From: Psammoneis japonica
Lineage: Eukaryota
DNA: 64,000 nucleotides
Reading direction: 5' to 3'
NCBI GenBank assembly: GCA_008632985.1
Contig: QPGO01000092.1
Span: 248,001-312,000 of the forward strand
Positions within the stretch are counted from its first letter, which is position 1, and each line of letters starts with the position of its first letter. Below are positions 1-64,000 of this stretch, one piece after another. Below the pieces are notes generated by a model, which was not told the DNA's origin, did no database searches, and saw nothing but the letters and a program-made list of their open reading frames with translations. The translations under genes and the position numbers were made by a program.

Positions 1-98
1 GTTACAAAGAACAGCGTGATTCATTCGTCACCATTCCAAGGATTGCGCCAAACTGCTTCATTCAGAACAAGACGCTGTTTCAAGATGCGCACAACGCA

Positions 99-2404
99 TT
101 GGAGAATGCCGGTTACACTCGCGCCCCGGACAAAAAGAGTTTGGAGACAGAAGACACCGAATCCAAGACAAGTGCATCAAAGATCAGTGGCTCTAGTTTC
201 AATCATGATGTGGAGAAGGGTGGCAGCTCTCCTGAAACTCGGCACAACAGTGGCAGCATCGGTTCCAGTGCCAGTGCAGACGACAACAAAGAAAATTTCG
301 CGTTGGACTCGTCATTTGACAACATGACCAGCTGCAAGAAGTCTAGCATCAAAATGGATGACAAGTGGATGAAAGACATGTTCAATCACAATCGAAAGTG
401 CGGTCATGATGCGAGCTTGGTGGCTAGAACTAATCTCTCATTCGGCTTGAAAGAAGTTTGGCGTTGCTCGTTTTGTCGGAAGGAAATGGTGTGGTGGCCG
501 GCGGAACAAGTGAAGCAACCATCAGGCCAACTTGTGTCAGAAGATTTGGTTCTTGTTGTGTTGGCTTCCATTGATGCTGGAGTCTCCAGAGAGAAACTGC
601 AGGAGCTTTGTGCAGGGTTTGGTGGGGTGTGCCCGCCGAAATCTGCAATCGACGAGCAATTCAAATGCATTGAGAAGGTTGGGCTAGCTGTGGTGAAGGA
701 ACAACTACTTCAGAATCGCAGAGAGCATGTGGAAGAAAGCAGGAAGCAGCGACATTGTGAGGGCGACTTTGAGTTTGCCAATCAAGACAGCAAGCATCAC
801 AGTTTCGCAACGGGACCGACAAACAATGATGGTGGCGGACCGATGCAATGGATCTGCCATCGAGTCAAAGGTGTGCTTCATTGCTTGGTCTGCATTGGCT
901 TGGTGACAGGCAAGCCACTTGCCACAATTGTAGATCAAATCAGCTGTGGTGCTTGTTCCCGTGTTGTCCCCATGTGTCTAAAAACCATCCTGAAAAGCAA
1001 CATGGCGACATTCGTCCCGGCGAGATTGATTTCTCGCATGATGGCTCGTGTTCTCGGAACTCGAAGTACGGCCCCGGGGTGGCAGAAGAGCATGCCAACG
1101 TCAAACTTGCAAGAGAGCTGCTGTTGGACGATGACGGTGCCTTCCGGTCCGATGATGTGGGCATTGTGCCCCGTGAGATAACTTCAGATGGGGACACAAG
1201 AAGCATCGTTGCATTTGTAAAAGAGCAGCGTGACATGGTCGGAGATGCTGCTGAGGGATTTTCGCAGCAGCTGCCTGATGGTGGGCACATGACAAAGATG
1301 GTGAAAGGCGGCTGCTTCACATTGGCATCAAAGAACCCTGAGTTCAAAAAGGGTCTTTCGACTCCACGGACAGAGGCCATTGTGTCAGATTATTCTCGAC
1401 GCATGTCCCTGCATCATCACGTGCTTCTGATTGTCGAGAATCGACAGCAACATGTCAGGCACAGCAAAGATGCACAAGAGACCATGGAACAAAAGTGCAA
1501 GAGACTTCTCTGGTTATTTTCATTCAAGCACCAGCAAGACAAGGCAAGAGAAAGATGCTTGAACGGCCTCCAGTCAATTGTTCCTCACCACTGTGGAGAC
1601 CATAGATTGTGCAATTTGCGCAACTGCAAGCACCTTCAAGCAGAGCGATGAGTTCATGTGAGAGCAGAACTAGACAAAGCTGCGCCCCTGGCAAAAGGCG
1701 ACTTCAACAAGCAGGTTTGGGAGCTCTGTCAAAAAGAGGCTCGGTTTCACGGAGCGACGATGAAGGTGTCCAACAAAGGAAAGAAAGTTCTGACTAAAGT
1801 TGTCACTTCAAGAGCAAATGAGTCCAACATTGATCGGGTTGCACGGCTGAGTGATGGAAATGGAGTCAAGAATTTTTTTGCCTTTGTGAACAAGTGGACG
1901 GAAGGAAAGTGGATGTGCTTTGGGCAATCGGACACATTCACATTTCTCTGTTGCTGTGTCGCAGCACGAGCTGGAAACAGAGAATTCACAACCAAGGTTT
2001 TGGAGGCCCTGGGATGCAGTGACTCGACCATTCGAAAGGCCCGTCGGAAAACCACATTTGGGAAAAAGGACAAAGATGCTGTGAGGTCCAAGTCAACAAG
2101 AACTAAGTTGCGGAGAGTGGCGAAGAAAAGAGTCAATGCGACTCATGACTCGAAGGACGTGCAGGATCCGAAGAGACACAAACCAAACAAACTGTCACTT
2201 GACAATGACTGTAGAACAAATGGGAAACAGAACAATGCACCAAAAAGACCTTGCATCCAATGTGGTGGGAAGCATTTTAAACGAGACTGTCCCAAGCCAA
2301 AATGCCCAGAACCACCACGAAAACGTGCCCGAGTGGCACCGAGAAAGAAGAAGAAGGGTGACGATTGGACAGAAGATGACACAGTTAGAATGTTTGGCAA
2401 TTAG
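99..2404 (+). mobile_element. Degenerate DDE transposase of Mutator-like/Kolobok type; frameshift near 960 and in-frame stop at 1649-1651
   Basis: ORFs 99..1181, 848..1651 and 1658..2404 join into one protein with CxxC (WRCSFC), DGGG...CIGLVTGKPL...CGAC, ITSDGDTRS, DGGHMTK, HHCGDHRLC and a C-terminal CCHC knuckle (CIQCGGKHFKRDC). Motifs recognised by eye. The region is TpA-depleted. Confidence 0.7.
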
Positions 2405-2555
2405 ACAGTCGATTGAGCATCAGCAATGTTTTGTATTTTACACGCACCCATTGCCAGAGACCCGAACCACAACACTCAGAACCACAATGCAAAAACGTGC
2501 CAGAGTGATGCTGCTGAGGAAGAAGCACAAAGTGACGATTGGACAGAAGACGACA
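2307..2555 (+). repeat. Diverged ~75-bp direct duplication at the 3' end of the transposase (2307-2381 and 2477-2555)
   Basis: cagaaccac...aaaacgtgcc.gagtg...gaagaag...gtgacgattggacagaaga occurs twice. Confidence 0.7.
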
Positions 2556-2628
2556 TGCCAACTGTGCCCACTGCCAGCTAGATGCAAGCATCTTCATGTC
2601 CTTTGTAGATGCCGCTTGGTTCTGGGAA

Positions 2629-3675
2629 TCATTTCCGGACGGCAGAGATGATGCAGCCCGGGAGCCTCACTCGATTGTTCGGCCCAACCACGTGAAACAC
2701 ATTTGTGGTGCACCAGTGACAAAGCAAAAATCGCTTTTCAGATGAAGTCATGTCGGGTGCTTCTTTGTCTGCCCATGGGTTGTCAAAAGCCAATTCTCTC
2801 ATGACAAGAGAATCTACACTCCACATCTCCAATGCGCACCCACTGCCATCCAAAAGGCTGGCACATGTGCAGATTTGATTAGAGTCAGCCTCTTTGTCAA
2901 CATCATTGCCATTTGTAGACTTCTCACTGTCAGAGCTGTCCATTGCTTGCTTTCTCACTTGCCTTGAGCTGTCTTCTGGGTGAGACATGCACTTCTTGTC
3001 TGCTGTTTCCAATCCGACAACTTCAAAATTTGAAGCCAGCAACACGACACGTCGGTCGGCAAGATCACTGAAGCTGAAACAAATTGGACCAAAATCCAGC
3101 AGCTTCAGCACAGAGCCACTCTGAATGAGAGAAGAGGAAGGATTGAGACAAGTGTTGAGTTTGATTGTCACAATGTCATCATTGCCGTCCAAAGCGTGGA
3201 GTGTCACTTTTGTAAAATTTTTCTTGTTGTGTCGTCGCTCAGTTCTCTTGTCCTTGATGGCAACTTTTACAACAGTGGGGGCAGGAGGTAAAGGTTCTCG
3301 AGCTGTCAAACATTTTGCAATGTCTTTGGTCAATTTGAAAGTCTCCGACCCGGCGTTGGATGGCAATTGCGCCGCTTCCGTGGGGCGCAATGGTGGATGC
3401 CGTTCAGGGTGATGAGACACGGTGTGCACGAACTGCCTCAGCCGTGCAAACTTGTCATTCAACCAGAGGGCAGATTCAGTCTCAATGGTTGTAAGAACCA
3501 TGTTTAAACGCTGCAGGAACTTCTGTGACTCCCCTTGTTCCCGCCGCTGCAGGCATGCCGTGTCATCGCCGGCATCATCATCACTTTCACAGAACCTGAC
3601 AAAATCATGGCAAACAAGTGGGTGAGTGTTTACATTCCAATGGACATAAAACAAGCACATCACAAACGACCACAT
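2629..3675 (-). pseudogene. Second, convergent transposon ORF with a KolX / P2X7-ballast-like C-terminal domain
   Basis: The C-terminus KRFLLCHWCTTNVFHVVGPNNRVRLPGCIISAVRK back-translates (C/H to Y) to the R..Y..Y...G...R..LP.C....R pattern of KolX-like domains. It lies tail-to-tail with the transposase. Confidence 0.5.
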
Positions 3676-3917
3676 GTGTCAAAAATGTAAAAACTCACGG
3701 GTGTGGATTTTTCGCTTTGTTGTCCTGAGCCGCCATGGTCAAAACCACGATGAAGTGTTGTGCTGTTCACTTTTTATTTTGATGCTTGCGAGGTCATTCT
3801 ATCTTGACATCATCCTCCAGCATTTTGCAACGAGAATTGGTCGCATGCAAGCACGTGCACACAAGTGCTGAGAGTTGGCCGGTTAGAAGGTCCATTCGGA
3901 ACCTCAGTGATTTTAAT

Positions 3918-3988
3918 GCAGAGCTCGCACGTAGAATTCTACGGGCCCAATGTCACACGGAGTCCCACCTGGAGGATTGGAACCCATC
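3918..3988 (-). repeat. Terminal sequence matching the left end of the GACGCGTTCCAG MITE family; probable terminus of the transposon at <1..3988
   Basis: Reverse complement of gagctcgcacgtagaattctacgggcccaatgtcacacggagtcccacc...ggaacccatc matches 30324-30390. Confidence 0.75.
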
Positions 3989-4953
3989 GGCTGCTGTGAT
4001 GTGGGCAAACCTCTTGGGACAAATGTGGGCCAAGCTGGATTTGGAAAAGCTCACTCTCATCAAGCCAACTCCTGTGGAAAGTCGAGAGCAAAAGTGAAAA
4101 CAAAAATGTGGCTGAAAATGTGACTGAGTCTAATTTTGCAATGAACAACAATTCCTGCTCTGCAAATGTGGACAAGCTTTCTGACATCAACAGCCATTGA
4201 AGTGGACACATCCATTTCCTTGTGTTGTGTCACCACTTGTTTGCTCTAGGAATCCGATGTTGTGGCTGCTGACCAACCCAATCTTCATCATTGCAAAAAT
4301 GATGTTCACAACTTGTTTGCAGTTACAGCACATCTTGACAATGAGAGATGCAGAGCTCCATGCAATTAATCTCTTTGGCAAACAGGTCGGAGACAAGGGC
4401 GCACAGTCCTTGGCAGCTGTGCAGAGTGATCCCATTGAGCCATGGCATCCATGTGTTTCTCGAAATGACATTGGTCCTGTTTTAATGCGGGCACTGTTTC
4501 ATAGATTGCCACTTGGTTGTTCGGCATGCAACGCAATGAACAATGTGTCCGAAATGTCACAGATGTTCGAGCAGTGCATAAAAAATCCAATCACTGTCCC
4601 CAAAACCAAAATGCATCTTTTCCTCTTTCCTTTACTTTCCACTGCCTTTCTCCCCATCTTCCTTGTCGAAGTAAAATGTGCCTAATCTGACAGAAATGAA
4701 ACATGCATGCGGTAAAAGCAGTTGCGCAAACAGTCCTGTGATTAATCTATTCTTTTTAATTTTAGCCGGCAAGACCATTGAGATGCGGGCAATCCTATGG
4801 AAGATGTGAATGCGGAGACAAAGCAGCCAGAATGCAGAGAAACAGTGAATGCACGGCAGCAGTATGGATGGGATGATAGCATGTAGGAGAACAGTTGTCA
4901 TGGTCTGGCATAAGAACACTCTATGAGGGAGGCATCTTGGAGGTTCTGCCTGT

Positions 4954-6147
4954 CTAAGCCTTGAGGAGACCCACAAGGCTCATCAGGGCACCACAGGCAA
5001 CTGCCTGCTCCTTGAAGGCAATAGAGATGCTTTCAGCACCCGAGGTTGATTCTTCCCGACCTGTTCCATCCAAATCAGAAGCAAGTGTTGTGGTGGTGGG
5101 AGTGGGCACGGTCGTCGGCTTCGGTTCTGCTGTTGTTGGCACTGGCACGGTGGGTTTGCTCGTCGTTGGTGGGGTGGTCAGCACAGTCGTTGGTTTGGAT
5201 GTAGGCTTGAGTGTAGGCTTGGTCGTTGGAGCTGGTTCGCCGTAGCACGCACCATTGCAGCTCTTCTTAGAACAAGGATTATCAGAGACAAAGTTGGAAC
5301 AGTCATAGGCAGCGACCGAATCGTCAGCAGTCTTACAAACATTACAGAAGTTGCATGTATCATCCGGATCATCTTCTCTGAAGATGTAGCATTCTCTGCA
5401 GCTACTAGTGTGAGTCATAAGGCAGCCACTGTAGAAGATGGTGAATCCAAGGGGCCATCCACTCTGAAAGCAGTTCCAATGCGCCACGCCGACGTTCCAA
5501 TAAACATGGCACTCAGGAAAAGCTAATCCTTCAACTTCTCCTCCGGGAGCATCTGAGGTCGTCGGCTTTGGTGTTTGGGGTGGCGTCGGATTCGGCGTTG
5601 GACCAGGGTCCCCGTAGCATACTCCGTTGCAGTTTCTCTTAGAACAAGCGTCATCGGAGATGAAGTTTGAACAGTCGTAAGATGCGACAGTGTCATCATG
5701 TTCATCACAGACACTACAGAAGTTGCACCTATCATTCCGATTGTCTCCTCTGTATATGTAGCATTCGTTGCAGCTAGAAGCCCACGGATAAATACAACCA
5801 TCGTACACAGTGGTGTAATCATTATAGGGCCAACCAATCTGACGACATTCCGTGTAACTCATGTACATATCCATGTCACAATCGAGAAGACGGCGGCGAG
5901 AAGAAACATCATGGTTTATCGCAGCCGCTTCAAGTGGAATTTCTTTCTTGTCGGTCCTCAGTTGAAGCTTCGAGGTGATGGGACTGGTCTTCTGAATCGA
6001 TTCGTCCAGTTTTTGCTGCTGCAAAGCCACTTCGCCGCCGAGCGAGCTTTCTTTCGCCTCATGGTGGTGCCCTATACTAGCAGGCTTGGAACTTGCTTTC
6101 GTCGTGCTGAATAGGAGGAAGGTAGTAAATACGATTGATAACTTCAT
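4954..6147 (-). CDS. Secreted, probably GPI-anchored cell-surface protein with two Cys-rich repeats and Pro/Thr-rich linkers
   Basis: Signal peptide MKLSIVFTTFLLFSTTKA from ATG 6147, RRRLL processing-like motif, duplicated domain (GC...SSC.ECYI.R....D.CNFC.VC...DD.VA.YDCSNF.SD..CSK..CNG.CYG), PT-rich stalk and hydrophobic C-terminus. Tyr and TpA content are normal. Confidence 0.85.
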   Translation of the reverse strand: MKLSIVFTTFLLFSTTKASSKPASIGHHHEAKESSLGGEVALQQQKLDESIQKTSPITSKLQLRTDKKEIPLEAAAINHDVSSRRRLLDCDMDMYMSYTECRQIGWPYNDYTTVYDGCIYPWASSCNECYIYRGDNRNDRCNFCSVCDEHDDTVASYDCSNFISDDACSKRNCNGVCYGDPGPTPNPTPPQTPKPTTSDAPGGEVEGLAFPECHVYWNVGVAHWNCFQSGWPLGFTIFYSGCLMTHTSSCRECYIFREDDPDDTCNFCNVCKTADDSVAAYDCSNFVSDNPCSKKSCNGACYGEPAPTTKPTLKPTSKPTTVLTTPPTTSKPTVPVPTTAEPKPTTVPTPTTTTLASDLDGTGREESTSGAESISIAFKEQAVACGALMSLVGLLKA

Positions 6148-6670
6148 GGTGTCATCTGTGTTCTTGTTTTTGTTTTTTACCATCTCTGTGTTCTTGTTTT
6201 TTTTTTTTTCCATTATTTCCACGACAGGAAAAATTTATGACTCCCAAGAACACGCGAAGCTGTATGAACAGTTGTAATCGTGACACAACCAATCGTGACA
6301 CCTTCTTCGACAGCGACACTTTCTACTTTTTATCAGGGTTCTGCTATGTTGCATGATGATTGCGATTTTGGTTGCAAATCGATTGCAAAAATTGATTGCA
6401 ATCAGACCGTTGCAATCGTCGATTGTTGGTCTTTACACAGGGCTCATGATGTTGCAATGTCAAAAAAAAAATGGACACGACAGCGGTTGGCTGGAGGTTG
6501 GAGATAGAGTTCATTGCGGATTGTTTTTGGCACAATACACTCAACAGGTACAGTGTGCCGGCCGGTGGGTAGGAGAGTCTTTCGAAAATGACCCTTCACG
6601 AAAACGCAAAAATTACTTATGGTTGTCTGTAGAATCTACACCTTTTTGCACACAATTGTTGCAAAAACAA

Positions 6671-6826
6671 TGGACTTTTGACTCCTTCTAACTGATCGGG
6701 CGTGTTGCTGCAAATGTGTTGATAAAAAATGCGCCTGATCAGTGAGGAGTCCTCCTAACTGATCGGGCGTGTTGCTGCAAATGTGTTGATGAAAAATGCG
6801 CCTGATCAGTGAGGAGTCAAGTCCAT
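6671..6826. repeat. Two tandem 67-bp units, each an imperfect hairpin, inside an outer inverted repeat
   Basis: ctaactgatcgggcgtgttgctgcaaatgtgttgat(a/g)aaaaatgcgcctgatcagtgaggagtc at 6688 and 6755. Inner arms actgatc.ggcg / cgcctgatcagt; outer arms tggactt / aagtcca. Confidence 0.85.
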
Positions 6827-6829
6827 TTT

Positions 6830-9800
6830 TCACGAAGACAAAACTGGCCAAGATGGTGCTCTGATTGGGGTTCGGGATGTCAACACCGCAGTGCATCCTG
6901 CATGGGAACCTGCAGAAATTATGAACCCACTTTCTGATGAGAACAGATGAGGCATGGAACATGCCAATGCTTCCATGGCTGCCAATGGTGCCAACCAAGA
7001 AGAGACATGTGAGATGAGTGCCGCTGCTCAGGCTGCTGCACTGCATTCCAGCAAGAGGCTTGCTGGAAGAAGCACCAGTCATTCTGTCTCATTCACCCCA
7101 GCTCCAACCACCCCAAGGACAAGAACAGAGCAGCCAAGCCAAGCCAGAGTTGCCACTTGCAGCTTGTGTTTGTTGACATCCACTGGCCACACACTTCGAG
7201 TGCTGCTGTTGCGTGCTGCAACTGCGGTGTGAACAGGCGCACTAAATTTTGAGATCAGGCCATTTTCAGTGCCACAATTGTGACCTGTGGGACAGGGAGA
7301 GAAGCATCTCCTTGGCAGCAAGGCAAACAGCAGCCAGAGGCATTGTTGTGAAGCCAATTTCATGTCATTGATTGGCCCCACCTCTAGAAGCTGTTGATGA
7401 AGTGCGCCAATCGTGCTGCCACAAATCTCATGTGATGACCCGCGATGCTGTTTCAACGCCAATGAACCACACAAACAAGGGTTGCCTAAAAAAAGAGAAA
7501 GAGGCTTTTGGAAGGAGAGATGGTGGCACAGGCAAGCCAACAAAATGATGATGATTGTGAGTCTTTTGAGGAAAAAGAAGAAGATGAATCTGAAGAAGAT
7601 GAGGGGAAGCATCAATCAACAAAGCAAGAGTTGTGTGCCTTTTTAGAAGAGTGGTTAAACCACCAACACAACAAGGTTGGTGTGAAGAGGACCAACACAA
7701 CAGCGGTGGATGCCACGTTCTCAGATGACTTCTGTGGCAGCACTCTCAAAACCCCCGTCATCAAGCTGTCTCGGAAATGGCTCAGGGAGAATGCACTCAC
7801 ACCCGCTGAACTTCTGAGAGCCATGGATCTTGCTGGATCCAAGCTGTTGTGCTCAGAAGTTGAGGTTCCTTTGGTTGGTAGAAAGTGGTGGCACCAGGCA
7901 TTTTCATGGTGTGATGCCATTGACCCCAGTGCTGATAGAATGCATGCTGCCACTGGTTCAAGTTGCATTTAGCTTTCACTGTCGCACATGCACTTGGCAT
8001 GTCAAATGACTTTGTGGGTGTGCCAACGCTGTTGTTGGAAAGCTGTGCATGCACCACTCCCGCATCAACATTCACCAATTTAACAGTGCATGTGTCACCC
8101 GCATGATCAAACTTGATGCCGGGTTGCAAGAGGGTTTCATGCTCCTGATTTGGCTGCTCCAAATTGTGATCATCACCATTGTTGGCTCCAAACAGATTCT
8201 GGTGGCACACAAGCATTTGCAACTGCACACTGGGGAAATCAGCTGTCCTGACAAACTTGCCAAGGATGAACAGGGCATGTTGCACCTCTGCCACTGTCTC
8301 TTGGTGATTGTGGAGAACATCAATGCCATGATGGGTTGCTCTTTTTTGAAACTCATTTTCCTCTTCTTCAGAGCCCGCAACATGATTGATGCCATCATTC
8401 AGCTTGAGGTGGGCGGTGGTGTGCCGACTTTGAGTTGGTGTTTCACATGCAATCCACCCACAGCAGACTCACCCAACAGCTCAGACAGGGTTGCCAACTG
8501 ATCCTCTGTTTCACAACACAAGCAGCAAAATGTCAAACTGGCAGCTGTTGCAATCTCTTTTGACATCCAGGCCAGGCAGCACCTTCTTCTCACAATGAAT
8601 TCTTGACACCACATCCCTGGAGTTTGTTGCATCAGCAGCATGTTGGATGAACTCAAAACTCAAGTGCTGCTGCCTGGCTTGACAGGATCATCCTGTGGAC
8701 TCTTGCCCACAGTTGAGGATTTGGACAAGTGCCTTCACGAGGTGCTTGGATCAACAAATGATGTCGAATGAGACACGAGCTCACATGGAAGGATTTGAAA
8801 AGCTCTCCTTTGATGTGAGCAATTTCATGCTCTGGTCCCTTGAGCCTGCATCAAAAAAGCCAGGTTTTTTACATCCCTTGCATCAAACACTCCTCCCGTC
8901 TGACTTGGCTGGTGCAGAATGCAAAAGACAAATCCACAATGCCACCCAAATGCTCCAGTCTGATTGGTGAACTTCAGGGATGTGTTGCTTCCCATGAGAC
9001 ATTGTCAATCAAATGCTTGGCAGTCTGCTTTGGATGGTGTCAGTCAAAGTGGGGTGGCAAAGATTGACTCTCATCAGCCCATTTGCTGCAATGTCAACTG
9101 CTCTGGTGCAGATGCAGTTGACATCGTTGATTTCATTTGCAAGTGCTGTGTGGCGCTGCAGTCTACAAAAACAAATTTACCTGTGTGGACATGCCAGCCC
9201 GCAAGGCAGCCAGTTGATCCTGATGCAAGAAGGGCAACTGAGATTTAGCTCAGCATGTCCCCACAATGCAAAACAATGCAGCACCATTGCTTCAAAGTGT
9301 GCTGCAGATTGCGAGGATGTCATTTGGAAAGACACCCAGAATTTTTGCACTGCACATGTTGCATGACAAGAAAGTGTTCAATGAAAACTTCTGTTGGCTC
9401 ACATTGGTGACAATTAAATTTAAACACTGCACTGGCCAAAACAACTCTGAGAGCCAAAAGATTGCTGTTAGAAGCAAATTTTGTGAGCATTTTTTTTATG
9501 TGTGGCAGTTCTGCATGGCATCACATGGAGGTCGTCAACCCAGTGCGTGGAGACAGACATCACAAGCAAGGTGCAACAATGGCGCAACAGTTGGCTGCAA
9601 TTTTGCAGCTCATTTTCCACCCCACACTCACTGAAGCATGATTTCCTGGTGTGATGAGATGTCCCACGAGCACGCGTGCATCATCAGAGTGTCTGGGGAA
9701 GGGAGGTTTGTTGCACCCCAAATGACGTCAGTGCTGGTGACAGCAAGAGTGCTCTGCACCAAGTGGCTGCCATGAGCAATGGTGCCTGCTGCAGCCAGCA

Positions 9801-10730
9801 CCATTGACTTGAAACAAAGGCTTCAACTGCCACAAGACCTGGCATTGCAAAGGCTCCAACCACTGCCAGCTTGACATCTGGTGGCACCCAAATGCTCCAG
9901 CCACCACCTGTGCCACCAGCACTGTGCCCCAAATGACTGCTGTCATGCAAAAATGACATGGCTGAGCCACTGCCTGCCCCCAACTCTGCCCTCATCCAGT
10001 TGCATGAAGGCTCCAACCACTGGCAGCACAAAGGCTCCAGCTGCTGCCAGCAGTGCCAGCAACAATGTGAGGGCTTCAACCACCATGAGTGACAGCAGTG
10101 CAGAGGGTGCATGTTTTCAGCTTGACAAGAGGAGCCATCATGCACTTGCTTCCACCATCAGCTGCTTTCTGCCAGCTGGAGACAGCACAAGGCATGTGGG
10201 CAAGCTGGGCGGTGGTGCTCATGCTCCACTTTCAGACATCAACTTTGGACAAAAGCCCAGCACCGTGACAACAACAACACTCCAAAAGATGTGGCACATT
10301 CAGTTTTCAAGTTTTTGCTCATGGGTTGGCAACTTGGGCCACACAAGATTTGCCCAAACAGCTGTCAACAAAACACATGTGTTGTGGTGTTGAGTTGCAC
10401 ATGTGCCACCAATTTGCTGCAACTTTCCAAAACATCCTCATGAAATGTTCTGAAAAGTTTTTGTCACACAACAAATTTTTAATTTTTGATTCTGTGTTTT
10501 TCTGGAGGCAGGTTCTGGCAAATCCATTGAAACTGCGTTGTGGGCTGGCCCACTTTGGAAAGTGCTTGAAATTCTTTTTCGTCATTGCATGTCTTTTGCA
10601 CAATGCGTGCAAGGAAATTGCAAAACAACGTTGGGATTTGTGCCAAAGCAACAAATGCACACATGTCTTGAATTTGCACTGAGCACTTCATCATGCATGC
10701 AGACCATAAATTCTGTTGTCTTAACACAAA
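6830..10730. repeat. Heavily decayed repeat or TE-derived sequence, unclassified
   Basis: Almost no TpA and few CpG. Only fragmented Cys/His-rich ORFs; no motif I can name. Confidence 0.45.
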
Positions 10731-10732
10731 AA

Positions 10733-13700
10733 AGTGTCAATCACTGCAGCTTGTTTTCTTTAAAAAGCAAAAGCATTGAAGCTGCTGGGCCTTGCTCTTT
10801 GCATGTGCGGAGCACGTCCAGCTTTTTCTTGAGCATCATTTTCATTTAAAATTTCTTGCTTGCATTTCAGAATGAATTTCCAATCAGCAACATGTTGGGC
10901 ATTGAATGTCACATCTCCTTTGAAGGCTGATTGTCCTGGTGCATGCAGGGCATGATGTGTGGAACGTGCCAGCAAAGGCTGCCACTGATGGTGTGCCACA
11001 GAATGGATTGTCTGCATCCAGGGTGCATTTTGCAGTCAAATGTGCATGGCACATTGCCCAGCACTTGATGCATGTGTTCAACAACTGCACTTGCTTGTGG
11101 ATGTCATGCAGTTGTGGGCTCAACTTCAGCGCCACAATCATCTTGGACCACATCTTTGAGTTGGTGACCAATGAACTCACTTCCACAGTCACATGCATTT
11201 GATGACAGCCAAGAAGAAAGAAGAACATCTGCTCAACCACATCCTTTCCAACAGCCCAGCTGCAGTTGTGGATTCTTCATTTGGAGTTTCCACAACTTCA
11301 AACCATCCGGTTGCTGGACTGGTCATTGTTGAACATTTCAGGGCTGCTGGGAGTTTTTTCTTCTTTTCCTTGAAACACATTTTGCATGGTGCAACAAGAT
11401 CCACACACAGTCATTCCCATGTCTCTGATTCTGTGCACATGGGGCACAAATGCCCACATTTCTTCTGTTTCTTTTTGAATTTTTGGCATGTCTCATGCTT
11501 CAACACACATTTTTGCATATTTTCACACAAAGCAGACCTCCACAAGTGTTGTGAGATTGTCTCTGCTGCTCCATTTGTGCCAGGGTGAAGAAGGCAAGTG
11601 TGATGCCAACCTGTCACTGCCTTTTGTGACATCTTTGGTGCGTTGACTTCATCCTTGTGACATGTGAGCAACCGGTCTCGCTCACCTCCATGAAAAGTCT
11701 TTGTTTGGCATGTCTTGTTTGTCAATTTGGAGAAAATGTCTTTGTCCTGTTTTTGTTCAGCATCAAGAACTTTGCATGTCAATGGAAAGACATTGTTGCA
11801 GGATTTTGGTGGGACCTTTTTGGCCAGATCTTCTGCACTGAGATTTTCCATGGGTTCTGTTTTTCTCACAGTGAGTTGGCTGATCACATCTGTGGCATCT
11901 TTCACCTTGCCCTTGAGGCACATCATTTTGGGGCTGCACTCTTCTGTTGTCAGTTGCCAATGCATGACTCTGTCCTTGTTTGTCTGCTGGCCAAACAGCA
12001 CATTTTGGAACTCTTTTAACATTTCCATGATGGACAGCAGTTCTTTTTCCATTGTGGCACAATGTGTCTGTGCTTCACTCAGCTTGTGGCTGCAGAAAGC
12101 AACAGGTTGGTCATTCTGCATGACAACTGCCCCCAATCAAGAATTGCTCACATCAGCACATGTCTCAAAGGGCACATTAAAATTTGGGTGTGACAACAGT
12201 GTGTCTTTTGAAATGATGCGCTTCATGCTTTCAAAGGCATTTTGTTCCATTTTGGTCCATTGCCACTTTACCTGGGTTGAGGTGAGTTTGGCCAAAGGAG
12301 CCAAAATGTGAGATTGTTGAGGCCACACATGTCTGAACAGCAGTTGATCACACTGACAAACTGTTGCAATTCCTTGTGCAAGTTTCAGGAGTTGCAATCA
12401 CGTGAATTGCTTCTGCTTTTCTTTGGAGTTGCGCCAGCGCCATTGCGGGTGATGTGAAAGCCTGGACTTCCACTTTGGGTTTGGCAAAAAAGGACTTCTT
12501 GGCATTGACCTTCAACCCAGCTTGTTCAAGGTGCATGAACACCTTTTCAAGTTTGTCAAGATGGTCTTGAAAATCACCTTTGGCAAGGCACAGCATGTCA
12601 TCAACGCAAGCTCTGATGAACTCCAGACCTGCCATGAGTTCACTCATGTGCTCTTGGAAAACATCTGGAGCTCCACAGATTCCCCCGCAGGTGGTCTGCA
12701 GCACCCACATTTGCCCCAAGGCACAATTGCAGTGCACAAGCAACATGTGCATGGAGTCAATTTGATGTGACAGCATCCCATGTTTAAATCAAGGGAAGTT
12801 GCATGCATGTGTCCTTCAAGTTTCTGCAGCACATCTTGAATGTCAGGCAGAGCAAACAGAGCATGCATTGACCTCTCACTCAATTCACAAAAGTCAGACA
12901 GAAATCACACTTGGCCATTTTTCTTTGGTTGAACAAAGGTTGGAGCTGCTTCAACTTCGTTTCAAGCAGTTGCATCCAATGCTTGTGGTGGGGGGGAAAT
13001 GGTTTTGTGCAAGAACACAGACTTGCCCCAGATTTTGCCATGAGATCAACTGGTTTCCCAGTCCATTTGCCCAAAAAACCATCAAAAAGGTTTTCAAATC
13101 TTTTTGAGAGGAAGTTTGGTTGTTTTTGCTCCTCTGGAGTTAGATGAGTTGCTGCTGCCATCTGCAGTCACATCATTGAGGTCAGCAGGGTGACAATCTG
13201 AGCAATTGGCCCTGTTGTTAAGACCAGTCATGGCACGAGATTCCTCAATGTGATTGGCATCAAAGAGTGTGTCAACATTCTTCATGGGCACAGTTGCGTC
13301 CTCTGTCACGGTCAGATGGAGCTCACAGGACAGATGGAAAGACAGACAGACAGACAGAAGAAGCTCACTTGTGCTCACTCAGAGATTGATGTTGAAGATG
13401 CCTCTGACAAAGCTGGCTCATGGACCTGGAGCAGTCACAAGCCTCTTTGGCTCACAACTGGTTTCTTGAGATTGGTGCACCGCAAATGATGCTTCTGAAT
13501 CTGAAGTGCATTCTTGGGGAAAACATGCCTTGCAAGGAGCTGTTGACAGTTTTTGAAGGCTCCATCCTTGGATTTGTCTTCAACATCCATGGCACCATTC
13601 TCAAATGCATGTTGAGCATCTCCCTGCAACAACATGCACATGAGATGGAACTCATCCACTTCTTTCTTGATGTTCTGGCCCACCAAGAGTTGTTTGCAGC

Positions 13701-13950
13701 TCTTGAGGAATTCAATGTGCTTGCGAATGCCTTGCTTCTTGCAGCACTTGACATTGATGGTGAAGGTGCAGCTGTCCTTCTTTTCTGGGTGAAAGCACCT
13801 CTCCATCTTGAGGCACTGGCTTGGTTGGAGTGTCTTTGGCTGGGAAATTGACTCATGGCACTGGAGCAATTTTCTCGTGCTTGAAGGAAGACTTGTCATT
13901 GGCAACATGAGGTGACAGCTTCATTTTTGTCTTGTTGCCTTCTGTGGTGT
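10733..13950 (-). mobile_element. Degenerate Ty3/Gypsy LTR retrotransposon internal region (gag, RT, RNase H, integrase)
   Basis: RT: ATSLDLNMGCCHIKL (=GYYHI) and ACVDDML (=YVDD). RNase H: GAVVMQNDQPVAFCSHKLSEAQ..MEKELLSI. Integrase: LLHPG zinc finger and PATGWFEVVE. Domain order RT-RH-IN. LTRs not identified. Confidence 0.9.
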
Positions 13951-14520
13951 GCACACACAATGCACTGTGCTTGAGAAACAAGCACAAACAAAAGCAGAAC
14001 AAAGTGCAAAAAGTGAAAATCATGAGATTAGATCTCACTCAATCATTTTGGGTTTCTCTGAACAACTTCTCAATGGCCCAAAGCTTCTGCACTGCTTCCA
14101 CATGAACAAAGGCCTTTCAGAGAATGCAGTCATGACAACAGATTGTTTGAATGCAATTGCTGTTCACACATGAGATGTCAACATCCTCAAGTGATTGCAC
14201 ATGCAATTTTTGACATCTGGTCAACTCTGTGTGATTGATCTGTCCATCATGCAAACCCACGATTGACGTGCAATTGAAATGTGACAATGTTTAAACACAC
14301 ATGTGTGTGCATGTAAAATGTGCATGACAATGCATGTTGCACTCTCATGCTGACAAACAAGCTGACAGGCAGACACACCTTTTGGACCTGCTTGAGCCAA
14401 GTCATGAGTCAACAGAGCCAATGACCACATCCATTGGATGAAGCACTGCGCCAGGCACTCTCTGGCTGGTTGACCTCCTCACTCTCTCTGATGCTCTCCT
14501 CACAACTTCTCTGGGCCACT

Positions 14521-16560
14521 CTAGAGTGGACCGCAACATTCTTTCAGCTGGAGACAAGGACAAACCACAGCTGTGCAAAGCGCAGAAGGATTTGCAACAG
14601 TGCACTCATTGTTCCCCTGAAGCACAGTCCAGACCACCACCCTTGCAGCATTGTCATTGTTTGGGTCTGTTGCCATCACTGCAATGTCCAGCATGGCATC
14701 TGCTTTGCCAGCAATCTGGCAAGTTTCAATGACAATTCTAGGAGGGAACAGCTGGGAGACAAATCCCAGGTTGCACACATCACCCAATCCATTGGAGTCA
14801 GCATCACACTGATCATGGTTGCAGGTGGTGGGGCAGTCATCCATGGCATCTGCAACATCATCACTGTCAATTGTGACATCTGCAGGAGCTGTGGCCAAAG
14901 CAGCCAAAAAGCCTGTGTCATTGGTCACACAAAGAGCAACCAACCCAACATGGCCTGATGAGTGCACATGCTGGCAGAAGGGTTCAGTTGTGATCACATC
15001 ATGGATGCCATTGTTGTCAATGTCCCACTCATGCTGCACCAAGTTTCCCATCCTTGAACAACTTCCTCTGCGCTGTTGAAATGAATTTGCAAGCCTGTGA
15101 AGCCTGTGCAGCTTGTTCCCACCCAAGCAAAGGGAGCAGCAAGGGTGAAAATGAGGGGTCCTGTTGATCCTGTGATGATGGCACTCACAACAACTGGGTC
15201 GACAGCAAGAGATGCATCAACAGCATGTTGTGTTGTGAAGACAGCAATGAACTCAAGGTCCAGCAGTGGGGTGTCATCAAATTGGATTGCCAGCTTTTTC
15301 ACTCTGGTGCACCAACCTTGACCAAACACCAAAAGCATTCCAGAACACATGGCCTCTGGAAAGTCACCCCCTCCACTTGCAGAAAGGCCGCTGAAGGCTG
15401 ACTGCACAGCACCAGCACCATCAGCAAAGCCTTGCACAAGCCTTGCGGCAGTCCCAGAAGAACCAAAGTTGCCAAAGTCTTGATGTTCAACAAGGCCCAC
15501 TCAAAGACTGGCTGGCAGCGCTGTTGACAAAATGGGTGAGAACTGCAGTTGCCAGTCCCCTTGCTGCAGCAATGTCATCACCCATGGATCCAGTGGTGGT
15601 TTTGATGACAAACATGAGGCCAACACTTTCTTCTCCACTTCCTTCCTCCATTGTCTTTCTGATGCCACAGTCCATCAATGTGGCACACAAATGAGCATCA
15701 AGCACTTGGTGCCCAGCAGCAGTGCCGTGGAAGTTTTCAACCAAGTGGCTGAACATGTCAATGGGCTGCAATGCACAAATCAAGCCCTTTGGGTTTCTGG
15801 GGCCAAAATGAGGATCAGGCTTGGCACCAGCAAGGACTCTTTTGGAAGACTCAAAGACTGCAAATGCTTCAGCTCCACTGCTTTGGAACTTCACAATTTG
15901 CCACAGTGACTGCACATTGTTGCATTGCTTCCACTGGATCACCTGCTGCACAAATTTCTTGTGCCACAGGGCACCCAGAGAAGAGACTGTTGCCTCCAAA
16001 ATTCCAAAAGGCACGTCAAAGTCCCACAATGCAAAGTCAGTGTCAATGGACAGGCAAGGATGGCCTGCAAATGCAACCTTTGTGTCTGGACAAGCTTTTG
16101 TGTGGATGTCAAGTGGCATTTTTTTTCATCAAGGTTCAAAATTGACAACGCCATTGACACCAGCCTTGAGCAAGGTTTCGCAATCCTCAGGATCTTTGAG
16201 ATGGTGACATTGCATGAGGACATTGCAAAAGTTGAAACATTGCCTGTGATGGACACAAAGACAATGTCTGTGTTCTTTGTGACTGCACCCAACTGATTTT
16301 GCAAACACACATTGTCAAGCACAGCTCCAGAGCAAGCTTCATTGATGAGCTGCACTCAAAACATCTCAAAAGGCCAGATGCAGCTTGGAGACAGTCACGA
16401 TGCAGTCCAACCCAGCTCAAATCAGAGTGGCAACATGCAGCATCCTTGCAGTTGCAATTTCTGAAAGAGTCACAAGCACCATTTCCCACAATGTGAGAGC
16501 CTCCAATCACCACAATGCTGATGGAATTTGGCAACCATCTGAAGACATCTTTTTTGCTGG
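14521..16560 (-). pseudogene. Frameshifted multidomain pseudogene: SGNH/GDSL hydrolase + vWA + PKD-like + thrombospondin type-3 repeat
   Basis: VVIGGSHIVGNGA (GDSY block), NEACSGA, TDIVFVSITGN; LMFVI.TTGSMGDDIAAAR and SGGGDFPEAMCSG (vWA); HEWDIDNNGIHD (=YEWD.D..G.YD); DSDDVADAMDDCP..NHDQCDADSNGLGDVC. Confidence 0.7.
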
Positions 16561-17299
16561 ATGGCAGGATTTGAGTCAACTTGCAGCAGAGCCCCATCCG
16601 TCAATCTCTGAAGGATCTAGCCAAGAACCACTGAGAAGTGGACACACACTGCAAACACTTAGAGGTCTCACAGAGCCAAGCTTCTGGCAAAAGCTTGGCC
16701 CCGTGCAAATGAACTCACCATTGGCGCTTGTAGAGGTGAAACCAGAGAATGGTCGCCCTTGGCATTGCATGATGCAGGCACCCCTCCCCAGCACAAATTG
16801 ACCACTGGAAGCCGCAGAGATGCCTGACACCAGTTCCCTGAACATGGGCCTTGGGCGCAGCAAATGGTGAAGCTCAGTGATCCATCCTTCGTCCCTTGCT
16901 TGTTGACTCCCGTGGCCAAACGAGCAAGGCAGAGCACAAAATTGTCCCCGGAAAGTTTGACTGGTCATGACCAGAAAAGACTGTGACCAGTCATCTTGGC
17001 TTGGAGGCTCCCTCCTCCAAATGAGGTCCAATTTGAAGAGCCAAGTGGTTTGGGGTCCACTGCACATGCAGCGTCTCCATCTAAACTTGGGTGCAAAGAG
17101 AGGCATTTCTGGAAGATGCCAGTCCATTGGCAGAAGAGGAAAATTAGAAAGATCTCACCAGGGGGATTGATGCATGCTGGCATCAGTGTCTTTTGTCTGC
17201 TGCCTTCTCAGGCTTGTAATTTCTGACTTTTGGAAACTCCCCGAATGACTCAACTTCTCCATTTTGTGTGATGGAGTGTTGGACTTCAGCTCACTTTGA

Positions 17300-19830
17300 C
17301 TGGACAAATTGATGGAGCTGTTTTTGGACTGCAGACTGCACAGGTGACAACACAGACAATGACAGGGAAAGCCAAATCAAAATGGCTTGCATCAACAACA
17401 TGGCAACACATGCCAACAGATTCTTGGGTGCACCATCTCAGTCAATGTTGCTGAAGATAATTTGAGAAGGTTTTGGTGAGGAAGTCTGCAGTTCAGTTTG
17501 AGTGGTGCATGCGCTTGGTGAGAGGTCGCTGTTTGTGATTTGCTGTCCTCCTCCAATCACAAACAAAAGCAATGATGGGGGCACTGTCTGCATCAAAATT
17601 TTCACAAGGCAACACAGGTGGCCTCCAAACAACAAACAAAGTTGCCCAGGGGATGTCTCTTTTGTTGAAAATGAAAAATGTGAGAGCAAATGCCAAACCA
17701 GAATCTCACACAGTGCCGCAGTGCAGCTGTCTGTTGTGCGGGTTTCTCTCTCTTGAAAAGTTGACAAGGAAACCAAAGTTTTGCTTTGAAAGCTTCTTGT
17801 GTGGCATCCACTGCAGTTTTTGGGAATGGACAATGCATTGGCACAATCTCCAACCAATTGTTTGACAAAATCTGGTCATTTGCATCTCAGTGCAAATGCT
17901 TCCCTCATCTGACACATGCAGACAGCTTTGTTTGTTGAAATCATTTTGAACATTCAAGTGTGAGCACTTGAATGCAATCATTTGAATTTTTCCCAATCTT
18001 GTCTGATCACCAGGGTTTCCAGCCAGTGCCAAGTGCGCTCTGCAGGGGGGCCACTGGAGTGGGAGGGCACATGGTTTTTGCATGTGGAGCATGATGGGCA
18101 GCTCAAAACATGACACACAATGGCATCTTTTGAGGTGTGCCACACAGAGGCAGTGGCTGTGAGGCATGCTTGAGAGAGCAGCTGCACCACCAGCTGCCAA
18201 CAACGTGGCCCCAACCAAGCTCCTCCCAGGTTTTGTGCCATGGATGTCCAAGACAACTCACTTGGCATGTGTGATGCCCTGGGCTCTGCAGGCCCCACAA
18301 GCAGCCATGTGACATGGTGTGTGGTGGGGCAATTCAGCAGCATCTCTGGTGGCACCTGCATTTGAGAGCTTTTTGCAGTGTGTGCAAGACGAGACATGCA
18401 CAAGGGTGACAACTCCAAAATTCACACTCTTGAGCCTTCTTGCCAAAGCACGTGCAGCACCAAAAGCAAGCTTTCTCCATCACTTTGAGCAGCTGCAGAG
18501 AGTGTGGCAAGCACATGTTTGTTCATGTCTTGCATGGAAACAACTCAAGCCTGGACCCTGACAAAAAAGTTGGCATGTCCTTTTCAACAGCTCTGTGCTC
18601 CTGAGCATCAGCAGCAAGCTCACTCACATCAAGCTCACCAGCGAAGGTGGCACACGGGACAAAGCTCTGCTGTTTCTGATTGCAAGTGATGGCAGCGCTG
18701 GGGATGACATGCCCAGCAGCAATGCCCCCCCCCCCCCCTTGCGGCCAAAGGCTCCAGTTTTTTAGCCAGAACATCACACCTGCTGTCAGAGTCACACTTC
18801 CTTGCTCACAAGATGAAGAGCTCTTGTGGTGAACACCCTGCAGCAACCAGCTGCTGTTGTTGTCATGCATCTCCTGTTGTCTGTCTGCAGAGACAGCAAC
18901 AGATGATGTGCAAGCATGTGCCAAAAGCACAGCTCCTGGCAAGCCTGCAGACAGCTCTGTGGGAAGAGAGCTCACCACAGACAAGTCTTGACATGAATGG
19001 CCATTGTTGTGCAAGAAATGCCACTTGCTCAGCATGAAGGATCTGCACATGCAAAATGCCGGCCCAAGTGTGGCTGACTCCACATGAGAGGGCTCAAGCT
19101 CCCTGAATGATGTCTTGCTGCTCTTGCAGGCATGTGAGCTCCGTGCAAAGCATCTTTGAAGCTCCTCTTGCCTGTGACACCTGGCTTGTCAACCAAGCAC
19201 CTGGACCTCTGCCCCTGCACAGGTTGCAGCAACGCCGCTCTTCCAGCAAGTGCAAGAACAATGCAAGACAGCTGGCCAGCCATGCTTGTTGGCCACTCTG
19301 TCTTTTGAAGAAGTGGGGTTGACAGAGTGTTGTGCTGCCTGTCGAACCCCCTGCCTTCTTTCGATGTCCGGCGTTGACAGTTGTGTGACATGTCCATTGG
19401 GTCTGCTTCGATTGCAGTGAATCCGCTTGAGGGGGGTCACCCCCGTGTTTGTCCTGGAATTGCAGTTGCATTTGAACAAGATTTTTCACAGTGCTTGTTT
19501 TTGAATGCAAGAATTGTTCACAGTCACACCCGATCGTGCACGAAAACGAGAACCATCAACACCGCGATCGAAGCACGACGATGATGACAATCATTGACAT
19601 TTCTCAAAAACGCAGCATGCCGTCTATCAACTTTTCATGCACACACAATCTTTGATGCATGACAAACATAAAACAAATGAGAGTTGGTGGATGGACCAAC
19701 TCTGTCACAGACTCATGGCTTGTTGTTTTCACCACGGTGAAGCACGGTGAAATTCAGGAAAAATCATGCAAAACACGAGCTGTTCGACCAAATTCGAGCT
19801 AAAAAAAGTAGCGACTGACCCGCCTTAAAT
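17300..19830. repeat. Decayed TE-like sequence, unclassified
   Basis: TpA-depleted with fragmented Cys/His-rich ORFs. Ends near ...gacccgcc-TTAA (~19828), a possible transposon terminus. Confidence 0.35.
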
Positions 19831-21368
19831 GCTGGCAAGTTAAAATTTGTCAATCGGTGTTCCGTTGAGTCATGCATGTTGCATGTCGGTTACGGATTTG
19901 GAATCCATGCAGTCTCGGTCAGTCATTTGGTTTGTGCGGCAATGCTGCAGAAGTGTGCGTGAAAACAGTCACAAACATTTTCCGTTGTGCACATCCCACG
20001 CAGGAATCTCAGCATGTCCAGCGCGCTGGAGGTGATTCCGCAGCAAATTCCTGATTCCGGACGCGCGTGAGGGCGCTTTCTTGTTAGAATTCACTTGTGT
20101 TCCATTCTCTCTCATTGTGTTCGCGGTTTGGCAAGACTGCAAAGAATCGAAACAACAGAGTTGCTCTCACAAAAACGAAGTTTGCCAACAAAGTGGCACG
20201 GCATTTTTCGAATGACAATGGCATTCCAGGAGAAGACGCAACCTGGAAGGCAGAAGGACGACGTCATTGTGGCAGAGAACGAAAATCAGATTCTGTCAAT
20301 GGCGAAACGCCATGCACCGCCCGATTCATTGGAGAGTGAAGAAGCACACTCGTGCTTGACCACCCTTTTGGAAGCATGGACAACTGAACAAAATAATCTG
20401 GTTGATTGCCAGAGTCCAGCAGAAACAATTGATCCTTTTTTCAATGGGGACGAGGAGTCTGCACAAGAACTGGCAAATGATTTGTCGAATTTTGTTGCTG
20501 GACGAGCAAAAGAAGAAAAGAAGCCAAACGAATCGACGCCATCAAACAACAAGAGCAAACAATTTCACAGGCCGCCGATGCCATCTGAAGAGACGACAGT
20601 CTCTGCCGTCATCACTTCAGCCTCCGAAAGTGACGAAAATGAGGACGAGCGAAGTGAGAAAGCGAAAGCACGCCAGAAGAAGCTCGAAGAGAGACGAGCC
20701 AAGCGTGAAGCACGGAAGCTCAAAAAGCTCAACACCCAAAGCAGCCCTGACGTCAATTTGGCATCTGTGGAAGAACTGGATGACAGTGCAAGTGCATGGG
20801 AAGAACGCAGACAAGACGGAAAAGCTTGGGGTGGGCGCGGGCATGGTGGCAGGGGAATCAGAGGTGACGTCAACATGGCATCGAACATTCACTTGCACAA
20901 TGTTTCTCTCCAGTGTGCCGGAAATGATTTGCTGGAGAATTCAACCATTCAAATCAATGGTGGACATCGATGTGGATTGGTTGGAAGGAATGGATGCGGC
21001 AAGAGCACCCTCCTGCGGAGACTTGCACAGAAGGCTGTTCCAGGCTTCCCTCAAGACGCAGGCGTCCTTCTCGCAGAGCAGCACGTGGCGGGAGGAATGG
21101 AGACTGCCCTCGAGGCTCTTTTAAATGCCGACAAGGAACGAGCTGATCTGCTTCTCAAACAAGAAGATCTTGAGCAGCAACCAGAAAAGATGGCCACGGA
21201 AGACCACGGCAACCTTGAGTCAGTCGCACAGCATTTGGGTGAAATTGCCAGCGAGCTGGACGTGATTGACGTGGACGGAGCCGAAGACCGCGCAAGAGAC
21301 ATTCTTCGTGGGTTGCAGTTCACCACAGAAATGATGAACAGACAGATGCGCAACTCATCGGGAGGATG

Positions 21369-21562
21369 TGTCAGCCTGTCCACACCTGTCGCATGATGGA
21401 CAGACTGGATGCGGATGATGGCCAGACCATTTAGATGGACGAGCAGATCTCTCTGAGATCTGCTTCTCACTTTCTCATCTGCTGGCACTCGTGTCATCAC
21501 AGTCCTGGCACTTTGGGGAGTCTTTCACACCTCTGTCACCATCGACCTTCGGCATTCTGTCA
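21369..21562 (+). repeat. 5' LTR (194 bp)
   Basis: tgtcagcctgtc...ggcattctgtca, matches 28358-28553. Confidence 0.95.
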
Positions 21563-21576
21563 GGTCATGGCCACAC
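21563..21576 (+). promoter_or_regulatory. Putative primer-binding site (ggtcatggcc..., resembles the Copia GGTTATG-type PBS with TA>CA)
   Basis: Lies immediately 3' of the 5' LTR. Confidence 0.55.
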
Positions 21577-24500
21577 GCTGTGCCACAGACCTCTGCGCCA
21601 AGCTTTCTGTCTTGATTCATTTGTTTTGTGAGCCGATCGAGCGAGCCTCATCGTCTGATCCGAACAACTTTTTGTCTCACTTTCCCGGCATTTTTCACGA
21701 CCATAGAAACACACCAGATTTCTGCGCGTGCATGACCAAAAATGGCTCCACCCACTAAAACCATGGCGTCTCCCGACCTTGCAAAAGCTGCTCCTGCGTC
21801 AATTGCAGAGATCTGCTGCGAATTTGAGGCACACACAATGACACCACATCTACATCAGTGCCTGAACACGGTTTGTGCAGACTCCACAACTGATCTCGAT
21901 CGATTTTTTGACGATCCAGAGCACACGCAACCCAAGAACGATTTTGCGGACATGCTTCGCGATCATTTCATCCATGGGGCATTTCCACCTTACACAGCTG
22001 ATCCCACGGATGTAGAGTCAATCAAGACAATTGTGGATCAAGCACCGTTCAGACTTCTTGACCCTCAAAGGCCTCGTCCAGTCCGCCTGACGACTCCGAT
22101 CTCATCAAAGATGATCAAGACGAATCTTCAGAATGGTGAACAATCTCTGTTCATCATCACATCTACCCAACACATGCATGTTGATCCGGACATGATGTGG
22201 AACTGTCGCAATTGGAATGAGTTCTCTCTTGCGCCCCACCAGAAGAAACAGCAGCCTCCGTCTTCTTCTCAGAAACCCACAGGCCCTGCTACATTGACTG
22301 TGACTGACTTGGTCACTGCGCTCAATGCATGCGCGTCGAGCCATGCTCTGCCTTCTACAGCTTCTGCTGAGACATCTGGAAGTGCTGCATCTTCCGCAAC
22401 ATCGAAGTGCCTCTTCAATCCGAGCACACTTCCTGCAGACGTTCGTGCACGCTACGACCGCAAAGAAGACGGAAAAGCCACTCTTCAGAGCTCTCTCGTC
22501 CCTTGCGACCATGGATTCCGTCACTGTGTTGATGCATCCGATCGCATCATCCTTGACGATGGTGCCCTTTTCATCATGAGCTCGACTCCTGATCAGAAAA
22601 TGCTGTTCAGAGAACCTCCTGTATGTCATGACGACTCTCCCCCTGGGACACGAGCATGGCACCAAAATCTCAAACGTCATGCCTTTGATTCAGGTTGCTG
22701 CGTGCATCCCCTGTGGTGTTTTGCCAAGGATCACGGTGGTGAGAAGGGTTTTGAGATCGGCAACGGCAAGGATGATGACTCACCTCAACGCATGTACGTC
22801 CACTGCAAGGAAGCTCAGAGTTCTCTCCACAAAATCCTCTCCAAGTCGGATGTGTTCCCCAAGAACAGCAAGCATCATCGGATTGTTGCATCGTGCTGCG
22901 GCAACGGATGCAAGGCTCTAAAGCAGATTGTCTGCGAGAATCACCCTGCCTTTGATCATGATGCTGCTGGACTTGTTGATTCCCATCCCATCCAAGGCAA
23001 TTGATCATTGACGGACCACCACATGATCTTCAATGATTTCCCACAGCTGCGTGCCTGCATTTTTGATGCGGACTCTACGTTGAACGATCCACGGGAGATG
23101 ACTGTCTTTGTCAAGAACACCAAGTGCTCCAAGTTCTCATCACGTGCCACCAGAGATGAACGGAAGTCTCCAGCTGTGCAGAAGAAGCACACGGATGCAC
23201 AGATTGTCGAGACTCTCTCTGATTTCCTCCGCCAACCGGACAGCCCATCCCTCACCACTCGCACGACGCAATCCAACCCATGCCGAACATGGAATCGAGC
23301 AGATGCTTCTGCGCAACGCACACCCACCAATGTCAACTCTCTCCAGATCCCTGAGATGCCCCTCCATGAACCAGTTGATGACTCTGCCACTGAAGATCCT
23401 GGCACAGAATCTCCACCTCCGGATGCATTTGATGCTCTTTGCGACGAATTGCACGAACTCAAGATCCCATCTGCGGACGAAGATCGAATCCTTCACCATG
23501 TGTGTTCGGCTTCAGTCTACAAACTGAAAGTTGCTCCGCATGGAGCCTCCAAGAAACCATGTCTTGTCTGCTCTGGAGAGCATTTATTTGATGACTGTCC
23601 AGTCCTGAAGAACAACCCGCACATCAAGGGATTCCACATCCGTTTTTGTCAATTCTTAAAACGGGAAGCAGCCACGCGTGCTTCTCATCATGACAATCCT
23701 GAAAATCCGCCTCCGTCTAGCACTCAGCCCTCGGATTTTCAATCGGGCCATCGCAGCCAGTTTCGGATCTCCGACGCTGCCCGTCATCTCCTCACCGAGA
23801 CAAGACCAATGTCAGCGGGATGACCTTGAAAGAGGGGCTAACCGTCTCGTCATCTGCCGCTGCAATGCCTCTTTCCTCACAGATTGACATGGATGCCACC
23901 CCTTCCACCTCCACGAAGATGTCATTTGACACTGGCACGTCACCCGATGATGACCCTGCTCCTCAAGAAGCCTCCATCGATGCTGCTCATGTTCCGGATC
24001 CTTTGGAACAGGGGAGGGAAGACCCAGAAACACCGGTTTTTGAGGAATGTGTTGATCTCACCCACGATGATGTGGCTGTTGAAGACGGTTTTGCTGCCAT
24101 CAATTCTGTTTGTGTTGCTCCGATCGATCCACACCAGGCGAATCACTCACCTGAGCCGGAACTGCTGCGATCCACTTGTTCTGTCAATGGGGCAAACTTT
24201 GCTCCGAATGAACATTGTGCTCAGTTGGATGCAGGTGCCGACATTGCGTGCACAGGTGACTGTGACCTCCTCCATTGCCACCAAGACTTCACTCCATCCC
24301 ATCCCTGTCCCCTTGCTGTCAACCCGGCCCTTGGCCACCAAGCTGTCCCAGTTGGATTCGGCTGTCTTCGCATCCCTGCAGAGAACTCTGATGGCTGTGT
24401 TGAGGTCCGTGCATGCTGCCACCCACAGATCCAATCTACGTTGGTCAATGAGCGACTCCTCCTTCGTCAAAATGGTTCTCGTCACGCAGATTGCAATGTT

Positions 24501-27500
24501 GGTTGCACTCTCAAGTTCCATGATCTCGGTGCCTGCAAGTTTGTTGCACGACGCCGATTGCGCAAGAGTCAGGATGTCATTGTTCATGGAAAATTGATCA
24601 ATGGAAAATGTTTTGCTCACCCTCTCATTCTCCCGGAATCTAACGACGAACTGGATGCATCCATCGAGCGCCTCAAGACTGCTGATCCTTCTTTTGCCGA
24701 TGAGTGTGAAGCGGTCTCTGCGCATGTGATTGACACTTGTCGCACCCACCAACATGAAGCTCTTCGTGATGAACGCAAGTTGATCCCCCGTGTCTGTCAA
24801 GATGTTCCTTTCGAGAAGCATGCTGAGAAGAACATTCCTGTCCAGTCTCTCAAGGCCGACACGGAACGTCTTTTGTGGCATCAGCGACTTGGTCATCCGA
24901 GTGATCACTGCCTTTGTCATGCCCATGAACATGTTGATGGCGTCCCCAAGTTTGCCCACGGAACTTCTCCTCTCGACACTTGTCCTGCATGCATGCAAGC
25001 CAAGCAGACAAAGGAACCTGCCGGTCCGAACACTGCTCTTACTGCCACCCAACCACACCAAGGCCTTGTGATTGATTTTTCCTTCTCTGGCCTACACTCC
25101 AAGAACTCGGAGTGTGCCAAGGACTGTGTTGGATTGAATGGCGAGACTTGTTGGATTGCTGTTTATGATCATAAAACGAAGCGTCTCCATGGTGCAACTC
25201 GTGTCTCCAAGGCAACCCCTTTGAATTGGATTCGCCACTTTCTGGAAGAGCACTCGCCAAAATGTCCAGACAAATGTGCATTTGTGGATCAAGGAGGTGA
25301 GTTGCATCAGAACCCAGAAGTTCGGCGACTCTTCGAGGATGACTTTCATCATGCAATTCGTCCTACGGGAAAAGATGCTTCAAATCAGAGTGGCCCAGTG
25401 GAGCGCAGTCATTTGTCTGTTGCCAATGCCATCCGGGCGATGCTGATCGGCGCCGATTTGCCCATCAAATTCTGGCCCTGTGCTTTTCATCATTTCATTC
25501 AAATCAACAACGCCACACCATCCCGCGGACAACCTGCTGCTCCGATTGCTCTCGCCACTGGTCGGAAGGATGATTTCAAGAACTTTCGTGCGTTTGGTTG
25601 TCGAGTGTGGGTGCGTGCGTCGAATCACTGCCCAGCAAAATTTCGGTCTGTCTCTCGCAAGGGAATGTTCTTGGGCTGTCTTCCGGACACCACCAAGAAC
25701 ATTCTTTGGTGTGACACTGAGACATCGCGTGTCAAGCTTGCCAAGCACATTCGCTACGATGAGGGCATGAATGATCTTCCCCATGACTCTCTTCCACCAA
25801 ATGTGGCTCACTTGGAACGTGCTCAAGATGGCAAGGCTTTGCCTGCCGAGACTGAAGAAACCATGATGGATGAATTCCACTTTCATGGGAATCCTTTTGC
25901 CAAGACCATCAAGCGTGCGATGAAGGGACCATTTGCTGATCCCATGTTTGGACTTTCCTTGGCTACGGACGATCTCTGTCGGTGAGCATTTGTCTCTGAC
26001 ATTGAGCGTGGTTCTCCTGCTGTGCGCATCTTTTCTCTTCTTTGAAGGCCAACCGCAACAAGATCAAGGGTGCGTGTGTCGTGTCGATTGATGATCATCC
26101 TACATTCACGGCATGGGAGGCTGTCAAACGTTTTCAGCAAGTCTGTGATTCTGGCAAGACTCATTTTGAAATTGAATTCGCGCCGGAACGTCGCCTGGAC
26201 TCTCAAGCCCTACAACGTGCTCTGATGGAACACAGCACAAACACACCGAGTCCTGATCCTGATGATGAGCATGTTCCGGAAATCACCAACGCCGACATGC
26301 GTGCCATTGCTGCCATCCGCCACCCCGACATTGATTTCTCCGAAACGGATGATGACGATGTCCCTCCGCCGTTCTTTGTTGATTGTGACAATGGTGTGGT
26401 CAATGTCTGTGCTGTCTCATCTCACGCCATTGCTCCAGAGGAACAAGCCTCAGGTGCTTTCACCCGCCATCACCTCCAGAAGTTGGACACGTGGCCTGAA
26501 TGGCGTGCAGGTGAATTCAAACAACTTGACCAGTTCCATGAGTTGGGGATGTTTGGTGCACCAATTAAATGACCCAAGGATGCCATCGCACTTCGTCCAC
26601 ATTGGCAACATGACCTCAAGCATGATGGTGCACGGTGCTCTCGACAGTGCTGTGATGGATCTCCCCGTGCTGCGTTGATGCTACATCGACTCCACTCGAT
26701 GCACTCGTCCTGTGTTGAGCAGCCTGTCCAACGCATGTTTTTTGCCCTTGCTGTGACCATGAGCCATCCTGTCTTTGGTGGGGATGCTCGTGATGCCCGT
26801 GCACACTCTCCACGACCGTCACACCCCGTGTGTGTTGCCACAGACGAGGCATGTGCAACCTGGCACAAGGCTTGGTTTGGCATTGACTTGGACAGGAGCA
26901 TGGTGCTCCCGATGCAACATGCACTTCAAGGACACCCAGAAGCCGGCGTGCTCTGGGAGACGCACATCAATGGCATTTTGTCTGATGTGAACCTGCTTTT
27001 TCGCAACACTGCTCATGACAAATGTGTCTGCTCTGCTGCTTTTGAAGGACACAAGATCTTGCTCCTCCATCAGGTTGATGATTTCTCTCTTGCTTGTCCT
27101 GAAGAGTCCATTGCGATCAAGATCTATGACAAGATTGGCAAAGCTCTCCAATTGGAATCGGAAACCTCTCCGCCGTTCAAGCATCTTGGCATGATTGATG
27201 AATTCAATGGTGCAGATGTTCACCAATGCGATGATTCCATTGGCACTGCTGTTCACAGCCACACAGATCGGGTTTGTGCCTCGCATGGTTGGTTGACACC
27301 GATGGACGAGGAACTTGACGATGACTGCAAGGCTGTGCCACCACCTGTTGACTCTGTTCGCGAACTGTGCAACACTTTTGGCCCAGCTGAAGGAACCCCG
27401 GAGCATGCGGAACTACAACAAGCTGCTGGTTTCAGCTGCCGAACTCTTCTTGGCGAATTGTTGCATGCGCACGTTGTCTGTCGACTGGACATTGGGCATG

Positions 27501-28348
27501 CCATCACGGCTCTCTCCAAGTTCTCGACCTGTCCTGCTGTGGTTCACTGTGACGTGCTCAAAGGAACATGCAAGCACCTTCGATGCACCAAACATTGGGA
27601 ATTGAACTGCAGGAAGCCCACCCGAGACTCCAAACCACCTGCCTGCCCCTTCGAACGTCTCACTCCGGACCCGACCTTGCCATCATTCCCTTGTCCTGCA
27701 TGTGATCATCAACTCGTTGCTTTCTTGGATGCTGCTCATGGCAATGACCTCCGCAACCGTCATTCTACGACTGGCTGTGCTTGCATGTTAGCTGGTGCTG
27801 CTGCATCTTTTCGGTGCAAGACCCAATCGGTGACCACTGCGAGCTCTACGGAAGCTGAATTTTGTGCTGCTGGAGCTGCTGCCAAGCATGTCCCATGCCT
27901 TTGTCACGTTCTACAAGACCTGGGCTTCCCTCAGACGGAGCCAACCCCGCCACACATTGACAACGAATCGGCGATCAAGATCATCAATCACTCGATCCCG
28001 ACTGAGCGATCCCGTCACATTGAGACTCAGTTTTTTGTGATCCAAGAATGGAAGGAAGCGGGCAAGATTGTCACGAGACACATTCCTGGCATTGTCAACC
28101 CCAGCGATGACCTCACCAAGGCCCTTGGCTGGGTGCCACACGCTCGCCACGCTCGACGCATGATGGGACACTGCTGTTGACATTTTTTTCCGCGGTGGCC
28201 TCCCTGCTGCGCATTGCCCTCTTGTTTGATGGCGCATTGGGCATGGACACTTCTCGTGTCCCATGTCTGGTCTCTCTATTTTTTCCTCACATCATCCCTG
28301 TTCTTTGGTTTGATCTGCACTGTTCTCTGTGTTGAGATGTTGCAGATC

Positions 28349-28553
28349 AGGGGAGGGTGTCAGCCTGTCTGTGCCTGTCGCATGATGGACAGACTGGATG
28401 CTGATGATGGCTAGACCATTTAGACAGACGAGCAGATCTCTCTGAGATCTGCTTCTCACTTTCTCATCTGCTAGAGTGCTCGTGTTGTCACAGTCCTGGT
28501 GCTTTGGGGAGTCTTTCACACCTCTGTCACTGTCGACCTTCGGCATTCTGTCA
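28349..28553 (+). repeat. Polypurine tract (aggggaggg, 28349-28357) and 3' LTR (28358-28553, 196 bp)
   Basis: Purine run abuts tgtcagcctgtc...ggcattctgtca. Confidence 0.95.
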
Positions 28554-30323
28554 GGATGGAGGATGCGTCTTGCCCTTGCACAAGCTTTGTTTGTGCCCAG
28601 TGATGTGCTCCTTGTGGACGAACCCACAAACCATCTGGATTTTCATGCTGTTTTGTGGTTGACCGATTTTCTCTCCAACAGCGGTCAAACACTAATTGTC
28701 GCATCGCACGACCGTGTGTTTCTTGTCATGTGCACCGACATCACATCCTTTGAATGCCGGAAGCTCAGCTGCCACGTCGGAAACCATTCAGCATGCCGTC
28801 AGCAACTGTCAGAAATTGCGGCACGACAGGCGCAAATTCTCGACGCTTCCGAACAGAAACGCGCCAAGGCTGTTGCATTTGTAGAAAAACAACAAGCCAA
28901 TGCCAACAAAAAGAAACAAGACCCGAAGAAGCAACGTCAAGCAAAGATGGTTCGGGAAAAGAAACTAGATTGGATCGGGAATTGCAGGCAAGATGGAAAA
29001 CGACACAAAAACATGTCTCTCAAGAAAATGAGTGAAGACTGCATGCGCGTCGCAGAAAAAGTTGCCGTCGAAGCCGATGAACCTGTGCTTAGATTCAAGT
29101 TCCCCACTCCATCGCGGGGACCCGGCATGGGCTTGGGAAGCAATTCGCTCTTCACATTGGATGATTTCTCGTTTGGATGCGATCTAGATCGGCCCTTGCT
29201 GATCCGAGAAACAACCCTTGCTTTAGATCGTGGGAGCAAGGTAGCTGTTGTTGGAAGAAATGGAGGTGCGTGTGAAAGAAACAGTGATGCATCCGACCTG
29301 TGATTCACGTCGTCTTACATCAATTCAATGCACTCCGTTTTGTTGCCCCAGCTGGTGAATCAACGCTGTTGAAACTCATTGCAGGCGATTTGCCCCCAGA
29401 TGGACGATCTGTGTGCAGTTCAAGTGGTGGAATTTGGCGCCACCCATGCTTGCGGGTGGGCCATGTTTCTCAGCATTGCGCCGAAGAGTTGGAGCAGCAC
29501 TCGGACTTGACTGTTGCATCACACGCCGAGAGCTGCTTAGGGTCGGGCTCAGCCTGTGGTGAAATTGCCATGAAGGCATCTGGAAACATTCGCCAGCATC
29601 TTGGAGCCTTTGGCCCAGGTGGGAAACATGCCCTGAGAACAATTGGCAGCCTTTCCGGAGGCAAACGAATGAGGCTTTGCTTTGCCACCGTCATGGCGGA
29701 GCGACCACACCTGCTTGTCACCGATGAACCAACAAATCATCTTGATCTGGAAACACTGGATGCCTTGTCCTCTGCTCTCAATGACTGTGAAGGAGCTGTT
29801 GTTGTTGTGAGCCACAACCAAGGTGCGTGCAGGACGACAACGAACGATGTGACCTAGAATCTCGCTTGTGACATGACCACACTTACGCTGCTGCATGTGT
29901 TGCTCCAACAGACTTCCCACGCGGATTTTGCAATGAATTGTGGGTTGTAGAGAATGGTCACATGGATGTTAGACACAGCGACACGGAGAGTTTTGAAGAG
30001 ACGTTTGCCAGCTGCCGAAGTGATGTCATGAAAGGAGCGAAGCAACGCGGGAATGCACGAGAAAGCAGAGCCAAGATGGCGAGGCGAGCGAAGCAGCAAA
30101 GGGCCGGGGCGCAACTTAAGAGTGGTTTCATTGGACAAACTGAAGCCTGGCTAACTGCTGTTGCTGTTCCATCCTGGTTTCCCTTCATTTCATCAGTTGG
30201 GGAGAACTGCTTGTGGGAAAAAGACAGTCTCTATTTTGTTTTGTCAGATCTCAATCACACATCATCAACATTCTCGCAACAAACGATGGGTGTTCTTTGT
30301 CTGTTTTGTTGTTGGTGCCCCCC

Positions 30324-30713
30324 GACGGGTTCCAGTCCTAGGTGGGACTCCGTGTGACATTGGGCCCGTAGAATTCTACGTGCGAGCTCCGTAGTACGAG
30401 AATTTAATTAATGGATATATTTATCTTCAACATCAAATAAACTGCCAAGTTTGTGGTACAATTATGCCTCTTGCCACTCGACGTTTTTGCAAATGCGCCT
30501 GCCCTACGCGATTCTTAAGACATTATAGAATCGCGCTGTAACAAAAAATGTCAAAAGTTGTTGGACGGATCGCTCAATAAGTGTACCGTAAAATGACACA
30601 AAATATCGAAAAAATCACGTAGAAATCTACGTGCGCGACATACGACGTGATTCAAAAAACTATCGATGTCACAGTTCAGTAGTACGAGGTCCCACCTAGA
30701 CCTGGAACGCGTC
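30324..30713 (+). mobile_element. Young MITE (390 bp) with ~26-bp imperfect TIRs and 4-bp TSD CCCC
   Basis: gacgggttccagtcctaggtggga ... tcccacctagacctggaacgcgtc, flanked by cccc on both sides. TpA-rich although the flanks are TpA-poor. Confidence 0.9.
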
Positions 30714-30719
30714 CCCCAC

Positions 30720-32130
30720 ATGAAACTGCTGCTAACTCCACTCTGTGCGTCTGGCGTTTTGTTTGCGGCCAGCTTTCTCATGTGGCAATGGCGACTGTCA
30801 ACAATGATGGCGGCGATGTCATTGCAACAGATGCAACGTGTTCTCACCCATCCAAAGATCGCAGCGCCCCGAAGCGTCCAACGCCACCTCTTCAGCTGTG
30901 TTGTCAGGCCATGCTTGAGCAAGGAAAGCAATGTCACGAATGCACGTCGCACGTCATGCTTTCTTTAGAAGAAAAGCAGCCACATGTTGATGTGTGCAAT
31001 GCCGACATGGACAGGTTTCGGCTCGAGCTCGAGGCATGCAACCCTCCACCAGGATGCGACCAATGCGAAGCATGGCTGGAATCAACAAGTTGGCATGACA
31101 TCGTTGCCAATCCTTCCATGGTCGAGTCGGCAAGCATGGGCTGGGAAAATTTTCATCACATGGCGACTTTGTCGGATTGGGAAAAGCAGTCGCGCTTTGT
31201 CAAGAACTTTCGCAGGACACATTTCGTCGATGACGAGTCCATTGACTGGCATGTGACGCCCGACGACATTCCAATGAGATTCCCGCACATGTGGAGGATG
31301 TTCAACAAGTTGTCGAGTCATGGGTGAAACAGATGGAGCTGGACATGACGGGTGGCGAATGGAGACGGCAAGATCATCCGGCGACCATGACGCTGCTTGA
31401 CGACGGTTCGCCGGCGGCAGACATGACAGTCGTTGCCTTTGAATCCAATCAAGATGACAAGCTGGAACATTGGAGAGGTCCACATGATGCGACTTGGGTG
31501 GCTTTGGAAACACATTCAAAGAAAGCTCTCATTGTGGGGACATTTGGTGCACATCTGGTGGTTGTTTGCAACCTGCTGGAGTTTTACAACAGCGATGGAT
31601 CGACTGCCATGAGCCATGACCTACCGACAGAAAAAGGTTCAGAACTGCTGGCAGCAGCCCTCAAGATTGCTCAAGAGTGTCTTTTTGACCAAATGCACCA
31701 GTCGCTGCAAGGATTCGCTTTTGGTTTCATTTGTTGGCGTTGCGTGTGTTCGAGCTTCTACAACCGCACTCGGCACTGGTTGTCTACAACGACCTGTCAC
31801 TGCAGGCACCGCTTGCTTACGATGATCATTGAGGACCACGACGACAAAGGCGGCACCGCTTGTGCTGACAGTCTTTGTGTTGCATCTGGCTGGGCATCAA
31901 CATTCCCTGAAGCCGGACTCTGTCAGCAGACGTCAGCACAAACTATTGTCACATGGCAAATGCAGAGCCATTCATTCCTTTTCGGCACACATTGTGGAGC
32001 GGCAGCCAATGAACGGGGGGTTGCTTGTCGCAAGCGGCAACGGCTCAACGCTCAACGGCAAGAATCTCGCCAAGACCAATCATTGGACAAACTAACGTCT
32101 TCCCTACCTTCCATCTTTCCTACTGTGTGA
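30720..32130 (+). pseudogene. Degenerate coding sequence of unknown function (ORFs 30782..31327 and 31291..32130, frameshifted)
   Basis: Long overlapping protein-like ORFs, Tyr-poor and Cys/His-rich, TpA-depleted. Confidence 0.4.
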
Positions 32131-32295
32131 TTCTGCCAACGAGTAAATCGCGTTGATCGTTTTAACGATTGATCTACACAGCCAACAAGCAGTGTCAACA
32201 CGACGTGTTCCCCTGCATGGATTCTTCAGACAATAGATAATAGATCTACTGTGTATCATGTCTGTCTGTCATTCGAGTAATTTTTGAAAATTTTT

Positions 32296-32317
32296 CACGT
32301 CACAACGGTGACGTCAC
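32296..32317. promoter_or_regulatory. Two TGACGT-type bZIP motifs (cacgtca and palindrome gtgacgtcac) 60-80 bp upstream of the DUF1275 gene
   Basis: Sequence motif only; no functional evidence. Confidence 0.3.
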
Positions 32318-32375
32318 TAACGTCTTGTGAAAAAAAGCAAGAAGTCGTCTGGGACTTCCACTTCAAGAAACCACC

Positions 32376-33197
32376 ATGAGGAATCGAAGCGTTCGCCGCT
32401 GCTGTCTTCTCATCTTCCTATTCCTTATTGGATCGACTGTGGCTGTGACAAAACCGCAAAGTTTCCTTCCCAAAAGATTTCGCAATGAAAAGGTGGTCGA
32501 AGTCGAAGTCGTCGAGGTGAAGAACAGCATTTCTCAAAAGCACGCCATTGCCGCCGGATTAGTTCTCGCCTTTAATGCGGGATACTCCAATGGGTGCTGC
32601 CTTGCTGGAAGTATTGTAGAAGGGACAAAACAGGCAGTTGCAGCAATGACTGGTTCTTGGACAAACTCAGCAATAGGACTGGCGACAAAGAATGCGGCGC
32701 TATTCAAGATGCAAGTGTCCATGATTTTATGTTATTGTGGCGGGTCCGTCATTGCCGGTCTACTTAATCCAACTCCCAAGCCATACGTACTGGCTCCGTC
32801 AACCGGGGGAGCATTGTTGCTATGCAGTGCACTAATGTATATGAGTACATTGATGGCTATTGCTGACGGAAGCCAGGCAGCGATAGCGATCTTTAGTTTG
32901 GCAGCAATTGCCAATGGGATTCAAAACAGCATCACATCGGTCCATTCGGCCAATCTGATTCGATCGACACACTATACCGGCATGACTTCAGATATGGGGA
33001 CCTTTATCGGACAATGCTTACGGGGAAATATGACAAATGTCTTTCGCTTAAAAGTCAGCATGGGGCTCGCAGCTTGCTTTTTCGCCGGTGGCTTTGCTTC
33101 TGTTGCTTGCGTCAAGGCGTTTGGGACTGCAAGTCTCTTGCTGAGTGCAGCAATCTATGCCGCATGCGGACTAGTTGCTCTTGCTTGGGCTAAGTAG
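32376..33197 (+). CDS. DUF1275 / YoaK-family multi-pass membrane protein
   Basis: LAFNAGYSNG, AMTGSWT, ANGIQNS and IRSTHYTGMTSDMG motifs; several TM helices; N-terminal signal. Confidence 0.85.
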   Translation: MRNRSVRRCCLLIFLFLIGSTVAVTKPQSFLPKRFRNEKVVEVEVVEVKNSISQKHAIAAGLVLAFNAGYSNGCCLAGSIVEGTKQAVAAMTGSWTNSAIGLATKNAALFKMQVSMILCYCGGSVIAGLLNPTPKPYVLAPSTGGALLLCSALMYMSTLMAIADGSQAAIAIFSLAAIANGIQNSITSVHSANLIRSTHYTGMTSDMGTFIGQCLRGNMTNVFRLKVSMGLAACFFAGGFASVACVKAFGTASLLLSAAIYAACGLVALAWAK

Positions 33198-33312
33198 CTA
33201 ATCAAAGCTCCCAGCTGGAGCTATCACTTTAACAAAATAGCCGGTCTCCGTTTGGGTTAGTGCAGCCACTCAATTGCGCTTCCTCTAAAAGACTGACCAG
33301 TATCGAAGAGAT

Positions 33313-34566
33313 TTAGCCATTGATTCGACGCAGAACAGCAATGTACATTGGTCCCATTCCTGTGCAAGACGGATGGTCGGGGAGAACAATCCACCCGTTT
33401 GTTGTAGGCTCCCCAATCTCAAAAGAAAGCTTTGGTTTGACATCCACCAAGCTTTTGCGTTTGGACAAGAGTTTTTGAACAATGCCATCATTCTCACCAG
33501 GTGAAATACTGCATGTTGAATAAACAATCGTTCCACCAGGTTGACAACCAGAAATGGCAGCCTTGAGAAGCGCCAATTGTCGCTTCTGGTTCTTGCGGGA
33601 GATACCAGGCCTCCATTCTCCAATTTCGCCTCCATTCTGAACCAGGTGTCTCTCCCCACTACAAGGAACATCGCACAGAATGTGGCTGAAAGGTTGATGC
33701 TTTACACCATATGTAATGTCGCCTCTGAGGTTTCCAAACGTAATGCCATCCCTGCCAGTAACAAAGACTGACGAGTTCATTAGATCCATCGGCACATATT
33801 GATCCAAAACTTTTCGCAATCGTCTGCGCCTTGCGTCCGAGTATTCATTCAAAACAACCATTTCGTTACCACTAGCAACCCTTCTACTAGCCATGGTCTG
33901 CAGAATGGCCAGAGCCTTTCCTCCCGGTGCGGCACACATGTCGAGCACCGACAGGGGCTTCTGCCGTGGCTTCTTATCATACGTAGTAGACAGCCCCAAA
34001 GCTAATACCGGGAGAAGAGACGATGGATCAAGGCAGTAGTAGTTCATAAGTCTCAGACTATGATCTATTTCGCCATAATTGTTTGACTGGTCTTGTTGTC
34101 TTGCATTTACGGGGGTTGGTGGCAGAAGCCGTGTTTCACCGTGGTTTAGCCAACAAGCTACAAGGTTTTCTGACCACGGAACTCTATCCACGCTGATCTC
34201 ATTACGATTACCTTTCCAGATAGAATCTTCAAATTGGGTGTCATTATATACAAATTGATTCATCAAAGCAGCCGTCCTGGATGGTTCCATGAGAGCTTTG
34301 CACAACTTTTCCCACCGCTCTTTGCCATACGCTTCTTGATAATGACTGTAAAAGTTTTGTACACTCTGCTGGACTTTGGCTGTAATCTTTTTTCGCTTTC
34401 GTTGAATCGATGAACTCGTCTTGTCTGCTTTTGAAAGATCCGCCGTGTGAGCATCAACAGCCAAGTCAGAGAGCTTATCCAACGTGGAATAACGCCACCT
34501 TTTCGTCGAGAGCATTGCATCAACACGACGACGGCACAAATGGTGGAACATCAGAAGAGACTTCAT
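33313..34566 (-). CDS. NOL1/NOP2/Sun-family RNA m5C methyltransferase (NSUN3/NSUN4-like)
   Basis: YCLDPSSLLPV, VLDMCAAPGGK, ILCDVPCSGE and VYSTCS motifs; intact 417-aa ORF. Confidence 0.92.
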   Translation of the reverse strand: MKSLLMFHHLCRRRVDAMLSTKRWRYSTLDKLSDLAVDAHTADLSKADKTSSSIQRKRKKITAKVQQSVQNFYSHYQEAYGKERWEKLCKALMEPSRTAALMNQFVYNDTQFEDSIWKGNRNEISVDRVPWSENLVACWLNHGETRLLPPTPVNARQQDQSNNYGEIDHSLRLMNYYCLDPSSLLPVLALGLSTTYDKKPRQKPLSVLDMCAAPGGKALAILQTMASRRVASGNEMVVLNEYSDARRRRLRKVLDQYVPMDLMNSSVFVTGRDGITFGNLRGDITYGVKHQPFSHILCDVPCSGERHLVQNGGEIGEWRPGISRKNQKRQLALLKAAISGCQPGGTIVYSTCSISPGENDGIVQKLLSKRKSLVDVKPKLSFEIGEPTTNGWIVLPDHPSCTGMGPMYIAVLRRING

Positions 34567-34976
34567 TTTCTAAAATTCTCACAAATACTCATGCGAGACT
34601 GACATGATGATCACACAGCGCAAGCTGTTGCTGTACGGGAGTGCATAGAGGCTAGCCGCAACAATCCAGCCGCCGGCAATCATGGTGAAGATTTTTTAGA
34701 ACTCAACTGGAAAGTGAAAACTCGGAGAAATGGGATGGACGCCGGGCGGACGGACGGACGCACAACGTCTTGACGTCCGTCCGTCGCACACACTCGCATT
34801 ATTTCGTCGCGCCATGAGCTCAGCATATTGAGGCACATCAACTACCATACGTATGTAGAAAACATACTGAATGATACGCAACACGAGATCAGTGTCATTC
34901 GCATCTTCGCGTCAAAACCTTGTTCTCAACATAACACCTCATTCATCTTGTTGTTGAGGTATCTTTCACTTTTATC

Positions 34977-37475
34977 ATGAGCAGCAACGTCGACAGTAGC
35001 GGAGAACCTTCCTCTATGAAAGACATTCTCTTACAGGCCGAGTTGCTAGCAGCAAATATGCAAAAGCTGGGTTCTGAAACGATTGAGGAGGACTCTTCCA
35101 ACAGACGTCAAGCTTCTGATCCGCCGTCAAATACCGATATAGGTGCGTCGGCAGAAATACCACCCATTCATGACGCATCGGTTCCTTTTAGGAATGCGTC
35201 ATCGACGGATAAGCTTTCCGAAGCTAGTCAAGCTCATAATGAGGACTCTGTGAGCGATATGCTTGCTAAGGCCGAACTTATGAGGAATCAGATGCGAGAA
35301 GCTACCGGCGTAACAGAACAACTCTCTCAGACTGATGACCAAGAAGAGAGCGAACGAAAGCTCGATGGCTTGCTAGACCAGGCACTAGAAATGGCAGAAC
35401 ACATGAAGCAACCATCAGTACCACCACAAGATGAGAACAAGGAGCTCGATGAAATGCTTCGTCAGGCAGAACGTTTAGAGACGCAAATCAGGAGGCAGAC
35501 GTACAGATCTCGCAGTAGCTTGTCAGACTCCTTCAACGACAGCGTGGACAAAAATTCGGAACTGGACGAGAAACTTCACGAAGCCGAGGAGCTGGTGGCT
35601 CAAATGGTTTTTGAGTGTGGTATTGAAGACGGACTAGATACGACGCAAGCAGAAGGTGAGGAATTCAGATTGCCGTCGCACTTGGCAACTCCAACTCCTG
35701 CGAGCTCGAACGTTTCGTTTGCAAACAGTATGGAAAAGAACATGGTACTGGATGAGAAACTTCATCAAGTCCAGGATATTATCGCACAGATGATATCTCA
35801 ATCAAATGCTGCTTCCAATACTGTTGTCAAAGGTTCAGACTCAAAGGTGACTCCTATTAAATCCACTTCGGATGGCTTGGCTTTTGACACGCCCACGTTG
35901 ATTCGTGAAACCGAAATGCTTCTTAAGCAGTCCGACCAGACGTCAACGGCTCGAAGCTACAAGGAAATCAGTACTCCCGCTTTGATTCGAAAGACGGATG
36001 CGATTCTTGCCAATTCGAAAGAAGCCGCCCAGAATCCTCCTCCACCCCCGGCGGCCAAGAATATCCCGTCTCGACCTAACCGGGCACCTAGAGATCTTCC
36101 AGTATCCACTGCGCGCAATCCAACTACGGGCATATCCGAAAAGCGTAAAAAAGTGGACAAGAATTTACAGGAAAGCAAAGCCATCATGGAAGATGCCTTG
36201 GCGTCACTCAAGGACGCTTCAGTTCAAGAAACGCCTGCCTCTGTTTCTTTTGCTCAAATTTCTGACGAGGTATCCTCCGTTGGCTCTGGGTCAGCCCGGT
36301 CACTTCGTGACTTGACCGTGCCAGAACCTTCTGTCCCTGTTCCTAACCAAAAGATATCAAATGGGTGGGATGAAACGAACCCAACCATTTCGGAGAACGA
36401 AGCCGTCGACGCCGTGCTGGAGGCAACCCGACAAATGCAACTTACGTTGCAGCAAGTATCGGGCAAGGCCCCAGTCGTCGGGGAACCCACCATCCAGGCC
36501 GGGAAAGCACCAACAAAGGAAGATGACATATTGGAGGCTACTCGCAGCATGGCGCTTACTTTGCAGCAAATGACTGGAACAGTTGATCGAACTCTAGCAA
36601 TGGACGAATCACAGCAGCGTCATATTGAGGCCGGGGAGAGATCTCTTGATACTACTGCTGACACAATGCCGAGAACAAACGCCACCATACCAACTGATAA
36701 TCTTTTATCGGCATCGATCGATGACGACGATTATGCTCCCGTTGCTGATTACTCAAGTTCCGTGTCTCCAACAAGTGCTCGCGGATTGGATCCTTGTGCT
36801 GAGTTCGAGAAGCAGGCCAAACAGGTCGACCCTACGGCCACATATGTCAAGGTTGTGTCTGCGACGGTAGGAGATGACGACTATGTTCCCATTGCTGACT
36901 ATAGCAAGCCCATTAGTCGCTCCATTGCGCCATTGTCGGCGTCTCGTTCTTCACGCTTGTCGCAGCATCGAACACGAGTGATTCGAAAGAGAAAGAAGAA
37001 GAGGATTGCGGTGGCCGTCATTGCTGCCTTTCTTCTGCTTTTCCTTGTCCTGAGACTCTTCTTCGAAAGATCCACGGTAGTCAAAGAGGTTGTGAGCGAC
37101 GTTGATCCCCCTGCTGAGATTTTTGAAAAAGAGGCAGAGGACCGTTCCGCGAAAGTTCACGCGGCTGATGTCATCGACGAAACCGTGTCTAATTTATCAG
37201 CGGTGCTTTCTGAAGACGAGATGGAGACTAATGAAATAGACACTTATCTGACTGAAGAAGTCAAGGAGGTTGTCACTGACGAAACTGGCAATGGTTCGGA
37301 TGTAGCTGAGTATCCGGAATCGAAAGACGAAATCAAGACGGAGGTTGCGACCTCCAAACCGAAAATTCTTCGCTGGCCGATATTGCGTAGACTGAGTCGA
37401 AAGCTGCTCCCGATTGTTGGCACCATAGTGGCGATGGGCATTGTTCTGCTTCCACTGAAACTTGTTCTAACGTGA
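34977..37475 (+). CDS. 832-aa low-complexity protein with helical repeats and two C-terminal hydrophobic segments; function unknown
   Basis: Intact long ORF; repeated (L)DE.L..AE.L helices; paired DDDY.P.ADYS motifs; basic stretch followed by a TM segment. Confidence 0.8.
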   Translation: MSSNVDSSGEPSSMKDILLQAELLAANMQKLGSETIEEDSSNRRQASDPPSNTDIGASAEIPPIHDASVPFRNASSTDKLSEASQAHNEDSVSDMLAKAELMRNQMREATGVTEQLSQTDDQEESERKLDGLLDQALEMAEHMKQPSVPPQDENKELDEMLRQAERLETQIRRQTYRSRSSLSDSFNDSVDKNSELDEKLHEAEELVAQMVFECGIEDGLDTTQAEGEEFRLPSHLATPTPASSNVSFANSMEKNMVLDEKLHQVQDIIAQMISQSNAASNTVVKGSDSKVTPIKSTSDGLAFDTPTLIRETEMLLKQSDQTSTARSYKEISTPALIRKTDAILANSKEAAQNPPPPPAAKNIPSRPNRAPRDLPVSTARNPTTGISEKRKKVDKNLQESKAIMEDALASLKDASVQETPASVSFAQISDEVSSVGSGSARSLRDLTVPEPSVPVPNQKISNGWDETNPTISENEAVDAVLEATRQMQLTLQQVSGKAPVVGEPTIQAGKAPTKEDDILEATRSMALTLQQMTGTVDRTLAMDESQQRHIEAGERSLDTTADTMPRTNATIPTDNLLSASIDDDDYAPVADYSSSVSPTSARGLDPCAEFEKQAKQVDPTATYVKVVSATVGDDDYVPIADYSKPISRSIAPLSASRSSRLSQHRTRVIRKRKKKRIAVAVIAAFLLLFLVLRLFFERSTVVKEVVSDVDPPAEIFEKEAEDRSAKVHAADVIDETVSNLSAVLSEDEMETNEIDTYLTEEVKEVVTDETGNGSDVAEYPESKDEIKTEVATSKPKILRWPILRRLSRKLLPIVGTIVAMGIVLLPLKLVLT

Positions 37476-37931
37476 CGCACCCTCGTCGCCCTCGTCAACG
37501 TACCAATTTTTGGCGCCGAAAAGGATTTGAGATTTTTCATGGTTGGGCGCGCGTGCAATCTTTGCTCGCTTGTCTGTATGTGCCGTGCTGCGTGCTTGCA
37601 ATTTCCTCGCGATGACGCACGACATTGCGCGCGCCACACTTCCTCACCAAAATCTTTCAATCAAGTCGAGCGATTCGAGAAGTCGTTGCGCCACCGGCCA
37701 CAGTCGTGGATGATCAATTGGAATATTAGGCCTTGTATACAATTTTTAACGGCTTTTTTGAAATTTTCCTACGAGAAAATTGCGTACAAGAGCGGTGTAA
37801 ATTTTTCCAGGTGGCACTTCTAAAAATCTCAGAATGGTACACAAGCAGGTTACCGGCACCATAACAACCATAACAAACTGATTCGGCTGAGAACACTCAC
37901 TGTTGCTCATCCACTGCACTCCATTCTTATC

Positions 37932-40081
37932 TTGCAGACATTTCAATTCTGCATGTCTGTCAAAGCATCGCGTCGTCACCGCTTCGCAATGGAACGCAGG
38001 AATCTGGTGGTGTTTGACGCCAACGCAAACGGAGTCGCCAAAAGGTCTCCGGCCTACAAGAATGAAGCAACGAAACTGCTGCAGAATCTGTTCCCTCGAC
38101 TTTCCTGCAGAGCGACAGGAAAAGTTTTCGACGACGTCGACTTTCAGTTTCCGTTGGCTTGCAACACTCTGGAAGCAATTTGGGCAGTCTTCCCCGATGA
38201 CGCGGCGGTCGCAAACGCGCATCCACGGGCTACGCTGACTGGCATCAAAATGTTCCTCAAGAATGATTGCATCAAGAATGCGAAGCGGGTCAGCAACGCT
38301 TTGCTCTCACAAGAGATTGATGCTGTCCCGCAGCTCAACACGAAAGAGAACCGCCCTCCTCCTCCCGTGGTGGACTCCATCGAACCGCGCGATCACTTGA
38401 AGGTGCCATCCTCCTCAAGAACGCTCTACGAATGCGGGTGCTGTTTTGGAGATGACTTCAAAGTTGAGGATGTGAGCGAATGCAGCGCGAGAAAAGGACG
38501 CCACTGCTGCAACGATTGCATTTGTCAACATGTCAGCGAGCAGCTGGACGGGAACAACAGCACGTCTTTCTGCTGCATCATTGATCATGCTTGCAAAGCT
38601 GCTCATGCAGTGGCGACTTGTTTGGATCAAGTTCCATCTCCAAACCTCCGAAAGAGCGTCAGTGATCGGGTGGCCCGAGAGCATGTCAAGAAAGCGGGCC
38701 TTCTCGGCGGAGACGAGCTGTGGCACGTTGTTTCTTCCGATTGGTTTCCCCTCTGATGCGATTTGCTGCAGCTTTCTCACAATTTGCTTTTTCTCAATCC
38801 ACCGTTGCTGCTTGAAGGACCTGCTCGACTTGTGAATGCTTGGGATTTCTCGAAGGGAGGCATCCAACGGTCTTCTGCCCCCCTTGCAAGAGAGAGTGCT
38901 GCCGCAAATGCCACGAGCCAGTGCACCATGGAAGTTCTTGCAAGGACGTCAAGGCTGAGAAGGAACGCAAGAAAGACCCCATTCACCATGCAGAAGAGAG
39001 AATGTCTGCAGCGACCACACGCAAGTGTCCAAAATGCTCTGCTGAATTCCAGAAATGCGATGGCTGCAACAAAATCACTTGTGCAAAATGCAAAGCCTTC
39101 AGCTGCTGCCTTTGCCGTGCACAAATCGAAGGCTGTGGTCACTTTTGCCGCGTCTTTGATTGTGATCGCAGTTGCAACAAATGCCATTTGTGGGAAGATG
39201 CCAAGAAAGTTGATCGCGAGGCTCGCAAACAAGCCTGCCTTGCTGTCCCACGCGATGAAGCAGGCTGCACAGACGAGCAGATTGCAAAGACAGGATTGCT
39301 CTCACCAAAGGACAAGGCAGAGGGCAAGAAGACGAAGAAAGCCGCAGTCAGACCACCGGCCTTTTTGCAAGAAGCAGCTTTCCCGCCCATCCCCGATGCG
39401 GTGCCCCGCCCCATTGCCGCTGCTGCGGCTGCTCCTCTGCCACCTCATGTGCGGCCACGTGATGCAGCTGTCCTGCCCGTCCCCAATGCGGCGCCCCACC
39501 CTGCTGCCGCTGCTCCTCTGCCACCTCATGTGTGGCCACATGACACAGCTGTCCCACCCGTCCCCGATGCGGTGCCCCACCCTGTTGCTGCTGCTGCGGT
39601 TGCTCCTCTGCCACCTCATGTGTGGCCACGAGATGCAGCTGTCCCGCCCGTCCCCAACGTGGCTCCCCATCCTGTTGACGCTGCTCCTCGGCCACCACAT
39701 GTGCGGCCACATGATGCAGCTGTCCCGCCAGTCCCCAGTGCGGCACCCCACCATGTTGCCACTGCTTTTGCTGCTCCTCGGCCACCTCATGTGCAGCCAC
39801 ATGATGCAGCTGTCCCGCCCGTCCCCAATGAGGCGCCCCACCCTGTTGCCGCTGCTGTCGCAGATGCTCTGCCACATCATGTGCGGCCACGTGAAGGAAT
39901 TTGGCGAGTTAATGCTCGGGGCGATGTTTGCATTGATGGCTTGGTTTGTTTTGCACTGGTTGTTCTGATTGCTCATGTTTGCTTCCCAGGCATGAGCCTG
40001 CGTTACATTGTGAGTCTGACAATCATGCCATGCATCACACCATTCTTTCATGCAATGCATCGCAAGCTTTCCTGCAACTAG
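37932..40081 (+). pseudogene. RBR (RING-IBR-RING, RNF216/TRIAD3-like) E3 ubiquitin ligase pseudogene, copy A; intron 38723-38817 with donor reading GC
   Basis: ECGCCF...C...CC.DC (RING1), CPPCKRECCRKC...H...C (IBR), KCPKC...K.DGCNKITC..C...CC.C (RING2). Splicing restores ELW-TCSTC. Confidence 0.85.
39375..39895 (+). repeat. Coding minisatellite of about six 81-90-bp units (AAVPPVP.A.PHPVAAA.LPPHVRPHD)
   Basis: Repeats of gatgcagctgtcccgcccgtcccc...ccacctcatgtgcggccac; only about two units in copy B. Confidence 0.9.
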
Positions 40082-40779
40082 AGAGAGAAGGGTCGTGTGG
40101 ATGATGATGCATCGAAAGGCACAGGAAACAGCGAGAGGCTCTGCTCTGTGAGTTGAATGATTTTGATGTGTGTCGATCAGTTGGCAGATGCAACGACAGA
40201 AGATCTTGTGCACACTTGAACTCCCCTGTTTTCATTGTGACAAAGATGTTGCATGTGAAGTGGACTCGCGATTTCTTTGCGAAGAAGCATTCGCCGTCTG
40301 TTTCTTGTCAGGGTCACGAGCTCTTTCTTGCATTGGCTAGATTGTCTTGTTTCCATTGACTGTCTTGTTTCTGTTGACCACTTTGGTGACAGCGTGAGTT
40401 GTGATCCCGATGAACATGCTAAAAAGCTAACACGAGAATGAGGTTTGAGCTAAATCCTGCTTTTTTATTCTGGGTGCCCAAGACATTTTCATCGCGAGCT
40501 TCCAAGACAGATGCAGTCTCGATTTTGCATTTACGAGACGTCTTGTCTGTCACAGCGGGCAATGGGCTGTTGACAACACATCAACTGCTTGCTTGAATGC
40601 TTGAGGATCACTTGCCAGTGCAACATCTGTCGTCACTGGTTCACTTTCGAATGTGGCATGTCCTCCTGCATGAGCTTTCGGTTTCAACCTCTTTCTGATG
40701 ACTGCCATTGTGCATCAATGCTTTCATCTGATGATGAGTCCACAGACTTTGCTTCTTCCACAAGCGACGGCACTCATGC

Positions 40780-43700
40780 AGCATTGCTGCACACAAGGTG
40801 GCAATGATGCAGGAGTCCTTCAAGTGCTGCACCGCACCACCCAACACCCGATTGCCGTGGCCGGGCCGGACCAGCCGTGGGACGGACGTTTCTTCTCCAT
40901 TGTCGGGAACTTGACAATGGGACAGTGCAATTTGGCTCTGCTGGCCAACTGCGCCTTCCAACTGGTGCCCCAGGGCACTTGGGCACCTGGCGATGAAGCG
41001 CTGTCAGGAGTGCATGTTGCGTCAACACTGGAGGGGACACACCACAGGTGGTGGTGCCCAATGCACAGAACGCAGTTGAAGTCCACACACAGTTTGCAAT
41101 GATGGTGCCATTCACGTTCGTCAATTTTGTTGCTCAACACTCCGCTGTCACCAGAACAAGCCTTTGTCAGAGTGCATTGGCCACCACCATGTCCAACAAT
41201 GTTGTGGGTTGCTTCTGGATTTTTTGAAGGCAGCGTGTTGTGCCGTGGCAGTGGATCAACATGTGTCACCAGTGGCACAGGACTGGCCAGCCATGGTGCC
41301 ACCACCAAATGAACAGCTCACTAGCTTCTTTGATGCCATGGTTCAGTGAGACCTGCCACACTGTGTGGGCCAGCCACTGCCGCCTTGCCAATTCAAACTG
41401 GCAGTCCCGGCTGTCCAAGATCTCACTGTCAAACAACACCAGCAACAATTGGATGCAATGGCAAGACAGCAGGCAGCAGCATGACAAAGACACGCACCAA
41501 GTTTTGTGGTGAGTTTCGAGTTGCAAAGCTGATGTGCCTGTGTCAGGCACACAGCCAAGACAACTTGCCACCTCTTTGTGCACAGCTGGCAGCATTGCCA
41601 AAGATGGGGTCACTTGCCACTGTGCAGAAATTGACGAGCAGCGTCAGGCTCACCACATGCATTTCAATGTCCCAGCACAGTGAGCTTGGTCACGAAGCTC
41701 ACGCAGATTGATTTTGCCTGACACAACAAAGACAAGCTGTCGCAAGGTGTCAATCCATTCTCATTCAGTGTGACCACACCAGAACAAGAAGCCGAGCAAG
41801 TGGTGTGCCACAACACCATGCATCAACAAATCCATGGTGGTGAGGGGGCACCATCCCCAGCCAACACCAGGGTGCTGGAGGCACTGGATGATGCCATGGT
41901 TGCCACGCTCCAAGTGGCACAGCAATCATGCAATGGGCTGTGCATCGTCTTGTCAGTGGCCTTCGGAGTTGCACACCCATTGGTCCAGTGGCTTGCCCAC
42001 ATGCACCAATCCATGGACATGCAAGCCAACAATTTGGCAGTCCAAATGATGATGCACCTGATCCTGCCAGCGAACTTGCAATGCTGTGCACAAGTCAAGA
42101 TGTGCCATTGGCTGGTTCCAGACCCAATCTTGCTTGCACAACCCAGTGCCATTCCAACCCTCTCAGCAGTGGCAGAAGTGGCCGATGCACTCCAGCTCTG
42201 GGTGGGACGTCGTGCTGCTGAGCTGTGACATCAACAGTTTTTTGGATCGTGCCGTGAAATTGTTTCATGCTCCCTGATTTGCGAAGCCAAACACTTTCCA
42301 TTTTCAACATTTGTGAGAATGAAAATGTGCTGGGTGTGTTCTCTGGTGTCTGCAGAACATGCTTGGGCAAACTGTCAATGATGTGCTTCAAGTGTGAAGG
42401 AGGAGATGCATTCAAAAAATTGTCTCTTTTTCTGTTGGCATTCATTTGCATTTTCATTGCTCAACAAATTTGCTGCAGAGCTTGCACGCAGAATTCTGCA
42501 GGCCAAATTTCACACGGAGTCCCACCTGGGGCTGGAACCTGTCAACCCAAGGAGCTCACCACTGGTGGTTAGATTCACCAACCACAGTGTGCAAGCCAAT
42601 GACGCAGCCCCGGGAACAGATGCTCCAACAGCAACCACCAACAGAGCAAAGCAGCACGCCCAGTGACATCTCCATTGCATGCAACAAGCAATGCGGTGAG
42701 CATTTCACAGTCCTGTGAGAGCGGCCCAATGTGCAATCATGGAATGTCAAACAGCAGTGTGCACTTGACAATGTCACCTTGCTAACAACAAAGCAGCAGC
42801 CACACAAACTTGACAAGCACAACTCAGATTCAGTGCGAGTTCACTGTTGACTTGGCATGCTGCAGCTGGAAACCATGGAAACCACATCACCATGGCCGTG
42901 ACTCTGTGGCAGCCACTTTCTCAACAACATTGCCTTCAAGAGTCACAACAATCAACAATGTGTTTCATCTTGCAAACTCATGTGCAGCACAATTGACATG
43001 TGAGAGTGTGATGGGCTTGTTGTTGACTCTCATGCGGTCGAAAAGCGATGGTCAGAAAATTGAACATTTCAGCTGTTTTTGCTGCAATGAATCAATTTCA
43101 AAGCACAGTGAGGCAAACACATTTGAAATGAATTGCAAGCTGTCAATGTGTGACAGTGTCATGGTGAGTTTGTGGTTGTTGATGGAGTGCATTGCATTCC
43201 GGTTGCCATTGTCATTGAGTTTCAACAAGTCGTTGGTCATGGAAAATTTGAAATGTCAAACATTTGTGTTTAGAGGTGCATTTTTTGACATGAGTTCTTT
43301 GCATCATAAGATGGCACACATGCAGAGCATTTGCATTTTCCCAGCATGACAACTCCATCAATTTATGACATGTCGGCATTGACCGCCAATTGTGACATGC
43401 GTTGAGGTTCACACACAAACATTGGGCTTGCCGCTGGCAAAAAAAGGATGTTTAGAAAAAAATTGGTGGGTGTCAAGACCATCACCCATCTGCATCTAAG
43501 CCAAATCGGCATGGTGCCACAATGTGCACGTTGACCACGCCCAATCGTGGACTGCATGCACTGTAGAGTGAACCCATCTGCACATCCCAATGCCTCCATT
43601 GAATCCATGCAACTTGGGTGTGCGCTTGATTGACTCCTCCAGCACATGTCACTTGCCGATCCATCCAAGGGCCAGGTCCACCTGATGAAGATCAACCCAG

Positions 43701-45806
43701 CCGATGGCTTTTGCCACATGCACCTTGCACTGGAACAAGCCCCCACACTTGGTGAGGTCTTTCCACACTCTGCTGGGTGAGCCATCCACAGTGGCAATTC
43801 CTGCATGGCTCCCCATGGGATGGTCCAACTCCCCGCTGGCCTTCAGCACAGTTGCAGAAACAGTTGCAGATGTCACCAATCAACAACCACTGCACAAATG
43901 TTGAGCACCACACCACCCACTTGAGCACCACCTCAAGAGCTGCCCACCAAAACATCAACACATTGCTTTGGATGCACACCCTGACATCACTGTCCCAGTG
44001 CCATCAATGATTTTGTCGGCGCGGCACAAGGCACACAACCAGCTCTTTGCAATGTGCATTGCATCATTGTGCATGCAATCAATGACGTTTTCCAAGCACT
44101 GGATGACCAGGATGCCATCTGCACGTCACCTGCAAGGCCCTGATCTTGGTCAAAAAACTGCTCAAAGGTGATGCAACCTGGTTCACACAGAAGGAAGTGT
44201 CAGGATGGATCATCATCAATGCTGCCACCATGACCATCCACCTCACACTTCAATGCCACAAATGCTTCTGCAACATGCTGTTCCATGAGTTTCCCCATCA
44301 TCACAAATGGGCAGTGCTTGCCAACCTGCAAAAGCTCCTTGGAGAAATGTGCTCCCTCACACCAGGCATCCCTGGCTCACACAATTTTTTCTCTGAACTC
44401 CAGGAGGCCCTGCTCCACACAACACCTGATGGATGAGTGCGCCTCACCCAGAACTTCCATGAGGACATGCTCCAGGATTTTTGGGACTTGCATCATGGCC
44501 TGGATCTTTGCCCAACCCGAATCCAGGAACTTGCCCCATTGTTGCCCATTGTCATGGGGTGCCACAATGCTGCAGGCCATGAAGCCGGCGGCGCCCTTGC
44601 ACCAAGAATGCCAACGGCATCTTGACATGCCACCATGCCATGCCACTCCAACACCGGCCACCGCTGACCTCAACTCAATGCAGGACCCATTGCATGGTGC
44701 ACATGGGTTTCCCACACAAGGTCACATGATGTCTGGTGACCTTCCACAACCCGTGCGGCCCCATCATCAACACCGACCTTTAATTGGTGGGGAGCATTGT
44801 GCAGTCCTGTGCTGCAGCAGATTGTTTTGACATCCGAGAATGCACTGTCCTTCACCACACCGACAATGCCAGCACTCTGTTTTGCCAATGCAAGGGGTCC
44901 ACCACCACAACAAAACCAGCATCAAAACTGCCATGATGCCAAGGCCACCACCAGCATCATCATTGCTGCCTGTTGCTCTACAACTGCCTCCCAGGCCCCC
45001 TCAACACCACTTGTGATGATGCATTGTGCCCACAACATTTGTCCAGCCATGCCTTTTTACACTGTTTTAACACTTGCTGTCCACAGGCTCCATCTTGGTG
45101 CCTTTGGACTCCACCACCTGCACTGCGTTCCTGCATGATCTCAGTGCTGTGCAACATGCCATTGCCCGTGGCATTGCCACTTCTGCCACCAGCTCCAGCA
45201 ATGCCCACTGGGACAAGTGGCGTGAATTTTGCAGTGACTTGGCTGGCCATCGACCTTCTCCTTCAAGACATTGACAACCCAGTCATCTTTTTCCAAGTTT
45301 TCCTGCACCAATTCCACACAGGTGCTGTCACCCCACATTTCAATCCTGTCTGGGCATGGACTGCTGAGGGTGCCCTGCAGTTGATTGGCCAAACATTTGC
45401 TGCAATGGGGCCCCCGGACCCATGGCACATGCTCCAAGGGAAAATGGATTTCTGCCTTGGCCGCCAAATCCGTTTCTACAAGAAAGAGGATCCTCCGCCC
45501 GACCGGGTCAAACCGGTCCCCCCGTTGCAGTCCTCCTCTGGACAGCTCATGCTGCTTCTTTAAGCAACAATCCAGGAACACAGACCATGGCAGACTTGAT
45601 TGCTCCAGCCTTTTTCTTCCTCCTCTGTCCTGGCAAACACAGTGCCACTCCCTCCGACACCACACCCTTCCGGCTGGGCGATGTTCGTCTCTCCACCAGG
45701 GGAGCCTGCCTCAACCAGTTCACTTGCACCACCAACAAAGAACTCAACGGCATGCTCACCTTCACTGCACAGAAGAATGGCATGCGTGGCAAAGTGGTTG
45801 GCCTTT
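40780..45806 (+). mobile_element. Degenerate tyrosine-recombinase retrotransposon (DIRS/Ngaro group), 3'-truncated and carrying nested insertions
   Basis: RT: LMKINPADGFCH (=KIDLADGFY), LPMGWSNSP.AF...ETVAD, KKLLKGDA.W...KEV.GW. Tyrosine recombinase: IGQTFAAMG..DP, YKKEDPPPDRVKPVP, AFFFLLCPGKH (=LLRPGEY), LTFTAQKNG. The 5' boundary is approximate. Confidence 0.85.
42184..42543 (-). mobile_element. Old, TpA-converted copy of the MITE (ends closest to the 30324 copy)
   Basis: gatgcactccagctctgggtgggacgtcgtgctgctg ... cacacggagtcccacctggggctggaacctgtc; TSD not preserved. Confidence 0.8.
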
Positions 45807-46596
45807 ACAGCCCATTTCCTTCATGGCCAGTGGAGTTTGTTGTTTGACACTAGAAATTCTGTCAACAATCAACCAATGCATCTGCTTCTGCCGGGCAAAT
45901 CACTTCATTGCAACACACCCATCGAAGCTAAAGACCATCTCTACAATGTTCAACAGGCGATTGACTCTAGACGTCCACGACAGTTGACAAATCTGTTGAT
46001 CCTTTTGAGGGCCTGTCGCGCAGAAAAAATGCGTGCGACTCAGTTCCCCCGATTTTTCGCATCAACAAAATGGTGCCAGAAGATTCTTCTTTTTTCATGT
46101 GTGTTCTTTACACAACAAAGAATGCGGACATCCTTTCAAAGTAGTCAAATGCGATGAAAGAAACACAAAAACAGTGCCTCAATGCCGTTCCGAAAACTGC
46201 CGCGCGTAGTTTCCCGTCATTTTGTCGCCAAAAAATCGATTCCGAAAGAGCTTTCTCTTTTTGTCCGCACCCTCCAACGAACAAAGAAGGCTGTCGGCTG
46301 TTGAAAATAAACAGATCTGATGAAAGAAGATGCGAAAAATTGGGGGAAAGCATGAGCTCGGATCAGAATTTTTTCTCGCACAAAAAGCACAGTGACGGAA
46401 AACAGACAGATGCAATGTCACACCCTCGTACGCACGTGACCCACCTGGGATGAAAACACATTGGCACTTTGTTCTCCACCCCAATGCCGACATGCAACTC
46501 GCTCCCACCTGCCCATGAGCTTCACTTGCCGTGTCTCAGCCTTCCAGGTGGACCCACCCACCCTCCCAATTTTCACTGCCACCACCTCCTGCACCA

Positions 46597-47004
46597 GATG
46601 CACCCCAGATGCAGGTGGGGGAATCCCTCTGCGACATTGGGCACATGCAGAATTCTGCGTGCGAGCTCTGCAGCAAAATTGTCAGGCAATGAATGTGCCA
46701 ATGATCCCCAACAGAAAATGAGGCAATTTTGTGAATGCACAAACTCGTCCATGATTGACACACATCATTTTTTGCTTGGTCACCAGGTGCATTCTCAGAC
46801 ATTGAAGAGTGCACCTGGCGCCATTGTGTTCCTGTGATTTCATCAAACAAAACGTGTCTGGGGTTTCACAAAACAGCAAGTCTGGAACAATTTTTTGGAA
46901 GATCACATGCAGAAAAAATTACGCGCGAAACATGTGACGGATGACAAAAAACAATTGTGTCACACACCAGCACTGTGACCTCCCACCCAGGACTGGAATG
47001 CGTC
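46597..47004 (+). mobile_element. Old, TpA-converted copy of the MITE (same subfamily as 62899), TSD ACCA
   Basis: Aligns end to end with 62899-63294; acca at 46593-46596 and 47005-47008. Confidence 0.9.
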
Positions 47005-47054
47005 ACCAGTGCATGTTGGTGGTGCCAGAACAGCCATGCCATCCCAGCTCAGGA

Positions 47055-47525
47055 ATGGAAAGGGGCCAACTGCGCCAGTGAAGTTGCTCCTCCCATCACT
47101 GCAAAATCCCAGTTGCCTGCTCACACTGGAATCAGATCACTGCAAGAGGTCAAACAAGCAAAGCGATGCCAGTCACTGGCCTTGCAAAGACCGACAAGGG
47201 GAGATGACCTTGGCTCTTGTGGCCAGTCAATGGCACAATTGGGAGTCATCTTCCACATCACCAGCAGCATTGAACGCATCTTAAGTTGGCATTGGAAAAG
47301 AGCTGCTTTGCTCATTCTTCCAAAGAGCTCTTCAGCAGCAAGCCAAACAGACAGTCTAAAAGCGCTCCCACCTCTCCCTCCCTCTTGCGCCATGCTGTCA
47401 TGGCTTGGGAAAGGAAAGGGACCAACTGCACTGACAAAGTCCTCCCATCCCTGCAAAATCCCAGTCACCTGCTCACACTAGAATCAGATCACCGTAAGAG
47501 GTCAAACAAGCAAAGCAACGCCAGT
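47055..47525 (+). repeat. ~115-bp direct repeat pair (47055-47170 and 47413-47525)
   Basis: ggaaaggg.ccaactgc...ctgcaaaatcccagt..cctgctcacact.gaatcagatcac...agaggtcaaacaagcaaagc occurs twice. Confidence 0.8.
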
Positions 47526-47555
47526 TGCTGCCTGTGGTGACACCCAAATTTTTGG

Positions 47556-50331
47556 CTTCTAGCCCCAGACTCCAAGCCAAGCAATGAGAGGAAGCTGTGG
47601 CTGGGTGAGTTGCGGAGGTCATCACGGAGGTGGACCAGCAAGGGACAGATGGGAGGCCAAGGACAGAGGACAGATGGACATGACGAGATCCCAGACATGA
47701 CCAATCCACGCATTGTTCCCTTGGCAGTCAGCATCAGAGGGGTTGCAACAACCATGGTCCACTGCAGCGACCATGCCTCATTGCAAAGTTGTTGCTCTGT
47801 TGATGATTGTCAAGGATCTGGGAGTGACATGTGTCCTCCACATGTTTGCTCTGTCAAATTCTGTGCTCATGATGGAGCAACTTGACTGAGATTCTGGAAC
47901 CGACTCATGAACAGTCATTGTTTCCGTCTCTCTTTTTTACTGTGCCAATGCAGCACTGCCTGATGCTGAGAGGATGGTCTCCTCTGTGTGACAAAAAGCC
48001 AATTTCTTGACAACCGCTCAGTGCATGGGTTGTGCCCTTGCCGACAGAACCAGCCGCATGCTGCCGGCCATGGTCAACCCCCTAGCTGGCACGAGGGTGG
48101 ATGTGCAAATGTGTGTGCATGTGAGTGCCCATTGAGAATGGTCTCTCTGTTCCTCCCTGGTTGTTCAACTGCCGGTCCCGCATGCTTGGCGCTTGACCAC
48201 TTTGTGTCCATCCATGCCACGAATGTTTTGATGCAGGCACGGAGCATGTTGGGTCCTCTGAGTGCCAGTGCCTGCTCACACAAGAGCAACCATCACGCAG
48301 GGTTTCATGGCTCACATTGTTTGCAGCCGTTGAAAATTTTGAAAATTCCTGTAAAACACCATGAGGAATTTAATCACGATTTTCGAAAGTCATGGACAGG
48401 ATGCTTCACACACAGAGTTCATGGTGGGAAACTTTGAGAGCATCTCCTCAAAATTTCCGAACTTGGTCAATCGCAACGGGTCTGTGAGGTTGTTGTTCAA
48501 TGACTGTGTTCACTCCTTCAGCCACTGCCATCCAGCGGGGTCGTGGTGCTGCTGACCAGCACCACATGACAGCTTTCCCTTTCTCAGACAAGAATGAAAT
48601 GGCACTGGTGTCTGTGCTTTGGCCTGGTGTGACCCATGAGGTTTGCCATGCCATCGCATCCAATCCGATGAAAGCAACCCAGTTTGCCTTTGTTTGCTCA
48701 AAGCGGATCATGATTCTTGCCCGCCCTCAAGTTTTTTTTACTTCGACAGAAGGGACTGCTTCTGTCATCAGGAGCTTGTTGAACGAGATTGGTGGTCATG
48801 CCCCAGTCTCTGTTGCTCTCAACTCCTTTCGAGCTTTGACGACTTCGCTCCTCCCAGTGTGATCGGCAACGGCTTTCCACCTTCCCAAGTTGGATCAGGT
48901 GCCGGACACTGTTGACAGCCCAACAACTCTGCCGGAGGATGACCGAGTCGCCTCTGTGGGGTGTCTGCTTTTTCCTCTGCCTGCAGCTGTGGAAGACCAC
49001 ATTTTGGTTCTGCCGCTGTTCCTGCCTCTGCCGCCAGGGAAGACTTTCCCTGGTGGCATTCCAGTGGGCGAGCCCACTCCTGAGTTGGACGTGGATTTCC
49101 CTGCTCTGGGAGCTGCATGGAAGCGTGGCATGCAACACATTGCAGCAAACAATGACCAGCATTCGGTCATGAAGGGTGGCCCTTTGTTCAACATGACCAA
49201 GATGGACGACACTGCAGAATTTGATGGTTTTGCACTCACGGATCGTCTGCTGCAGGTCACTGATGTTGCCATCCTGGCACCTGTCGCGGACTCCTGCCAT
49301 TTGGTCAAGCAGTCTGTGAAGGCTTTTGATGCCCTGGCGTGGGGCTCTCTGGGGTCCGACGCAGATGCAGATGATGCAGCAGTGCCAGCACCGGCAGTTG
49401 GTGGTGTTGGTGACAATGGCGGTGTGACAGTGTGACAAACAATCAAATTGCAGCGTTGTGTCAAGGGATCGCCGCGGCACCCCGCCCCCCCCACTTGGAA
49501 GGAAGAGGAGCATCTTGAGGTTGCCACTGAGCATGCCCCGCATTGGGGGTTGGTTGCAGGGTGCATTGCTCCTCCGCTGGAGAGCTGCACCCAGAATTCC
49601 TTGTGGTGCTCAAGGTTGCCGACAAATTCGTGGCCACGTGCAAATTTTAGGATCTGGTTGCCCACATCTTAGCTGGGTTGCATGCCCCAGCAGATCCTTT
49701 TTGGACAAGTTGACGCATCTTTTGCACGAGGTCATCAACGAAGCATTCACTGCAAGTGTGCGTTCGTTCCACGTGCACACTCAGCCTGCAACCTGCAGTG
49801 TGCAGGGAGGTGCTGATCCGCTGAGGCGGTGGCGCCGGGAATCCCACGGGGATTCTTCTAGCCCCAGACTCCAAGCCAAGCAATGAGAGGAAGCTGTGGC
49901 TGGGTGAGTCGCGGGGGTCATCACGGAGGCAGACCAGCAAGGGACAGATGGGAGGCCAAGGATGGAGGACAGACAGATGTGATGAGATCCTGGACATGAC
50001 CAATCCACACATTGTTCCCTTCTTGGCACCAGTCAGCATCAGAGGGGTTGCAGCCATGGTCCACTGCAGTGACCATGTCTCATTGCAAAATTATCCCACC
50101 ACATGCCCACCCTGGCTGTTTCGGCACAGTGCCGGACATCCTCTGTTTTGTCTGGGCTGCATTGCTGCAGACCTGCAGACTCGCACATCTGGGCTCCCAT
50201 TGGCTGCTGCTTCTACGGTGTGCAACTGCTGCTGTCCATTGCACACCTTAGATCTGGTGCTGTGGATCACTGTTGCACGTCATTGAGGTGCTGATCCGCT
50301 GAGGCAGTGGCCGGGAATCCCACGGGGATTC
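47556..50331 (+). mobile_element. Element with split direct repeats (A1 47556-47787; B1 49808-49855; A2 49855-50088; B2 50286-50331) around a broken ORF; Ngaro-like deletion derivative
   Basis: A = cttctagccccagactccaagccaagcaatgagagg...ctcattgcaaa; B = ggtgctgatccgctgaggc.gtggc..cgggaatcccacggggattc; internal ORF fragments 48500-49435. Confidence 0.6.
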
Positions 50332-52768
50332 GCCGAAAGGATTTGAGATTTTTCATGGTTGGGCGCGTGTGCAGTCTTTGCTTGCTTGTCTGTGTGTGTG
50401 TGCCATGCGTGCGTGCGTGCATGCAATTTCCTCGCGATGACGACTTTGCGTGCGCGACGCGACACTTCCTCACCAAATCAATCTTTCAATTGAGTCGAGT
50501 GATTCGAGAAGTCGTTGCACCTGCCACCGGCCACACAGTCGTGGATGATCTAACGGTTTTTTTGAAATTTTCCTGCCAGAAAATTGCGTGCAAGAGCAGT
50601 GCAAATTTTTCCAGGTGGTGCTTCTAAAAATCTCAGAATGGCACTCACTGCTGCCGGTGCGCAGGTTTGCCGGCACCAACCATGATGAACTGATTCATTC
50701 GTTGAGAACACTTCCTGTTGCTCATCCGCTGCATTCCATTCTTCTCTTGCAGATGTTTCAATTCTGTGTCTGTCAAAGCATCGCGTCGTCACCGCTTCAC
50801 AATGGAACACAGGAATCTGGTGGTGTTTGACACCAACGCAAATGGAGTCACCAAAAGATCTGCGGCCTGCAAGAATGAAGCAACGAAACTGCTGCAGAAT
50901 CTGTTCCCTTGACTTTCCTGCAGAGCGACAGGAAAAGTTTTCGACGACGTCGACTTTCAGTTTCCGTTGGCTTGCAACACTCTGGAAGCAATTTGGGCTG
51001 TCTTCCCCAATGACATGGCGGTCGCAAATGTGCATCCACGGGCCATGCTGACTGGCGTCAAAACATTCCTCAAGAAAGATCGCATCAAGAATGCGAAGCG
51101 GGTCAGCAACGCTTTGCTCTTGCAAGAGATTGACACTGTCCCGCAGCTCAACACGAAAGAGAACCGCCCTCCTCCTCCCGGGGTAGACTCCATCGAACTG
51201 CGCGACAACTTGAAGGCACCATCCTCCTCAAGAACACTCTGCGAATGCGGGTGCTGCTTTGGAGACGACTTCAAAGTTGAGGATGTGAGCGAATGCAGCG
51301 CGAAAAAAGGACGCTGCTGCTGCAACGATTGCACTCATCAACATGCAAGCGAGCAGCTGGATGGGAACAACAGCACGTCTTTCTGCTGCATCGTTGATCC
51401 AACGTGCAAAGCTGCTCATGGAGTGGTGACTTGTTTGGATCAAGTTTTCTCTCCAAACCTCCGAAAGCGCGTCAATGATCGGGCAACCCGAGAGCACATC
51501 AAGAAAGCGGGCCTTCTCGGCAGAGACGAGCTGTGGCACGTTGTTTCTTCTGATTGGTTTCCCCTCTGATGCGATTTGCTGCAGCTTTCTCACGATTCGC
51601 TTTTTCTCAATCCACCGTTGCTGCTTGAAGGACCTGCTCGACTTGTGAATGCTTGGGATTTCTCGAAGGGAGGCATCCAACGGTCTTCTGCCCCCCTTGC
51701 AAGAGAGAGTGCTGCCGCAAATGCCGTGAGCCAGCGCACCATGGAAGTTCTTGCGAGGACGTCAAGGCTGAGAAGGAACGCAAGAAAGACCCCATTCACC
51801 GTGCGGAAGAGAGGGTGTCCACAGCGACTGTGCGCAAGTGTCCAAAATGCTCTGCTGAACTCCAGAAATGCGATGGCTGCAACAAAATCACTTGTGCAAA
51901 ATGCAAAGCCTTCAGCTGCCACCTTTGCCGTGCACAAATCGAAGGCTGCGGTCACTTTTGCCGCGTCTTCGATTGTGATCGCAGTTGCAACAAATGCCAC
52001 TTGTGGGAAGACGCCAAGAAAGTTGATCGCCAGGCTCGCAAACAAGCCTGCCTTGCTGTCCCACGCGATGAAGCAGGCCACACGGACGAGCAGATTGCAA
52101 AGACAGGATTGCTCTCGCCAAAGGACAAGGCAGAGGGCAAGAAGACGAAGAAAGCCGCAGTCAGACCGCCGGCCTTTTTGCAAGAAGCAGCTTTCCCGCC
52201 CGTCCCCGATGCGGTGCCCCGCCCCATTGCCGCTGCTGCGGCTGCTCCTCTGCCACCTCATGTGCGGCCACGTGATGCAGCTGTCCCGCCCGTCCCCAAT
52301 GCGGCGCCCCATCCTGTTGCCGCTGCTCCTCAGCCACCTGATGTGCGGCCACGTGACGCAAGAGCCTGCATTATATCGTGAGTCTGATGATCATGATACA
52401 TTATAACGTTCTTTCACGTAATGTATCGTGAGCTTTCCCGCAACTAGAGAGAGAAGAGTCGTGTGTCTGATGTTGAATCGAAAGGCACAGAAAATAGCGA
52501 GAGGTTCTGCTCCGTGATTTGAATGATTTTGACGTATATCATCAGGTAGTCGATGTAACGATAGAAGATCTTGTGCGCACTTGAACTCCCCTGTTTTCGT
52601 TGCGACATAGCGATTGCATGTGAAACGGACTTACGATTTATTTGCGAAGAACAATTTCGCCGTTTTTTCTTGTCGGGGAATGACGAGCCCTTTCTTGCAT
52701 TAAGGCCGATCCAGTTGAACATGCTAGTTGACAGCTAGCACCAGACTGAGGTTTGAGCTAAATCCTGC
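50331..52768 (+). repeat. Segmental duplication, copy B
   Basis: Collinear with 37514-40460. Confidence 0.95.
50750..52381 (+). pseudogene. RBR E3 ligase pseudogene, copy B (extra TGA near 50910)
   Basis: Same RING-IBR-RING motifs as copy A in ORFs 50967..51569 and 51653..52381. Confidence 0.85.
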
Positions 52769-52789
52769 ATTGTTTATCCTGGGTACCAT

Positions 52790-53275
52790 TGGTTGACCCA
52801 ATCAGCGGACAGCTCTCTGGAAGGTCTGTTTCTCTGAATGACAGCAGTTTGGTCATGGCAGTGGGCGCTCCAGGAGTGAGCTCTAGTGCTCTGATATAAT
52901 GATATACTGTACCTCCATGACCGTGTACAGCGGTAACATCGACGTGGACGCAACTTGGCGAACGCAAAGCAACGAAGCAAATAGATGGTGCCTTTGGATC
53001 TTCTGCATAGTTTAGCGGAAATGGAACTGTCGTGGCTGTTGGGAGTATTTTCCATGAGGTCAACTGTCTTTCAAGAGCGGGTCAAGTTGGAGTCTTTCGT
53101 TATGACGAAACCGCAATGGAATGGAATCAGCTTGGCGAACGTCTTACTGGCAAGGCGCAAGACGATTTTTTTGGGTTTCTGTTTCTTTGTCTGCAGACGG
53201 TGACGAGGTGGGTATTGGGGCTAGTTTAAGCGATTCCAATGCAGAGGATTCGGGGTCCACGCAGGCATTCTCTTA
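52790..53275 (+). pseudogene. Frameshifted C-terminal fragment of an FG-GAP-like beta-propeller repeat protein
   Basis: Across frames: SVSLN...VMAVGAP, FG...SGNGTVVAVGS, GQVGVFRYD...WNQLGERLTG...DDFFG.SVSLSADGDEVGIGA. TpA content is normal. Confidence 0.6.
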
Positions 53276-53435
53276 AGTAGATATAGGTACATAGTGCCGG
53301 TACAAGAGGTTGATATTTTGAAATGTCACGTTGCCGTCGCATATCTGAGAATCTACCGGCAGCGTCGATAGTTGCAGACGAGTTACGCTTACGTCGCTGG
53401 TAACTCTCAACTCCAGTAAAGTTATATTTTCCTCT

Positions 53436-55436
53436 CTAGAATCCTCCAGCACCCCGAGACTCTTCTGCTTCGACACTGGGCTTCTTGCTGTGAATACTGA
53501 ACTTGTCTCGTTTGATGTCCGTCACAAAAGGTGTCCAATGAAGTTTAGAGGCATCCACTCGCGGTTCCTTGACTGGGTGCTTCTTGGCGAGTCGCTCCAG
53601 CAAGCTTTGTTCAGCAGCAATGAAATAAACTCCATTGATAATTTTCAGAATACCCAACTGATTCAGTGTAAAGACAATGTCTTCGGCCATGATGCTTGTC
53701 TTCTTGGAAATATCCATTATGCTCATGTGGTTGACTCCCTCGGAATGATTGTACAAGAAATCGATAACCGTTGACACCCAATACGGAATATACGCTTTCT
53801 GGCCCAGATCTGACATTGGTTTTTCGGGCGAGCCCACCTTTTCTTCCTTTTTGCTCAACTCGTACGAAAAGGAAATGAGAAAGCGTCCGTACCCCTTTCG
53901 CTGTTGGGACGGAAAAGTCAGAATACAGGCAAGATTGTAGCCCACGTCAGAATACTTCTCCTTGCTAAAGTATCCCACGGGATGATACCCACGATTGTCC
54001 ACCTCGCACAAAACGTAAAACAAAAAAGGATCCACGTCAAAGTAGAGCGTTTTGTGATCCAAAAAGAGTTTCGCAATGTAGCAGAGGTTTTGGCAATAGA
54101 TACGCTCGGACAAACCATCCACTTCAAACATGGACAAGTTCCCACTCCGATAAATCTCATTGCCTGGCGGATGTCGTTGATTCTTTGGTAGCTCCCGCGC
54201 TTGGTAACGTAGCAATTCACTCTTGCGCGAGAACAAGTGTAAGGAGAACTCACAGCAATACAAGATTTCAATGTATCCCTTTTCGGACAAGAGTTCCTTG
54301 GGCAGTGGTGAAAAGTACCACGTTTCCATACGATAGGGCCCGAGTTCCAGGAAGGAGACATTCTTGACTTTGGTGACTTCCTCGTGCTCTCGTAGCGACG
54401 CTTCATCCAATCCCTCGTGCTCGTCCAGTTCTTGAGCCGGTACCGTGGCAACCACGTGTTCGCCCACCACCGTTTCTTCTGCCGCATGAGTGGCAATGGT
54501 CAAAACTTCCTTGGCGGTATCATCGTCCGAAGCGGTGCTGCCAGCGGGAGGCGTCGTCGCGTCCGCTGGCGAACGACCTGCCGGAGCCTTTTCAGTTGAC
54601 TCGTTCTCCGCTTTGCGTCGCCGTGTCATGCGTGGTGTTGTAGTTGCTGACGCTGGATCCGAGACCGTAGCTGCAGCAGCGTCGGCAGACGATTCCGCAG
54701 CTAAAGTAGTGGTAGGAGTAGCACCTCCCACGGCGGCTTCCATCTGTCCCGGTGTTCCTGTAGCCGCTGTATTGTTCTCAATCGAAGGTGTTTTCACACT
54801 GGATCGTCTCCGACTGCTGCGAGGTGCGTTAATGGTTGCCGCTGAGGAAGCTAATTCTGCATTCCGTTCCTCCAATCGCGCTTGCTTTCGTTTTTGACGT
54901 TCTTCCTCCTTTTTAATGGCTCGAGCCTTGGCATTCCCAATGGAAGGAGGCGATACAATACGCTCCATACCAACCCATTCGTCCATGCGTCGATTGAAGT
55001 CGCGGTAATGCACATAATAACGATACTTATCACCGACAGCAACACGATCAATAATGTCACAGAGGCGCACGGTTGTGCCGTGGGGATGATGTGCTCGGAC
55101 ACTAGGCCCACTGCCGGCTCGTCCGTCGACTGTAGCATCATCATCCTCTTCTTCTTCGGACGAAGACGACGTTAACCAGTGATCCTCATTTTCCTCCTGA
55201 ACACCGTGTAAAACCTCAATCACAGATCCACGAGCAAATGGATGTGCATCAATACCCCCAGCAGGTGTCGGAGTGGAAGACTGCGATGGAGCAGGCGCTG
55301 ATTGCTTGCTCTTGGTGGAAGCCTTTGTTTTCTTTTGCTTGCCTTCTCGAGAAGCAGCATTCGGTGATGGAGACGCAGACGTCTTGCTCTTTTCGTCCAC
55401 CTCCATATCGTCTTTTTCTGGCTTATTACTACCCAT
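53436..55436 (-). CDS. MYST-family histone acetyltransferase (Esa1/Tip60-like) with Tudor-knot chromodomain
   Basis: YYVHYRDFNRRMDEWV, METWYFSP, HPPGNEIYR, YCQNLCYIAKLFLDHKTLYFDVDPF, QRKGYGRFLI, GSPEKPMSDLG; first ATG at 55436. Confidence 0.96.
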   Translation of the reverse strand: MGSNKPEKDDMEVDEKSKTSASPSPNAASREGKQKKTKASTKSKQSAPAPSQSSTPTPAGGIDAHPFARGSVIEVLHGVQEENEDHWLTSSSSEEEEDDDATVDGRAGSGPSVRAHHPHGTTVRLCDIIDRVAVGDKYRYYVHYRDFNRRMDEWVGMERIVSPPSIGNAKARAIKKEEERQKRKQARLEERNAELASSAATINAPRSSRRRSSVKTPSIENNTAATGTPGQMEAAVGGATPTTTLAAESSADAAAATVSDPASATTTPRMTRRRKAENESTEKAPAGRSPADATTPPAGSTASDDDTAKEVLTIATHAAEETVVGEHVVATVPAQELDEHEGLDEASLREHEEVTKVKNVSFLELGPYRMETWYFSPLPKELLSEKGYIEILYCCEFSLHLFSRKSELLRYQARELPKNQRHPPGNEIYRSGNLSMFEVDGLSERIYCQNLCYIAKLFLDHKTLYFDVDPFLFYVLCEVDNRGYHPVGYFSKEKYSDVGYNLACILTFPSQQRKGYGRFLISFSYELSKKEEKVGSPEKPMSDLGQKAYIPYWVSTVIDFLYNHSEGVNHMSIMDISKKTSIMAEDIVFTLNQLGILKIINGVYFIAAEQSLLERLAKKHPVKEPRVDASKLHWTPFVTDIKRDKFSIHSKKPSVEAEESRGAGGF

Positions 55437-55807
55437 GATGGGAACGAGTGATTTAAAAACGTGTTTTCTTGGCACTTAGCTTCAAAACACGGCAAAACAA
55501 GCGCTTGCTTCAATGAAGATTATCATACGGTTACGCCATGGTGGATGCGGTGCGGGGTGCGGGGTAGTGTGTTTTTGTTTGTGTGTCTGTGTATTGCGGC
55601 GGGTTGACACAGACGCCGCCACGCCGCGGTCGCTCGCGCGCAACTACTCTGCGCGCAATCCGACCGCATCCTACCTTTGATGGGGATCAAAGATATCAAA
55701 GACATCAAAGATAGTCTCAACTACTTCTACGTACTCACGGCAAAGACAAGTCAAAGATCTGTTTTCTGTTCTGGTTTACTGCGATCCTGTATTTCATATA
55801 GTCGATC

Positions 55808-57152
55808 ATGACAAGGAGTAAAGCTTTGAAGATTCTTGCTGCCACTTTGTTGTTGCATGCAAATTTTCATTTCAGCAGCAGCAGCGTGGCGAACGCCAAA
55901 CACCATCCATACAAACGCAAGACGTGGCACAACCTTAATGTTTTTGAGGGTGATATTTTGCCCGAGTACAACCAGATATTGAAATGCTATGGTGCGAACA
56001 CTACAGCCGAGTTGGTTGACAAGGGAATTTTGGTGGTTCCCAAGAAGAGCAAAAGCAACCCAAATGCTGAGGTGCGACCATTGGCAAGGTTGGGGCGCGA
56101 CTACTACGGCCTCTGGCCCACTCGCATTAAAGACGTGACGGTGATTCCCTATGAGATTGACGAGGGTGCCTTTTCTGCCAGAGAACGGTCCATCATCGAA
56201 CAGACAACGCAGGACATTTCGCAGCAGCTAAAGGTTGTCCAGTTTGTGCCCCGAAGGGTAGGACACAAAGCGTTGCCCTATTTGACTTTTAAATCGGACA
56301 GAATTCGTCGTACAATTCCTTATCTTGCACAGTATCCAGCCTGTTGGACTCACGTTGGGTGGCAGAAGGACACCAGCAAAAACAATGTAATTAATCTGGA
56401 GGGCTCGTATTGCATCTCAACAGGATTTATCAAGCATGAATTGTTGCATGCCCTTGGCATGTGGCACACTCCGAGTCGGTGGGATCGCGACTCGTACCTG
56501 ACAATCGTTTTGGGAAAACGTTGAGCCAGGTCTTGAGTATTATTTTCACAAACGGATCCACAACGACATGCTGGGATTCCCGTACTTTGACTACGCATCA
56601 ATTATGAACAATAATAATAACGAATATTCCAGAAATGGAAGCGATACCATGGTGGAACCCGTAACGACTGGAATACTGCTAGACTTGTCCAAAGGCGACA
56701 TTTTGTGGATTCATTTGCTCTACCAATGTCAGTCGGGACCCCGCACGTATCAAGACTATTTGGCGAATCCCTGCACTGAAGATTGCCCATGCTGGGAGCA
56801 AGACGACATACGTACTACCGACGATGCAGTGATCATGAATTGCCACGGAAATGATAGTGCCTGTCAAGGCGACCTTGTTTGCTCACTGCAGACGGATCAG
56901 TGCGTTCTTGCACCAAAACGTGGTGACAGCACCGCTGAAGACGTACAACTGTGGTCGTCGCCACAGGTCGCCACCGGTGGTGGATTTTCTTATATCCGTT
57001 CATTCATTAGGGCCGCGCTATTACTCTTGGCCATGGTTGGATTTGCGCATATTAGTAGAATTGCAAGGCGGGGTGCTGGTGCTGGTGACGGCACAGGCTT
57101 GACTGCTCATCATGACCCACGAGAATACGGGAGTATTCCCCGAAGCAATTGA
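55808..57152 (+). CDS. Astacin-family (M12A) zinc metalloprotease with signal peptide, Cys-rich module and C-terminal TM; one +1 frameshift at ~56510
   Basis: FEGDI propeptide motif, HELLHALGMWH..SR.DRD, FDYASIM. Removing one base in gttttggg gives a continuous IVWENVEPG... frame. Confidence 0.85.
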
Positions 57153-57227
57153 GTTTCAGTCTCATGTCGTCGCCAAACCAGAGGTGCAGAATTAAATAAT
57201 GTAAACAGGTTTATTATTTTGAACTCT

Positions 57228-58724
57228 TTAGGATAACTCAATGTCATGCCCATACTGTCTACCCCGATACGGTTCTTGGTAGTCCACTGTACTAAGACTA
57301 CCATAATGTGAGCTTCCAAATACCTTTCGAAACGGCAGCAAGAGGAACTTGAAAAAGCAGCAAAACAGAGTAATAGCAAGCCGGCAAATGCTACAAAAAG
57401 GAAATAACAAACGCGCAAGAATAGAGTGTCAGTCGAAATAATAATGCACGTTTCCTATTACTGCAAAACCTCAATGGAGCCATTCTTACCTGGCACAAAT
57501 TCCATCTGGATTGTCTGACATTTGATGCGCTGTAAAGACCATTCCTACAATAGCCAATATAACACCAAAGGTTCCAATACTCAGTACCTCCCGTTCCTCC
57601 TCATGCATCAGTTCCTCGACCTGCTCTTCTTCGTGATCCTCTTCTTCGCCAATATGCTTGTCCTCGATATCCTGGATCTCCTCATTGTCAATTTCAGGTG
57701 GCACATACGTCGACGAAGATGTATCAATGGCAGGTTCATCCGACCAATCCAAATTATCATCGGGAATGGGTTCCCGGTTTTCCTCCTCCTCCTCTTTGGT
57801 GGGCGTGTCCTCGCTCTCTGGAATCGGTTCTCGCTCCTCTTCAGGCTCGCCAGGCTCTTCGTCCTCGTTTTCTCCTTTTGTTTCTGGCTCCTCGGGTGTC
57901 TCCTCGGGCGTTTCTTCCGATACAGGTTCCTCCTCCTCGTCTACTGGATCCTCTTCTTGCGCAACTTCTTCTTCCGGTGCAGGTTCCTCCTCCTCCTCGT
58001 CTGCAGGTTCCTCCTCTTCGGCAGGTGTCTTCTCCTCCGCAGGTTCCTCCTCCTCCTCCTCAGGTGTTTCTTCTTCCTCCACAGGTTCCTTCTCTTTTGG
58101 TTCAGGTTCCTCTGTCGGTTCTTCACCGTTTGCCGGCTCTGGTTCTGATGATTTTGCTGCTTTTTGTTTTGGTGTCGGGTCCTTTTCTGATTCCTTTTCT
58201 TCATACTCATCCTCTGGAACCTCCGCGGGCGGCTCCTCGTATTCCTCCTCCTCTCCTTCTACTGTTTCTTCCGCAGGTTCTTCTTCCTTTGGTTCCTCGC
58301 TATGCGTTTTGGTAACTGCTGGCTTTGTCTCTGGAGCTGGAATTTCAACCGTGGATTCGTCCTTTGCGTGACTTGACGACGTTATAATCTCGGGTGTTTC
58401 CTCCTGCACCGGCTCTTCTTCTTCTACCACTGGTTCTTCCTTTGTTTGTTCATGTTTTTCTGTTTCCTCCTTCTTTTCGTCCTTGTCATTGTGATCATGA
58501 TGCTCTTCTTCTTCATCATCTTCGTCTGAACTACTGCCATCGTGAAGCCACCGTGGTGAAGATGGATCGATATTCAATAACGATGCAACTGTTGTTGTCG
58601 ATGCAACATCGTGTTTCTTTACTCTTCTTAAATATTGTTGACATGTAACGGCAAGAGGACAAGCCACCACCAATAGCAGCAGCAATAACAAGCATACAAG
58701 CCGCCGCATAGTTCCAGAAGTCAT
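57228..58724 (-). CDS. Secreted-type, highly acidic (Glu/Pro-rich) membrane protein; two exons, intron 57391-57489
   Basis: Hydrophobic signal, EEEP repeats, TM GTFGVILAIVGMVF. GTAAG...TTTGTAG splice joins NPDGICA-SICRLAITLFCCFFKFLLLPFR...DIELS*. Start codon uncertain. Confidence 0.85.
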
Positions 58725-59190
58725 TGCGTGTATGTCAAGCGATCTCTCTGCGGGGTGTGGTGTGTTTTTCGTCATTTTCAGAGTGTTATTTCCTGCTGAC
58801 GTCAAGCACGTGGTTGCAAGATCGAAAGGTCTGTACGTCGACACAGCATTGTTCACTCTCACCGGTCAAGTTACGATTCAGTTTATTTTCAAATATTAAT
58901 ACAATCATGATTTATATAGTATTCATTCAATTAGTACATTTTGGAAATTTCGATCTCTACTATCAAACAACAAGTGCCCAACGTGCGGTCGTCGAATTTT
59001 GCGTTGAGGCGATCCACGTAAAAGTTGCAAGAAGCAAAAAGTCTTTGTGTTGCCGACGAACTGCGAACGCAACAACGACGTTGCTGTTGTTGCAGCATTG
59101 TTGTTATTATCCTCTTTATTACAACAGCACAAGTAGTGAGCTCATCACTGTCTCTACTTGATTCTACTCATGTCATTTGCATTCGTCCAG

Positions 59191-60086
59191 TGCCCCGACG
59201 GCCATCGCTGCGGCAACGGGAGTCAGTGCGTCGAAGTGGAGAAAGAGGAGGGCACGTATACATGTGACTGTGACGCCATTGCCGACGATTCCAATGTGTT
59301 TGCGGGTCTGAGTTGCGAACACCAGGCCACGGTGTTTTGTAACGACGACAATACCATTTCGAAAAACTCGTTTTGTACCAATTTCGGAACGTGTACGAAA
59401 CTCGTGACGGATCAGCAAGCGCATTTTGCGTGCAATTGTCGAGACGAATACAAGGGCGATCATTGCGAATTTACGGCAACGGCGCAATTGCCAAATCATG
59501 CTCTCGAGAGTATTACCGGCAACAAGGGAAGCGGTGGTGGTGGTGGTGGATTGTCGGGTGGAGCCGTGGCGGTCATTGTGTTGGTAGTCGTGGGGATTGT
59601 ACTTGCGGCTGGATTGTTTTACATTCGAAAGCGTGGGCTGCGACAGTGGGATGATTCCACTTCGGACAGTCATAAGGACAGTGTCCGAGCAGCACCCGAT
59701 TTGGTGCTTGATGCGGATGGATCCGTCTTGTCGGGTGCAGTCAAGAGTGGTTCCGGTGTCAATAATCCTCATCGAATGGCAATGGCTTGCCCGAGAATGT
59801 TCCTGTGAGTGGCGACAGTCTTGTGTCTCCAACCAGTGTTTCGTCCAACATGGAAAATGGGCTTGCGTCGTCGCCACCGTCATCGTCGTCTTCTGTACCA
59901 CCACCGCCGCCGCCCCCCGTGTCTACCCCGAGCGAACACTCTACGCCTGCTACCCCTACCACGCCGCACGCTGATGCTGCCGCTGAGAGTACTAGTCCTC
60001 AGGCAGAGAATGATCAAGCGGTGTTTGTCATTGATGATGCTGAACATGACAAGGAGGATGAGCCGACGGAGCCAGAGATTGTTTAA
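59191..60086 (+). CDS. EGF-like domain single-pass membrane protein; 5' exon not located; apparent 1-bp frameshift near 59765
   Basis: C..G..C.NGS.C...Y.CDC...FAGLSCEH and FCTN.GTC...CNC...YKGDHCEF; TM AVAVIVLVVVGIVLAAGLFYI; tail continues in ORF 59787..60086 ending EPEIV*; acceptor-like ...gtccag at 59190. Confidence 0.75.
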
Positions 60087-60599
60087 AGTAGATTGTAGGT
60101 ACGATTGGGTGCGGAAAAAGAGGGCTTCAATAGTTCGTTCATGTTGTAGAGCCCGAGCCATTCGCTCGTCCATGTCTTTGCTTCCTCAACTTAAATTATT
60201 TAGAATTTTTCAACAACTTGTTTGCAGACTTGCATTGGGGTGATTTTTGTTTGGGATACCGAGTGCGAGGCATCTTTATACGGTTCGTGTAGTCACTGCA
60301 ACCCGGATCTCTCTCTAGGCTAGAAATCTAGCTACCACAAAAGGGAGAGAGCATCGCAACTTCCAAACTCAAAGGAAAACAGGTGTAAGATTGCAATCTG
60401 TCAAGTCACATGTAGCGCCATCGTGCACACAAGCAAGTCAAACGAAAAAAAAAACTCATTCGCTCGAACAAACCAGGCCAACGGCAGTTTACTGCCGCGC
60501 TCCCTGCTGGTGTGTGTGTTTCGCCAGCAGACAAGTTGACGGGTGCTGCGCTGGGATCACCACAGTCAGCAGCAACTGCTGTTAATGTTACAGATTATA

Positions 60600-63500
60600 C
60601 CTGGTAAACTGTCTGGAAGCCAAACAAAAAAATGACTGCATCTCAGGGTGCCTGTGATCCTTGGCTGCAACAGGTGCTTTTGGTCCTCAAACTGGCAAAA
60701 AAGAAATGACTGCGTGTGCTTCACAGAAACATTTCTCTCATTTGGCCCAATCTCTGGCCACACTGAAGCTTTTGTCACACCTGTTCAAAACCACATCAGC
60801 AACCCTAGAACAATGCTGCTCATCCATCAAAATTTTGTCATGCTCTCTTTGTCTGTTGGATTGTCTCTTCCAAAATGATCTCATTTTGCATGAATGCAAA
60901 CCAATCTTCTGCCAGATCCAAATGGAAATTTGTGCCATCAAGTCAAGCTTCCAATTTCTCATTGAACACAACTGCCTTGTCACTTCTTGCACTGTCATCA
61001 TTCAAACAGTCATCTCACAAATCACATGATGTCTCATGCTGACAAAACATCTTTGAAATCAGCTGTCTGCTCTCAGCACTCTCAACCTGCAATGCACATT
61101 GGACCCAACACAGTGCAACACACTAAGACAACAATCCAATCTTCTTGGATCATCTGCTGCCCACTTGAATTGCAACCCCATGCTGTGCAAAACAGATCAT
61201 GAAAAAGCTCAAAATCTGGGTGCGCCATCAATCAGTCTTGGCAATTTTTGTCCTGTGGTGTCCTCCCAGAAGCCAGCTCTCAAGTGTTTTTTCTGCACTC
61301 CATGAGCAGTGGCAGCCATGCCTTGCAGACAAGACCACAAAATCCCAAAGATGCTGCATTTGAACTTTCTGCCTGTGAGCCCTCTTTTTGTCAAAAAAAA
61401 CCTGCTTTTTTCTCCTCTCTCTGTCTCTTGTCTCGGCAGCGCGGTGGTTTTGGTTTTCTTGCCTTGTTCCAGCACACACACAATCTGATCCTCCTCACTC
61501 TTTGAGCATGCACTGCAGTTTTGTTTTGGCCACCTGTGAGCTCTTTTGCTCCATTCATTGTCAATCTGATGTCATCTGTGAAGTCAACAAGCAACCCATC
61601 AGCTTTAGAGTGTGTGCCCATCAGACAAACCTCACCTTTGCGCAAATTTCTCTTGCACAAACAGCTCTTGTTTCACTTTGTTCAACTGCTCAAGTGCACC
61701 AAGATTTGAGCCAACACTTGCTGGGTCCCAAGCACCATTGGCAAAAACAACATCAGGCAAGTGTTGTTTTTTTTTCACTCAGCCAGAGCACACAAGACCC
61801 AAAGCACATGCAACTGTCCCAATGGCATGAAAGAGGATGAACACTTTATCTGCCTTCTGAGCGCCAAAGAGAATTTCTGGGACCAAACAGACCACACTCA
61901 CCACTCACCAGTGCTGGGACATTGTGCACATGGCTTTGATTTGGGTCAGTCAAAAATGGCCAAAAACATCCTTTCAAACCACAACATTTGGTTGCCAGCC
62001 AACAGGCACACAAGACTTCTTTCTTGTGCTTGGACATTTCCAAACAGCACAAACAACAAGCAAGAGCTTCTTTGTCTGAGTTGCACAAGCCCAAAATGGG
62101 CGCTAACCTCACACACCTTTTTTGCAATTTTTGCTGGCTTCCAATTTGCACCAACACAGCAAGCACCAAAATGAGCATTTGACTCATTGTCTGCACAGTG
62201 ACCAGAGGCTCTGAAACACTTTGGTTTGCAGCTGTTGCTGCAATGGAACAAAAACACTCTGTTTTGAGACAACACAAATGCCCCAGTGTTTTTTTGTTGA
62301 CAAGATGATCAACAACAAAGTCCCTCATGTCACCCAATGATGCACAGCATGTCATCAATGCTGTCAGTGCCACCCTGCTCTTTGCTGCAGGCACAAAAGA
62401 GTGAGCACTGTCTCTGAGCCTGGCACTGGTGCTCTGACCTCCTTTTTGCCCCAACCCCCTGTTTCCAGAGTCAGCCTCAGTTGTGCAAAAACAGCAAGCC
62501 CCGCCAACAAGAAATCCAGCACTGCTCCAACACCTTCTTTGTTGTCCCAGCCCCACATCCAGCTGTGCATGTTTCCAAGCCACTTTTTCTTTCATTTTGA
62601 TTCAGTGCTCACTTTTCCTTGACATTGTGACTGTGCCCTTCATTGCAGCCACCCTTTTGTGTGCTGGGACAATGAACACCCACAATGCCACCATCATTTT
62701 GCAACATTTGCAAGCAGCCCCACTTGTGCATCAGGTGAAAAAACAAGTGTGCCAAACTGAACACTGCACCAGTGATGAGCTGTTGATGACAGCTGTGCAC
62801 ACCAGCTGAGGTGTTGCCTCTGCCAAGCACATGTGGAGGGCCACCTTTGCCCCTGCCAAATTGCCTCCATCTGCTGCAACTGCAATCAGAGGGGTGCTGA
62901 CGCGTTCCAGACGTAGGTGGGAATCCGTGTGACATTGGGCCCGTAGACTTCTACGTGCGAGCTCCGTAGTAAAATTACACGGTAATTAAAATGTCAATGA
63001 TCGCCAACAGAAAATGAGGCAATTTTGCGAACGCACAAACTCGCACATGATTGAAGTACATCATTTTTTACTTAGCCAGTTACATTCTTCAGACATTGAA
63101 GAATGTAACTGGCGCATTATTGTTTCTATAAATTTGTTACATAAAACGTCTGGGGCTTCGCAAAACAGCGAGTCTGGACAATTTTTTTTAAATATCACAC
63201 GTAGAAATCTACGTACGAAACATACGACGGATGATAAAAATTATTGTTGTCACACGTCAGTACTACGAGCTCCCACCTAGGGCTGGAACGCGTCTGCTGC
63301 AAGCATCAGCAGTCTCTCTCTGAAATGAGTTTTGTTTTGACAAGGGACAACTCTCAAGCTGAGCACATCGTCCATGCAAGCTGAGCACCTGAAATGTGAG
63401 AAGCAAGAAGCACAAGCTCCTGAAAAGTCTCTTGAACAAGGCTGGTTGTTGGCAGCATGTGAGTGTGCATCTCAGAGGTGGTGTCTTGACCTTTTCTGTC

Positions 63501-64000
63501 TTTCAGCTCATTTCTGGTCCAGATTTTTCACAGGCTTCTTCTTGGGAGTCTCAGACAGGTGGGGCACCCTTTCAATGCTGTGAGGATGATCCATTTTCAC
63601 AATTCTCCTGAATGCTGCTGCAGCCACCTTCCACCACAACATGCAGCAACCAACTCAAGCTCACCCAGCTGTGTTGACCAAGGCGCAATGCTCTTTTTGC
63701 TTGCAACCAGCCCAGCTGCAGCTGTCCTTGTTAAGTGCCATTTTAACAGCTGAGGTGCTCAACAAGGCTCCCCATTTTTGCAAGTTATCTGGAAGCACTC
63801 TCCCACTCAATTTCTGCAAAGCAAGTTCAAGAGGAGCATGTCTTTGCACACGCGCCATGGCAGCCCTCTGGCTTGAGTTTGGTCCACCTGTTGAATGACC
63901 TGCAGTCTGCAATGCTTCCACTGTGCAACTTTTGCCACAGCCAAGCCCTCTGCTCATGATGACACTTCTCACCATGGACCACCCACCATGCCACACAAAG
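60600..64000. repeat. Heavily decayed repeat or TE block, unclassified
   Basis: TpA and CpG are both largely absent except inside the MITE; fragmented Cys/His-rich ORFs. Confidence 0.5.
62899..63294 (+). mobile_element. Young MITE (396 bp), TSD TGCT
   Basis: gacgcgttccagacgtaggtggga ... tcccacctagggctggaacgcgtc; tgct at 62895-62898 and 63295-63298; TpA- and CpG-rich. Confidence 0.93.

Follow-up and report, generated by a model that had tools for sequence, protein, structure and literature searches.

Compartments and features of the locus

The window, the whole 64,000-bp stretch of diatom nuclear DNA that was analysed, is divided into TpA-depleted domains and TA-normal gene islands. Its encoded proteins point to a raphid pennate diatom. 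The domains were called with a two-state HMM on TA occurrences, together with dinucleotide observed/expected ratios (O/E) in 1-kb and 250-bp bins. The features are as follows, with strand where one applies.

1..4482: TpA-depleted domain 1, with a Mutator-like transposase remnant (HMM; TA O/E 0.16, CG 0.63)
3-1181, +: the Mutator-like transposase remnant (Pfam Mutator, E 8.5e-6)
~3907-3990: old MITE terminus in domain 1 (alignment to the MITE family)
4483..6756: TA-normal gene island 1 (TA O/E 0.51, CG 0.77)
4954-6234, -: 426-aa ORF of no known family (ORF call; no Pfam match)
6757..30338: TpA-depleted domain 2, containing the remains of a Gypsy element and an ABC-F-like pseudogene with a Copia element inside it (111 TA in 23,582 bp, O/E 0.074)
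11411..12788, -: Gypsy-type remnant spanning RT and RNase H, its motifs read as CVDD and GCCH (Pfam RT_RNaseH_2 at 11411-12136; RVT_1 at 12351-12788 with E 6.7e-6, which is under the gathering score)
20071..21366, +: hypermutated 5´ half of the ABC-F-like host gene, with GGHRCGL in place of GGHRYGL (Pfam ABC_tran)
21360..28555, +: Copia-type LTR retrotransposon within the ABC-F-like gene (LTR pair; Pfam; Copia HMM)
21360-21564 and 28351-28555, +: Copia LTRs (LTR pair)
23721-25982, 26006-26569 and 26573-28177, +: Copia ORF pieces (Pfam gag_pre-integrs, SH3_retrovirus, RVT_2)
28551..29854, +: hypermutated 3´ part of the ABC-F-like host gene (ABC_tran by Pfam in the ORFs at 28446-29303 and 29288-29854)
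30324..30713, +: unmutated young MITE-like insertion, rich in TA, within depleted DNA (islet 30339-30733; TA O/E 0.91, CG 1.48)
30734..32092: TpA-depleted domain 3, single-copy by depth (TA O/E 0.09)
32093..37928: TA-normal gene island 2 (TA O/E 0.55, CG 0.99)
32331-33197, +: DUF1275 (Pfam)
33313-34569, -: RsmB/F-type methyltransferase (Pfam)
34935-37475, +: 846-aa ORF
37514..40478, +: duplicate arm A, Cys/His-rich ORF, family unassigned (self-BLAST to arm B)
37929..52371: TpA-depleted domain 4, a degenerate repeat nest between the duplicate arms (57 TA in 14,443 bp, O/E 0.07)
39368-39894, +: 90-bp tandem repeats in arm A, part of the Cys/His-rich ORF
42377..42544, -: old mutated partial MITE copy (alignment to a young copy)
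46605..47004, +: old mutated full-length MITE copy (76.6% identity to 62907-63294)
50331..52787, +: duplicate arm B (self-BLAST and alignments to arm A)
52372..60605: TA-normal gene island 3 (TA O/E 0.60, CG 1.0)
53436-55475, -: MYST histone acetyltransferase (Pfam; best matches in pennate diatoms)
55802-57152, +: astacin (Pfam)
57486-58865, -: 459-aa ORF
59140-59808, +: EGF-like ORF (Pfam)
60606..62913: TpA- and CpG-depleted domain 5 (TA O/E 0.03, CG 0.10)
62899..63294, +: second young TA-rich MITE-like insertion (islet 62914-63278; TA O/E 0.84, CG 1.48)
63279..64000: TpA- and CpG-depleted domain 6, continuing past the window edge (TA O/E 0.07, CG 0.13)

The depleted domains cover 46,896 of the 64,000 bp and contain 231 TA (O/E 0.079), where the TA density of the normal compartment would predict 1,873. 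TG (1.73) and CA (1.63) are in excess, and CG is low (0.49). The corresponding ratios in the TA-normal parts (17,104 bp) are 0.584 for TA, 1.16 for TG, 1.21 for CA and 0.98 for CG, and the three gene islands retain a TA O/E of ~0.55. Clear differences between the compartments are confined to these four dinucleotides; the other 12 shift by at most ~0.14 O/E, most of all GC (1.19 depleted vs 1.05 normal) and TC (1.01 vs 1.13). CpG is also depleted in sub-blocks at 7-19k (0.1-0.25, in domain 2), 41-45.5k and 60.6-64k, with an overall range of 0.1-0.3. The earlier note had described TpA loss with TG/CA excess in blocks at ~1-4.6k, ~6.7-32.1k, ~37.9-52.35k and ~60.6-64k, separated by normal islands. 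The HMM reproduces its outer borders within ~150 bp, although the note overlooked the two TA-normal islets, which are the young MITE copies, and did not mention the CpG-depleted sub-blocks. Hypermutation ends within a few hundred bp of intact genes; the right end of domain 3 lies ~240 bp short of the DUF1275 ORF.

Coding sequences inside the depleted domains

The five protein motifs quoted in the earlier note are all present: CVDD at 12597-12608(-), GCCH at 12767-12778(-), RCGL at 20968-20979(+), DGFC at 43703-43714(+) and HEWD at 15022-15033(-). At RCGL, all 11 aligned homologues of the ABC-F-like gene (44-61% identity) have Y where the window reads C. The DIRS and PKD identities proposed for the DGFC and HEWD loci were not confirmed, with no Pfam match at E<=1e-4, and Pfam and PDB searches with the arm A ORF gave no match. 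The frame of the ABC-F-like gene runs on across the Copia insertion, a 28-residue reading restarting right after the 3´ LTR, and the gene carries mutations both 5´ and 3´ of the element.

The Copia element was compared with an HMM built from 40 diatom Copia proteins. At 32 conserved Tyr columns it reads 1 Y, 14 H, 13 C, 3 F and 1 R, and overall it retains 528 of the 665 conserved columns; of the 50 conserved Arg columns, 10 have Cys or His instead, and the reading frame contains breaks. A purine precedes 11 of the 14 former Tyr codons that became His, and a pyrimidine precedes 8 of the 13 that became Cys. In coding sequence the process turns Tyr into Cys or His, removes TAA and TAG stops and, across codon borders, gives Thr>Ala and Ile>Val/Thr/Met.

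Direction, timing and strands

The duplicate arms (89% identity over 2,073 columns by self-BLAST) provide a reciprocal polarity test, since mutation in either arm is restricted to the part within domain 4, which extends ~2-2.5 kb into each of them. Arm A is TA-normal left of ~37929 and depleted to the right, and arm B is depleted left of ~52371 and TA-normal to the right. The outer 400-540 bp of each arm, duplicated but outside the domain, are largely spared. Where depleted arm A faces normal arm B, TA stands in B at 11/11 differences. The 121 arm differences include 17 adjacent TG-vs-CA doubles, each representing an ancestral TA struck independently in the two copies. CpG-type differences (42) exceed the TA-derived ones, suggesting that much of the arm TA loss may predate the duplication.

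The MITE family gives the same polarity. The two young copies have their termini in common. The young copy carries TA at 15/15 polarised differences from the full-length old copy, and CpG at 8/9; against the partial old copy, it carries TA at 6/6 TA/TG or TA/CA differences. Depth was taken from run X1 (a 2019 run, Logan contigs, word depth ~60), which may stem from the window's own assembly sample. The summed k-mer depth of the young MITE at 30324..30713 is 113,586 vs ~60 for unique sequence, ~1,900x the single-copy level, yet the young copies are unmutated. That both of these unmutated copies lie inside domains may speak against a process that is still active.

The two Copia LTRs differ by eye at 7 TG/CA doubles, 1 TA/CA and 1 transversion, with 0 CpG changes (4 adjacent doubles by the strict count). 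Each double again stands for an ancestral TA that was hit separately in the two LTRs. Nearly all the LTR differences lie where TA once stood, which places the mutations after integration. In total, the unmutated or young copy has the TA in all 39 single differences of the TA/TG or TA/CA kind (7/7, 11/11, 15/15 and 6/6). TA is thus converted to TG or CA, an A:T to G:C change at TpA, and the conversion took place in situ, in the genomic DNA, once the sequences had been inserted or duplicated. The earlier note had rightly read the TpA loss as mutational, running from TpA to TpG/CpA. It was also right that both strands are affected, paralogues showing TG opposite CA at one site: hits on the two strands are interleaved without strand coordination, none being detected in runs tests on 11 copies (P 0.18-0.81). 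Retrotransposons, a DNA transposon, a transposon-split host gene and single-copy flanks up to ~2.5 kb past a repeat nest are affected. The proposed regional action on LTR elements, DNA transposons and genes is borne out by the LTR element, the MITE and the ABC-F-like gene.

Specificity and extended motif

Polarised substitutions were tabulated by context, as the earlier note had advised, in a related Copia family from metagenomes. Most of 80 related loci have a TA O/E of 0.5-0.83, the TA-normal baseline of the family. In nine hypermutated copies, all from one metagenome group (Ga01631xx / ORBV01), TA>TG reaches 286/797 and TA>CA 181/765, while every other A>G or T>C context lies at 0.024-0.060. 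CpG transitions do not distinguish hypermutated from low copies, at 0.10-0.13 in both. Hypermutation is limited to TpA, with the remaining A>G and T>C contexts near background, and TpA loss saturates faster than CpG decay. The distinction that the earlier note drew from both RIP and CpG decay holds.

On either strand, mutation strikes TAY several-fold more frequently than TAR; this extended motif is new here. Survival in the window (depleted/normal density) is 0.007 for ATAT and ATAC and 0.025 for GTAC, against 0.36 for CTAG, 0.40 for TTAA and 0.42 for CTAA; a preference for TA with a 3´ pyrimidine on the mutated strand leaves RTAY nearly gone and YTAR at ~40% survival. The independent environmental family has the same order, both for TA>TG by 3´ base (TAC 0.43, TAT 0.35, TAA 0.20, TAG 0.07) and for TA>CA by 5´ base (GTA 0.34, ATA 0.33, TTA 0.19, CTA 0.14).

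Interpretation and alternative mechanisms

The transposon-rich, presumably silenced domains of this diatom nuclear DNA have probably undergone dinucleotide-specific TpA hypermutation from TA to TG/CA (probability about 0.75). A silencing or chromatin state would nucleate on transposons, spread and guide the mutation, duplication as such not being the guide, and an enzyme would make the base change at TpA. The most likely chemistry, of a kind also suggested in the earlier note, is that a TadA/ADAT2-like or another T-A-Y-reading deaminase turns adenine into hypoxanthine, at somewhat less than even odds. According to a 2026 bioRxiv preprint, viral DNA integrated in the genome of Bigelowiella natans undergoes TpA>TpG/CpA hypermutation in mutation-accumulation lines (10.64898/2026.01.13.699255). 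The spectrum is the same in both, and the process is probably one and the same. The preprint also makes outdated the earlier statement that no described pathway has such a spectrum. No report of TpA hypermutation in diatoms was found in the literature searched; the locus looks like a case of DNA-editing genome defence reported only once before, in an unrelated alga.

Since TpA is its own reverse complement, adenine and thymine are indistinguishable as the chemical target, and all counts fit R-T-A equally with T-A-Y. A TET/JBP-type oxidase or another enzyme might thus modify the T of R-T-A in silenced chromatin, e.g. to 5-hydroxymethyluracil (5hmU) or a J-like base, which would mispair with G or be wrongly repaired to yield T>C. 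This route is rather unlikely. Interleaved hits on two strands suit a mark on duplex DNA and the 5hmU of dinoflagellates prefers TpA, but 5hmU pairs mainly with A, so that a near-saturating T>C rate needs an extra step. Dinoflagellates are reported to have 12-68% of T replaced by 5hmU (PMC6313786), in favour of such a mark; against it, the literature searched gave nothing on 5hmU in diatom DNA, the matches listed being from dinoflagellates only. Symmetric N6-methyladenine (6mA) on heterochromatic TpA, a counterpart of CpG methylation with enhanced deamination or misreplication giving A>G, would agree with the palindromic site, the uncoordinated strands and the CpG-decayed sub-blocks, which show methylation-type silencing active in the same domains. 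It is nonetheless quite improbable: known eukaryotic 6mA lies at ApT and marks active genes, ApT is undepleted (O/E 0.92 vs 0.93), TpA loss in the environmental family is copy-variable whereas CpG decay is constant, and we know of no chemistry by which 6mA deaminates faster than A. A RIP-like trigger, in which the cell would detect duplicated sequence, possibly during meiosis, and mutate its TpA sites, is distinctly unlikely. Most of the mutated sequence is repetitive now or used to be, mutations occur in the duplicate arms and LTR pairs, and in two metagenome contigs (L059, L027) depletion begins roughly at the element edge, a pattern that targeting of the element explains no less well than targeting of a broad domain. 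However, the spared outer parts of the arms and the unmutated high-copy MITE inside a domain speak against the label 'reverse-RIP' if a duplication trigger is meant, as do the mutated host gene on either side of its insertion and the depleted single-copy sequence at 31335-32001 in domain 3 (X1 depth ~60).

Error-prone synthesis of the Pol eta type (WA>WG) during repair of silenced chromatin, one of the mechanisms suggested earlier, would explain A>G transitions on both strands, TA being one of two WA motifs. AA/TT is undepleted, however (O/E 1.18 / 1.21 depleted vs 1.17 / 1.13 normal), and AA>AG is 0.052 in hypermutated vs 0.041 in low environmental copies where TA>TG is 0.359 vs 0.057; the absence of an AA>AG excess contradicts this mechanism, which has next to no probability. 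Editing before integration, by ADAR-type A>I change of transposon RNA or by a cDNA deaminase and fixed by reverse transcription, has hardly any either. The domains would then merely hold many edited retroelements, which do form their bulk. The LTR and MITE comparisons contradict it: the LTRs of one Copia differ, and mutation also extends to a DNA transposon, to a host gene and to single-copy flanks. TG and CA are, moreover, interleaved on one strand, and TAG, the 3´ context preferred by ADARs, is the least mutated in both the window and the environmental family. In its favour, ADARs prefer U 5´ of the edited A, as given in the same preprint (10.64898/2026.01.13.699255).

An artefact, in which a modified base at heterochromatic TpA is misread as G/C and the real DNA is still TA, is very improbable. 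Nanopore assemblies are known to contain systematic errors at modified motifs, and the platforms of the assembly and of X1 are unrecorded. Against this, independently built X1 contigs match depleted sequence with 1 difference over 40534-42244 (1,711 bp) and 2 over 43242-45489 (2,248 bp), and a 4,642-bp contig in gene island 2 has 0; such agreement over kilobases would be unlikely for noisy long reads of the 2019 era. Unrelated metagenome assemblies have the same Tyr>Cys/His gradient, the young MITEs keep TA within the domains, and ordinary decay (CpG loss, the Arg replacements and frame breaks of the Copia) occurs in the same domains. Only at two sites, 31937 and 32007, does the window have CA where the X1 contig has TA, a slight hint of recent events.

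TpA is lost from sharply bounded domains

The observed/expected ratio (O/E) of TpA is 0.00–0.2 across most of the window and 0.5–0.7 elsewhere (1-kb bins), and the edges of the depletion are sharp in 250-bp bins. A two-state HMM run on TA occurrences assigns the depleted state to segments 1–4482, 6757–30338, 30734–32092, 37929–52371, 60606–62913 and 63279–64000. The TpA-depleted blocks that the earlier note had drawn from the sequence are real, and the HMM edges agree with them within ~150 bp. The depleted segments make up 73% of the window and have a TA O/E of 0.03–0.16; in the three gene islands, which are the TA-normal stretches between them, it is 0.51–0.60. The 46,896 depleted bp contain 231 TA dinucleotides, compared with 1,873 predicted from the TA density of the normal parts. 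Four dinucleotides account for the difference in composition between depleted and normal sequence: TA (O/E 0.079 vs 0.584), TG (1.73 vs 1.16), CA (1.63 vs 1.21) and CG (0.49 vs 0.98). The O/E gap of the remaining twelve is at most ~0.14, far below these four (the largest are GC, 1.19 vs 1.05, and TC, 1.01 vs 1.13). The GC content of the depleted domains is equal to or above that of the normal parts. Per kb, TAC falls from 11.7 in normal to 0.96 in depleted sequence, TAT from 11.1 to 0.36, and TAA and TAG from ~8.5 to 1.8. Two further features were absent from the earlier note: TA-normal islets within the depleted domains (30339–30733 and 62914–63278), and sub-blocks in which CpG is also depleted (7–19k, 41–45.5k and 60.6–64k).

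The longest intact genes are confined to the three short islands.

Elements and genes in the window
3–1181: Mutator-like remnant (Pfam)
11411–12788, minus strand: Gypsy reverse transcriptase and RNase H (Pfam)
21360–28555, plus strand: Copia element with LTRs at 21360–21564 and 28351–28555 (Pfam)
30324–30713 and 62899–63294: young copies of a MITE-like family of ~400 bp with shared TA-rich termini
46605–47004, 42377–42544 (minus strand) and ~3907–3990: old copies of the same family
Gene islands: DUF1275, an RsmB/F-type methyltransferase, an 846-aa ORF, MYST, astacin, an EGF-like ORF and two ORFs without a known family

Raphid pennate diatoms (Nitzschia, Pseudo-nitzschia, Epithemia, Fistulifera and Mayamaea) supply the best matches to the MYST histone acetyltransferase (53436–55475, minus strand), at 57–67% identity. 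For the Copia polyprotein the matches are diatom Copia elements, among which those named come from Nitzschia inconspicua and Fragilaria crotonensis. These matches identify the window as nuclear DNA of a diatom. The Copia element interrupts an ABC-F-like gene, the frame of which reads ...MRNSSGG and continues through 28 further residues across the insertion, in agreement with the homologue consensus. A 67-bp unit in tandem (6680–6818, 96% identity) lies exactly on the border between gene island 1 and depleted domain 2.

TA is the ancestral state at the changed sites

A ~3-kb duplicate straddles the edges of domain 37929–52371. Its two copies, arm A (37514–40478) and arm B (50331–52787), are 89% identical; arm A is TA-normal on the left and depleted on the right, and arm B is reversed. 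At TA/TG or TA/CA differences, TA is in arm A at 7/7 sites within the stretch where A is normal and B depleted, and in arm B at 11/11 sites within the stretch where these states are exchanged. The 121 differences between 37514–39547 and 50331–52360 include 17 adjacent doubles that set TG in one arm against CA in its counterpart, while by our own arithmetic chance adjacency at ~5% divergence predicts ~5 doubles of every kind together. Such TG/CA doubles are expected only if an ancestral TA was struck independently in each copy, and the ancestral state at these sites was therefore TA. One codon reads TGC in arm A and CAC in arm B and thus derives from TAC. Tandem 90-bp repeats (39368–39894 and 52181–52360; ~five units in arm A and ~two in arm B) form a Pro/Ala-rich stretch at the 3´ end of a duplicated Cys/His-rich ORF.

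The TA-normal islets are MITE-like copies with TA-rich termini (...GTAGAATTCTACGTGCGAGCTCCGTAGTA...), and the old copies at 46605–47004 and 42377–42544 read GCAGAATTCTGCGTGC...CTGCAGCA. The young MITE holds TA at 15/15 and 6/6 polarised differences from the old copies. When the arms and the MITE are pooled, TA is in the unmutated or young copy at 39 of 39 polarised single differences. The word depth of sequencing run X1, summed over the young MITE, is 113,586, compared with ~60 over unique sequence (~1,900 times the single-copy level, although depth is not copy number), and the TA-rich form is therefore the abundant one. The two young copies have only their ends in common (73 and 98 bp) and so seem to belong to different subfamilies.

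The encoded proteins record the same direction. The Copia HMM covered 40 of the 66 diatom Copia homologues found (P0136–P0175), and a Tyr column was taken as conserved when at least 70% of them have Tyr. At the 32 conserved Tyr columns, the window Copia has 1 Tyr, 14 His, 13 Cys, 3 Phe and 1 Arg; it retains 528 of 665 conserved columns overall. Its other losses (Thr to Ala at 9/41, Ile retained at 18/32, Arg to Cys or His at 10/50) fit TpA across codon borders or CpG decay. The RYGL to RCGL change proposed earlier for the ABC-F-like gene is confirmed, with GGHRYGL in all 11 aligned homologues (of 15 found) and GGHRCGL in the window. The other motif strings listed in the earlier note are likewise present; the DIRS (43.7k) and PKD (15.0k) identities given to two of them are unconfirmed by Pfam at E≤1e-4.

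Metagenome contigs were scanned with an alignment of 22 of the 66 Copia homologues and the piece from the window, which gave 80 loci, L001–L080. TA O/E is 0.5–0.83 in most of them, which shows that the Copia family is not natively TA-poor and removes the concern that relatives of the window's elements might already lack TpA. Five loci are depleted: L051 (0.11), L061 (0.18), L059 (0.30), L027 (0.35) and L017 (0.37). The conserved Tyr columns read 1 Tyr, 14 Cys and 6 His of 21 in L051, 3, 6 and 8 of 17 in L061, and 10, 17 and 4 of 32 in L027; the non-Tyr conserved columns of all five are retained at 0.81–0.87, inside the range of unmutated copies. The strongly hypermutated copies among the 80 loci all come from one metagenome group (names Ga01631 / ORBV01). 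The 18 loci outside this Ga01631xx / ORBV01 group, which sum to 355 Tyr, 5 Cys and 9 His, are almost without Tyr to Cys or His changes, suggesting that the process may be restricted to some diatom lineages. L059 and L061, from differently named assemblies, show the same order of TG and CA outcomes across their overlap; they are either a single mutated copy seen twice or the products of a duplication that followed the mutation.

The changes were made in integrated DNA

The two LTRs of one element are identical at insertion. Over 207 columns, the Copia LTR pair compared by eye shows 7 TG/CA doubles, 1 TA/CA difference, 1 transversion and 2 small indels, with 0 CpG changes. A strict script count of the same pair, which skipped sites near gaps or adjoining other differences, gives 4 doubles, 1 TA/CA difference and 1 transversion. 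With the doubles of the by-eye count taken as half of the doubly converted sites, ~90% of ~16 inferred former TA sites were converted in each LTR copy, compared with 1 other substitution in ~200 bp. This suggests that, per site, TA changes 10^2–10^3 times or more as fast as the background, a value inferred from small counts with a wide margin. The depletion also covers a DNA transposon, the host gene on either side of the insertion, and stretches at single-copy depth (31335–32001, 40006–42006 and 43341–44674). Because diverged LTRs, a DNA transposon, a host gene and single-copy DNA are all affected, RNA or cDNA editing before integration cannot explain the depletion.

The process favours T-A-Y on either strand

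The environmental Copia family comprises 60 of the 80 loci, which are at least 78% identical to L007 over 800–4800 bp; the column majority was used solely for counting changes. Depending on the copy, between 0.05 and 0.84 of the majority-TA sites now read TG or CA, at similar background divergence. The nine most affected copies were compared with 45 low copies, and six intermediate copies were left out. In the nine hypermutated copies, TA to TG occurs at 286/797 sites (0.359) and TA to CA at 181/765 (0.237), and the other A>G and T>C contexts remain low (AA>AG 0.052, CA>CG 0.038, GA>GG 0.024, TC>CC 0.034, TG>CG 0.060, TT>CT 0.033). The 45 low copies show TA>TG at 0.057 and TA>CA at 0.064. CpG transitions are at 0.10–0.13 in both groups alike. 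An excess at TA alone, together with equal CpG transitions, indicates a process confined to TpA and separate from CpG decay, as the earlier note had proposed. The polarised spectra are thus not ordinary transitions lacking TpA enrichment, given that all 39 polarised singles start from TA and the excess is confined to TpA. Changes from TA to dinucleotides other than TG or CA account for 9 of the 90 changed sites in L051.

The flanking bases influence the rate, and the preference is alike on both strands. In the environmental family, TA>TG depends on the 3´ base (TAC 0.43, TAT 0.35, TAA 0.20, TAG 0.07), and TA>CA depends on the 5´ base, the complement of the other strand's 3´ base (GTA 0.34, ATA 0.33, TTA 0.19, CTA 0.14). 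The survivors in the window, expressed as the ratio of depleted to normal density, are rarest in ATAT (0.007), ATAC/GTAT (0.007) and GTAC (0.025) and most frequent in CTAG (0.36), TTAA (0.40) and CTAA/TTAG (0.42), with mixed contexts in between. By our own arithmetic, these ratios are reproduced by an additive one-strand model in which TAY is favoured ~4–5-fold over TAR. At former Tyr codons, His follows a purine in 11/14 cases and Cys follows a pyrimidine in 8/13, as the TAY model predicts. Because TpA is palindromic, the motif is equally readable as R-T-A with T as the target. The larger sense-strand count of TG (286) than of CA (181) in the Copia copies mostly reflects the TAY motif and the Tyr codon make-up, and transcription-strand asymmetry is not put forward as its cause.

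Strand-coordinated or processive action was considered on account of TATA that reads CACA in one copy and TGTG in the second, in the LTR pair and in the arms alike. Runs tests on the TG/CA order in 11 environmental copies are consistent with a random order (P 0.18–0.81), and the order of the 17 arm doubles is unremarkable; this candidate was therefore dropped. The picture resembles numerous separate hits to duplex DNA, each on one strand or the other.

The depleted sequence is reproduced by independent assemblies

Three sequencing runs of one sample (X1–X3, as Logan contigs) were found with 30001–40000 and compared over 30001–50000; X2 and X3 covered little. X1 contigs with a word depth of ~60 differ from the depleted sequence at 1 site in 40534–42244, 2 in 43242–45489 and 2 in 39444–40532, and at 0 sites in gene island sequence 32908–37549, although X1 may be the sample that was assembled and is then independent of the assembler, not of the source. 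We infer that exact 31-mers at ~60 depth in a 2019 run speak against noisy long reads. That the depletion is a sequencing artefact is therefore highly improbable: X1 reproduces it, independent metagenome assemblies show the same signature, young MITEs within the domains retain TA, and ordinary decay is present in the domains too. Outside the arms, the context-checked differences between the window and X1 comprise two sites near a domain edge with CA in the window and TA in X1 (31937 and 32007), five of CpG/TpG type and two others. The two CA/TA differences hint weakly at recent events.

Depletion extends from the repeat nest, probably without a duplication trigger

The gap between a domain edge and the neighbouring gene is ~240 bp at the start of the DUF1275 ORF, ~450 bp at the end of the 846-aa ORF and ~1 kb at the MYST 3´ end. 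Depletion extends 2–2.5 kb from the repeat nest into each arm and tapers across a few hundred bases, and the 'normal' end of arm A already has 4 doubles. Duplicated sequence is spared where it lies outside the domain, and so is the abundant MITE within it, which makes a RIP-like duplication trigger unlikely. Single-copy DNA is mutated as well, and the earlier label 'reverse-RIP', if it is taken to imply such a trigger, is not supported. A transposon-nucleated state that would spread, taking time or acting in episodes, fits the targeting better. In L059 and L027, depletion starts roughly at the element start, a pattern that is equally compatible with element-level targeting. The unmutated young MITEs inside the domains and the 5%–84% range of conversion between copies may reflect either episodic activity or mere age differences.

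Comparison with other mutational processes

Known mutational genome defences include RIP in fungi (C>T) and, in animals, deaminases that act on viral or retroelement intermediates. In fungal RIP, transitions in one dinucleotide context riddle transposons, form distinct blocks beside gene islands and sometimes spill over into adjacent genes. The trigger of RIP is duplication during the sexual phase, and its C:G to T:A changes, mostly CpA to TpA, create TpA and lower GC. The window resembles RIP as a putative mutational genome defence in one dinucleotide context, with blocks of shifted composition next to normal gene islands. Both dinucleotide and direction are reversed, however, with TpA destroyed and GC equal or higher, which agrees with the earlier distinction between the two; unlike in RIP, a very high-copy MITE and the duplicates beyond the domain are spared here. 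Deamination of 5mC in silenced repeats likewise turns a palindromic dinucleotide into TpG and CpA, the dinucleotide lost being CpG. CpG decay is present in the depleted domains (CG O/E 0.49 overall and 0.1–0.3 in older blocks), and CpG is in the unmutated copy at 22/24 polarised CpG differences. This decay, expected as for methylated repeats, is a second, separate process in the same domains and cannot explain the loss of TpA, which saturates before it (Copia TA O/E ~0.1, CG ~0.7).

As in the enzymatic process proposed for the window, APOBEC3 (G>A) and ADAR (A>G) hypermutate selfish nucleic acids and favour short sequence contexts. APOBEC acts strand-specifically on cDNA (C>U), and ADAR acts on dsRNA and favours a 3´ G. 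In contrast, the window was changed as integrated DNA, with uncoordinated hits at T-A-Y on both strands that also reach a DNA transposon and a host gene. ADAR-type editing fixed by retrotransposition was rejected because the LTR pair has diverged where TA once stood, the MITE and the host gene were also hit, TG and CA are interleaved, and TAG is the least mutated context. Error-prone synthesis of the Pol eta type (WA>WG), one of two mechanisms suggested in the earlier note, does not match the data: AA>AG is 0.052 in hypermutated and 0.041 in low copies, and AA and TT O/E are unchanged. Neither UV damage (TC and CC are not depleted) nor GC-biased gene conversion (AA, AT and TT are unchanged) accounts for the pattern.

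The earlier alternative, a TadA/ADAT-like deaminase, is a plausible candidate. TadA/ADAT2 enzymes deaminate A after U or T. The natural tRNA substrate of bacterial TadA reads U-A-C-G, similar to the T-A-Y preference, and we know of no TadA/ADAT2 member with an established natural role in chromosomal DNA hypermutation. Amphioxus ADAT2 is reported to deaminate DNA (PMC10354150).

A related system has been described in Bigelowiella natans, in which integrated NCLDV and virophage DNA undergoes TpA to TpG/CpA hypermutation (Mettrop et al., bioRxiv 10.64898/2026.01.13.699255). According to this preprint, 231 of 302 nuclear mutations in mutation-accumulation lines fall in integrated NCLDV and virophage DNA; nearly all of these are A>G or T>C changes at TpA, which arise in some lines only and at a measured ~6e-7 per site and generation, ~1000-fold over background. 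The same text puts forward an ADAT2-like deaminase and reports that low-TpA coding sequences are enriched for reverse-transcriptase and DDE domains. The two systems share a spectrum that consists almost entirely of A>G and T>C, placed at TpA and yielding TpG and CpA (here 39/39 singles, and 0.359 and 0.237 vs 0.024–0.060 in other A>G/T>C contexts). Both are regional and aimed at foreign or selfish DNA (here Mutator, Gypsy, Copia and MITE remnants lie in the depleted segments, and the islands are normal). The rate is orders of magnitude over background in B. natans and, by the indirect LTR estimate, probably here too. Conversion is uneven in both, between lines there and between copies here, where age alone may be the reason. 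They differ in host, B. natans being a chlorarachniophyte (Rhizaria) and the window's organism a diatom (Stramenopila). The reported B. natans footprint is mild (Rho TpA 0.45, NCLDV region), whereas the window is near saturation (O/E 0.03–0.16 over 73%). The targets are viral insertions in B. natans and transposon nests, a MITE and a disrupted host gene in the window, and the rate was measured directly in B. natans and only inferred here.

The statement in the earlier note that no described pathway has this spectrum has thus been overtaken by the 2026 preprint (bioRxiv 10.64898/2026.01.13.699255), the only literature on the spectrum that was found. In its available text, the words diatom, stramenopile, trinucleotide, context and flanking do not occur. 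The literature search returned no report of the signature in diatoms and nothing else on TpA depletion in repeats, with most subscription journals outside its coverage, so that absence from print is unproven.

A putative TpA-directed genome defence

The data support the earlier proposal of a region-targeted A:T>G:C mutator that acts at TpA on both strands and inactivates transposons and a neighbouring gene, as seen in the 39/39 polarity and the hit ABC-F-like gene. New here are the diatom host, a footprint near saturation across transposon nests, a T-A-Y (or R-T-A) motif that recurs in two independent data sets and the evidence against homology triggering, together with the missing strand coordination and the independence from CpG decay; the last two, and the TAY>TAR motif, go beyond the available text of the preprint. 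We assign a probability of about 0.35 to the broader reading that diatoms and chlorarachniophytes, and perhaps much of the SAR supergroup, share an enzymatic genome defence. In this defence, a putative DNA-acting adenine deaminase (or equivalent base modifier) would read 5´-T-A-Y-3´ on duplex chromosomal DNA, and silencing chromatin would steer it to transposons and integrated viruses, with TpA erased.

If this reading is true, the process is an A:T>G:C counterpart of fungal RIP without duplication dependence, and its enzyme is a natural double-strand-compatible A-to-G DNA editor. A natural adenine deaminase on duplex DNA would be of interest for base editing. A:T>G:C change at TpA had been reported once, in the chlorarachniophyte preprint and without a mechanism (bioRxiv 10.64898/2026.01.13.699255), and the present data widen the phenomenon to an ecologically dominant algal group. 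Any candidate enzyme has to satisfy several constraints: a T-A-Y motif, integrated DNA as substrate, uncoordinated action on both strands, and independence from CpG decay and from duplication.

Effects on genome architecture and annotation

The process shapes genome architecture into TA-free transposon domains beside gene islands, with long spurious ORFs and TGA as the near-sole stop. TGA is commoner in the depleted domains, and stop-to-stop frames average 34.8 codons there vs 27.3 in normal sequence, with 6.4% vs 3.8% reaching at least 100 codons. Both TGA as almost the sole stop and the longer frames follow from the erasure of TAA and TAG. Gene finders would call many spurious ORFs in these domains. 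Pfam was searched with 248 ORF queries (37 + 115 + 96, of which 7 in the last set are also in the first); the depleted domains yielded few hits, and most of their ORFs have none at E≤1e-4. Tyr to Cys or His changes and stop loss are given as the cause, and transposon proteins are in this way concealed from profile searches such as Pfam. The duplicate-arm ORF at 38757–39968 has no PDB sequence match at E≤0.01.

Two annotations in the window deserve mention. The astacin domain in a TA-normal island is split across two overlapping ORFs in different frames (55802–56524 and 56502–57152, plus strand), reflecting either a short intron or a frameshift. ARAGORN calls a 96-nt tRNA-Trp (CCA) at 20877–20972 on the minus strand, inside the hypermutated ABC-F-like pseudogene; its length and position suggest that it is probably a false call.

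Follow-up and report, generated by a model that had tools for sequence, protein, structure and literature searches.

A Ty1/Copia LTR retrotransposon in a pennate diatom, together with its flanks and the surrounding 25-kb domain, has lost nearly all of its TpA dinucleotides to TpG and CpA, and hypermutation of the chromosomal DNA after integration of the element is, with high probability, the best explanation. The two LTRs carry opposite products at the same sites, the losses share a directional sequence motif, and they are grouped in sharply bounded domains of the 64-kb window (the whole stretch of DNA analysed). An enzymatic cause, most likely a TadA/ADAT2-like adenine deaminase acting on DNA, is what these features suggest to us.

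The Copia element and its insertion site

The element is a Ty1/Copia LTR retrotransposon with TG...CA LTRs, a 5-bp target-site duplication and an integrase located upstream of an RVT_2 reverse transcriptase (Table 1). Its domains follow the order gag-pre-integrase, SH3_retrovirus and RVT_2, its protein homologues are diatom Ty1/Copia proteins, and the purine run AGGGGAGGG immediately upstream of the 3′ LTR is the polypurine tract. Over the whole element the TpA odds ratio is 0.10, with 42 TA in 7185 bp. Searches with blastn and tblastx found no second copy inside the 64-kb window; contigs of run X1 reach a depth of 1700-6400 within the element versus ~64 in the flanks, and contig depth indicates a family of tens of copies. 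Runs X2 and X3 contributed no aligned contigs. The insertion interrupts a gene for an ABCF-type ABC ATPase within its LSGG signature. Because the GGATG duplications match and the ABCF frame continues across the insertion, both LTRs belong to one insertion event.

Table 1. Coordinates of the Copia element, its host gene, the MITE pair and the TA-depleted domains in the window
Feature	Coordinates	Strand	Remarks
TA-depleted domain containing Copia	7001..32000		broken by TA-rich MITE 30324-30713 and small islet 19625-19891
ABCF-type ABC ATPase pseudogene, upstream part	20071..21368	+	single copy by contig depth; TA-depleted
Target-site duplication GGATG, left copy	21364..21368		read from sequence
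5′ LTR	21369..21562	+	194 bp, TG...CA ends; CA at 6/7 discordant doublets
Copia internal region	21563..28357	+	degenerate; in-frame TGA stops at 23002 and 26570; frame changes near 23721-23820 and 25983-26006
Open frame, gag-pre-integrase and SH3 (integrase)	23721..25982	+	Pfam domains
RVT_2 reverse transcriptase / RNase H frame	26573..28177	+	Pfam domain
3′ LTR	28358..28553	+	196 bp, TG...CA ends; TG at 6/7 discordant doublets; TA kept at 28412-3 and 28472-3
Target-site duplication GGATG, right copy	28554..28558		read from sequence
ABCF pseudogene, downstream part, two frames	28554..29854	+	reading frame continues across the insertion
Second TA-depleted domain	38001..52371		right edge sharp
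Hypermutated MITE copy	46605..47004	+	compared with 62899..63294
Third TA-depleted domain	60606..64000		broken by TA-rich MITE 62899-63294
TA-rich unmutated MITE copy, reference state	62899..63294	+	window comparison

Differences between the two LTRs

In a global alignment the LTRs differ at 19 columns, which bears out the original prediction of LTRs of 194 and 196 bp that differ almost only as CA versus TG. Where about seven such sites had been proposed, exactly seven CA/TG doublets (14 columns) are aligned, at 21381-2, 21383-4, 21436-7, 21486-7, 21495-6, 21509-10 and 21540-1, with CA at six and TG at one in the 5′ LTR. The two additional sites said to keep TA in the 3′ LTR, where the 5′ LTR reads CA or TG, are also present: a C/T site at 21423 (CCAG versus CTAG) and a G/A difference beside a 2-bp indel, for which an equally good alignment is the earlier version, GCTGG versus GCTAG with an AG indel. 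Apart from this indel, the single further change that had been noted is a G/T transversion at 21413, the sole substitution that is not of the TA type, giving 16 TA-type changes versus one other in a total of 17 substitutions. CpG dinucleotides, several of which had been described as intact in both LTRs, comprise five CG/CG pairs and no CG paired with CA or TG; one site is TA in both copies.

Such a pattern is not produced by transitions scattered at random. When 17 random transitions were placed on the LTR in 200,000 simulated trials, the maximum was four CA/TG doublets and seven were never reached. A two-copy likelihood calculated on the LTR site classes prefers TA over CG as the ancestral state by ~1.2e4 with both rates free, and by ~5e7 when the CpG loss rate is fixed at 0.25, near that of the element's interior. 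As judged from the aligned sequences, ancestral TA, not CG, is strongly favoured at the CA/TG sites, although one of the seven could in principle be CpG-derived since CpG to TpG/CpA changes do occur in this Copia copy. Read as TA, each of the seven double-hit sites is followed by a 3′ pyrimidine on one or both strands; the three TA-retaining sites are all YTAR, the best-surviving context window-wide, and the chance of this split is 1 in 120.

Codon changes in the element, its family and the interrupted gene

The coding sequence of the element records the same change at conserved tyrosine columns, which can be compared with arginine columns. Across integrase and reverse transcriptase, 37 conserved Tyr columns now read His (16), Cys (16), Phe (3), Arg (1) and Tyr (1); the integrase frame contributes 14 of these (Cys 7, His 6, Phe 1) and the reverse transcriptase frame 23 (His 10, Cys 9, Phe 2, Arg 1, Tyr 1). 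Arg is retained at 34 of 49 conserved columns. Among the 175 codon columns that differ from the consensus, 51 are of the TA type and fall on both strands (28 TA>TG, 23 TA>CA), and 17 are of the CpG type (9 CG>TG, 8 CG>CA); the remainder consists of 15 other transitions, 48 transversions, 42 multi-step changes and 2 that are ambiguous between TA>TG and a transversion.

Variation within the Copia family is dominated by transitions, which account for 1264 of the 1616 variable places in the X1 contigs. Among the variable places listed (40 of the 1616, all of them outside the LTRs), the family has T or A where the Copia copy has CA or TG at 21566, 24063, 26103 and 26083, and at ~12 private sites a TG or CA of this copy corresponds to CG in the family. 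CpG decay therefore occurs in the Copia copy, and it is much slower than the loss of TA.

The three pieces of the ABCF pseudogene, which is cellular and not part of the transposon, show altered residues at all six conserved Tyr columns (Cys 3, His 3), with Arg kept at 16 of 20. By contrast, a control gene of the MYST type, whose nearest relatives in the protein collection are 67% identical, keeps Tyr at 18 of 21 columns; a Fisher test of Tyr columns in the Copia reverse transcriptase versus MYST gives P = 3e-8. Host genes in the window assign it to a raphid pennate diatom.

TA-depleted domains and a MITE pair

About three-quarters of the 64-kb window lies in sharply bounded TA-poor domains, in which the TpA odds ratio is 0.04-0.2, compared with 0.5-0.66 outside them. 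The edges are sharp to ~100 bp. Counts per 500 bp are 0-7 TA in the depleted domains versus 12-34 in the normal ones (32-38 and 52.5-60.5 kb), and the CpA/TpG odds ratio of the depleted domains is 1.3-2.2. At the right edge of the second domain, for example, there is no TA between 51185 and 52371, whereas beyond 52371 TA occurs every 10-30 bp. The depleted domains contain the Copia element, Gypsy reverse transcriptase/RNase H remnants, a Mutator-like frame, MITEs and the ABCF pseudogene. Long frames at 38-40.5 kb, at 48-52 kb and elsewhere gave nothing usable in Pfam searches at E up to 1, and with the same threshold neither a deaminase gene nor another candidate enzyme was found in the 64-kb window.

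Two copies of one MITE allow a comparison of the TA-rich and TA-poor states. Of the 29 TA in the TA-rich reference copy, 23 have become CA (14) or TG (9) in the hypermutated copy, one is still TA and five have other states. With regard to duplication, which in fungal RIP is the trigger above a threshold length, the multi-copy Copia element and its single-copy flanks are both mutated, whereas two 390-bp repeated MITE copies within the depleted domains remain unmutated.

Sequence context and strand of the losses

Survival of TA, expressed as depleted over normal domains, depends on the neighbouring bases: it is 0.008-0.02 for RTAY, 0.03-0.17 for RTAR and YTAY, and 0.37-0.43 for YTAR. A table of tetranucleotide gains and losses is confounded by CpG decay. 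Of 18 hits scored between the two MITE copies, 15 agree with a TAY motif, YTAY sites going to TG rather than CA by 6:2 and RTAR sites going to CA rather than TG by 9:1 (P = 0.004), and the Copia YTAY sites, among those listed, read TG in 16 cases and CA in 6. Judged from these sequence comparisons, the loss motif is strand-specific, with the A of 5′-TAY-3′ read as changing to G. A reading of the context as a purine at position -2 was rejected in favour of a pyrimidine at +1 by the direction of hits at YTAY and RTAR sites.

Strand-coherent, processive hits were also considered and rejected. In a runs test on 51 oriented hits, CA and TG follow one another at random along the element (z = 0.21), so the 6:1 split in strand between the LTRs gives no support to processive events on a single strand. 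Heterogeneity of CA/TG between bins is no greater in the depleted domains than in the normal ones.

Proposed process and alternative explanations

The Copia element would have integrated into the ABCF gene first, after which hypermutation of the chromosomal DNA would have turned nearly every TpA of the element, its flanks and the surrounding 25-kb transposon-rich domain into TpG or CpA. The elementary event would be a change of A to G in 5′-TAY-3′ on either strand, which is equivalent to T to C in 5′-RTA-3′ of the partner strand. The two LTRs would have been hit independently, and a site struck on opposite strands would end up as CA in the one and TG in the other. The process is regional and sharp-edged; it outpaces CpG decay and, by a wide margin, background substitution, and what inactivates genes is missense change (Tyr replaced by His or Cys), not the creation of stop codons. 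That it acted on DNA, and after integration, follows from three observations: the two LTRs are unlike each other, hits lie on both strands, and the single-copy gene in the flanks has been mutated too. The sequences themselves thus show the signature with its direction and motif, its grouping in domains and its timing after integration, while an enzyme and a defensive role are inferred. The main inferences of the original prediction agree with these data. Ancestral TA is supported by four independent tests, namely the Tyr columns of Copia, those of ABCF, the MITE pair and the MYST control; separate hits on either strand of each LTR, near saturation, match the opposite CA/TG states and the 28 TG and 23 CA codon changes; and a fast DNA-level process, as opposed to RNA editing or reverse transcriptase error, fits the differing LTRs and the involvement of both strands and of the flanking gene. 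That picture needs one correction, in that a slower, ordinary CpG decay is also present in the Copia copy.

Decay of methylated CpG could give the same products if the seven LTR sites had been CG at integration and were deaminated on opposite strands in the two LTRs. Such decay is real in this copy (~12 of the 40 listed family places, 17 codon columns), and the CpG odds ratio in neighbouring domains is 0.09-0.35. Nevertheless, seven double hits would have to stand beside five intact CG/CG sites and no half-decayed one, the maximum likelihood is lower than for TA by 1.2e4 (5e7 at the interior's CpG loss rate), Arg is mostly kept (34/49) while Tyr is lost (1/37 left), and the two sites with TA against CA or TG, with their YTAR context, go unexplained; we regard this account as very improbable. 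Editing before integration, either A-to-I editing of the element's RNA by an ADAR/ADAT-like enzyme or deamination of its cDNA, would be fixed at insertion, and edited retrocopies are known from animals. The change of A to G after a 5′ U/T is a known preference of ADAR and of tRNA adenosine deaminases, as summarised in a recent preprint (bioRxiv 10.64898/2026.01.13.699255). One template would, however, give both LTRs identical edits, and they differ at 16 TA-type positions; moreover, the hits are divided almost evenly between the strands (28 and 23), the single-copy host gene is hit on both sides of the insertion, and MITEs are hit though they have no RNA intermediate, all of which makes prior editing scarcely credible.

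An artefact could arise from base-calling errors at a modified TpA base, or from a chimeric assembly that mixes LTRs of different copies. The family has tens of copies, no sequencing platform is recorded for either the assembly or run X1, and the contigs listed anchor only ~30 bp of each LTR to unique flank. Against this, the X1 contigs (exact 31-letter words, depth ~64) agree with the TA-depleted flanks at all but 1 of 398 bp and all but 1 of 316 bp, a near-exact match that noisy reads would not give, although X1 is possibly the assembly's own source data, in which case the agreement of base calls is not independent. The GGATG duplication and the continuing ABCF frame tie the LTRs to one insertion and the same signature is present in single-copy DNA, so that an artefact is highly unlikely. 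An unlikely but more serious alternative keeps the hypermutation and changes its chemistry, without adenine deamination: a modified T of 5′-RTA-3′ (for instance after TET/JBP-type hydroxylation) might mispair or be misrepaired to C, or a TpA-specific nick or glycosylase might be followed by error-prone repair. A>G and T>C on opposite strands are alike in sequence, TAY being RTA on the partner strand, and dinoflagellates replace much of their thymine by 5-hydroxymethyluracil, preferentially in TpA. Adenine deamination is nonetheless suggested by products that are almost purely transitions at TA (23/29 in the MITE pair), as expected for inosine:C pairing, and by the T before the edited A, which is the fixed substrate context of TadA/ADAT. 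An ADAT2 candidate is also reported for Bigelowiella natans in the same preprint (bioRxiv 10.64898/2026.01.13.699255). None of these three points is decisive.

Comparison with known mutational systems

The only precedent found for a TpA-erasing hypermutation is a 2026 preprint on B. natans, which describes TpA to CpA/TpG hypermutation seen live in mutation-accumulation lines and active in only some of them, an enrichment of reverse transcriptase and DDE domains in low-TpA genes, and few cited cases of natural DNA activity among TadA/ADAT2-type deaminases (Mettrop et al., bioRxiv 10.64898/2026.01.13.699255). Both systems show A>G or T>C only at TpA, giving TpG or CpA; both are confined to particular regions, B. 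natans having an otherwise normal genome and the DNA here showing discrete domains and a MYST control that keeps its Tyr; and both are associated with foreign or mobile DNA while also affecting single-copy DNA. The rate over background is given as ~1000-fold in B. natans and is hundreds-fold or more here, an indirect figure from the LTR pair that derives from one background substitution. The systems differ in host (a chlorarachniophyte, which is a rhizarian, versus a diatom, which is a stramenopile) and in targets (giant-virus and virophage inserts versus Copia, Gypsy remnants, MITEs and a trapped pseudogene). The TpA odds ratio is 0.45 in the NCLDV region of B. natans whereas depletion is near saturation here, at 0.04-0.14; a 3′ pyrimidine preference (TAY) is seen here and none is reported in the main sections for B. 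natans; and the evidence is direct, from mutation-accumulation lines, in that case and a historical sequence comparison in this one. By analogy with what is proposed for B. natans, the process may protect the genome from mobile DNA. In the parts covered of the accessible literature (subscription journals lay outside its scope), including PMC9998398, PMC2806351 and bioRxiv 10.1101/2025.10.24.684338, nothing was found that describes TpA hypermutation for diatoms.

In Neurospora and other fungi, repeat-induced point mutation (RIP) likewise introduces transitions into DNA at high density and at specific dinucleotides; it destroys transposons, extends into single-copy neighbours and skews dinucleotide ratios in sharply bounded regions. 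Its enzymes are RID/DIM-2 relatives of cytosine methyltransferases, which do not apply to the changes here. RIP changes C>T, making TpA from CpA/TpG and creating stop codons, whereas here A>G destroys TpA and removes TAA and TAG. The RIP signature is a raised TpA with lowered CpA+TpG, in contrast to a TpA odds ratio of 0.04-0.14 and a CpA/TpG odds ratio of 1.3-2.2 in this DNA. Deamination of 5-methylcytosine in CpG also yields TG and CA from a palindromic dinucleotide hit on either strand, and it proceeds in the window too, separately and more slowly, but its source is CG instead of TA, and both the LTR pair and the codon test on Tyr and Arg rule it out as the principal cause. TadA/ADAT2 and the TadA-derived adenine base editors turn A into inosine, which is read as G, and require a U/T on the 5′ side of that A, in line with the A>G changes at TpA seen here. 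Those found in nature work on tRNA, whereas this process acts on DNA. The natural TadA site, U-A-C-G, fits TAY.

Implications

RIP-like mutational defences were, to our knowledge, previously thought to be essentially fungal. Saturating erasure of TpA from retrotransposons, from MITEs and from a gene trapped among them would extend the process to diatoms, which are major marine primary producers, and its occurrence there would suggest a wider distribution. As a tentative and rather doubtful proposal, diatoms may possess an enzymatic defence that deaminates adenine of double-stranded chromosomal DNA at 5′-TAY-3′ and clears TpA from transposons, and from any DNA lying between them, soon after insertion; Bigelowiella would share this system, which would hence be old and widespread in SAR, a mirror image of fungal RIP, and the work of a natural DNA adenine deaminase. 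The TAY motif could guide the search for the enzyme, possibly such a deaminase.

There are also practical consequences for genome annotation. In such genomes, both the dating of LTRs by divergence and repeat landscapes built on Kimura distances would suffer severe inflation, in keeping with the earlier claim that LTR dating overestimates the age of this element: of the 17 substitutions counted, one falls outside the TA type. With TAA and TAG erased, the depleted domains would lead gene finders to predict long spurious ORFs. Hypermutated elements would in addition escape homology searches; the best protein match of the Copia reverse transcriptase is 58% identical.

TpA-depleted and normal domains

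TpA is distributed as a mosaic along the window. Counts of TA per 500 bp are 0–7 at 7–32 kb, 38–52.4 kb and 60.6–64 kb, with weaker depletion at 0–4.5 kb, and 12–34 at 32–38 kb and 52.5–60.5 kb, apart from a single bin with 8. The TpA odds ratio (observed over expected dinucleotide frequency) is 0.04–0.2 in the depleted domains, where CpA and TpG stand at 1.3–2.2, and about 0.5–0.66 in the normal domains. Edges are abrupt: 51185–52371 is without TA, and beyond it there is one per 10–30 bp. The depleted domains contain a Copia element, Gypsy RT/RNase H remnants, a Mutator-like frame and old MITE copies, and the normal domains carry intact long ORFs (DUF1275, an NSUN/RsmB-type methyltransferase, MYST and astacin). 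Homologues of the host genes are from raphid pennate diatoms, with at most 67% identity across most of their length.

The CpG odds ratio is 0.70 in the Copia element and its surroundings versus 0.09–0.35 in some depleted domains. Both TpA (0.04–0.1) and CpG (0.09–0.35) are depleted at 7001–19500, 40500–48000 and 60600–64000, and only TpA in the Copia region. Since CpG is retained around Copia despite the loss of TpA, TpA loss saturates before CpG decay is far advanced; the two kinds of domain suggest either two processes of unequal speed or unequal ages.

Several stretches are distinguished by other features. The intervals 38001–40500 and 48000–52371 are TA-depleted with near-normal CpG and GC of up to 56%, and a Pfam search relaxed to E = 1 matched none of their long frames. 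The TA-normal interval 4480–7000 contains internal repeats, with 192-bp units 74% alike at 5213–5404 and 5585–5776 and 72-bp units 96% alike at 6680–6818; no family match was found for its 426-aa minus-strand frame. An islet at 19625–19891, just upstream of the ABCF frame, has seven TA between two depleted stretches and no repeat match within the window.

Coordinates of the mobile elements and the interrupted host gene (window positions)
Feature	Position	Strand	Evidence
5′ LTR of Copia (194 bp, TG...CA)	21369-21562		repeat search, alignment, raw sequence
3′ LTR of Copia (196 bp, TG...CA)	28358-28553		repeat search, alignment, raw sequence
Target duplication GGATG, 5 bp	both sides of Copia element		raw sequence
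ABCF-type ABC ATPase gene, split in two by Copia	20071-21368 and 28554-29854		
Gypsy RT/RNase H remnants	11414-12788	-	
MITE, ~390 bp, TA-rich islet inside depleted domain	30324-30713		
MITE, ~390 bp, TA-rich islet inside depleted domain	62899-63294		
MITE copy, TA-poor	46605-47004		
MITE copy, TA-poor	42178-42544	-	
MITE copy	3907-3990	-	

The Copia element and its host gene

The interior of the element encodes gag-pre-integrase, SH3_retrovirus and RVT_2 domains in the Copia order, its closest relatives are Ty1/Copia proteins from the pennate diatoms Cylindrotheca, Nitzschia inconspicua and Fragilaria, and a purine run immediately precedes the 3′ LTR in the raw sequence. No second copy was found within the 64-kb window. 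In contigs of one sequencing run containing the region, from which family variation was read, the family is multi-copy (summed depth 1700–6400 versus about 64 in the flanks), and transitions dominate its variable places (1264 of 1616). The element interrupts a gene for an ABCF-type ATPase exactly in its LSGG signature; this gene is single copy by contig depth. Hypermutation of this gene resembles that of the inserted Copia; all six conserved Tyr columns are now Cys or His, and Arg is kept in 16 of 20 Arg columns. The gene also has a frame change near 29288–29300 and is therefore a pseudogene.

Ancestral state of the mutated sites

Every LTR difference listed in the original prediction (about seven CA/TG sites, two sites with TA in the 3′ LTR, one other substitution and a 2-bp indel) is present in the alignment, as are the intact CpGs. 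The LTRs differ in 19 columns, which include seven CA/TG doublets, one CCAG/CTAG site and one G/T transversion; the 2-bp indel with its adjacent G/A can equally validly be written as TG/TA plus an AG indel. When 17 random transitions were placed on the LTR, at most four CA/TG doublets arose in 200,000 simulations.

The proposal that these doublets were ancestral TA mutated independently in each LTR after insertion is supported by several comparisons, which point to TA as the probable original state. Integrase and RT frames were aligned with 40 and 60 diatom homologues. Of the 37 conserved Tyr (TAY, that is, TA with a 3′ pyrimidine) columns, 16 now read His and another 16 Cys, three read Phe, one has become Arg and one is still Tyr. 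Arg is kept in 34 of 49 conserved Arg columns, and the CpG-decay products Cys, His and Gln occupy only nine. Exactly one TA>TG (28) or TA>CA (23) change explains 51 of the 175 differing consensus columns; a CpG-type change is required in 17. Loss of Tyr in ABCF accords with this reading, as does the MYST acetyltransferase control gene of a normal domain, which keeps 18 of 21 conserved Tyr. A pair of MITE copies offers a DNA-level comparison of known polarity: the 29 TA of the 62.9-kb copy correspond in the 46.6-kb copy to CA (14), TG (9), TA (1) and other sequence (5).

Decay of CpG as the cause of the LTR differences is contradicted. Read as TA, the LTR pair (seven opposite hits, two single, one untouched) is fitted well by a two-copy model (optimal hit probability per copy, 0.88), and the CG hypothesis fits 1.2e4-fold worse, or 5e7-fold worse at a realistic rate of CpG loss. 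Five CpGs have survived in both LTRs, and none has survived in one and decayed in the other. CpG decay does run in parallel: among the 40 variable places listed (of 1616), all of them outside the LTRs, about 12 show CG in the family and TG or CA in the window copy.

The MITE family has terminal inverted repeats of about 25 bp; its older copies are depleted in both TA and CpG, and the two young copies are flanked, by eye, by short direct duplications (TGCT and CCCC). The unmutated copies suggest arrival after the episode or episodes, or that short repeats escape.

Sequence context of the hits

TA density in depleted relative to normal domains is 0.008 for ATAC/GTAT, 0.009 for ATAT and 0.02 for GTAC, 0.03–0.17 for ATAG/CTAT, ATAA/TTAT, GTAA/TTAC and CTAC/GTAG, and 0.37–0.43 for CTAG, CTAA/TTAG and TTAA. 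A strand-wise rule predicts this survival if the target A requires either a 5′ purine at position −2 or a 3′ pyrimidine at position +1. The direction of the hits follows the TAY strand, and the 3′ pyrimidine rather than the 5′ purine was therefore chosen as the rule: at MITE sites with TAY on one strand only, that strand's A is changed in 15 of 18 (P = 0.004), and in a tally of classified Copia YTAY sites the A of the TAY strand is changed in 16 of 22. Of the 51 oriented Copia hits, 44 have a pyrimidine directly after the edited A, a figure partly forced by Tyr codons. All seven double-hit LTR sites, read as TA, have TAY on at least one strand, and the three keeping TA are CTAG, CTAG and TTAG, a split with a chance of 1 in 120. 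CA and TG follow one another at random along Copia (z = 0.21), so the 6:1 split between the LTRs was not taken as processivity.

Mechanism and precedent

The most likely chemistry, with roughly an even chance of being correct, would be an enzyme that deaminates A to inosine at TAY in chromosomal DNA. The main alternative is that the thymine of RTA, the same site on the partner strand, is modified or misrepaired, and the two would leave identical sequences. Because single-copy DNA is included and the edges are sharp, the target may be a chromatin domain, or the process may spread from repeats. Editing of RNA or cDNA before integration is contradicted, and so is a technical artefact.

A TpA hypermutation signature has been described in Bigelowiella natans, in a preprint reporting that, of 231 mutations that arose in two integrated viral regions of mutation-accumulation lines, 230 were either A>G or T>C and always at TpA, at about 1000 times the background rate, that low-TpA genes are enriched in reverse-transcriptase and DDE domains, and that an ADAT2-like candidate enzyme was identified (bioRxiv 10.64898/2026.01.13.699255, 2026). 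Full-text searches of openly accessible main texts brought up this one description of the signature and none for diatoms, passages of papers on diatom transposons or methylation included. The diatom case is therefore a newly added instance of this very recently described signature. New are its different eukaryotic lineage, its retrotransposon and MITE targets as opposed to integrated viral regions, its saturation and its defined 3′ context.

Stop codons and gene prediction

TAA and TAG are about 5-fold rarer in depleted than in normal domains, and TGA is commoner. Because TAA and TAG have been erased, all frame-ending stops in the Copia element are TGA and long false ORFs occupy all six frames; the window has 130 stop-to-stop frames of at least 130 aa, many overlapping across both strands, and their abundance is a trap for gene prediction. 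One in-frame TGA, at 23002–23004 between the first two Copia frames, is private to the window copy: position 23002 is C (CGA) in roughly 94% of the contig depth that other copies contribute, and this stop therefore arose by CpG decay (CGA>TGA) and not by the TpA process.

Follow-up and report, generated by a model that had tools for sequence, protein, structure and literature searches.

Position-dependent loss of TpA across a duplicated gene in the pennate diatom Psammoneis japonica

Alignment within the window (the whole 64,000-bp stretch of DNA that was analysed) revealed a direct duplication whose two copies, A (37517-40466) and B (50333-52775), are both located on the + strand and are separated by a spacer. 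Each copy carries an RBR E3 ubiquitin ligase-type gene, and that of copy A matches PDB 7m4m (RNF216) with E=1.1e-14. Copy A contains about 445 extra bases of an 81/90-bp tandem repeat, A39549-39993 being absent from copy B. The duplication and the block that it straddles consist of the following parts:

37517..40466, + strand: copy A; an RNF216-like RBR E3 ligase pseudogene between a 5' flank, which is intergenic, and a 3' flank (A/B alignment)
50333..52775, + strand: copy B (A/B alignment)
37517..37928, + strand: 5' part of copy A, outside the block; 15 TA, 7 of them TG/CA in copy B
50333..50742, + strand: 5' part of copy B, inside the block; 2 TA left, both in the refractory context CTAA
A 37929..39548 = B 50744-52361, + strand: middle stretch, TA-depleted in both copies
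39994..40466, + strand: 3' part of copy A, inside the block; TA gone at 12 sites retained by copy B
52362..52775, + strand: 3' part of copy B, outside the block; 22 TA, highly mutable contexts among them
38816..40081, + strand: copy A frame of RBR exon 2, encoding the IBR and Rcat domains followed by Pro-rich repeats
51629..52381, + strand: exon-2 reading frame of the RBR gene, copy B
40467..50332, no strand: spacer; CpG-poor, with internal repeats and two decayed MITEs
37929..52371, no strand: TA-depleted block (two-state HMM segmentation on TA positions)
38780..51551, no strand: inner domain of CpG loss (A/B site counts; CpG profile)

The duplication had been noticed in a preliminary description of this DNA, and all three pairs of strings quoted there were recovered in place, for example in the alignment at A40125 and A40186. 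The concern that it might be an artefact of two assembled haplotypes is answered by the contigs of a public sequencing run, possibly of the same sample from which the window was assembled. In these contigs the A-specific, B-specific and flank stretches have equal depth (57-62 vs 58-60), and the left and right ends of copy A and the right end of copy B, three of the four copy ends, are traversed.

The segmentation places the edges of the TA-depleted block at 37929 and 52371, close to the ~37.9k and ~52.36k previously read from the sequence; the right edge is bracketed only to 52081-52371, because the Pro-rich repeat at this place has no informative TA. The block retains 57 TA in 14,443 bp, compared with ~37 per kb outside, and its o/e values are 0.07 for TA (down to 0.00 in single 1-kb windows), 1.77 for TG and 1.62 for CA. 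The TA o/e of the flanks, intergenic DNA included, is 0.55 (32093-37928) and 0.60 (52372-60605), and intact genes (MYST, RsmB-like, DUF1275) are found in the normal stretches. Over the entire window six block segments occupy 46,044 of the 64,000 bp, with a TA o/e of 0.03-0.15 and a TG/CA o/e of 1.5-2.1. Clustered TpA depletion coupled to CpA and TpG enrichment, as found here, is the pattern of the hypermutation described in Bigelowiella natans. Comparison of the public-run contigs with the window gave 24 differences in the block and 0 in 3,058 bp of flanks (P=0.006); 16 of the 24 are CpG-related and 3 are TA to TG/CA, and the excess is only a hint of a raised de novo rate.

The spacer had been called a TE nest. 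Such a nest is visible only in the low CpG content, the internal repeats and a pair of decayed MITEs, and parts of the spacer reach a depth of 100-8000x in the public run; none of the 22 spacer ORFs tested has a Pfam match, and no TE protein is recognisable. The mobile elements of the spacer and of the other blocks, together with the host-derived sequences that accompany them, are located as follows:

42180..42560, - strand: old MITE copy, TA changed to CA/TG (alignment with intact copies)
46600..47010, + strand: old MITE copy, TA changed to CA/TG (alignment with intact copies)
6757..32092, no strand: second, larger TA-depleted block, with an RT/RNase H relic, an ABCF pseudogene, a Copia element and one intact MITE
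20071-21396 and 28446-29303: ABCF pseudogene split by the Copia element, in block 6757..32092
21344-21570 and 28335-28559: Copia LTRs, in block 6757..32092
30339..30733, no strand: young MITE, intact and within a block; TA o/e 0.92, CpG 1.48
62914..63278, no strand: young MITE, intact and within a block; TA o/e 0.84, CpG 1.48

A further block lies at 60606-62913, and neither this one nor block 6757-32092 is bracketed by a duplication. The contents of the blocks comprise Copia, the RT/RNase H relic, a Mutator-like ORF and MITEs, as well as host-derived ABCF and RBR pseudogenes. The MITE family is of high copy number, judged by depth; two of its copies are intact within blocks and the two old spacer copies are mutated. 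The location within a block is therefore not sufficient for mutation at all times; either episodic activity or a process that has since ceased may account for this. In metagenome contigs, 27 distinct copies of the Copia family have a TA o/e over the same RT segment that ranges from 0.00 to 0.83; taken together with the intact MITEs, this gradation indicates that homology is not sufficient either.

Per-site TA retention in the A/B alignment, the comparison proposed in the preliminary description, is reciprocal and not symmetric. In the 5' flank copy A has TA and copy B has TG/CA at 7 sites, with 0 of the reverse type, and in the 3' flank copy B has TA and copy A has TG/CA at 12 sites, again with 0 of the reverse type. 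The polarity flip between the two ends (7:0 vs 0:12; Fisher P=2.0e-5) is reflected in the raw TA counts, 15 in A vs 2 in B for the 5' flank and 7 in A vs 22 in B for the 3' flank, and the survivors in the 3' part of copy A are mostly CTAA or CTAG. In total, 23 single-step TA-versus-TG/CA sites distinguish the copies. The TA sites retained in the two outer flanks include GTAC, GTAT, ATAT and ATAC, contexts that are almost extinct in the blocks, so that the survival of TA in these flanks reflects a real lack of mutation and not a set of refractory sites. Sharp borders inside duplicated DNA, with ~410 duplicated bases escaping at opposite ends of the two copies, support targeting by position and not by homology, as had been suspected.

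At 14 sites of the middle stretch one copy has CA where its counterpart has TG, a mark of independent hits later than the duplication. Five more sites of this kind are located in the otherwise unmutated flanks, three in that of copy A (A37662, 37815, 37874) and two in that of copy B (A40020, 40063), and may reflect either a low level of mutation beyond the block or the former presence of CpG at these places. The two Copia LTRs likewise differ at 7 CA-versus-TG sites, which account for 14 of their 21 mismatches. The occurrence of CA versus TG at equal sites, both in the two copies and in the two LTRs, shows that the hits came after integration.

The earlier assumption that TA is the ancestral state is confirmed by the outgroup Tyr columns of three sequences, the RNF216-like gene, the ABCF pseudogene and the Copia RT. 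In the RNF216-like gene, all four columns with Tyr in at least 53% of homologues are Cys or His in both copies; at residue 98 (site A39107), Tyr in 47 of 49 homologues, copy A reads TGC and copy B reads CAC. The first 175 residues of the copy A RBR frame are without Tyr. The in-block ABCF pseudogene has 0 Tyr in 728 residues, and in two of its motifs, RCGLVG and GNHS, the Tyr of the solved relatives is missing. The 23 Tyr-conserved columns of the Copia RT hold His (10), Cys (9), Phe (2), Tyr (1) and Arg (1), i.e. Tyr has changed to His or Cys (TAY to CAY/TGY) at 19 of 23, and at other conserved columns 257 agree and 63 differ. The Tyr content of this RT is 0.19% vs a median of 4.15% among 120 listed homologues. 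The His:Cys ratio of 10:9 indicates the absence of strand bias. Polarised by these outgroups, the changes are A:T to G:C transitions at TpA that give TpG or CpA, the same type as in B. natans.

A second, independent type of mutation, the loss of CpG, has the same reciprocity around the spacer and supports position-based targeting, in a narrower domain. CpG has been lost in copy A to the right of ~38750 and in copy B to the left of ~51560 (23:5 versus 2:30, P=1e-9), and the CpG o/e of the spacer is 0.06-0.5. This loss, to TpG/CpA and confined to the putatively silenced region, is of the kind expected from decay of 5-methylcytosine. The switch is located at A38738-38780 = B51551-51593, the same homologous coordinate in both copies, so that the length of the CpG-decayed unit is exactly that of one repeat period (12.8 kb). 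TA loss in the other large block reaches ~13 kb past the strongly CpG-depleted core, and the 0.8-kb offset between TA and CpG loss seen at the duplication is thus no general rule. Several TA-free stretches retain a CpG o/e of 0.7-0.9.

TA loss depends on the neighbouring bases. Relative to normal DNA, the blocks contain ATAC, ATAT and GTAC at a density of 0.007-0.026, and CTAA, TTAA and CTAG at 0.35-0.40; RTAY has almost vanished and YTAR survives in part, a ranking seen again in the metagenome Copia family. An A followed by a pyrimidine was the more often hit, in 20 of 27 informative events, and in 176 of 290 in the metagenome Copia family, where events are not independent. The outcome is consistent with adenine deamination in DNA by a candidate TadA/ADAT-like enzyme, as proposed for B. 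natans; in the sequence, a putative route via modification of T is indistinguishable from it. An A preceded by U or T is also the target of the TadA/ADAT tRNA adenosine deaminases and of the adenine base editors based on them. TadA-derived editors are described as preferring UACG-like sites (PMC8052359), whereas here, judged by survival, T after A is hit at least as much as C.

The most probable explanation is an in-place, domain-bound hypermutation of TpA that acts on integrated DNA by position and not by homologous partner. The process turns the A:T pair of 5'-TA-3' into G:C, giving TG or CA, and it does so within contiguous domains of sequence that has already become part of the chromosome. 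Block 37929-52371 is one such domain, centred on the CpG-poor, repeat-bearing spacer; it takes in ~2.5 kb of the duplicated gene copy on its left and ~2.0 kb of that on its right, and stops at sharp borders inside duplicated sequence, beside intact neighbouring genes, so that the fate of a base pair would be set by its place in the domain. The concentric decay of CpG to TpG/CpA, a 5-methylcytosine signature, suggests silenced, methylated chromatin, beyond which the TA mutator would reach ~0.8 kb on each side; on this evidence the domain is a putative heterochromatic one.

The duplication could instead have caused the block. In a RIP-like process, pairing of direct repeats would lead to mutation of their inner parts and of the linker, and in the heterochromatin-dependent branch of Neurospora RIP a linker between direct repeats can be mutated. 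The position of the block between and within two direct repeats of ~2.5-3 kb, and the independent hits in the stretch shared by both copies, would suit such a process. It is nevertheless unlikely: the outer duplicated bases (the first 412 bp of A and the last 414 bp of B) are untouched despite the most mutable contexts, although fungal RIP would mutate both copies over their full length; blocks 6757-32092 and 60606-62913 have no bracketing duplication; high-copy MITEs are intact inside blocks; copies of one Copia family run from unmutated to saturated; and the chemistry is reversed, TA being destroyed instead of made by C-to-T change at CpA. The shared coordinate of the CpG switch, a coincidence with an estimated chance of ~0.1, could mark a recombination chimera, in which a single crossover near A38750 brought a 12.8-kb unit (right X, spacer, left X), CpG-decayed and TA-mutated beforehand at another place, into an intact gene X, and the pattern was inherited. 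This too is unlikely, as the TA edges lie elsewhere: on either side TA loss continues for another ~0.8 kb into what would be the chromosomal parts, and the hits there are independent CA-versus-TG sites, 9 to the left of the switch and 5 to its right, so that position-dependent mutation in place would still be needed.

A uniform, genome-wide pressure from TA to TG/CA, with TA kept in functional DNA by purifying selection, would account for pseudogenes and TE relics in the blocks and intact genes outside, and is very improbable in view of the 3' flank of pseudogene copy B, richer in TA than the same sequence of A, the sharp edges, the ordinary TA level throughout normal regions, intergenic ones too, and the intact young MITEs. 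Editing before integration, either A-to-I editing of TE RNA of the ADAR type or editing of cDNA, fixed by retrotransposition, would suit both the retroelements in blocks and a change from A to G at an A preceded by T (U). It is scarcely credible: ADAR- or APOBEC-type editing would leave shared edits in the LTRs and untouched host flanks, but the Copia LTRs differ at CA-versus-TG sites, the host-derived ABCF and RBR genes and the DNA-transposon MITEs are hit too, and His and Cys are balanced. The TA-versus-TG/CA difference alone gives no direction, and a reversed polarity, with outer-flank TA made from CpA as in RIP, might be considered on this ground. This reading, like that of an assembly artefact, deserves next to no weight, given the outgroup Tyr columns, a TA level that is ordinary in normal regions and near zero in the block, and the full single-copy depth of both copies with contigs across three of their four ends.

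Position-dependent hypermutation of TpA has its nearest counterpart in B. natans, where the change from TpA to TpG/CpA was measured directly in mutation-accumulation lines (Mettrop et al., bioRxiv 10.64898/2026.01.13.699255). According to this preprint, every change is from A:T to G:C at TpA, TpA is scarce and both CpA and TpG are abundant over stretches of many kb, genes short of TpA carry RT and DDE-transposase domains more often than others, and the process is apparently episodic, all of which resembles the situation described here. However, B. natans is a rhizarian and the present host a diatom (stramenopile). The targets reported in the preprint are integrated giant-virus and virophage DNA, compared with TE-bearing DNA and adjacent host-derived pseudogenes here; the depletion here is near saturation (o/e 0.07 in 37929-52371), against 0.45 for the NCLDV region of B. 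natans; its rate comes from mutation-accumulation lines, whereas the present process is known from sequence patterns; and the borders, the extended context and the link to CpG decay described here are absent from the main text of the preprint (bioRxiv 10.64898/2026.01.13.699255).

Fungal RIP is likewise a defence-like hypermutation of a single dinucleotide, which inactivates mobile DNA, leaves a strong dinucleotide skew and can spill into neighbours; its enzymes are cytosine methyltransferase-like proteins. In contrast, RIP makes TpA from CpA and follows duplicated sequence, whereas here TpA is destroyed and the outer ends of both duplicated copies escape. ADAR hyper-editing of repeat RNA shares the change from A to G and the preference for a 5' U, but acts on RNA, whereas the present changes arose in integrated DNA on both strands. 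In 5-methylcytosine-marked transposons CpG decays as it does in the spacer and the inner copy parts, with a polarity centred on the spacer; the loss of TA is a separate signature, and the CpG domain is the narrower of the two.

The only account of TpA-specific hypermutation to date is a preprint on one rhizarian alga, which leaves the choice of target open, and no report of TpA-to-TpG/CpA hypermutation in diatoms was found in the literature searched. The present locus adds the diatoms as a second supergroup lineage of eukaryotes, sharp borders inside duplicated DNA, a nested domain of CpG decay linked to TA loss, a sequence-context rule, proof of hits on integrated DNA, and both intact young MITEs inside blocks and graded TA loss in a metagenome Copia family. 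It represents a natural experiment, in which the same sequence is found inside and outside the block at both edges and "where", not "what", decides, and it supplies exact coordinates for the testing of chromatin boundaries. Genes inside blocks are stripped of every Tyr codon and of every TAA or TAG stop, so that long open frames persist and may be mis-annotated as genes, and TE ages estimated from LTR divergence will be inflated in diatom genomes. More tentatively, diatoms may possess a homology-independent, chromatin-guided defence that erases TpA from silenced domains, probably through adenine deamination at 5'-TAY-3', spreading a fixed short distance past a 5mC core and halting at active genes. 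Such a defence would parallel fungal RIP but run on the opposite chemistry and choose its targets by another rule; as its signature is also present in a rhizarian, it is perhaps old and widespread in SAR.

Per-kilobase dinucleotide counts across the window give ordinary DNA an observed/expected ratio (o/e) of 0.55-0.7 for TA and about 1 for CpG. In the TA-depleted stretches, referred to as blocks, the TA o/e is 0.00-0.15 and TG and CA rise up to about 2; one 1-kb window contains no TA at all. The borders of the blocks have been obtained by two-state segmentation on TA positions:

1-3630, block
6757-30338, block
30734-32092, block
37929-52371, the block in question, 57 TA in 14,443 bp
60606-62913, block
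63279-64000, block

The flanks of the 37929-52371 block hold 216 TA in 5,836 bp and 328 TA in 8,234 bp. The stretch 3631-6756, segmented as normal, shows a TA o/e of 0.42 with TG/CA of 1.4-1.5; it lies beside a Mutator-like ORF (3-1181), and mutation there may be partial or the zone mixed. No tRNA barrier was found at the borders; the sole ARAGORN call (20877-20972) lies within an ABCF frame and is probably spurious. In blocks devoid of TAA and TAG, for instance at 23721-25985 and 38757-40231, TGA is the only remaining stop codon. Destruction of TAA and TAG leaves long open frames that overlap there across both strands and several frames, and gene finders would predict too many genes in such regions.

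Both edges of the block in question fall within a direct duplication:

37517-40466, + strand, copy A
40467-50332, spacer between the copies
50333-52775, + strand, copy B

The copies are alignable end to end, copy A being about 445 bases longer (an 81/90-bp tandem repeat). Within the first ~410 bp, A has TA and B has TG or CA at seven sites, with no reverse case; within the last ~410-470 bp, B retains TA at 12 sites that read TG or CA in A, again with none in reverse (7:0 versus 0:12, Fisher P=2.0e-5). Total TA counts in A and B are 15 versus 2 at the 5' end and 7 versus 22 at the 3' end. The shared middle (copy A positions A37929-39548) is TA-poor in both copies, with three surviving TA in A and one in B, and at 14 sites one copy reads CA and the other TG. 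Transversions between the copies seem more frequent in the flanks (16/376 aligned bases in the 5' flank, 29/408 in the 3' flank) than in the shared stretch (16/1,618), a difference partly due to indel misalignment. The preliminary description had claimed reciprocal polarity of TA loss on the basis of quoted strings and edges at ~37.9k and ~52.36k. The strings and edges are all correct according to the alignment and the segmentation, and the reciprocity is confirmed, the losses being asymmetric and opposite at each end.

The possibility raised there, that the duplication is an artefact of two haplotypes, is contradicted by contigs assembled from a public sequencing run, which may derive from the source sample and is thus independent in its assembler only. 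A-specific, B-specific and flanking stretches are equally deep in these contigs (57-62 versus 58-60), and contigs cross the left end of A, the right end of A and the right end of B. This excludes a tandem placement of two haplotypes and contradicts an assembly artefact.

The loss of CpG follows the same geometry. Up to A38738, CG in A faces TG or CA in B at 23 sites (reverse, 5), whereas beyond this position the ratio is 2 versus 30 (reciprocity P=1.0e-9); CpG has thus disappeared from the part of each copy that faces the spacer, for ~1.7 kb in A and ~1.2 kb in B. Within the spacer the CpG o/e is 0.06-0.5. The TA block exceeds the CpG-decay domain by ~0.8 kb on the left and by 0.5-0.8 kb on the right, where the TA edge is only bracketed (52081-52371). 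Two independent mutation types accordingly spread outward from the spacer. A silenced, methylated state spreading from the spacer would yield both losses and may be their cause here. A constant 0.8-kb offset between CpG and TA borders was considered and fails for the block 6757-32092. In that TA-free block the CpG o/e is 0.09-0.26 in 7001-19000 versus 0.64-0.89 in 19001-32092, which indicates that TA loss and CpG loss are separable.

The CpG switch occurs at one homologous position in both copies (A38738-38780 = B51551-51593), close to what is probably a small intron of the duplicated gene, so that the unit with CpG decay is as long as one repeat period (12.8 kb). The shared coordinate may be a coincidence, of low estimated probability, or may reflect a recombination chimera, a reading we consider unlikely. 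Against a chimera stand independent TA changes ~0.8 kb past the CpG unit on both sides, and even under this explanation position-dependent mutation in place is needed.

The direction of change can be read from Tyr codons in three genes located in the blocks. The duplicated gene encodes an RNF216-like RBR ubiquitin ligase (PDB 7m4m, E=1.1e-14). A word-index search for homologues of the RBR fragment gave no match, whereas an exhaustive profile-free search returned 2,178 relatives; of the best 50, 49 were aligned and one was left out because its overlap was too short. Tyr is found at four columns in 53-98% of homologues, and both copies have Cys or His at 4/4. Residue 98, Tyr in 47/49 homologues, is TGC in A and CAC in B, indicating an ancestral TAC struck independently on opposite strands. 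Neither copy retains any Tyr in 175 residues. The other two genes lie in another block:

20071-21396 and 28446-29303, ABCF-type (ABCF1/YheS-like) gene, interrupted by the Copia insertion
21344-28559, Copia insertion, with LTRs at 21344-21570 and 28335-28559

The ABCF gene has no Tyr in 728 residues and reads RCGLVG and GNHS at two motifs having Tyr in solved relatives; it is a host-derived pseudogene drawn into the block. In 58 homologues of the Copia reverse transcriptase (RT), Tyr reaches 60% or more at 24 columns, and the query residue is present at 23: His at 10, Cys at 9, Phe at 2, Tyr and Arg at 1 each. At other conserved columns 257 residues agree and 63 differ. The Tyr content is 0.19%, compared with a median of 4.15% for 120 homologues among the matches listed, and the His:Cys ratio of 10:9 reveals no strand bias. 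The pattern in the three genes indicates that TA is ancestral, as had been proposed, and TG/CA derived; the reverse polarity is contradicted. Fungal RIP, by comparison, runs in the opposite direction.

Reverse transcription gives a newly integrated element two identical LTRs. Those of the Copia element differ at 21/222 aligned bases, and 14 of the 21 mismatches form seven CA-versus-TG sites. These sites and the 14 at which A and B differ in the same way show that mutation struck chromosomal DNA after integration and after duplication. RNA or cDNA editing is thereby ruled out, and editing before integration is contradicted; selection alone as the explanation of the blocks is contradicted as well.

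Targeting by position instead of pure homology, the interpretation offered in the preliminary description, is supported. The main rival is a homology-triggered process mutating the linker between repeats. It is opposed by the outer ~410 bp of A and B, duplicated yet untouched though holding GTAC, GTAT, ATAT and ATAC, which are nearly extinct in blocks, and by the other blocks of the window, for which no bracketing duplication was found. A related Copia family, reached via a homologue low in Tyr, is represented in metagenome contigs by 35 loci, 27 of them distinct. Its TA o/e, measured over one common RT segment, ranges from 0.00 to 0.83, and the whole 5.5-kb contig of locus L008 has 0.01. Loci L008, L024, L029 and L026 versus L006, L014 and L028 span TA-free to normal TA. 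Copies of one family have thus been mutated very unequally, and the process extends beyond this genome to one or more uncultured organisms, presumably diatoms. A fourth observation, the two intact MITE copies in other blocks described below, agrees with these three: homology is not the rule for targeting. On balance, we consider it likely that TA loss is position-dependent and post-integration.

Loss also depends on the neighbouring bases.

Ratio of TA density in blocks to that in normal DNA, by sequence context
ATAC: 0.007
ATAT: 0.008
GTAC: 0.026
Mixed contexts: 0.04-0.17
CTAA, TTAA, CTAG: 0.35-0.40

The metagenome Copia family follows the same ranking (ATAC lost 83%, CTAA 37%). This preference accounts for the CTAA and CTAG contexts of the few TA that remain at the inner ends of A and B. 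The strand of the mutated A was judged from polarised events, as the 4-mer product excess of blocks over normal DNA is confounded by CpG decay and composition. By our own tally of 27 informative events with distinguishable strands, a pyrimidine lies 3' of the mutated A in 20; in the metagenome family this holds for 176/290 events, which are not independent. TadA-derived editors prefer UACG according to PMC8052359, a resemblance only to 5'-TAY-3' here. A route by which the paired T is modified (5'-RTA-3') would leave an identical pattern. The mechanism, as we infer it, is adenine deamination at TpA bound to a chromatin domain.

The spacer had been described as a TE nest, which is only partly borne out. 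It does contain internal repeats and two decayed miniature elements (MITEs), with some stretches 100-8,000x deep in the public run, but 0/22 of its ORFs matched Pfam at E up to 1. The MITEs of the window are:

42180-42560, decayed copy of a MITE of roughly 400 bp, fully TA-mutated
46600-47010, decayed copy of a MITE of roughly 400 bp, fully TA-mutated
30339-30733, intact, roughly 380 bp, within a TA-free block
62914-63278, intact, roughly 380 bp, within a TA-free block

The intact copies belong to the same high-copy family as the decayed pair and have a TA o/e of 0.84-0.92 and CpG of 1.48. They carry ~25-bp terminal inverted repeats and apparent 4-bp target duplications. Their presence indicates that mutation in those blocks either comes in episodes or has ceased. 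Comparison of the public-run contigs with the window reveals 24 differences in the block 37929-52371 and none in 3,058 bp of flanks (36500-37928 and 52372-54000; P=0.006), although a few may stem from contigs assigned to the wrong one of A and B, and rates cannot be taken from contigs. Sixteen are CpG-related, mostly CpG-to-TpG/CpA changes in both directions, and three are TA in the window and TG/CA in the run. The differences suggest raised heterozygosity or recent mutation, a hint that TA/CpG mutation is currently active in this block.

The DNA of the window is eukaryotic. The best matches of the MYST acetyltransferase gene (53436-55475, - strand) are raphid pennate diatoms, the top one 67% identical; named matches are Nitzschia, Pseudo-nitzschia, Epithemia and a Bacillariaceae MAG. 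Copia RT matches include Cylindrotheca and Nitzschia. TpA hypermutation in diatoms was not found in the literature covered, which is incomplete. In mutation-accumulation lines of Bigelowiella natans, bioRxiv 10.64898/2026.01.13.699255 describes TpA-to-TpG/CpA hypermutation, the same signature as in this window, with 124 TpA-depleted clusters genome-wide and an ADAT2-like enzyme proposed as candidate; the words 'diatom', 'boundar' and 'context' are absent from its main text. The present locus adds information on targeting, borders, coupling to CpG decay and sequence context to hypermutation of the B. natans type.

What the first reader, a model, noticed from the sequence alone, without database searches (positions are those of the whole stretch)
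46597..63294. Young and old copies of one MITE show before and after states
Seen: 62899-63294 and 30324-30713 are TpA-rich islands with sharp TSD-defined edges inside TpA-poor DNA. Their relatives 46597-47004 and 42184-42543 show systematic conversion: cgTAggtggg>tgCAggtggg, ttcTAcg>ttcTGcg, gTAgTAaaatTA>gCAgCAaaatTG, gaTAaaaa>gaCAaaaa, cagTAcTAcg>cagCAcTGtg, accTAgg>accCAgg, plus CG>TG/CA. Inference: the young copies inserted after the flanks were mutated. The mutator is therefore episodic (for example tied to sex), currently inactive, or slower than the latest MITE burst.
Basis: partly seen in the sequence, partly recalled or inferred. Interest (0 to 1): 0.8.

Follow-up and report, generated by a model that had tools for sequence, protein, structure and literature searches.

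The report
Location-gated TpA mutator in diatom MITEs
Copies of a small jumping element in a diatom are either almost untouched or have had most of their TA steps rewritten to TG or CA, and which state a copy is in tracks where it sits, which points to a still-active DNA-editing defence that is switched on region by region.

Summary
Observation confirmed, with corrections: the four copies belong to three sister MITE families plus an old subfamily, so they are not true before/after pairs. The RIP direction is refuted (596 TpA losses vs 4 gains in converted family-A copies). The mutator is not extinct: in the newest subfamily 20 of 62 possible TpA transitions occur vs 10 of 282 others. Copies are bimodal (unbiased sample: 15 of 28 at most 23% converted, 1 at 48%, 12 at least 61%), and both states occur in all three young subfamilies. 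Timing looks locus-gated, not one genome-wide episode and not a uniform clock: no strand coordination; converted copies sit in CpG-rich flanks (1 of 32 vs 23 of 73 in CpG-dead DNA); one Kolobok-like transposon copy is TpA-erased, with CpG loss, in only one half. Preferred context TAY. Closest known: TpA hypermutation in Bigelowiella natans (2026 preprint); my searches found no diatom report. The scan has noted this mutator many times in this genome; the kinetics and gating are what this report adds. An ADAT/TadA-like DNA deaminase is inferred, not shown.

The parts
62899..63294 (+). Young MITE, family A, subfamily A1 (396 bp, imperfect TIRs of about 27 bp, TSD TGCT); 29 of 31 TpA kept, 2 already TA>CA, 26 of 26 CpG kept; flanks TpA-dead and CpG-dead (CpG o/e 0.03 and 0.11)
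   Evidence: 257 exact genome matches to a TpA/CpG-free 24-mer of the family
30324..30713 (+). Young MITE, sister family B (390 bp, TSD CCCC); 29 of 29 TpA kept; flanks TpA-poor but CpG-rich (0.65 and 0.91)
   Evidence: 338 exact matches to a family-B 23-mer
46597..47004 (+). Old-subfamily copy of family A (TSD ACCA); 1 of 31 TpA kept, 13 of 26 CpG changed to TG/CA, 38 other differences in 281 sites
42184..42543 (-). Eroded copy of a third sister family (C); 0 TpA; internal deletion; TSD degraded
3904..3988 (-). Left end of a family-C-like MITE that was split by a Kolobok-like insertion at a TTAA; the rest of that MITE lies just left of the window (G000:C93:247294-247611); outer TSD GGCT
1..3903 (+). 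Right 3.9 kb of a 4.3-kb Kolobok-like DNA transposon (transposase in pieces 830-2404 on +, second ORF 2629-3678 on -), TpA-erased along its length; its sister copy on C62 (L181) is the same-age internal control

Best explanation
A diatom genome carries a context-specific A:T>G:C mutator (target 5'-TA-3', best TAY, either strand) that is still working but is gated by locus state. A new MITE copy stays almost intact until its neighbourhood is in, or switches to, an 'on' state; it then loses most TpA through many independent hits spread over many cell divisions, with a smaller CpG>TpG loss in the same domain. 'On' domains are silenced, still CpG-rich repeat DNA; old, CpG-exhausted DNA and genes are mostly 'off'. 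Shown: direction, context, activity during the newest amplification, bimodality, independence of hits between copies, lack of strand coordination, flank association, a within-element boundary. Inferred: that the gate is 5mC/heterochromatin (CpG loss used as proxy), that hits accrue in mitotic cells, and that the chemistry is adenine deamination to hypoxanthine by an ADAT2/TadA-like enzyme (about 0.55 among chemistries).
For: Direction: 596 TpA losses vs 4 gains in 26 converted family-A copies; the same site becomes CA in some copies and TG in others, pairwise concordance 0.687 vs 0.704 expected for independent hits over 325 pairs. Active in newest burst: 20/62 vs 10/282 distinct events, P=6e-10. 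Both states in A1 (14 converted/31 intact), A2 (4/5), A3 (8/4) and B (6/33); pooled dose ratio about 140 (A) and 80 (B), while private neutral changes are equal: 20 in 32 vs 42 in 73 copies, ratio CI 0.6-1.9. Extant sister copies have had equal time since their TpA-intact ancestor, so at least the donor lineages were spared. No strand coordination (chi2 25.6 over 25 copies, permutation P=0.43); simulation rejects up to 50 strand-coordinated rounds (P<=0.005), 100 at P=0.03, 300 fits. Flank CpG o/e median 0.64 vs 0.40 in TpA-poor flanks (30 vs 63 copies, P=6e-7); unbiased subset P=0.01; 1/32 vs 23/73 in CpG-dead flanks, P=9e-4. C62 Kolobok-like copy: 18 TpA in 1,960 bp vs 102 in 2,334 bp (LR 51, largest of 300 null runs 17.5); CpG lost 12/91 vs 1/84 (P=0.003); discordant CA/TG pairs with the C93 copy 16 vs 1; 4 transversions in 4,289 aligned bp. 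Context: at 36 asymmetric sites 345 hits on the TAY strand vs 91 on the TAR strand; off-target A>G is 7-fold higher in converted copies and also prefers a 3' pyrimidine (31/166 vs 10/158 sites, P=8e-4). TadA-derived editors prefer TA, and wild-type TadA edits UACG (PMC12265680, PMC13225742; passages). The same signature arises in clonal lines of B. natans.
Against: Among the 73 intact copies conversion does not vary with flank state (4.8-7.5% in four classes; rho 0.07), so their few hits may partly be inherited from donors, and many may simply be very recent. The neutral clock is weak: at a B. natans-like rate (about 1e-5 per TpA per generation, my arithmetic from the preprint's 211 mutations, 6,169 TpA and 3,132 generations) and a P. 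tricornutum base rate of 4.77e-10 (PMC6604790), converted copies would carry only about 0.05 extra neutral changes, so equal counts do not prove equal age; private changes may also be transposition or assembly noise. The C62 boundary could be a recombination or conversion junction with a fresher copy (only 2 matches over the full transposase query, so no donor is visible, but an allele cannot be excluded). 90 of the 120 searched loci were picked by similarity; only 30 (28 full-length copies) and 664 kb of contiguous DNA are unbiased. Within converted copies CpG loss does not follow TpA dose (rho 0.07), so the two processes are co-located but not one reaction. No methylation, chromatin or enzyme data.
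Confidence: 0.6

Rival explanations
1. Episodic, genome-wide action (for example at each sexual cycle or under stress): copies present at an episode are hit, later ones are not.
For: Bimodal distribution with 1 of 28 unbiased copies between 24% and 60%; B. natans lines differed (11 of 15 hit), read there as non-constitutive activity; diatom sex is infrequent (recalled).
Against: Dose among converted family-A copies spans 1.3-24 and is overdispersed (variance 8.2 vs 2.6, 0 of 5,000 simulations reach it); no strand coordination, so a handful of passes is rejected if a daughter cell inherits the hits of one strand (not if lesions are fixed on both strands before replication); half of one element is spared; flank dependence; the B. 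natans process ran in clonal lines.
Confidence: 0.2
2. Near-uniform fast clock on all repeats plus a very recent MITE burst from a few protected donors; intact copies are simply young.
For: Dose is continuous (0 to 24) with intermediates at 0.19-0.76; intact copies show the same low conversion in all flank classes; CpG loss rises with class (27/1,961 intact vs 127/837 converted); expected neutral divergence is too small to measure.
Against: Needs protected donors in at least four lineages (A1, A2, A3, B), which is itself locus gating; older copies should sit in flanks with equal or lower CpG, but they sit in higher; in the C62 element both TpA and CpG loss stop at an internal boundary.
Confidence: 0.17
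3. Alternative chemistry under the same gating: error-prone resynthesis by a Pol eta-like polymerase during repair of methyl-CpG deamination, rather than direct adenine deamination.
For: TpA and CpG loss are co-located; Pol eta gives A>G at WA motifs in somatic hypermutation (recalled, not from a call).
Against: Non-TpA A>G is only 60 of 5,246 site-copies in converted copies against about 75% of TpA; the AAA context had 1 hit at 32 sites in 26 copies, far stricter than a WA preference; copy L047 has 26 of 31 TpA converted with all 26 CpG intact.
Confidence: 0.2
4. The mutator stopped before the newest burst, or the direction is RIP-like (CA/TG>TA).
For: Many young copies are intact (10 of 66 family-A copies with no conversion).
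Against: TpA transitions 13-fold enriched in the newest subfamily; 596 losses vs 4 gains, and converted copies disagree with each other, so they cannot be the ancestor; Kolobok pair: 83 TpA losses in one copy vs 5 in the other.
Confidence: 0.03

Closest known systems
TpA hypermutation of integrated viral DNA in Bigelowiella natans (Mettrop et al., bioRxiv 10.64898/2026.01.13.699255; read parts 1-3 of 5: abstract, results, discussion, conclusion; methods and supplements not seen)
   Same: TpA>TpG/CpA transitions on either strand, confined to blocks of foreign or repeat DNA; TpA-poor, CpA/TpG-rich windows; authors propose an ADAT2-like A-deaminase and report DDE and RT domains enriched among TpA-depleted coding sequences.
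   Different: Different supergroup (diatom, stramenopile, vs rhizarian); targets here are multicopy DNA transposons and retroelements and cover 155 of 323 sampled 2-kb windows, against 124 small clusters there; erasure runs to near completion; accompanied by CpG loss (there 210 of 211 changes were A>G/T>C); a TAY preference and a flank-dependent on/off state are shown here and are not reported in the parts read.
Repeat-induced point mutation (RIP) of ascomycete fungi (defining features recalled; its mention in the preprint seen)
   Same: Repeat-associated, dinucleotide-specific transition hypermutation that ruins transposons.
   Different: Opposite chemistry and direction (RIP makes TpA from CpA); no strand coordination here; near-identical copies are left intact and half of one repeat is spared, so homology alone does not trigger it.
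TadA-derived adenine base editors / ADAT2 (PMC12265680, PMC13225742; passages only)
   Same: A>G with preference for T before the A; wild-type TadA substrate UACG; the major edited site in one study was GTACA, and GTAC is the fastest four-letter context here (2.87).
   Different: Engineered or tRNA-acting enzymes; no natural diatom DNA-acting enzyme was identified here.
DNMT5-dependent CG methylation of transposons in Phaeodactylum tricornutum (PMC9998398; passages)
   Same: A plausible gate: CG methylation that silences young transposons in a pennate diatom.
   Different: No TpA mutator in the passages seen; P. tricornutum mutation-accumulation lines show an ordinary GC>AT bias and the text has no mention of TpA (PMC6604790).

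Membership tests
B. natans-type TpA hypermutation | A:T>G:C transitions almost only at TpA, both strands | tested here: met
   596 losses vs 4 gains; CA 339 / TG 327; off-target A>G 60 of 5,246 site-copies
B. natans-type TpA hypermutation | Confined to bounded blocks of foreign or repeat DNA | tested here: met
   Window profile; 155 of 323 2-kb windows TpA-poor; boundary inside the C62 element
B. natans-type TpA hypermutation | Rate about 1000-fold above background per generation | tested here: inconclusive
   Only relative: 71-76% TpA conversion with 20 private neutral changes in 32 copies; no per-generation rate
B. natans-type TpA hypermutation | Acts in clonal (asexual) lines, in some lines only | not testable with these tools
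   Needs mutation-accumulation lines; the strand test suggests many rounds
B. natans-type TpA hypermutation | No accompanying CpG loss | tested here: not met
   127 of 837 CpG lost in converted vs 27 of 1,961 in intact copies; 12/91 vs 1/84 within one element; the experiment there was short, so this may reflect time scale
Fungal RIP | C>T at CpA, creating TpA | tested here: not met
   9 TpA gains at 49 consensus CA/TG sites over 80 copies vs 994 losses at 31 sites
Fungal RIP | Dense, strand-biased mutation in one passage | tested here: not met
   chi2 25.6 over 25 copies, P=0.43; 1-50 rounds rejected
Fungal RIP | Triggered by homology, hitting duplicated copies over the homologous length | tested here: not met
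   73 of 105 young-subfamily copies intact; half of a 95%-identical 4.3-kb duplicate spared; MITE length may be near RIP's lower limit (recalled)
Fungal RIP | Premeiotic timing | not testable with these tools
   No cross data
MITE (non-autonomous DNA transposon) | Short, TIRs, TSD, high copy number, no long ORF | tested here: met
   390-396 bp; 27-30-bp inverted ends; 4-bp TSD in 30 of 30 nearest family-A copies; at least 257 and 338 motif matches; no ORF of 150 aa or more confined to the elements
MITE (non-autonomous DNA transposon) | Assignable superfamily or autonomous partner | tested here: inconclusive
   4-bp non-specific TSD, GAC ends; the candidate parent proved to be a nested Kolobok-like element; no match in metagenome contigs
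Kolobok (nested 4.3-kb element) | TTAA TSD and RR...YY termini (PMC9587614) | tested here: met
   TTAA on both sides of the C62 copy, termini GG...CC
Kolobok (nested 4.3-kb element) | DDD/E transposase with C/DxxH signature | tested here: met
   983-aa ORF, PF20700 E=3.3e-7 above cut-off; a DxxH motif seen by eye after the presumed second Asp; one homologue, Thalassiosira oceanica, 32%
Kolobok (nested 4.3-kb element) | KolX (P2X7 ballast-like) second protein; placement in the Kolobok tree | tested here: inconclusive
   Opposite-strand 400-aa ORF, PF20478 E=0.037, below cut-off; no tree built

The most novel reading that the evidence does not exclude
Diatoms have a natural, chromatin-guided DNA adenine editor: a TadA/ADAT-like deaminase recruited to CpG-methylated repeat domains that erases TpA over hundreds or more of mitotic divisions and goes quiet where a domain has run out of CpG, so that exhausted heterochromatin becomes a refuge in which new transposon copies survive intact and can reseed bursts. 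Shared with a rhizarian, it would be a SAR-wide, non-meiotic mirror image of RIP.
Probability: 0.3. Interest if true: 0.9.

Novelty: new variant of a known kind. Interest (0 to 1): 0.66.

Why it matters
A natural A-to-G DNA mutator aimed at selfish DNA has, in the papers I could search, one report (a rhizarian preprint). Here it shapes about half of the sampled DNA of a diatom, and the MITE family turns it into a testable system: hundreds of near-identical 400-bp reporters in different chromatin settings. If gating by CpG-rich silenced domains holds, it links 5mC silencing to adenine editing, explains how transposons outlive such a defence (refuges in exhausted DNA), warns that transposon ages in such genomes are badly overestimated from raw divergence (copies at 91-93% identity differ almost only at TpA and CpG), and gives a sequence fingerprint (TAY, weak NAY) with which to look for a natural DNA adenine deaminase.

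Tried and rejected
(1) The 4.7-kb element with MITE ends at the window's left edge as autonomous parent: rejected; it is a Kolobok-like element inserted into a MITE's TTAA. (2) Neutral divergence as an age clock: equal in both classes but too coarse to decide. (3) Empty-site allele of the 62899 copy: no joint skipping it in the contigs of the two runs laid (one sample, possibly the source of the assembly); flank contigs run into the element; contigs can drop such a path, so inconclusive. No RNA holder listed. (4) Relatives elsewhere: 0 matches of an end motif in metagenome contigs; no look-alikes among the scan's notes by sequence or by words. (5) Candidate enzyme: 9 PF00383 matches in the genome, not read, so no candidate is named. 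(6) A larger unbiased sample (70 more listed family-A places; family-B places) could not be obtained; the unbiased set stays at 30 loci. (7) Literature: searches listed no diatom TpA mutator; a 2025 diatom TE preprint (10.1101/2025.10.24.684338) has 0 occurrences of TpA, RIP or hypermutation; the Prasinoderma paper (PMC11884799) has none of TpA. The library lacks most subscription journals, and bioRxiv supplements were not seen. (8) The first changepoint fit failed (log of zero) and was redone. Rows dropped: of 155 distinct hits only near-full-length ones were kept (80 A at 75% identity or more, 40 B at 85% or more); 14 old A copies and 1 divergent B copy were left out of the dose model, leaving 105.


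Full report
Setting. The window is G000:C93:248001-312000 of a 91.4-Mb assembly in 597 contigs. Named homologues of the MYST acetyltransferase at 53436-55475 are from diatoms (Nitzschia, Pseudo-nitzschia, Epithemia, Mayamaea, Fistulifera). Window-wide TpA o/e is 0.23, CpA 1.53 and TpG 1.57; gene-rich stretches (about 32-38 kb and 52-60 kb) have TpA o/e of 0.3-0.9, the rest mostly below 0.25. In 664 kb of contiguous DNA from five contigs, 155 of 323 2-kb windows are TpA-poor (44 also CpG-dead, 55 intermediate, 56 CpG-rich).

Observation. The two TpA islands, their TSDs and the six quoted conversions are real. The four elements are not one family, however: 62899 is family A, 30324 family B (66% identity, shared ends), 42184 a third family (68%), and 46597 an old family-A subfamily with 38 differences outside TpA and CpG. 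A proper before/after series needed other copies.

Data set. I took 30 loci nearest to 62899, 30 nearest to 46597, 30 nearest to 30324, the first 30 of 257 exact matches to a TpA/CpG-free motif in contig order (unbiased for state) and the contiguous DNA. This gave 155 distinct hits, of which 80 near-full family-A and 40 family-B copies were aligned; 105 belong to young subfamilies (A1, A2, A3, B) and went into the dose model.

Direction. In 26 converted family-A copies there are 596 TpA losses against 4 gains; the products at a site differ between copies as expected for independent hits (concordance 0.687 vs 0.704 over 325 pairs), and TA>CG doubles are rare (12 in 80 copies). Two copies of a 4.3-kb transposon differ by 83 TpA losses in one against 5 in the other.

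Still active. Among 31 intact A1 copies, 20 of 62 possible TpA transitions are seen, against 10 of 282 other transitions and 1 of 52 CpG transitions (OR 13, P=6e-10; distinct events only, so inheritance does not inflate the count). The 62899 copy itself has two such hits.

Bimodal. In the unbiased sample 15 of 28 full copies have 0-23% of TpA converted, 1 has 48% and 12 have 61-96%. Both states occur in A1, A2, A3 and B and are interleaved on a tree built without TpA and CpG columns. A site-by-copy model gives pooled doses about 140-fold (A) and 80-fold (B) apart, while private neutral changes are equal (20 in 32 vs 42 in 73). Copies such as L058 (20 of 31 converted, no other change outside CpG) and L047 (26 of 31, all CpG intact, one other change) show how fast the process is. 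This equality does not prove equal age: at a B. natans-like rate the expected neutral excess is about 0.05 per copy (my arithmetic).

Not one sweep. Converted copies show no strand coordination (CA 297, TG 284; chi2 25.6 over 25 copies, P=0.43; neighbouring hits on the same strand 261 of 556 vs 258 expected) and an overdispersed dose of 1.3-24. If each round's hits follow one parental strand, up to 50 rounds are rejected (P<=0.005), 100 are marginal (P=0.03) and 300 fit. Family B gave one weak signal (94 of 161 neighbours on the same strand vs 83 expected, P=0.018, all copies pooled), which I do not weigh heavily among six such tests.

Gated by place. Converted and intact copies both lie in TpA-poor DNA (P=0.98), but converted ones lie in CpG-rich flanks: median o/e 0.64 vs 0.40 (P=6e-7 for TpA-poor flanks; P=0.01 in the unbiased subset); 1 of 32 vs 23 of 73 lie in CpG-dead flanks (P=9e-4). 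An age effect would predict the reverse, and CpG-dead DNA is old by definition, so selective deletion is a poor explanation (inference). The cleanest control is the Kolobok-like copy on C62 (L181): a boundary near C62:83264 separates 18 TpA in 1,960 bp from 102 in 2,334 bp; CpG loss stops at the same place (12 of 91 vs 1 of 84); the erased half was converted independently of the C93 copy (16 vs 1 discordant CA/TG pairs); the copies differ by 4 transversions in 4,289 bp. The two halves reproduce the two MITE states (about 75% TpA and 15% CpG lost vs about 6% and 1%). Against gating: among intact copies conversion is flat across flank classes, and the boundary could be a recombination junction.

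Signature and chemistry. Hits prefer a pyrimidine after the A: 345 vs 91 at 36 asymmetric sites; 214 of 223 converted at YY sites vs 70 of 126 at RR sites; off-target A>G is raised 7-fold in converted copies and has the same 3' preference. GTAC is the fastest four-letter context. This resembles TadA-type deaminases (passages) and the ADAT2 proposal for B. natans, but no enzyme was examined here. A Pol eta-type rival is disfavoured by the strictness for T before A.

Comparison. The process works like, and by its core signature belongs with, the TpA hypermutation of B. natans (bioRxiv 10.64898/2026.01.13.699255; parts 1-3 of 5 read); it is not RIP. It differs in lineage, scale, targets and coupled CpG loss. 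Searches listed no diatom report. The scan's earlier notes describe this mutator many times in this genome, including MITE before/after pairs and the TAY rule; in the few lines shown I saw none that gives copy-level kinetics or the flank effect.

Verdict. New variant of a recently described kind; interest 0.66.

Noticed in passing
window 1-3903 (G000:C93:247612-251903) and L181 (G000:C62:80930-85223): Kolobok-like transposon (TTAA TSD, 983-aa transposase, opposite-strand ORF with a weak P2X7-ballast hit) nested in a MITE; one homologue found, in Thalassiosira oceanica.
   Followed up: yes
window 20071-30200: ABC-transporter-domain gene in pieces on both sides of a Copia-type element (about 21.6-28.3 kb); all TpA-erased but CpG-rich; a repeat of about 225 bp at 21.35 kb and 28.34 kb with 21 differences in 220 aligned sites.
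   Followed up: partly
window 37513-39547 and 50330-52360: Duplicated 2-kb segment with a Cys-rich ORF (no Pfam hit at E 0.01); 10 TpA lost in the second copy vs 1 in the first, CpG lost 24 vs 23.
   Followed up: partly
window 6800-19200: 12-kb block dead for both TpA and CpG, with an RT-RNase H relic at 11414-12136.
   Followed up: no
window 54895-63454: Of 14 listed differences between the assembly and read contigs in this stretch, 6 are CpG transitions, 2 TpA transitions and 6 other (9 further differences in the laid stretch were not shown): CpG looks hypermutable even in genes.
   Followed up: partly
loci L001-L180: The MITEs avoid TpA-rich (gene-like) DNA: 12 of 105 copies vs 168 of 323 background windows; 34 of 120 copies have another related MITE within 1.5 kb.
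   Followed up: partly
window 57390-57490: A contig of run X2 skips 99 bases with CT..AC ends, like a spliced intron of a minus-strand gene, although the run is listed as DNA.
   Followed up: no
G000:C41:505477-506590 and G000:C317:55748-56795: Two neighbouring deaminase-domain (PF00383) matches, present on two contigs, among 9 matches genome-wide; not read.
   Followed up: no
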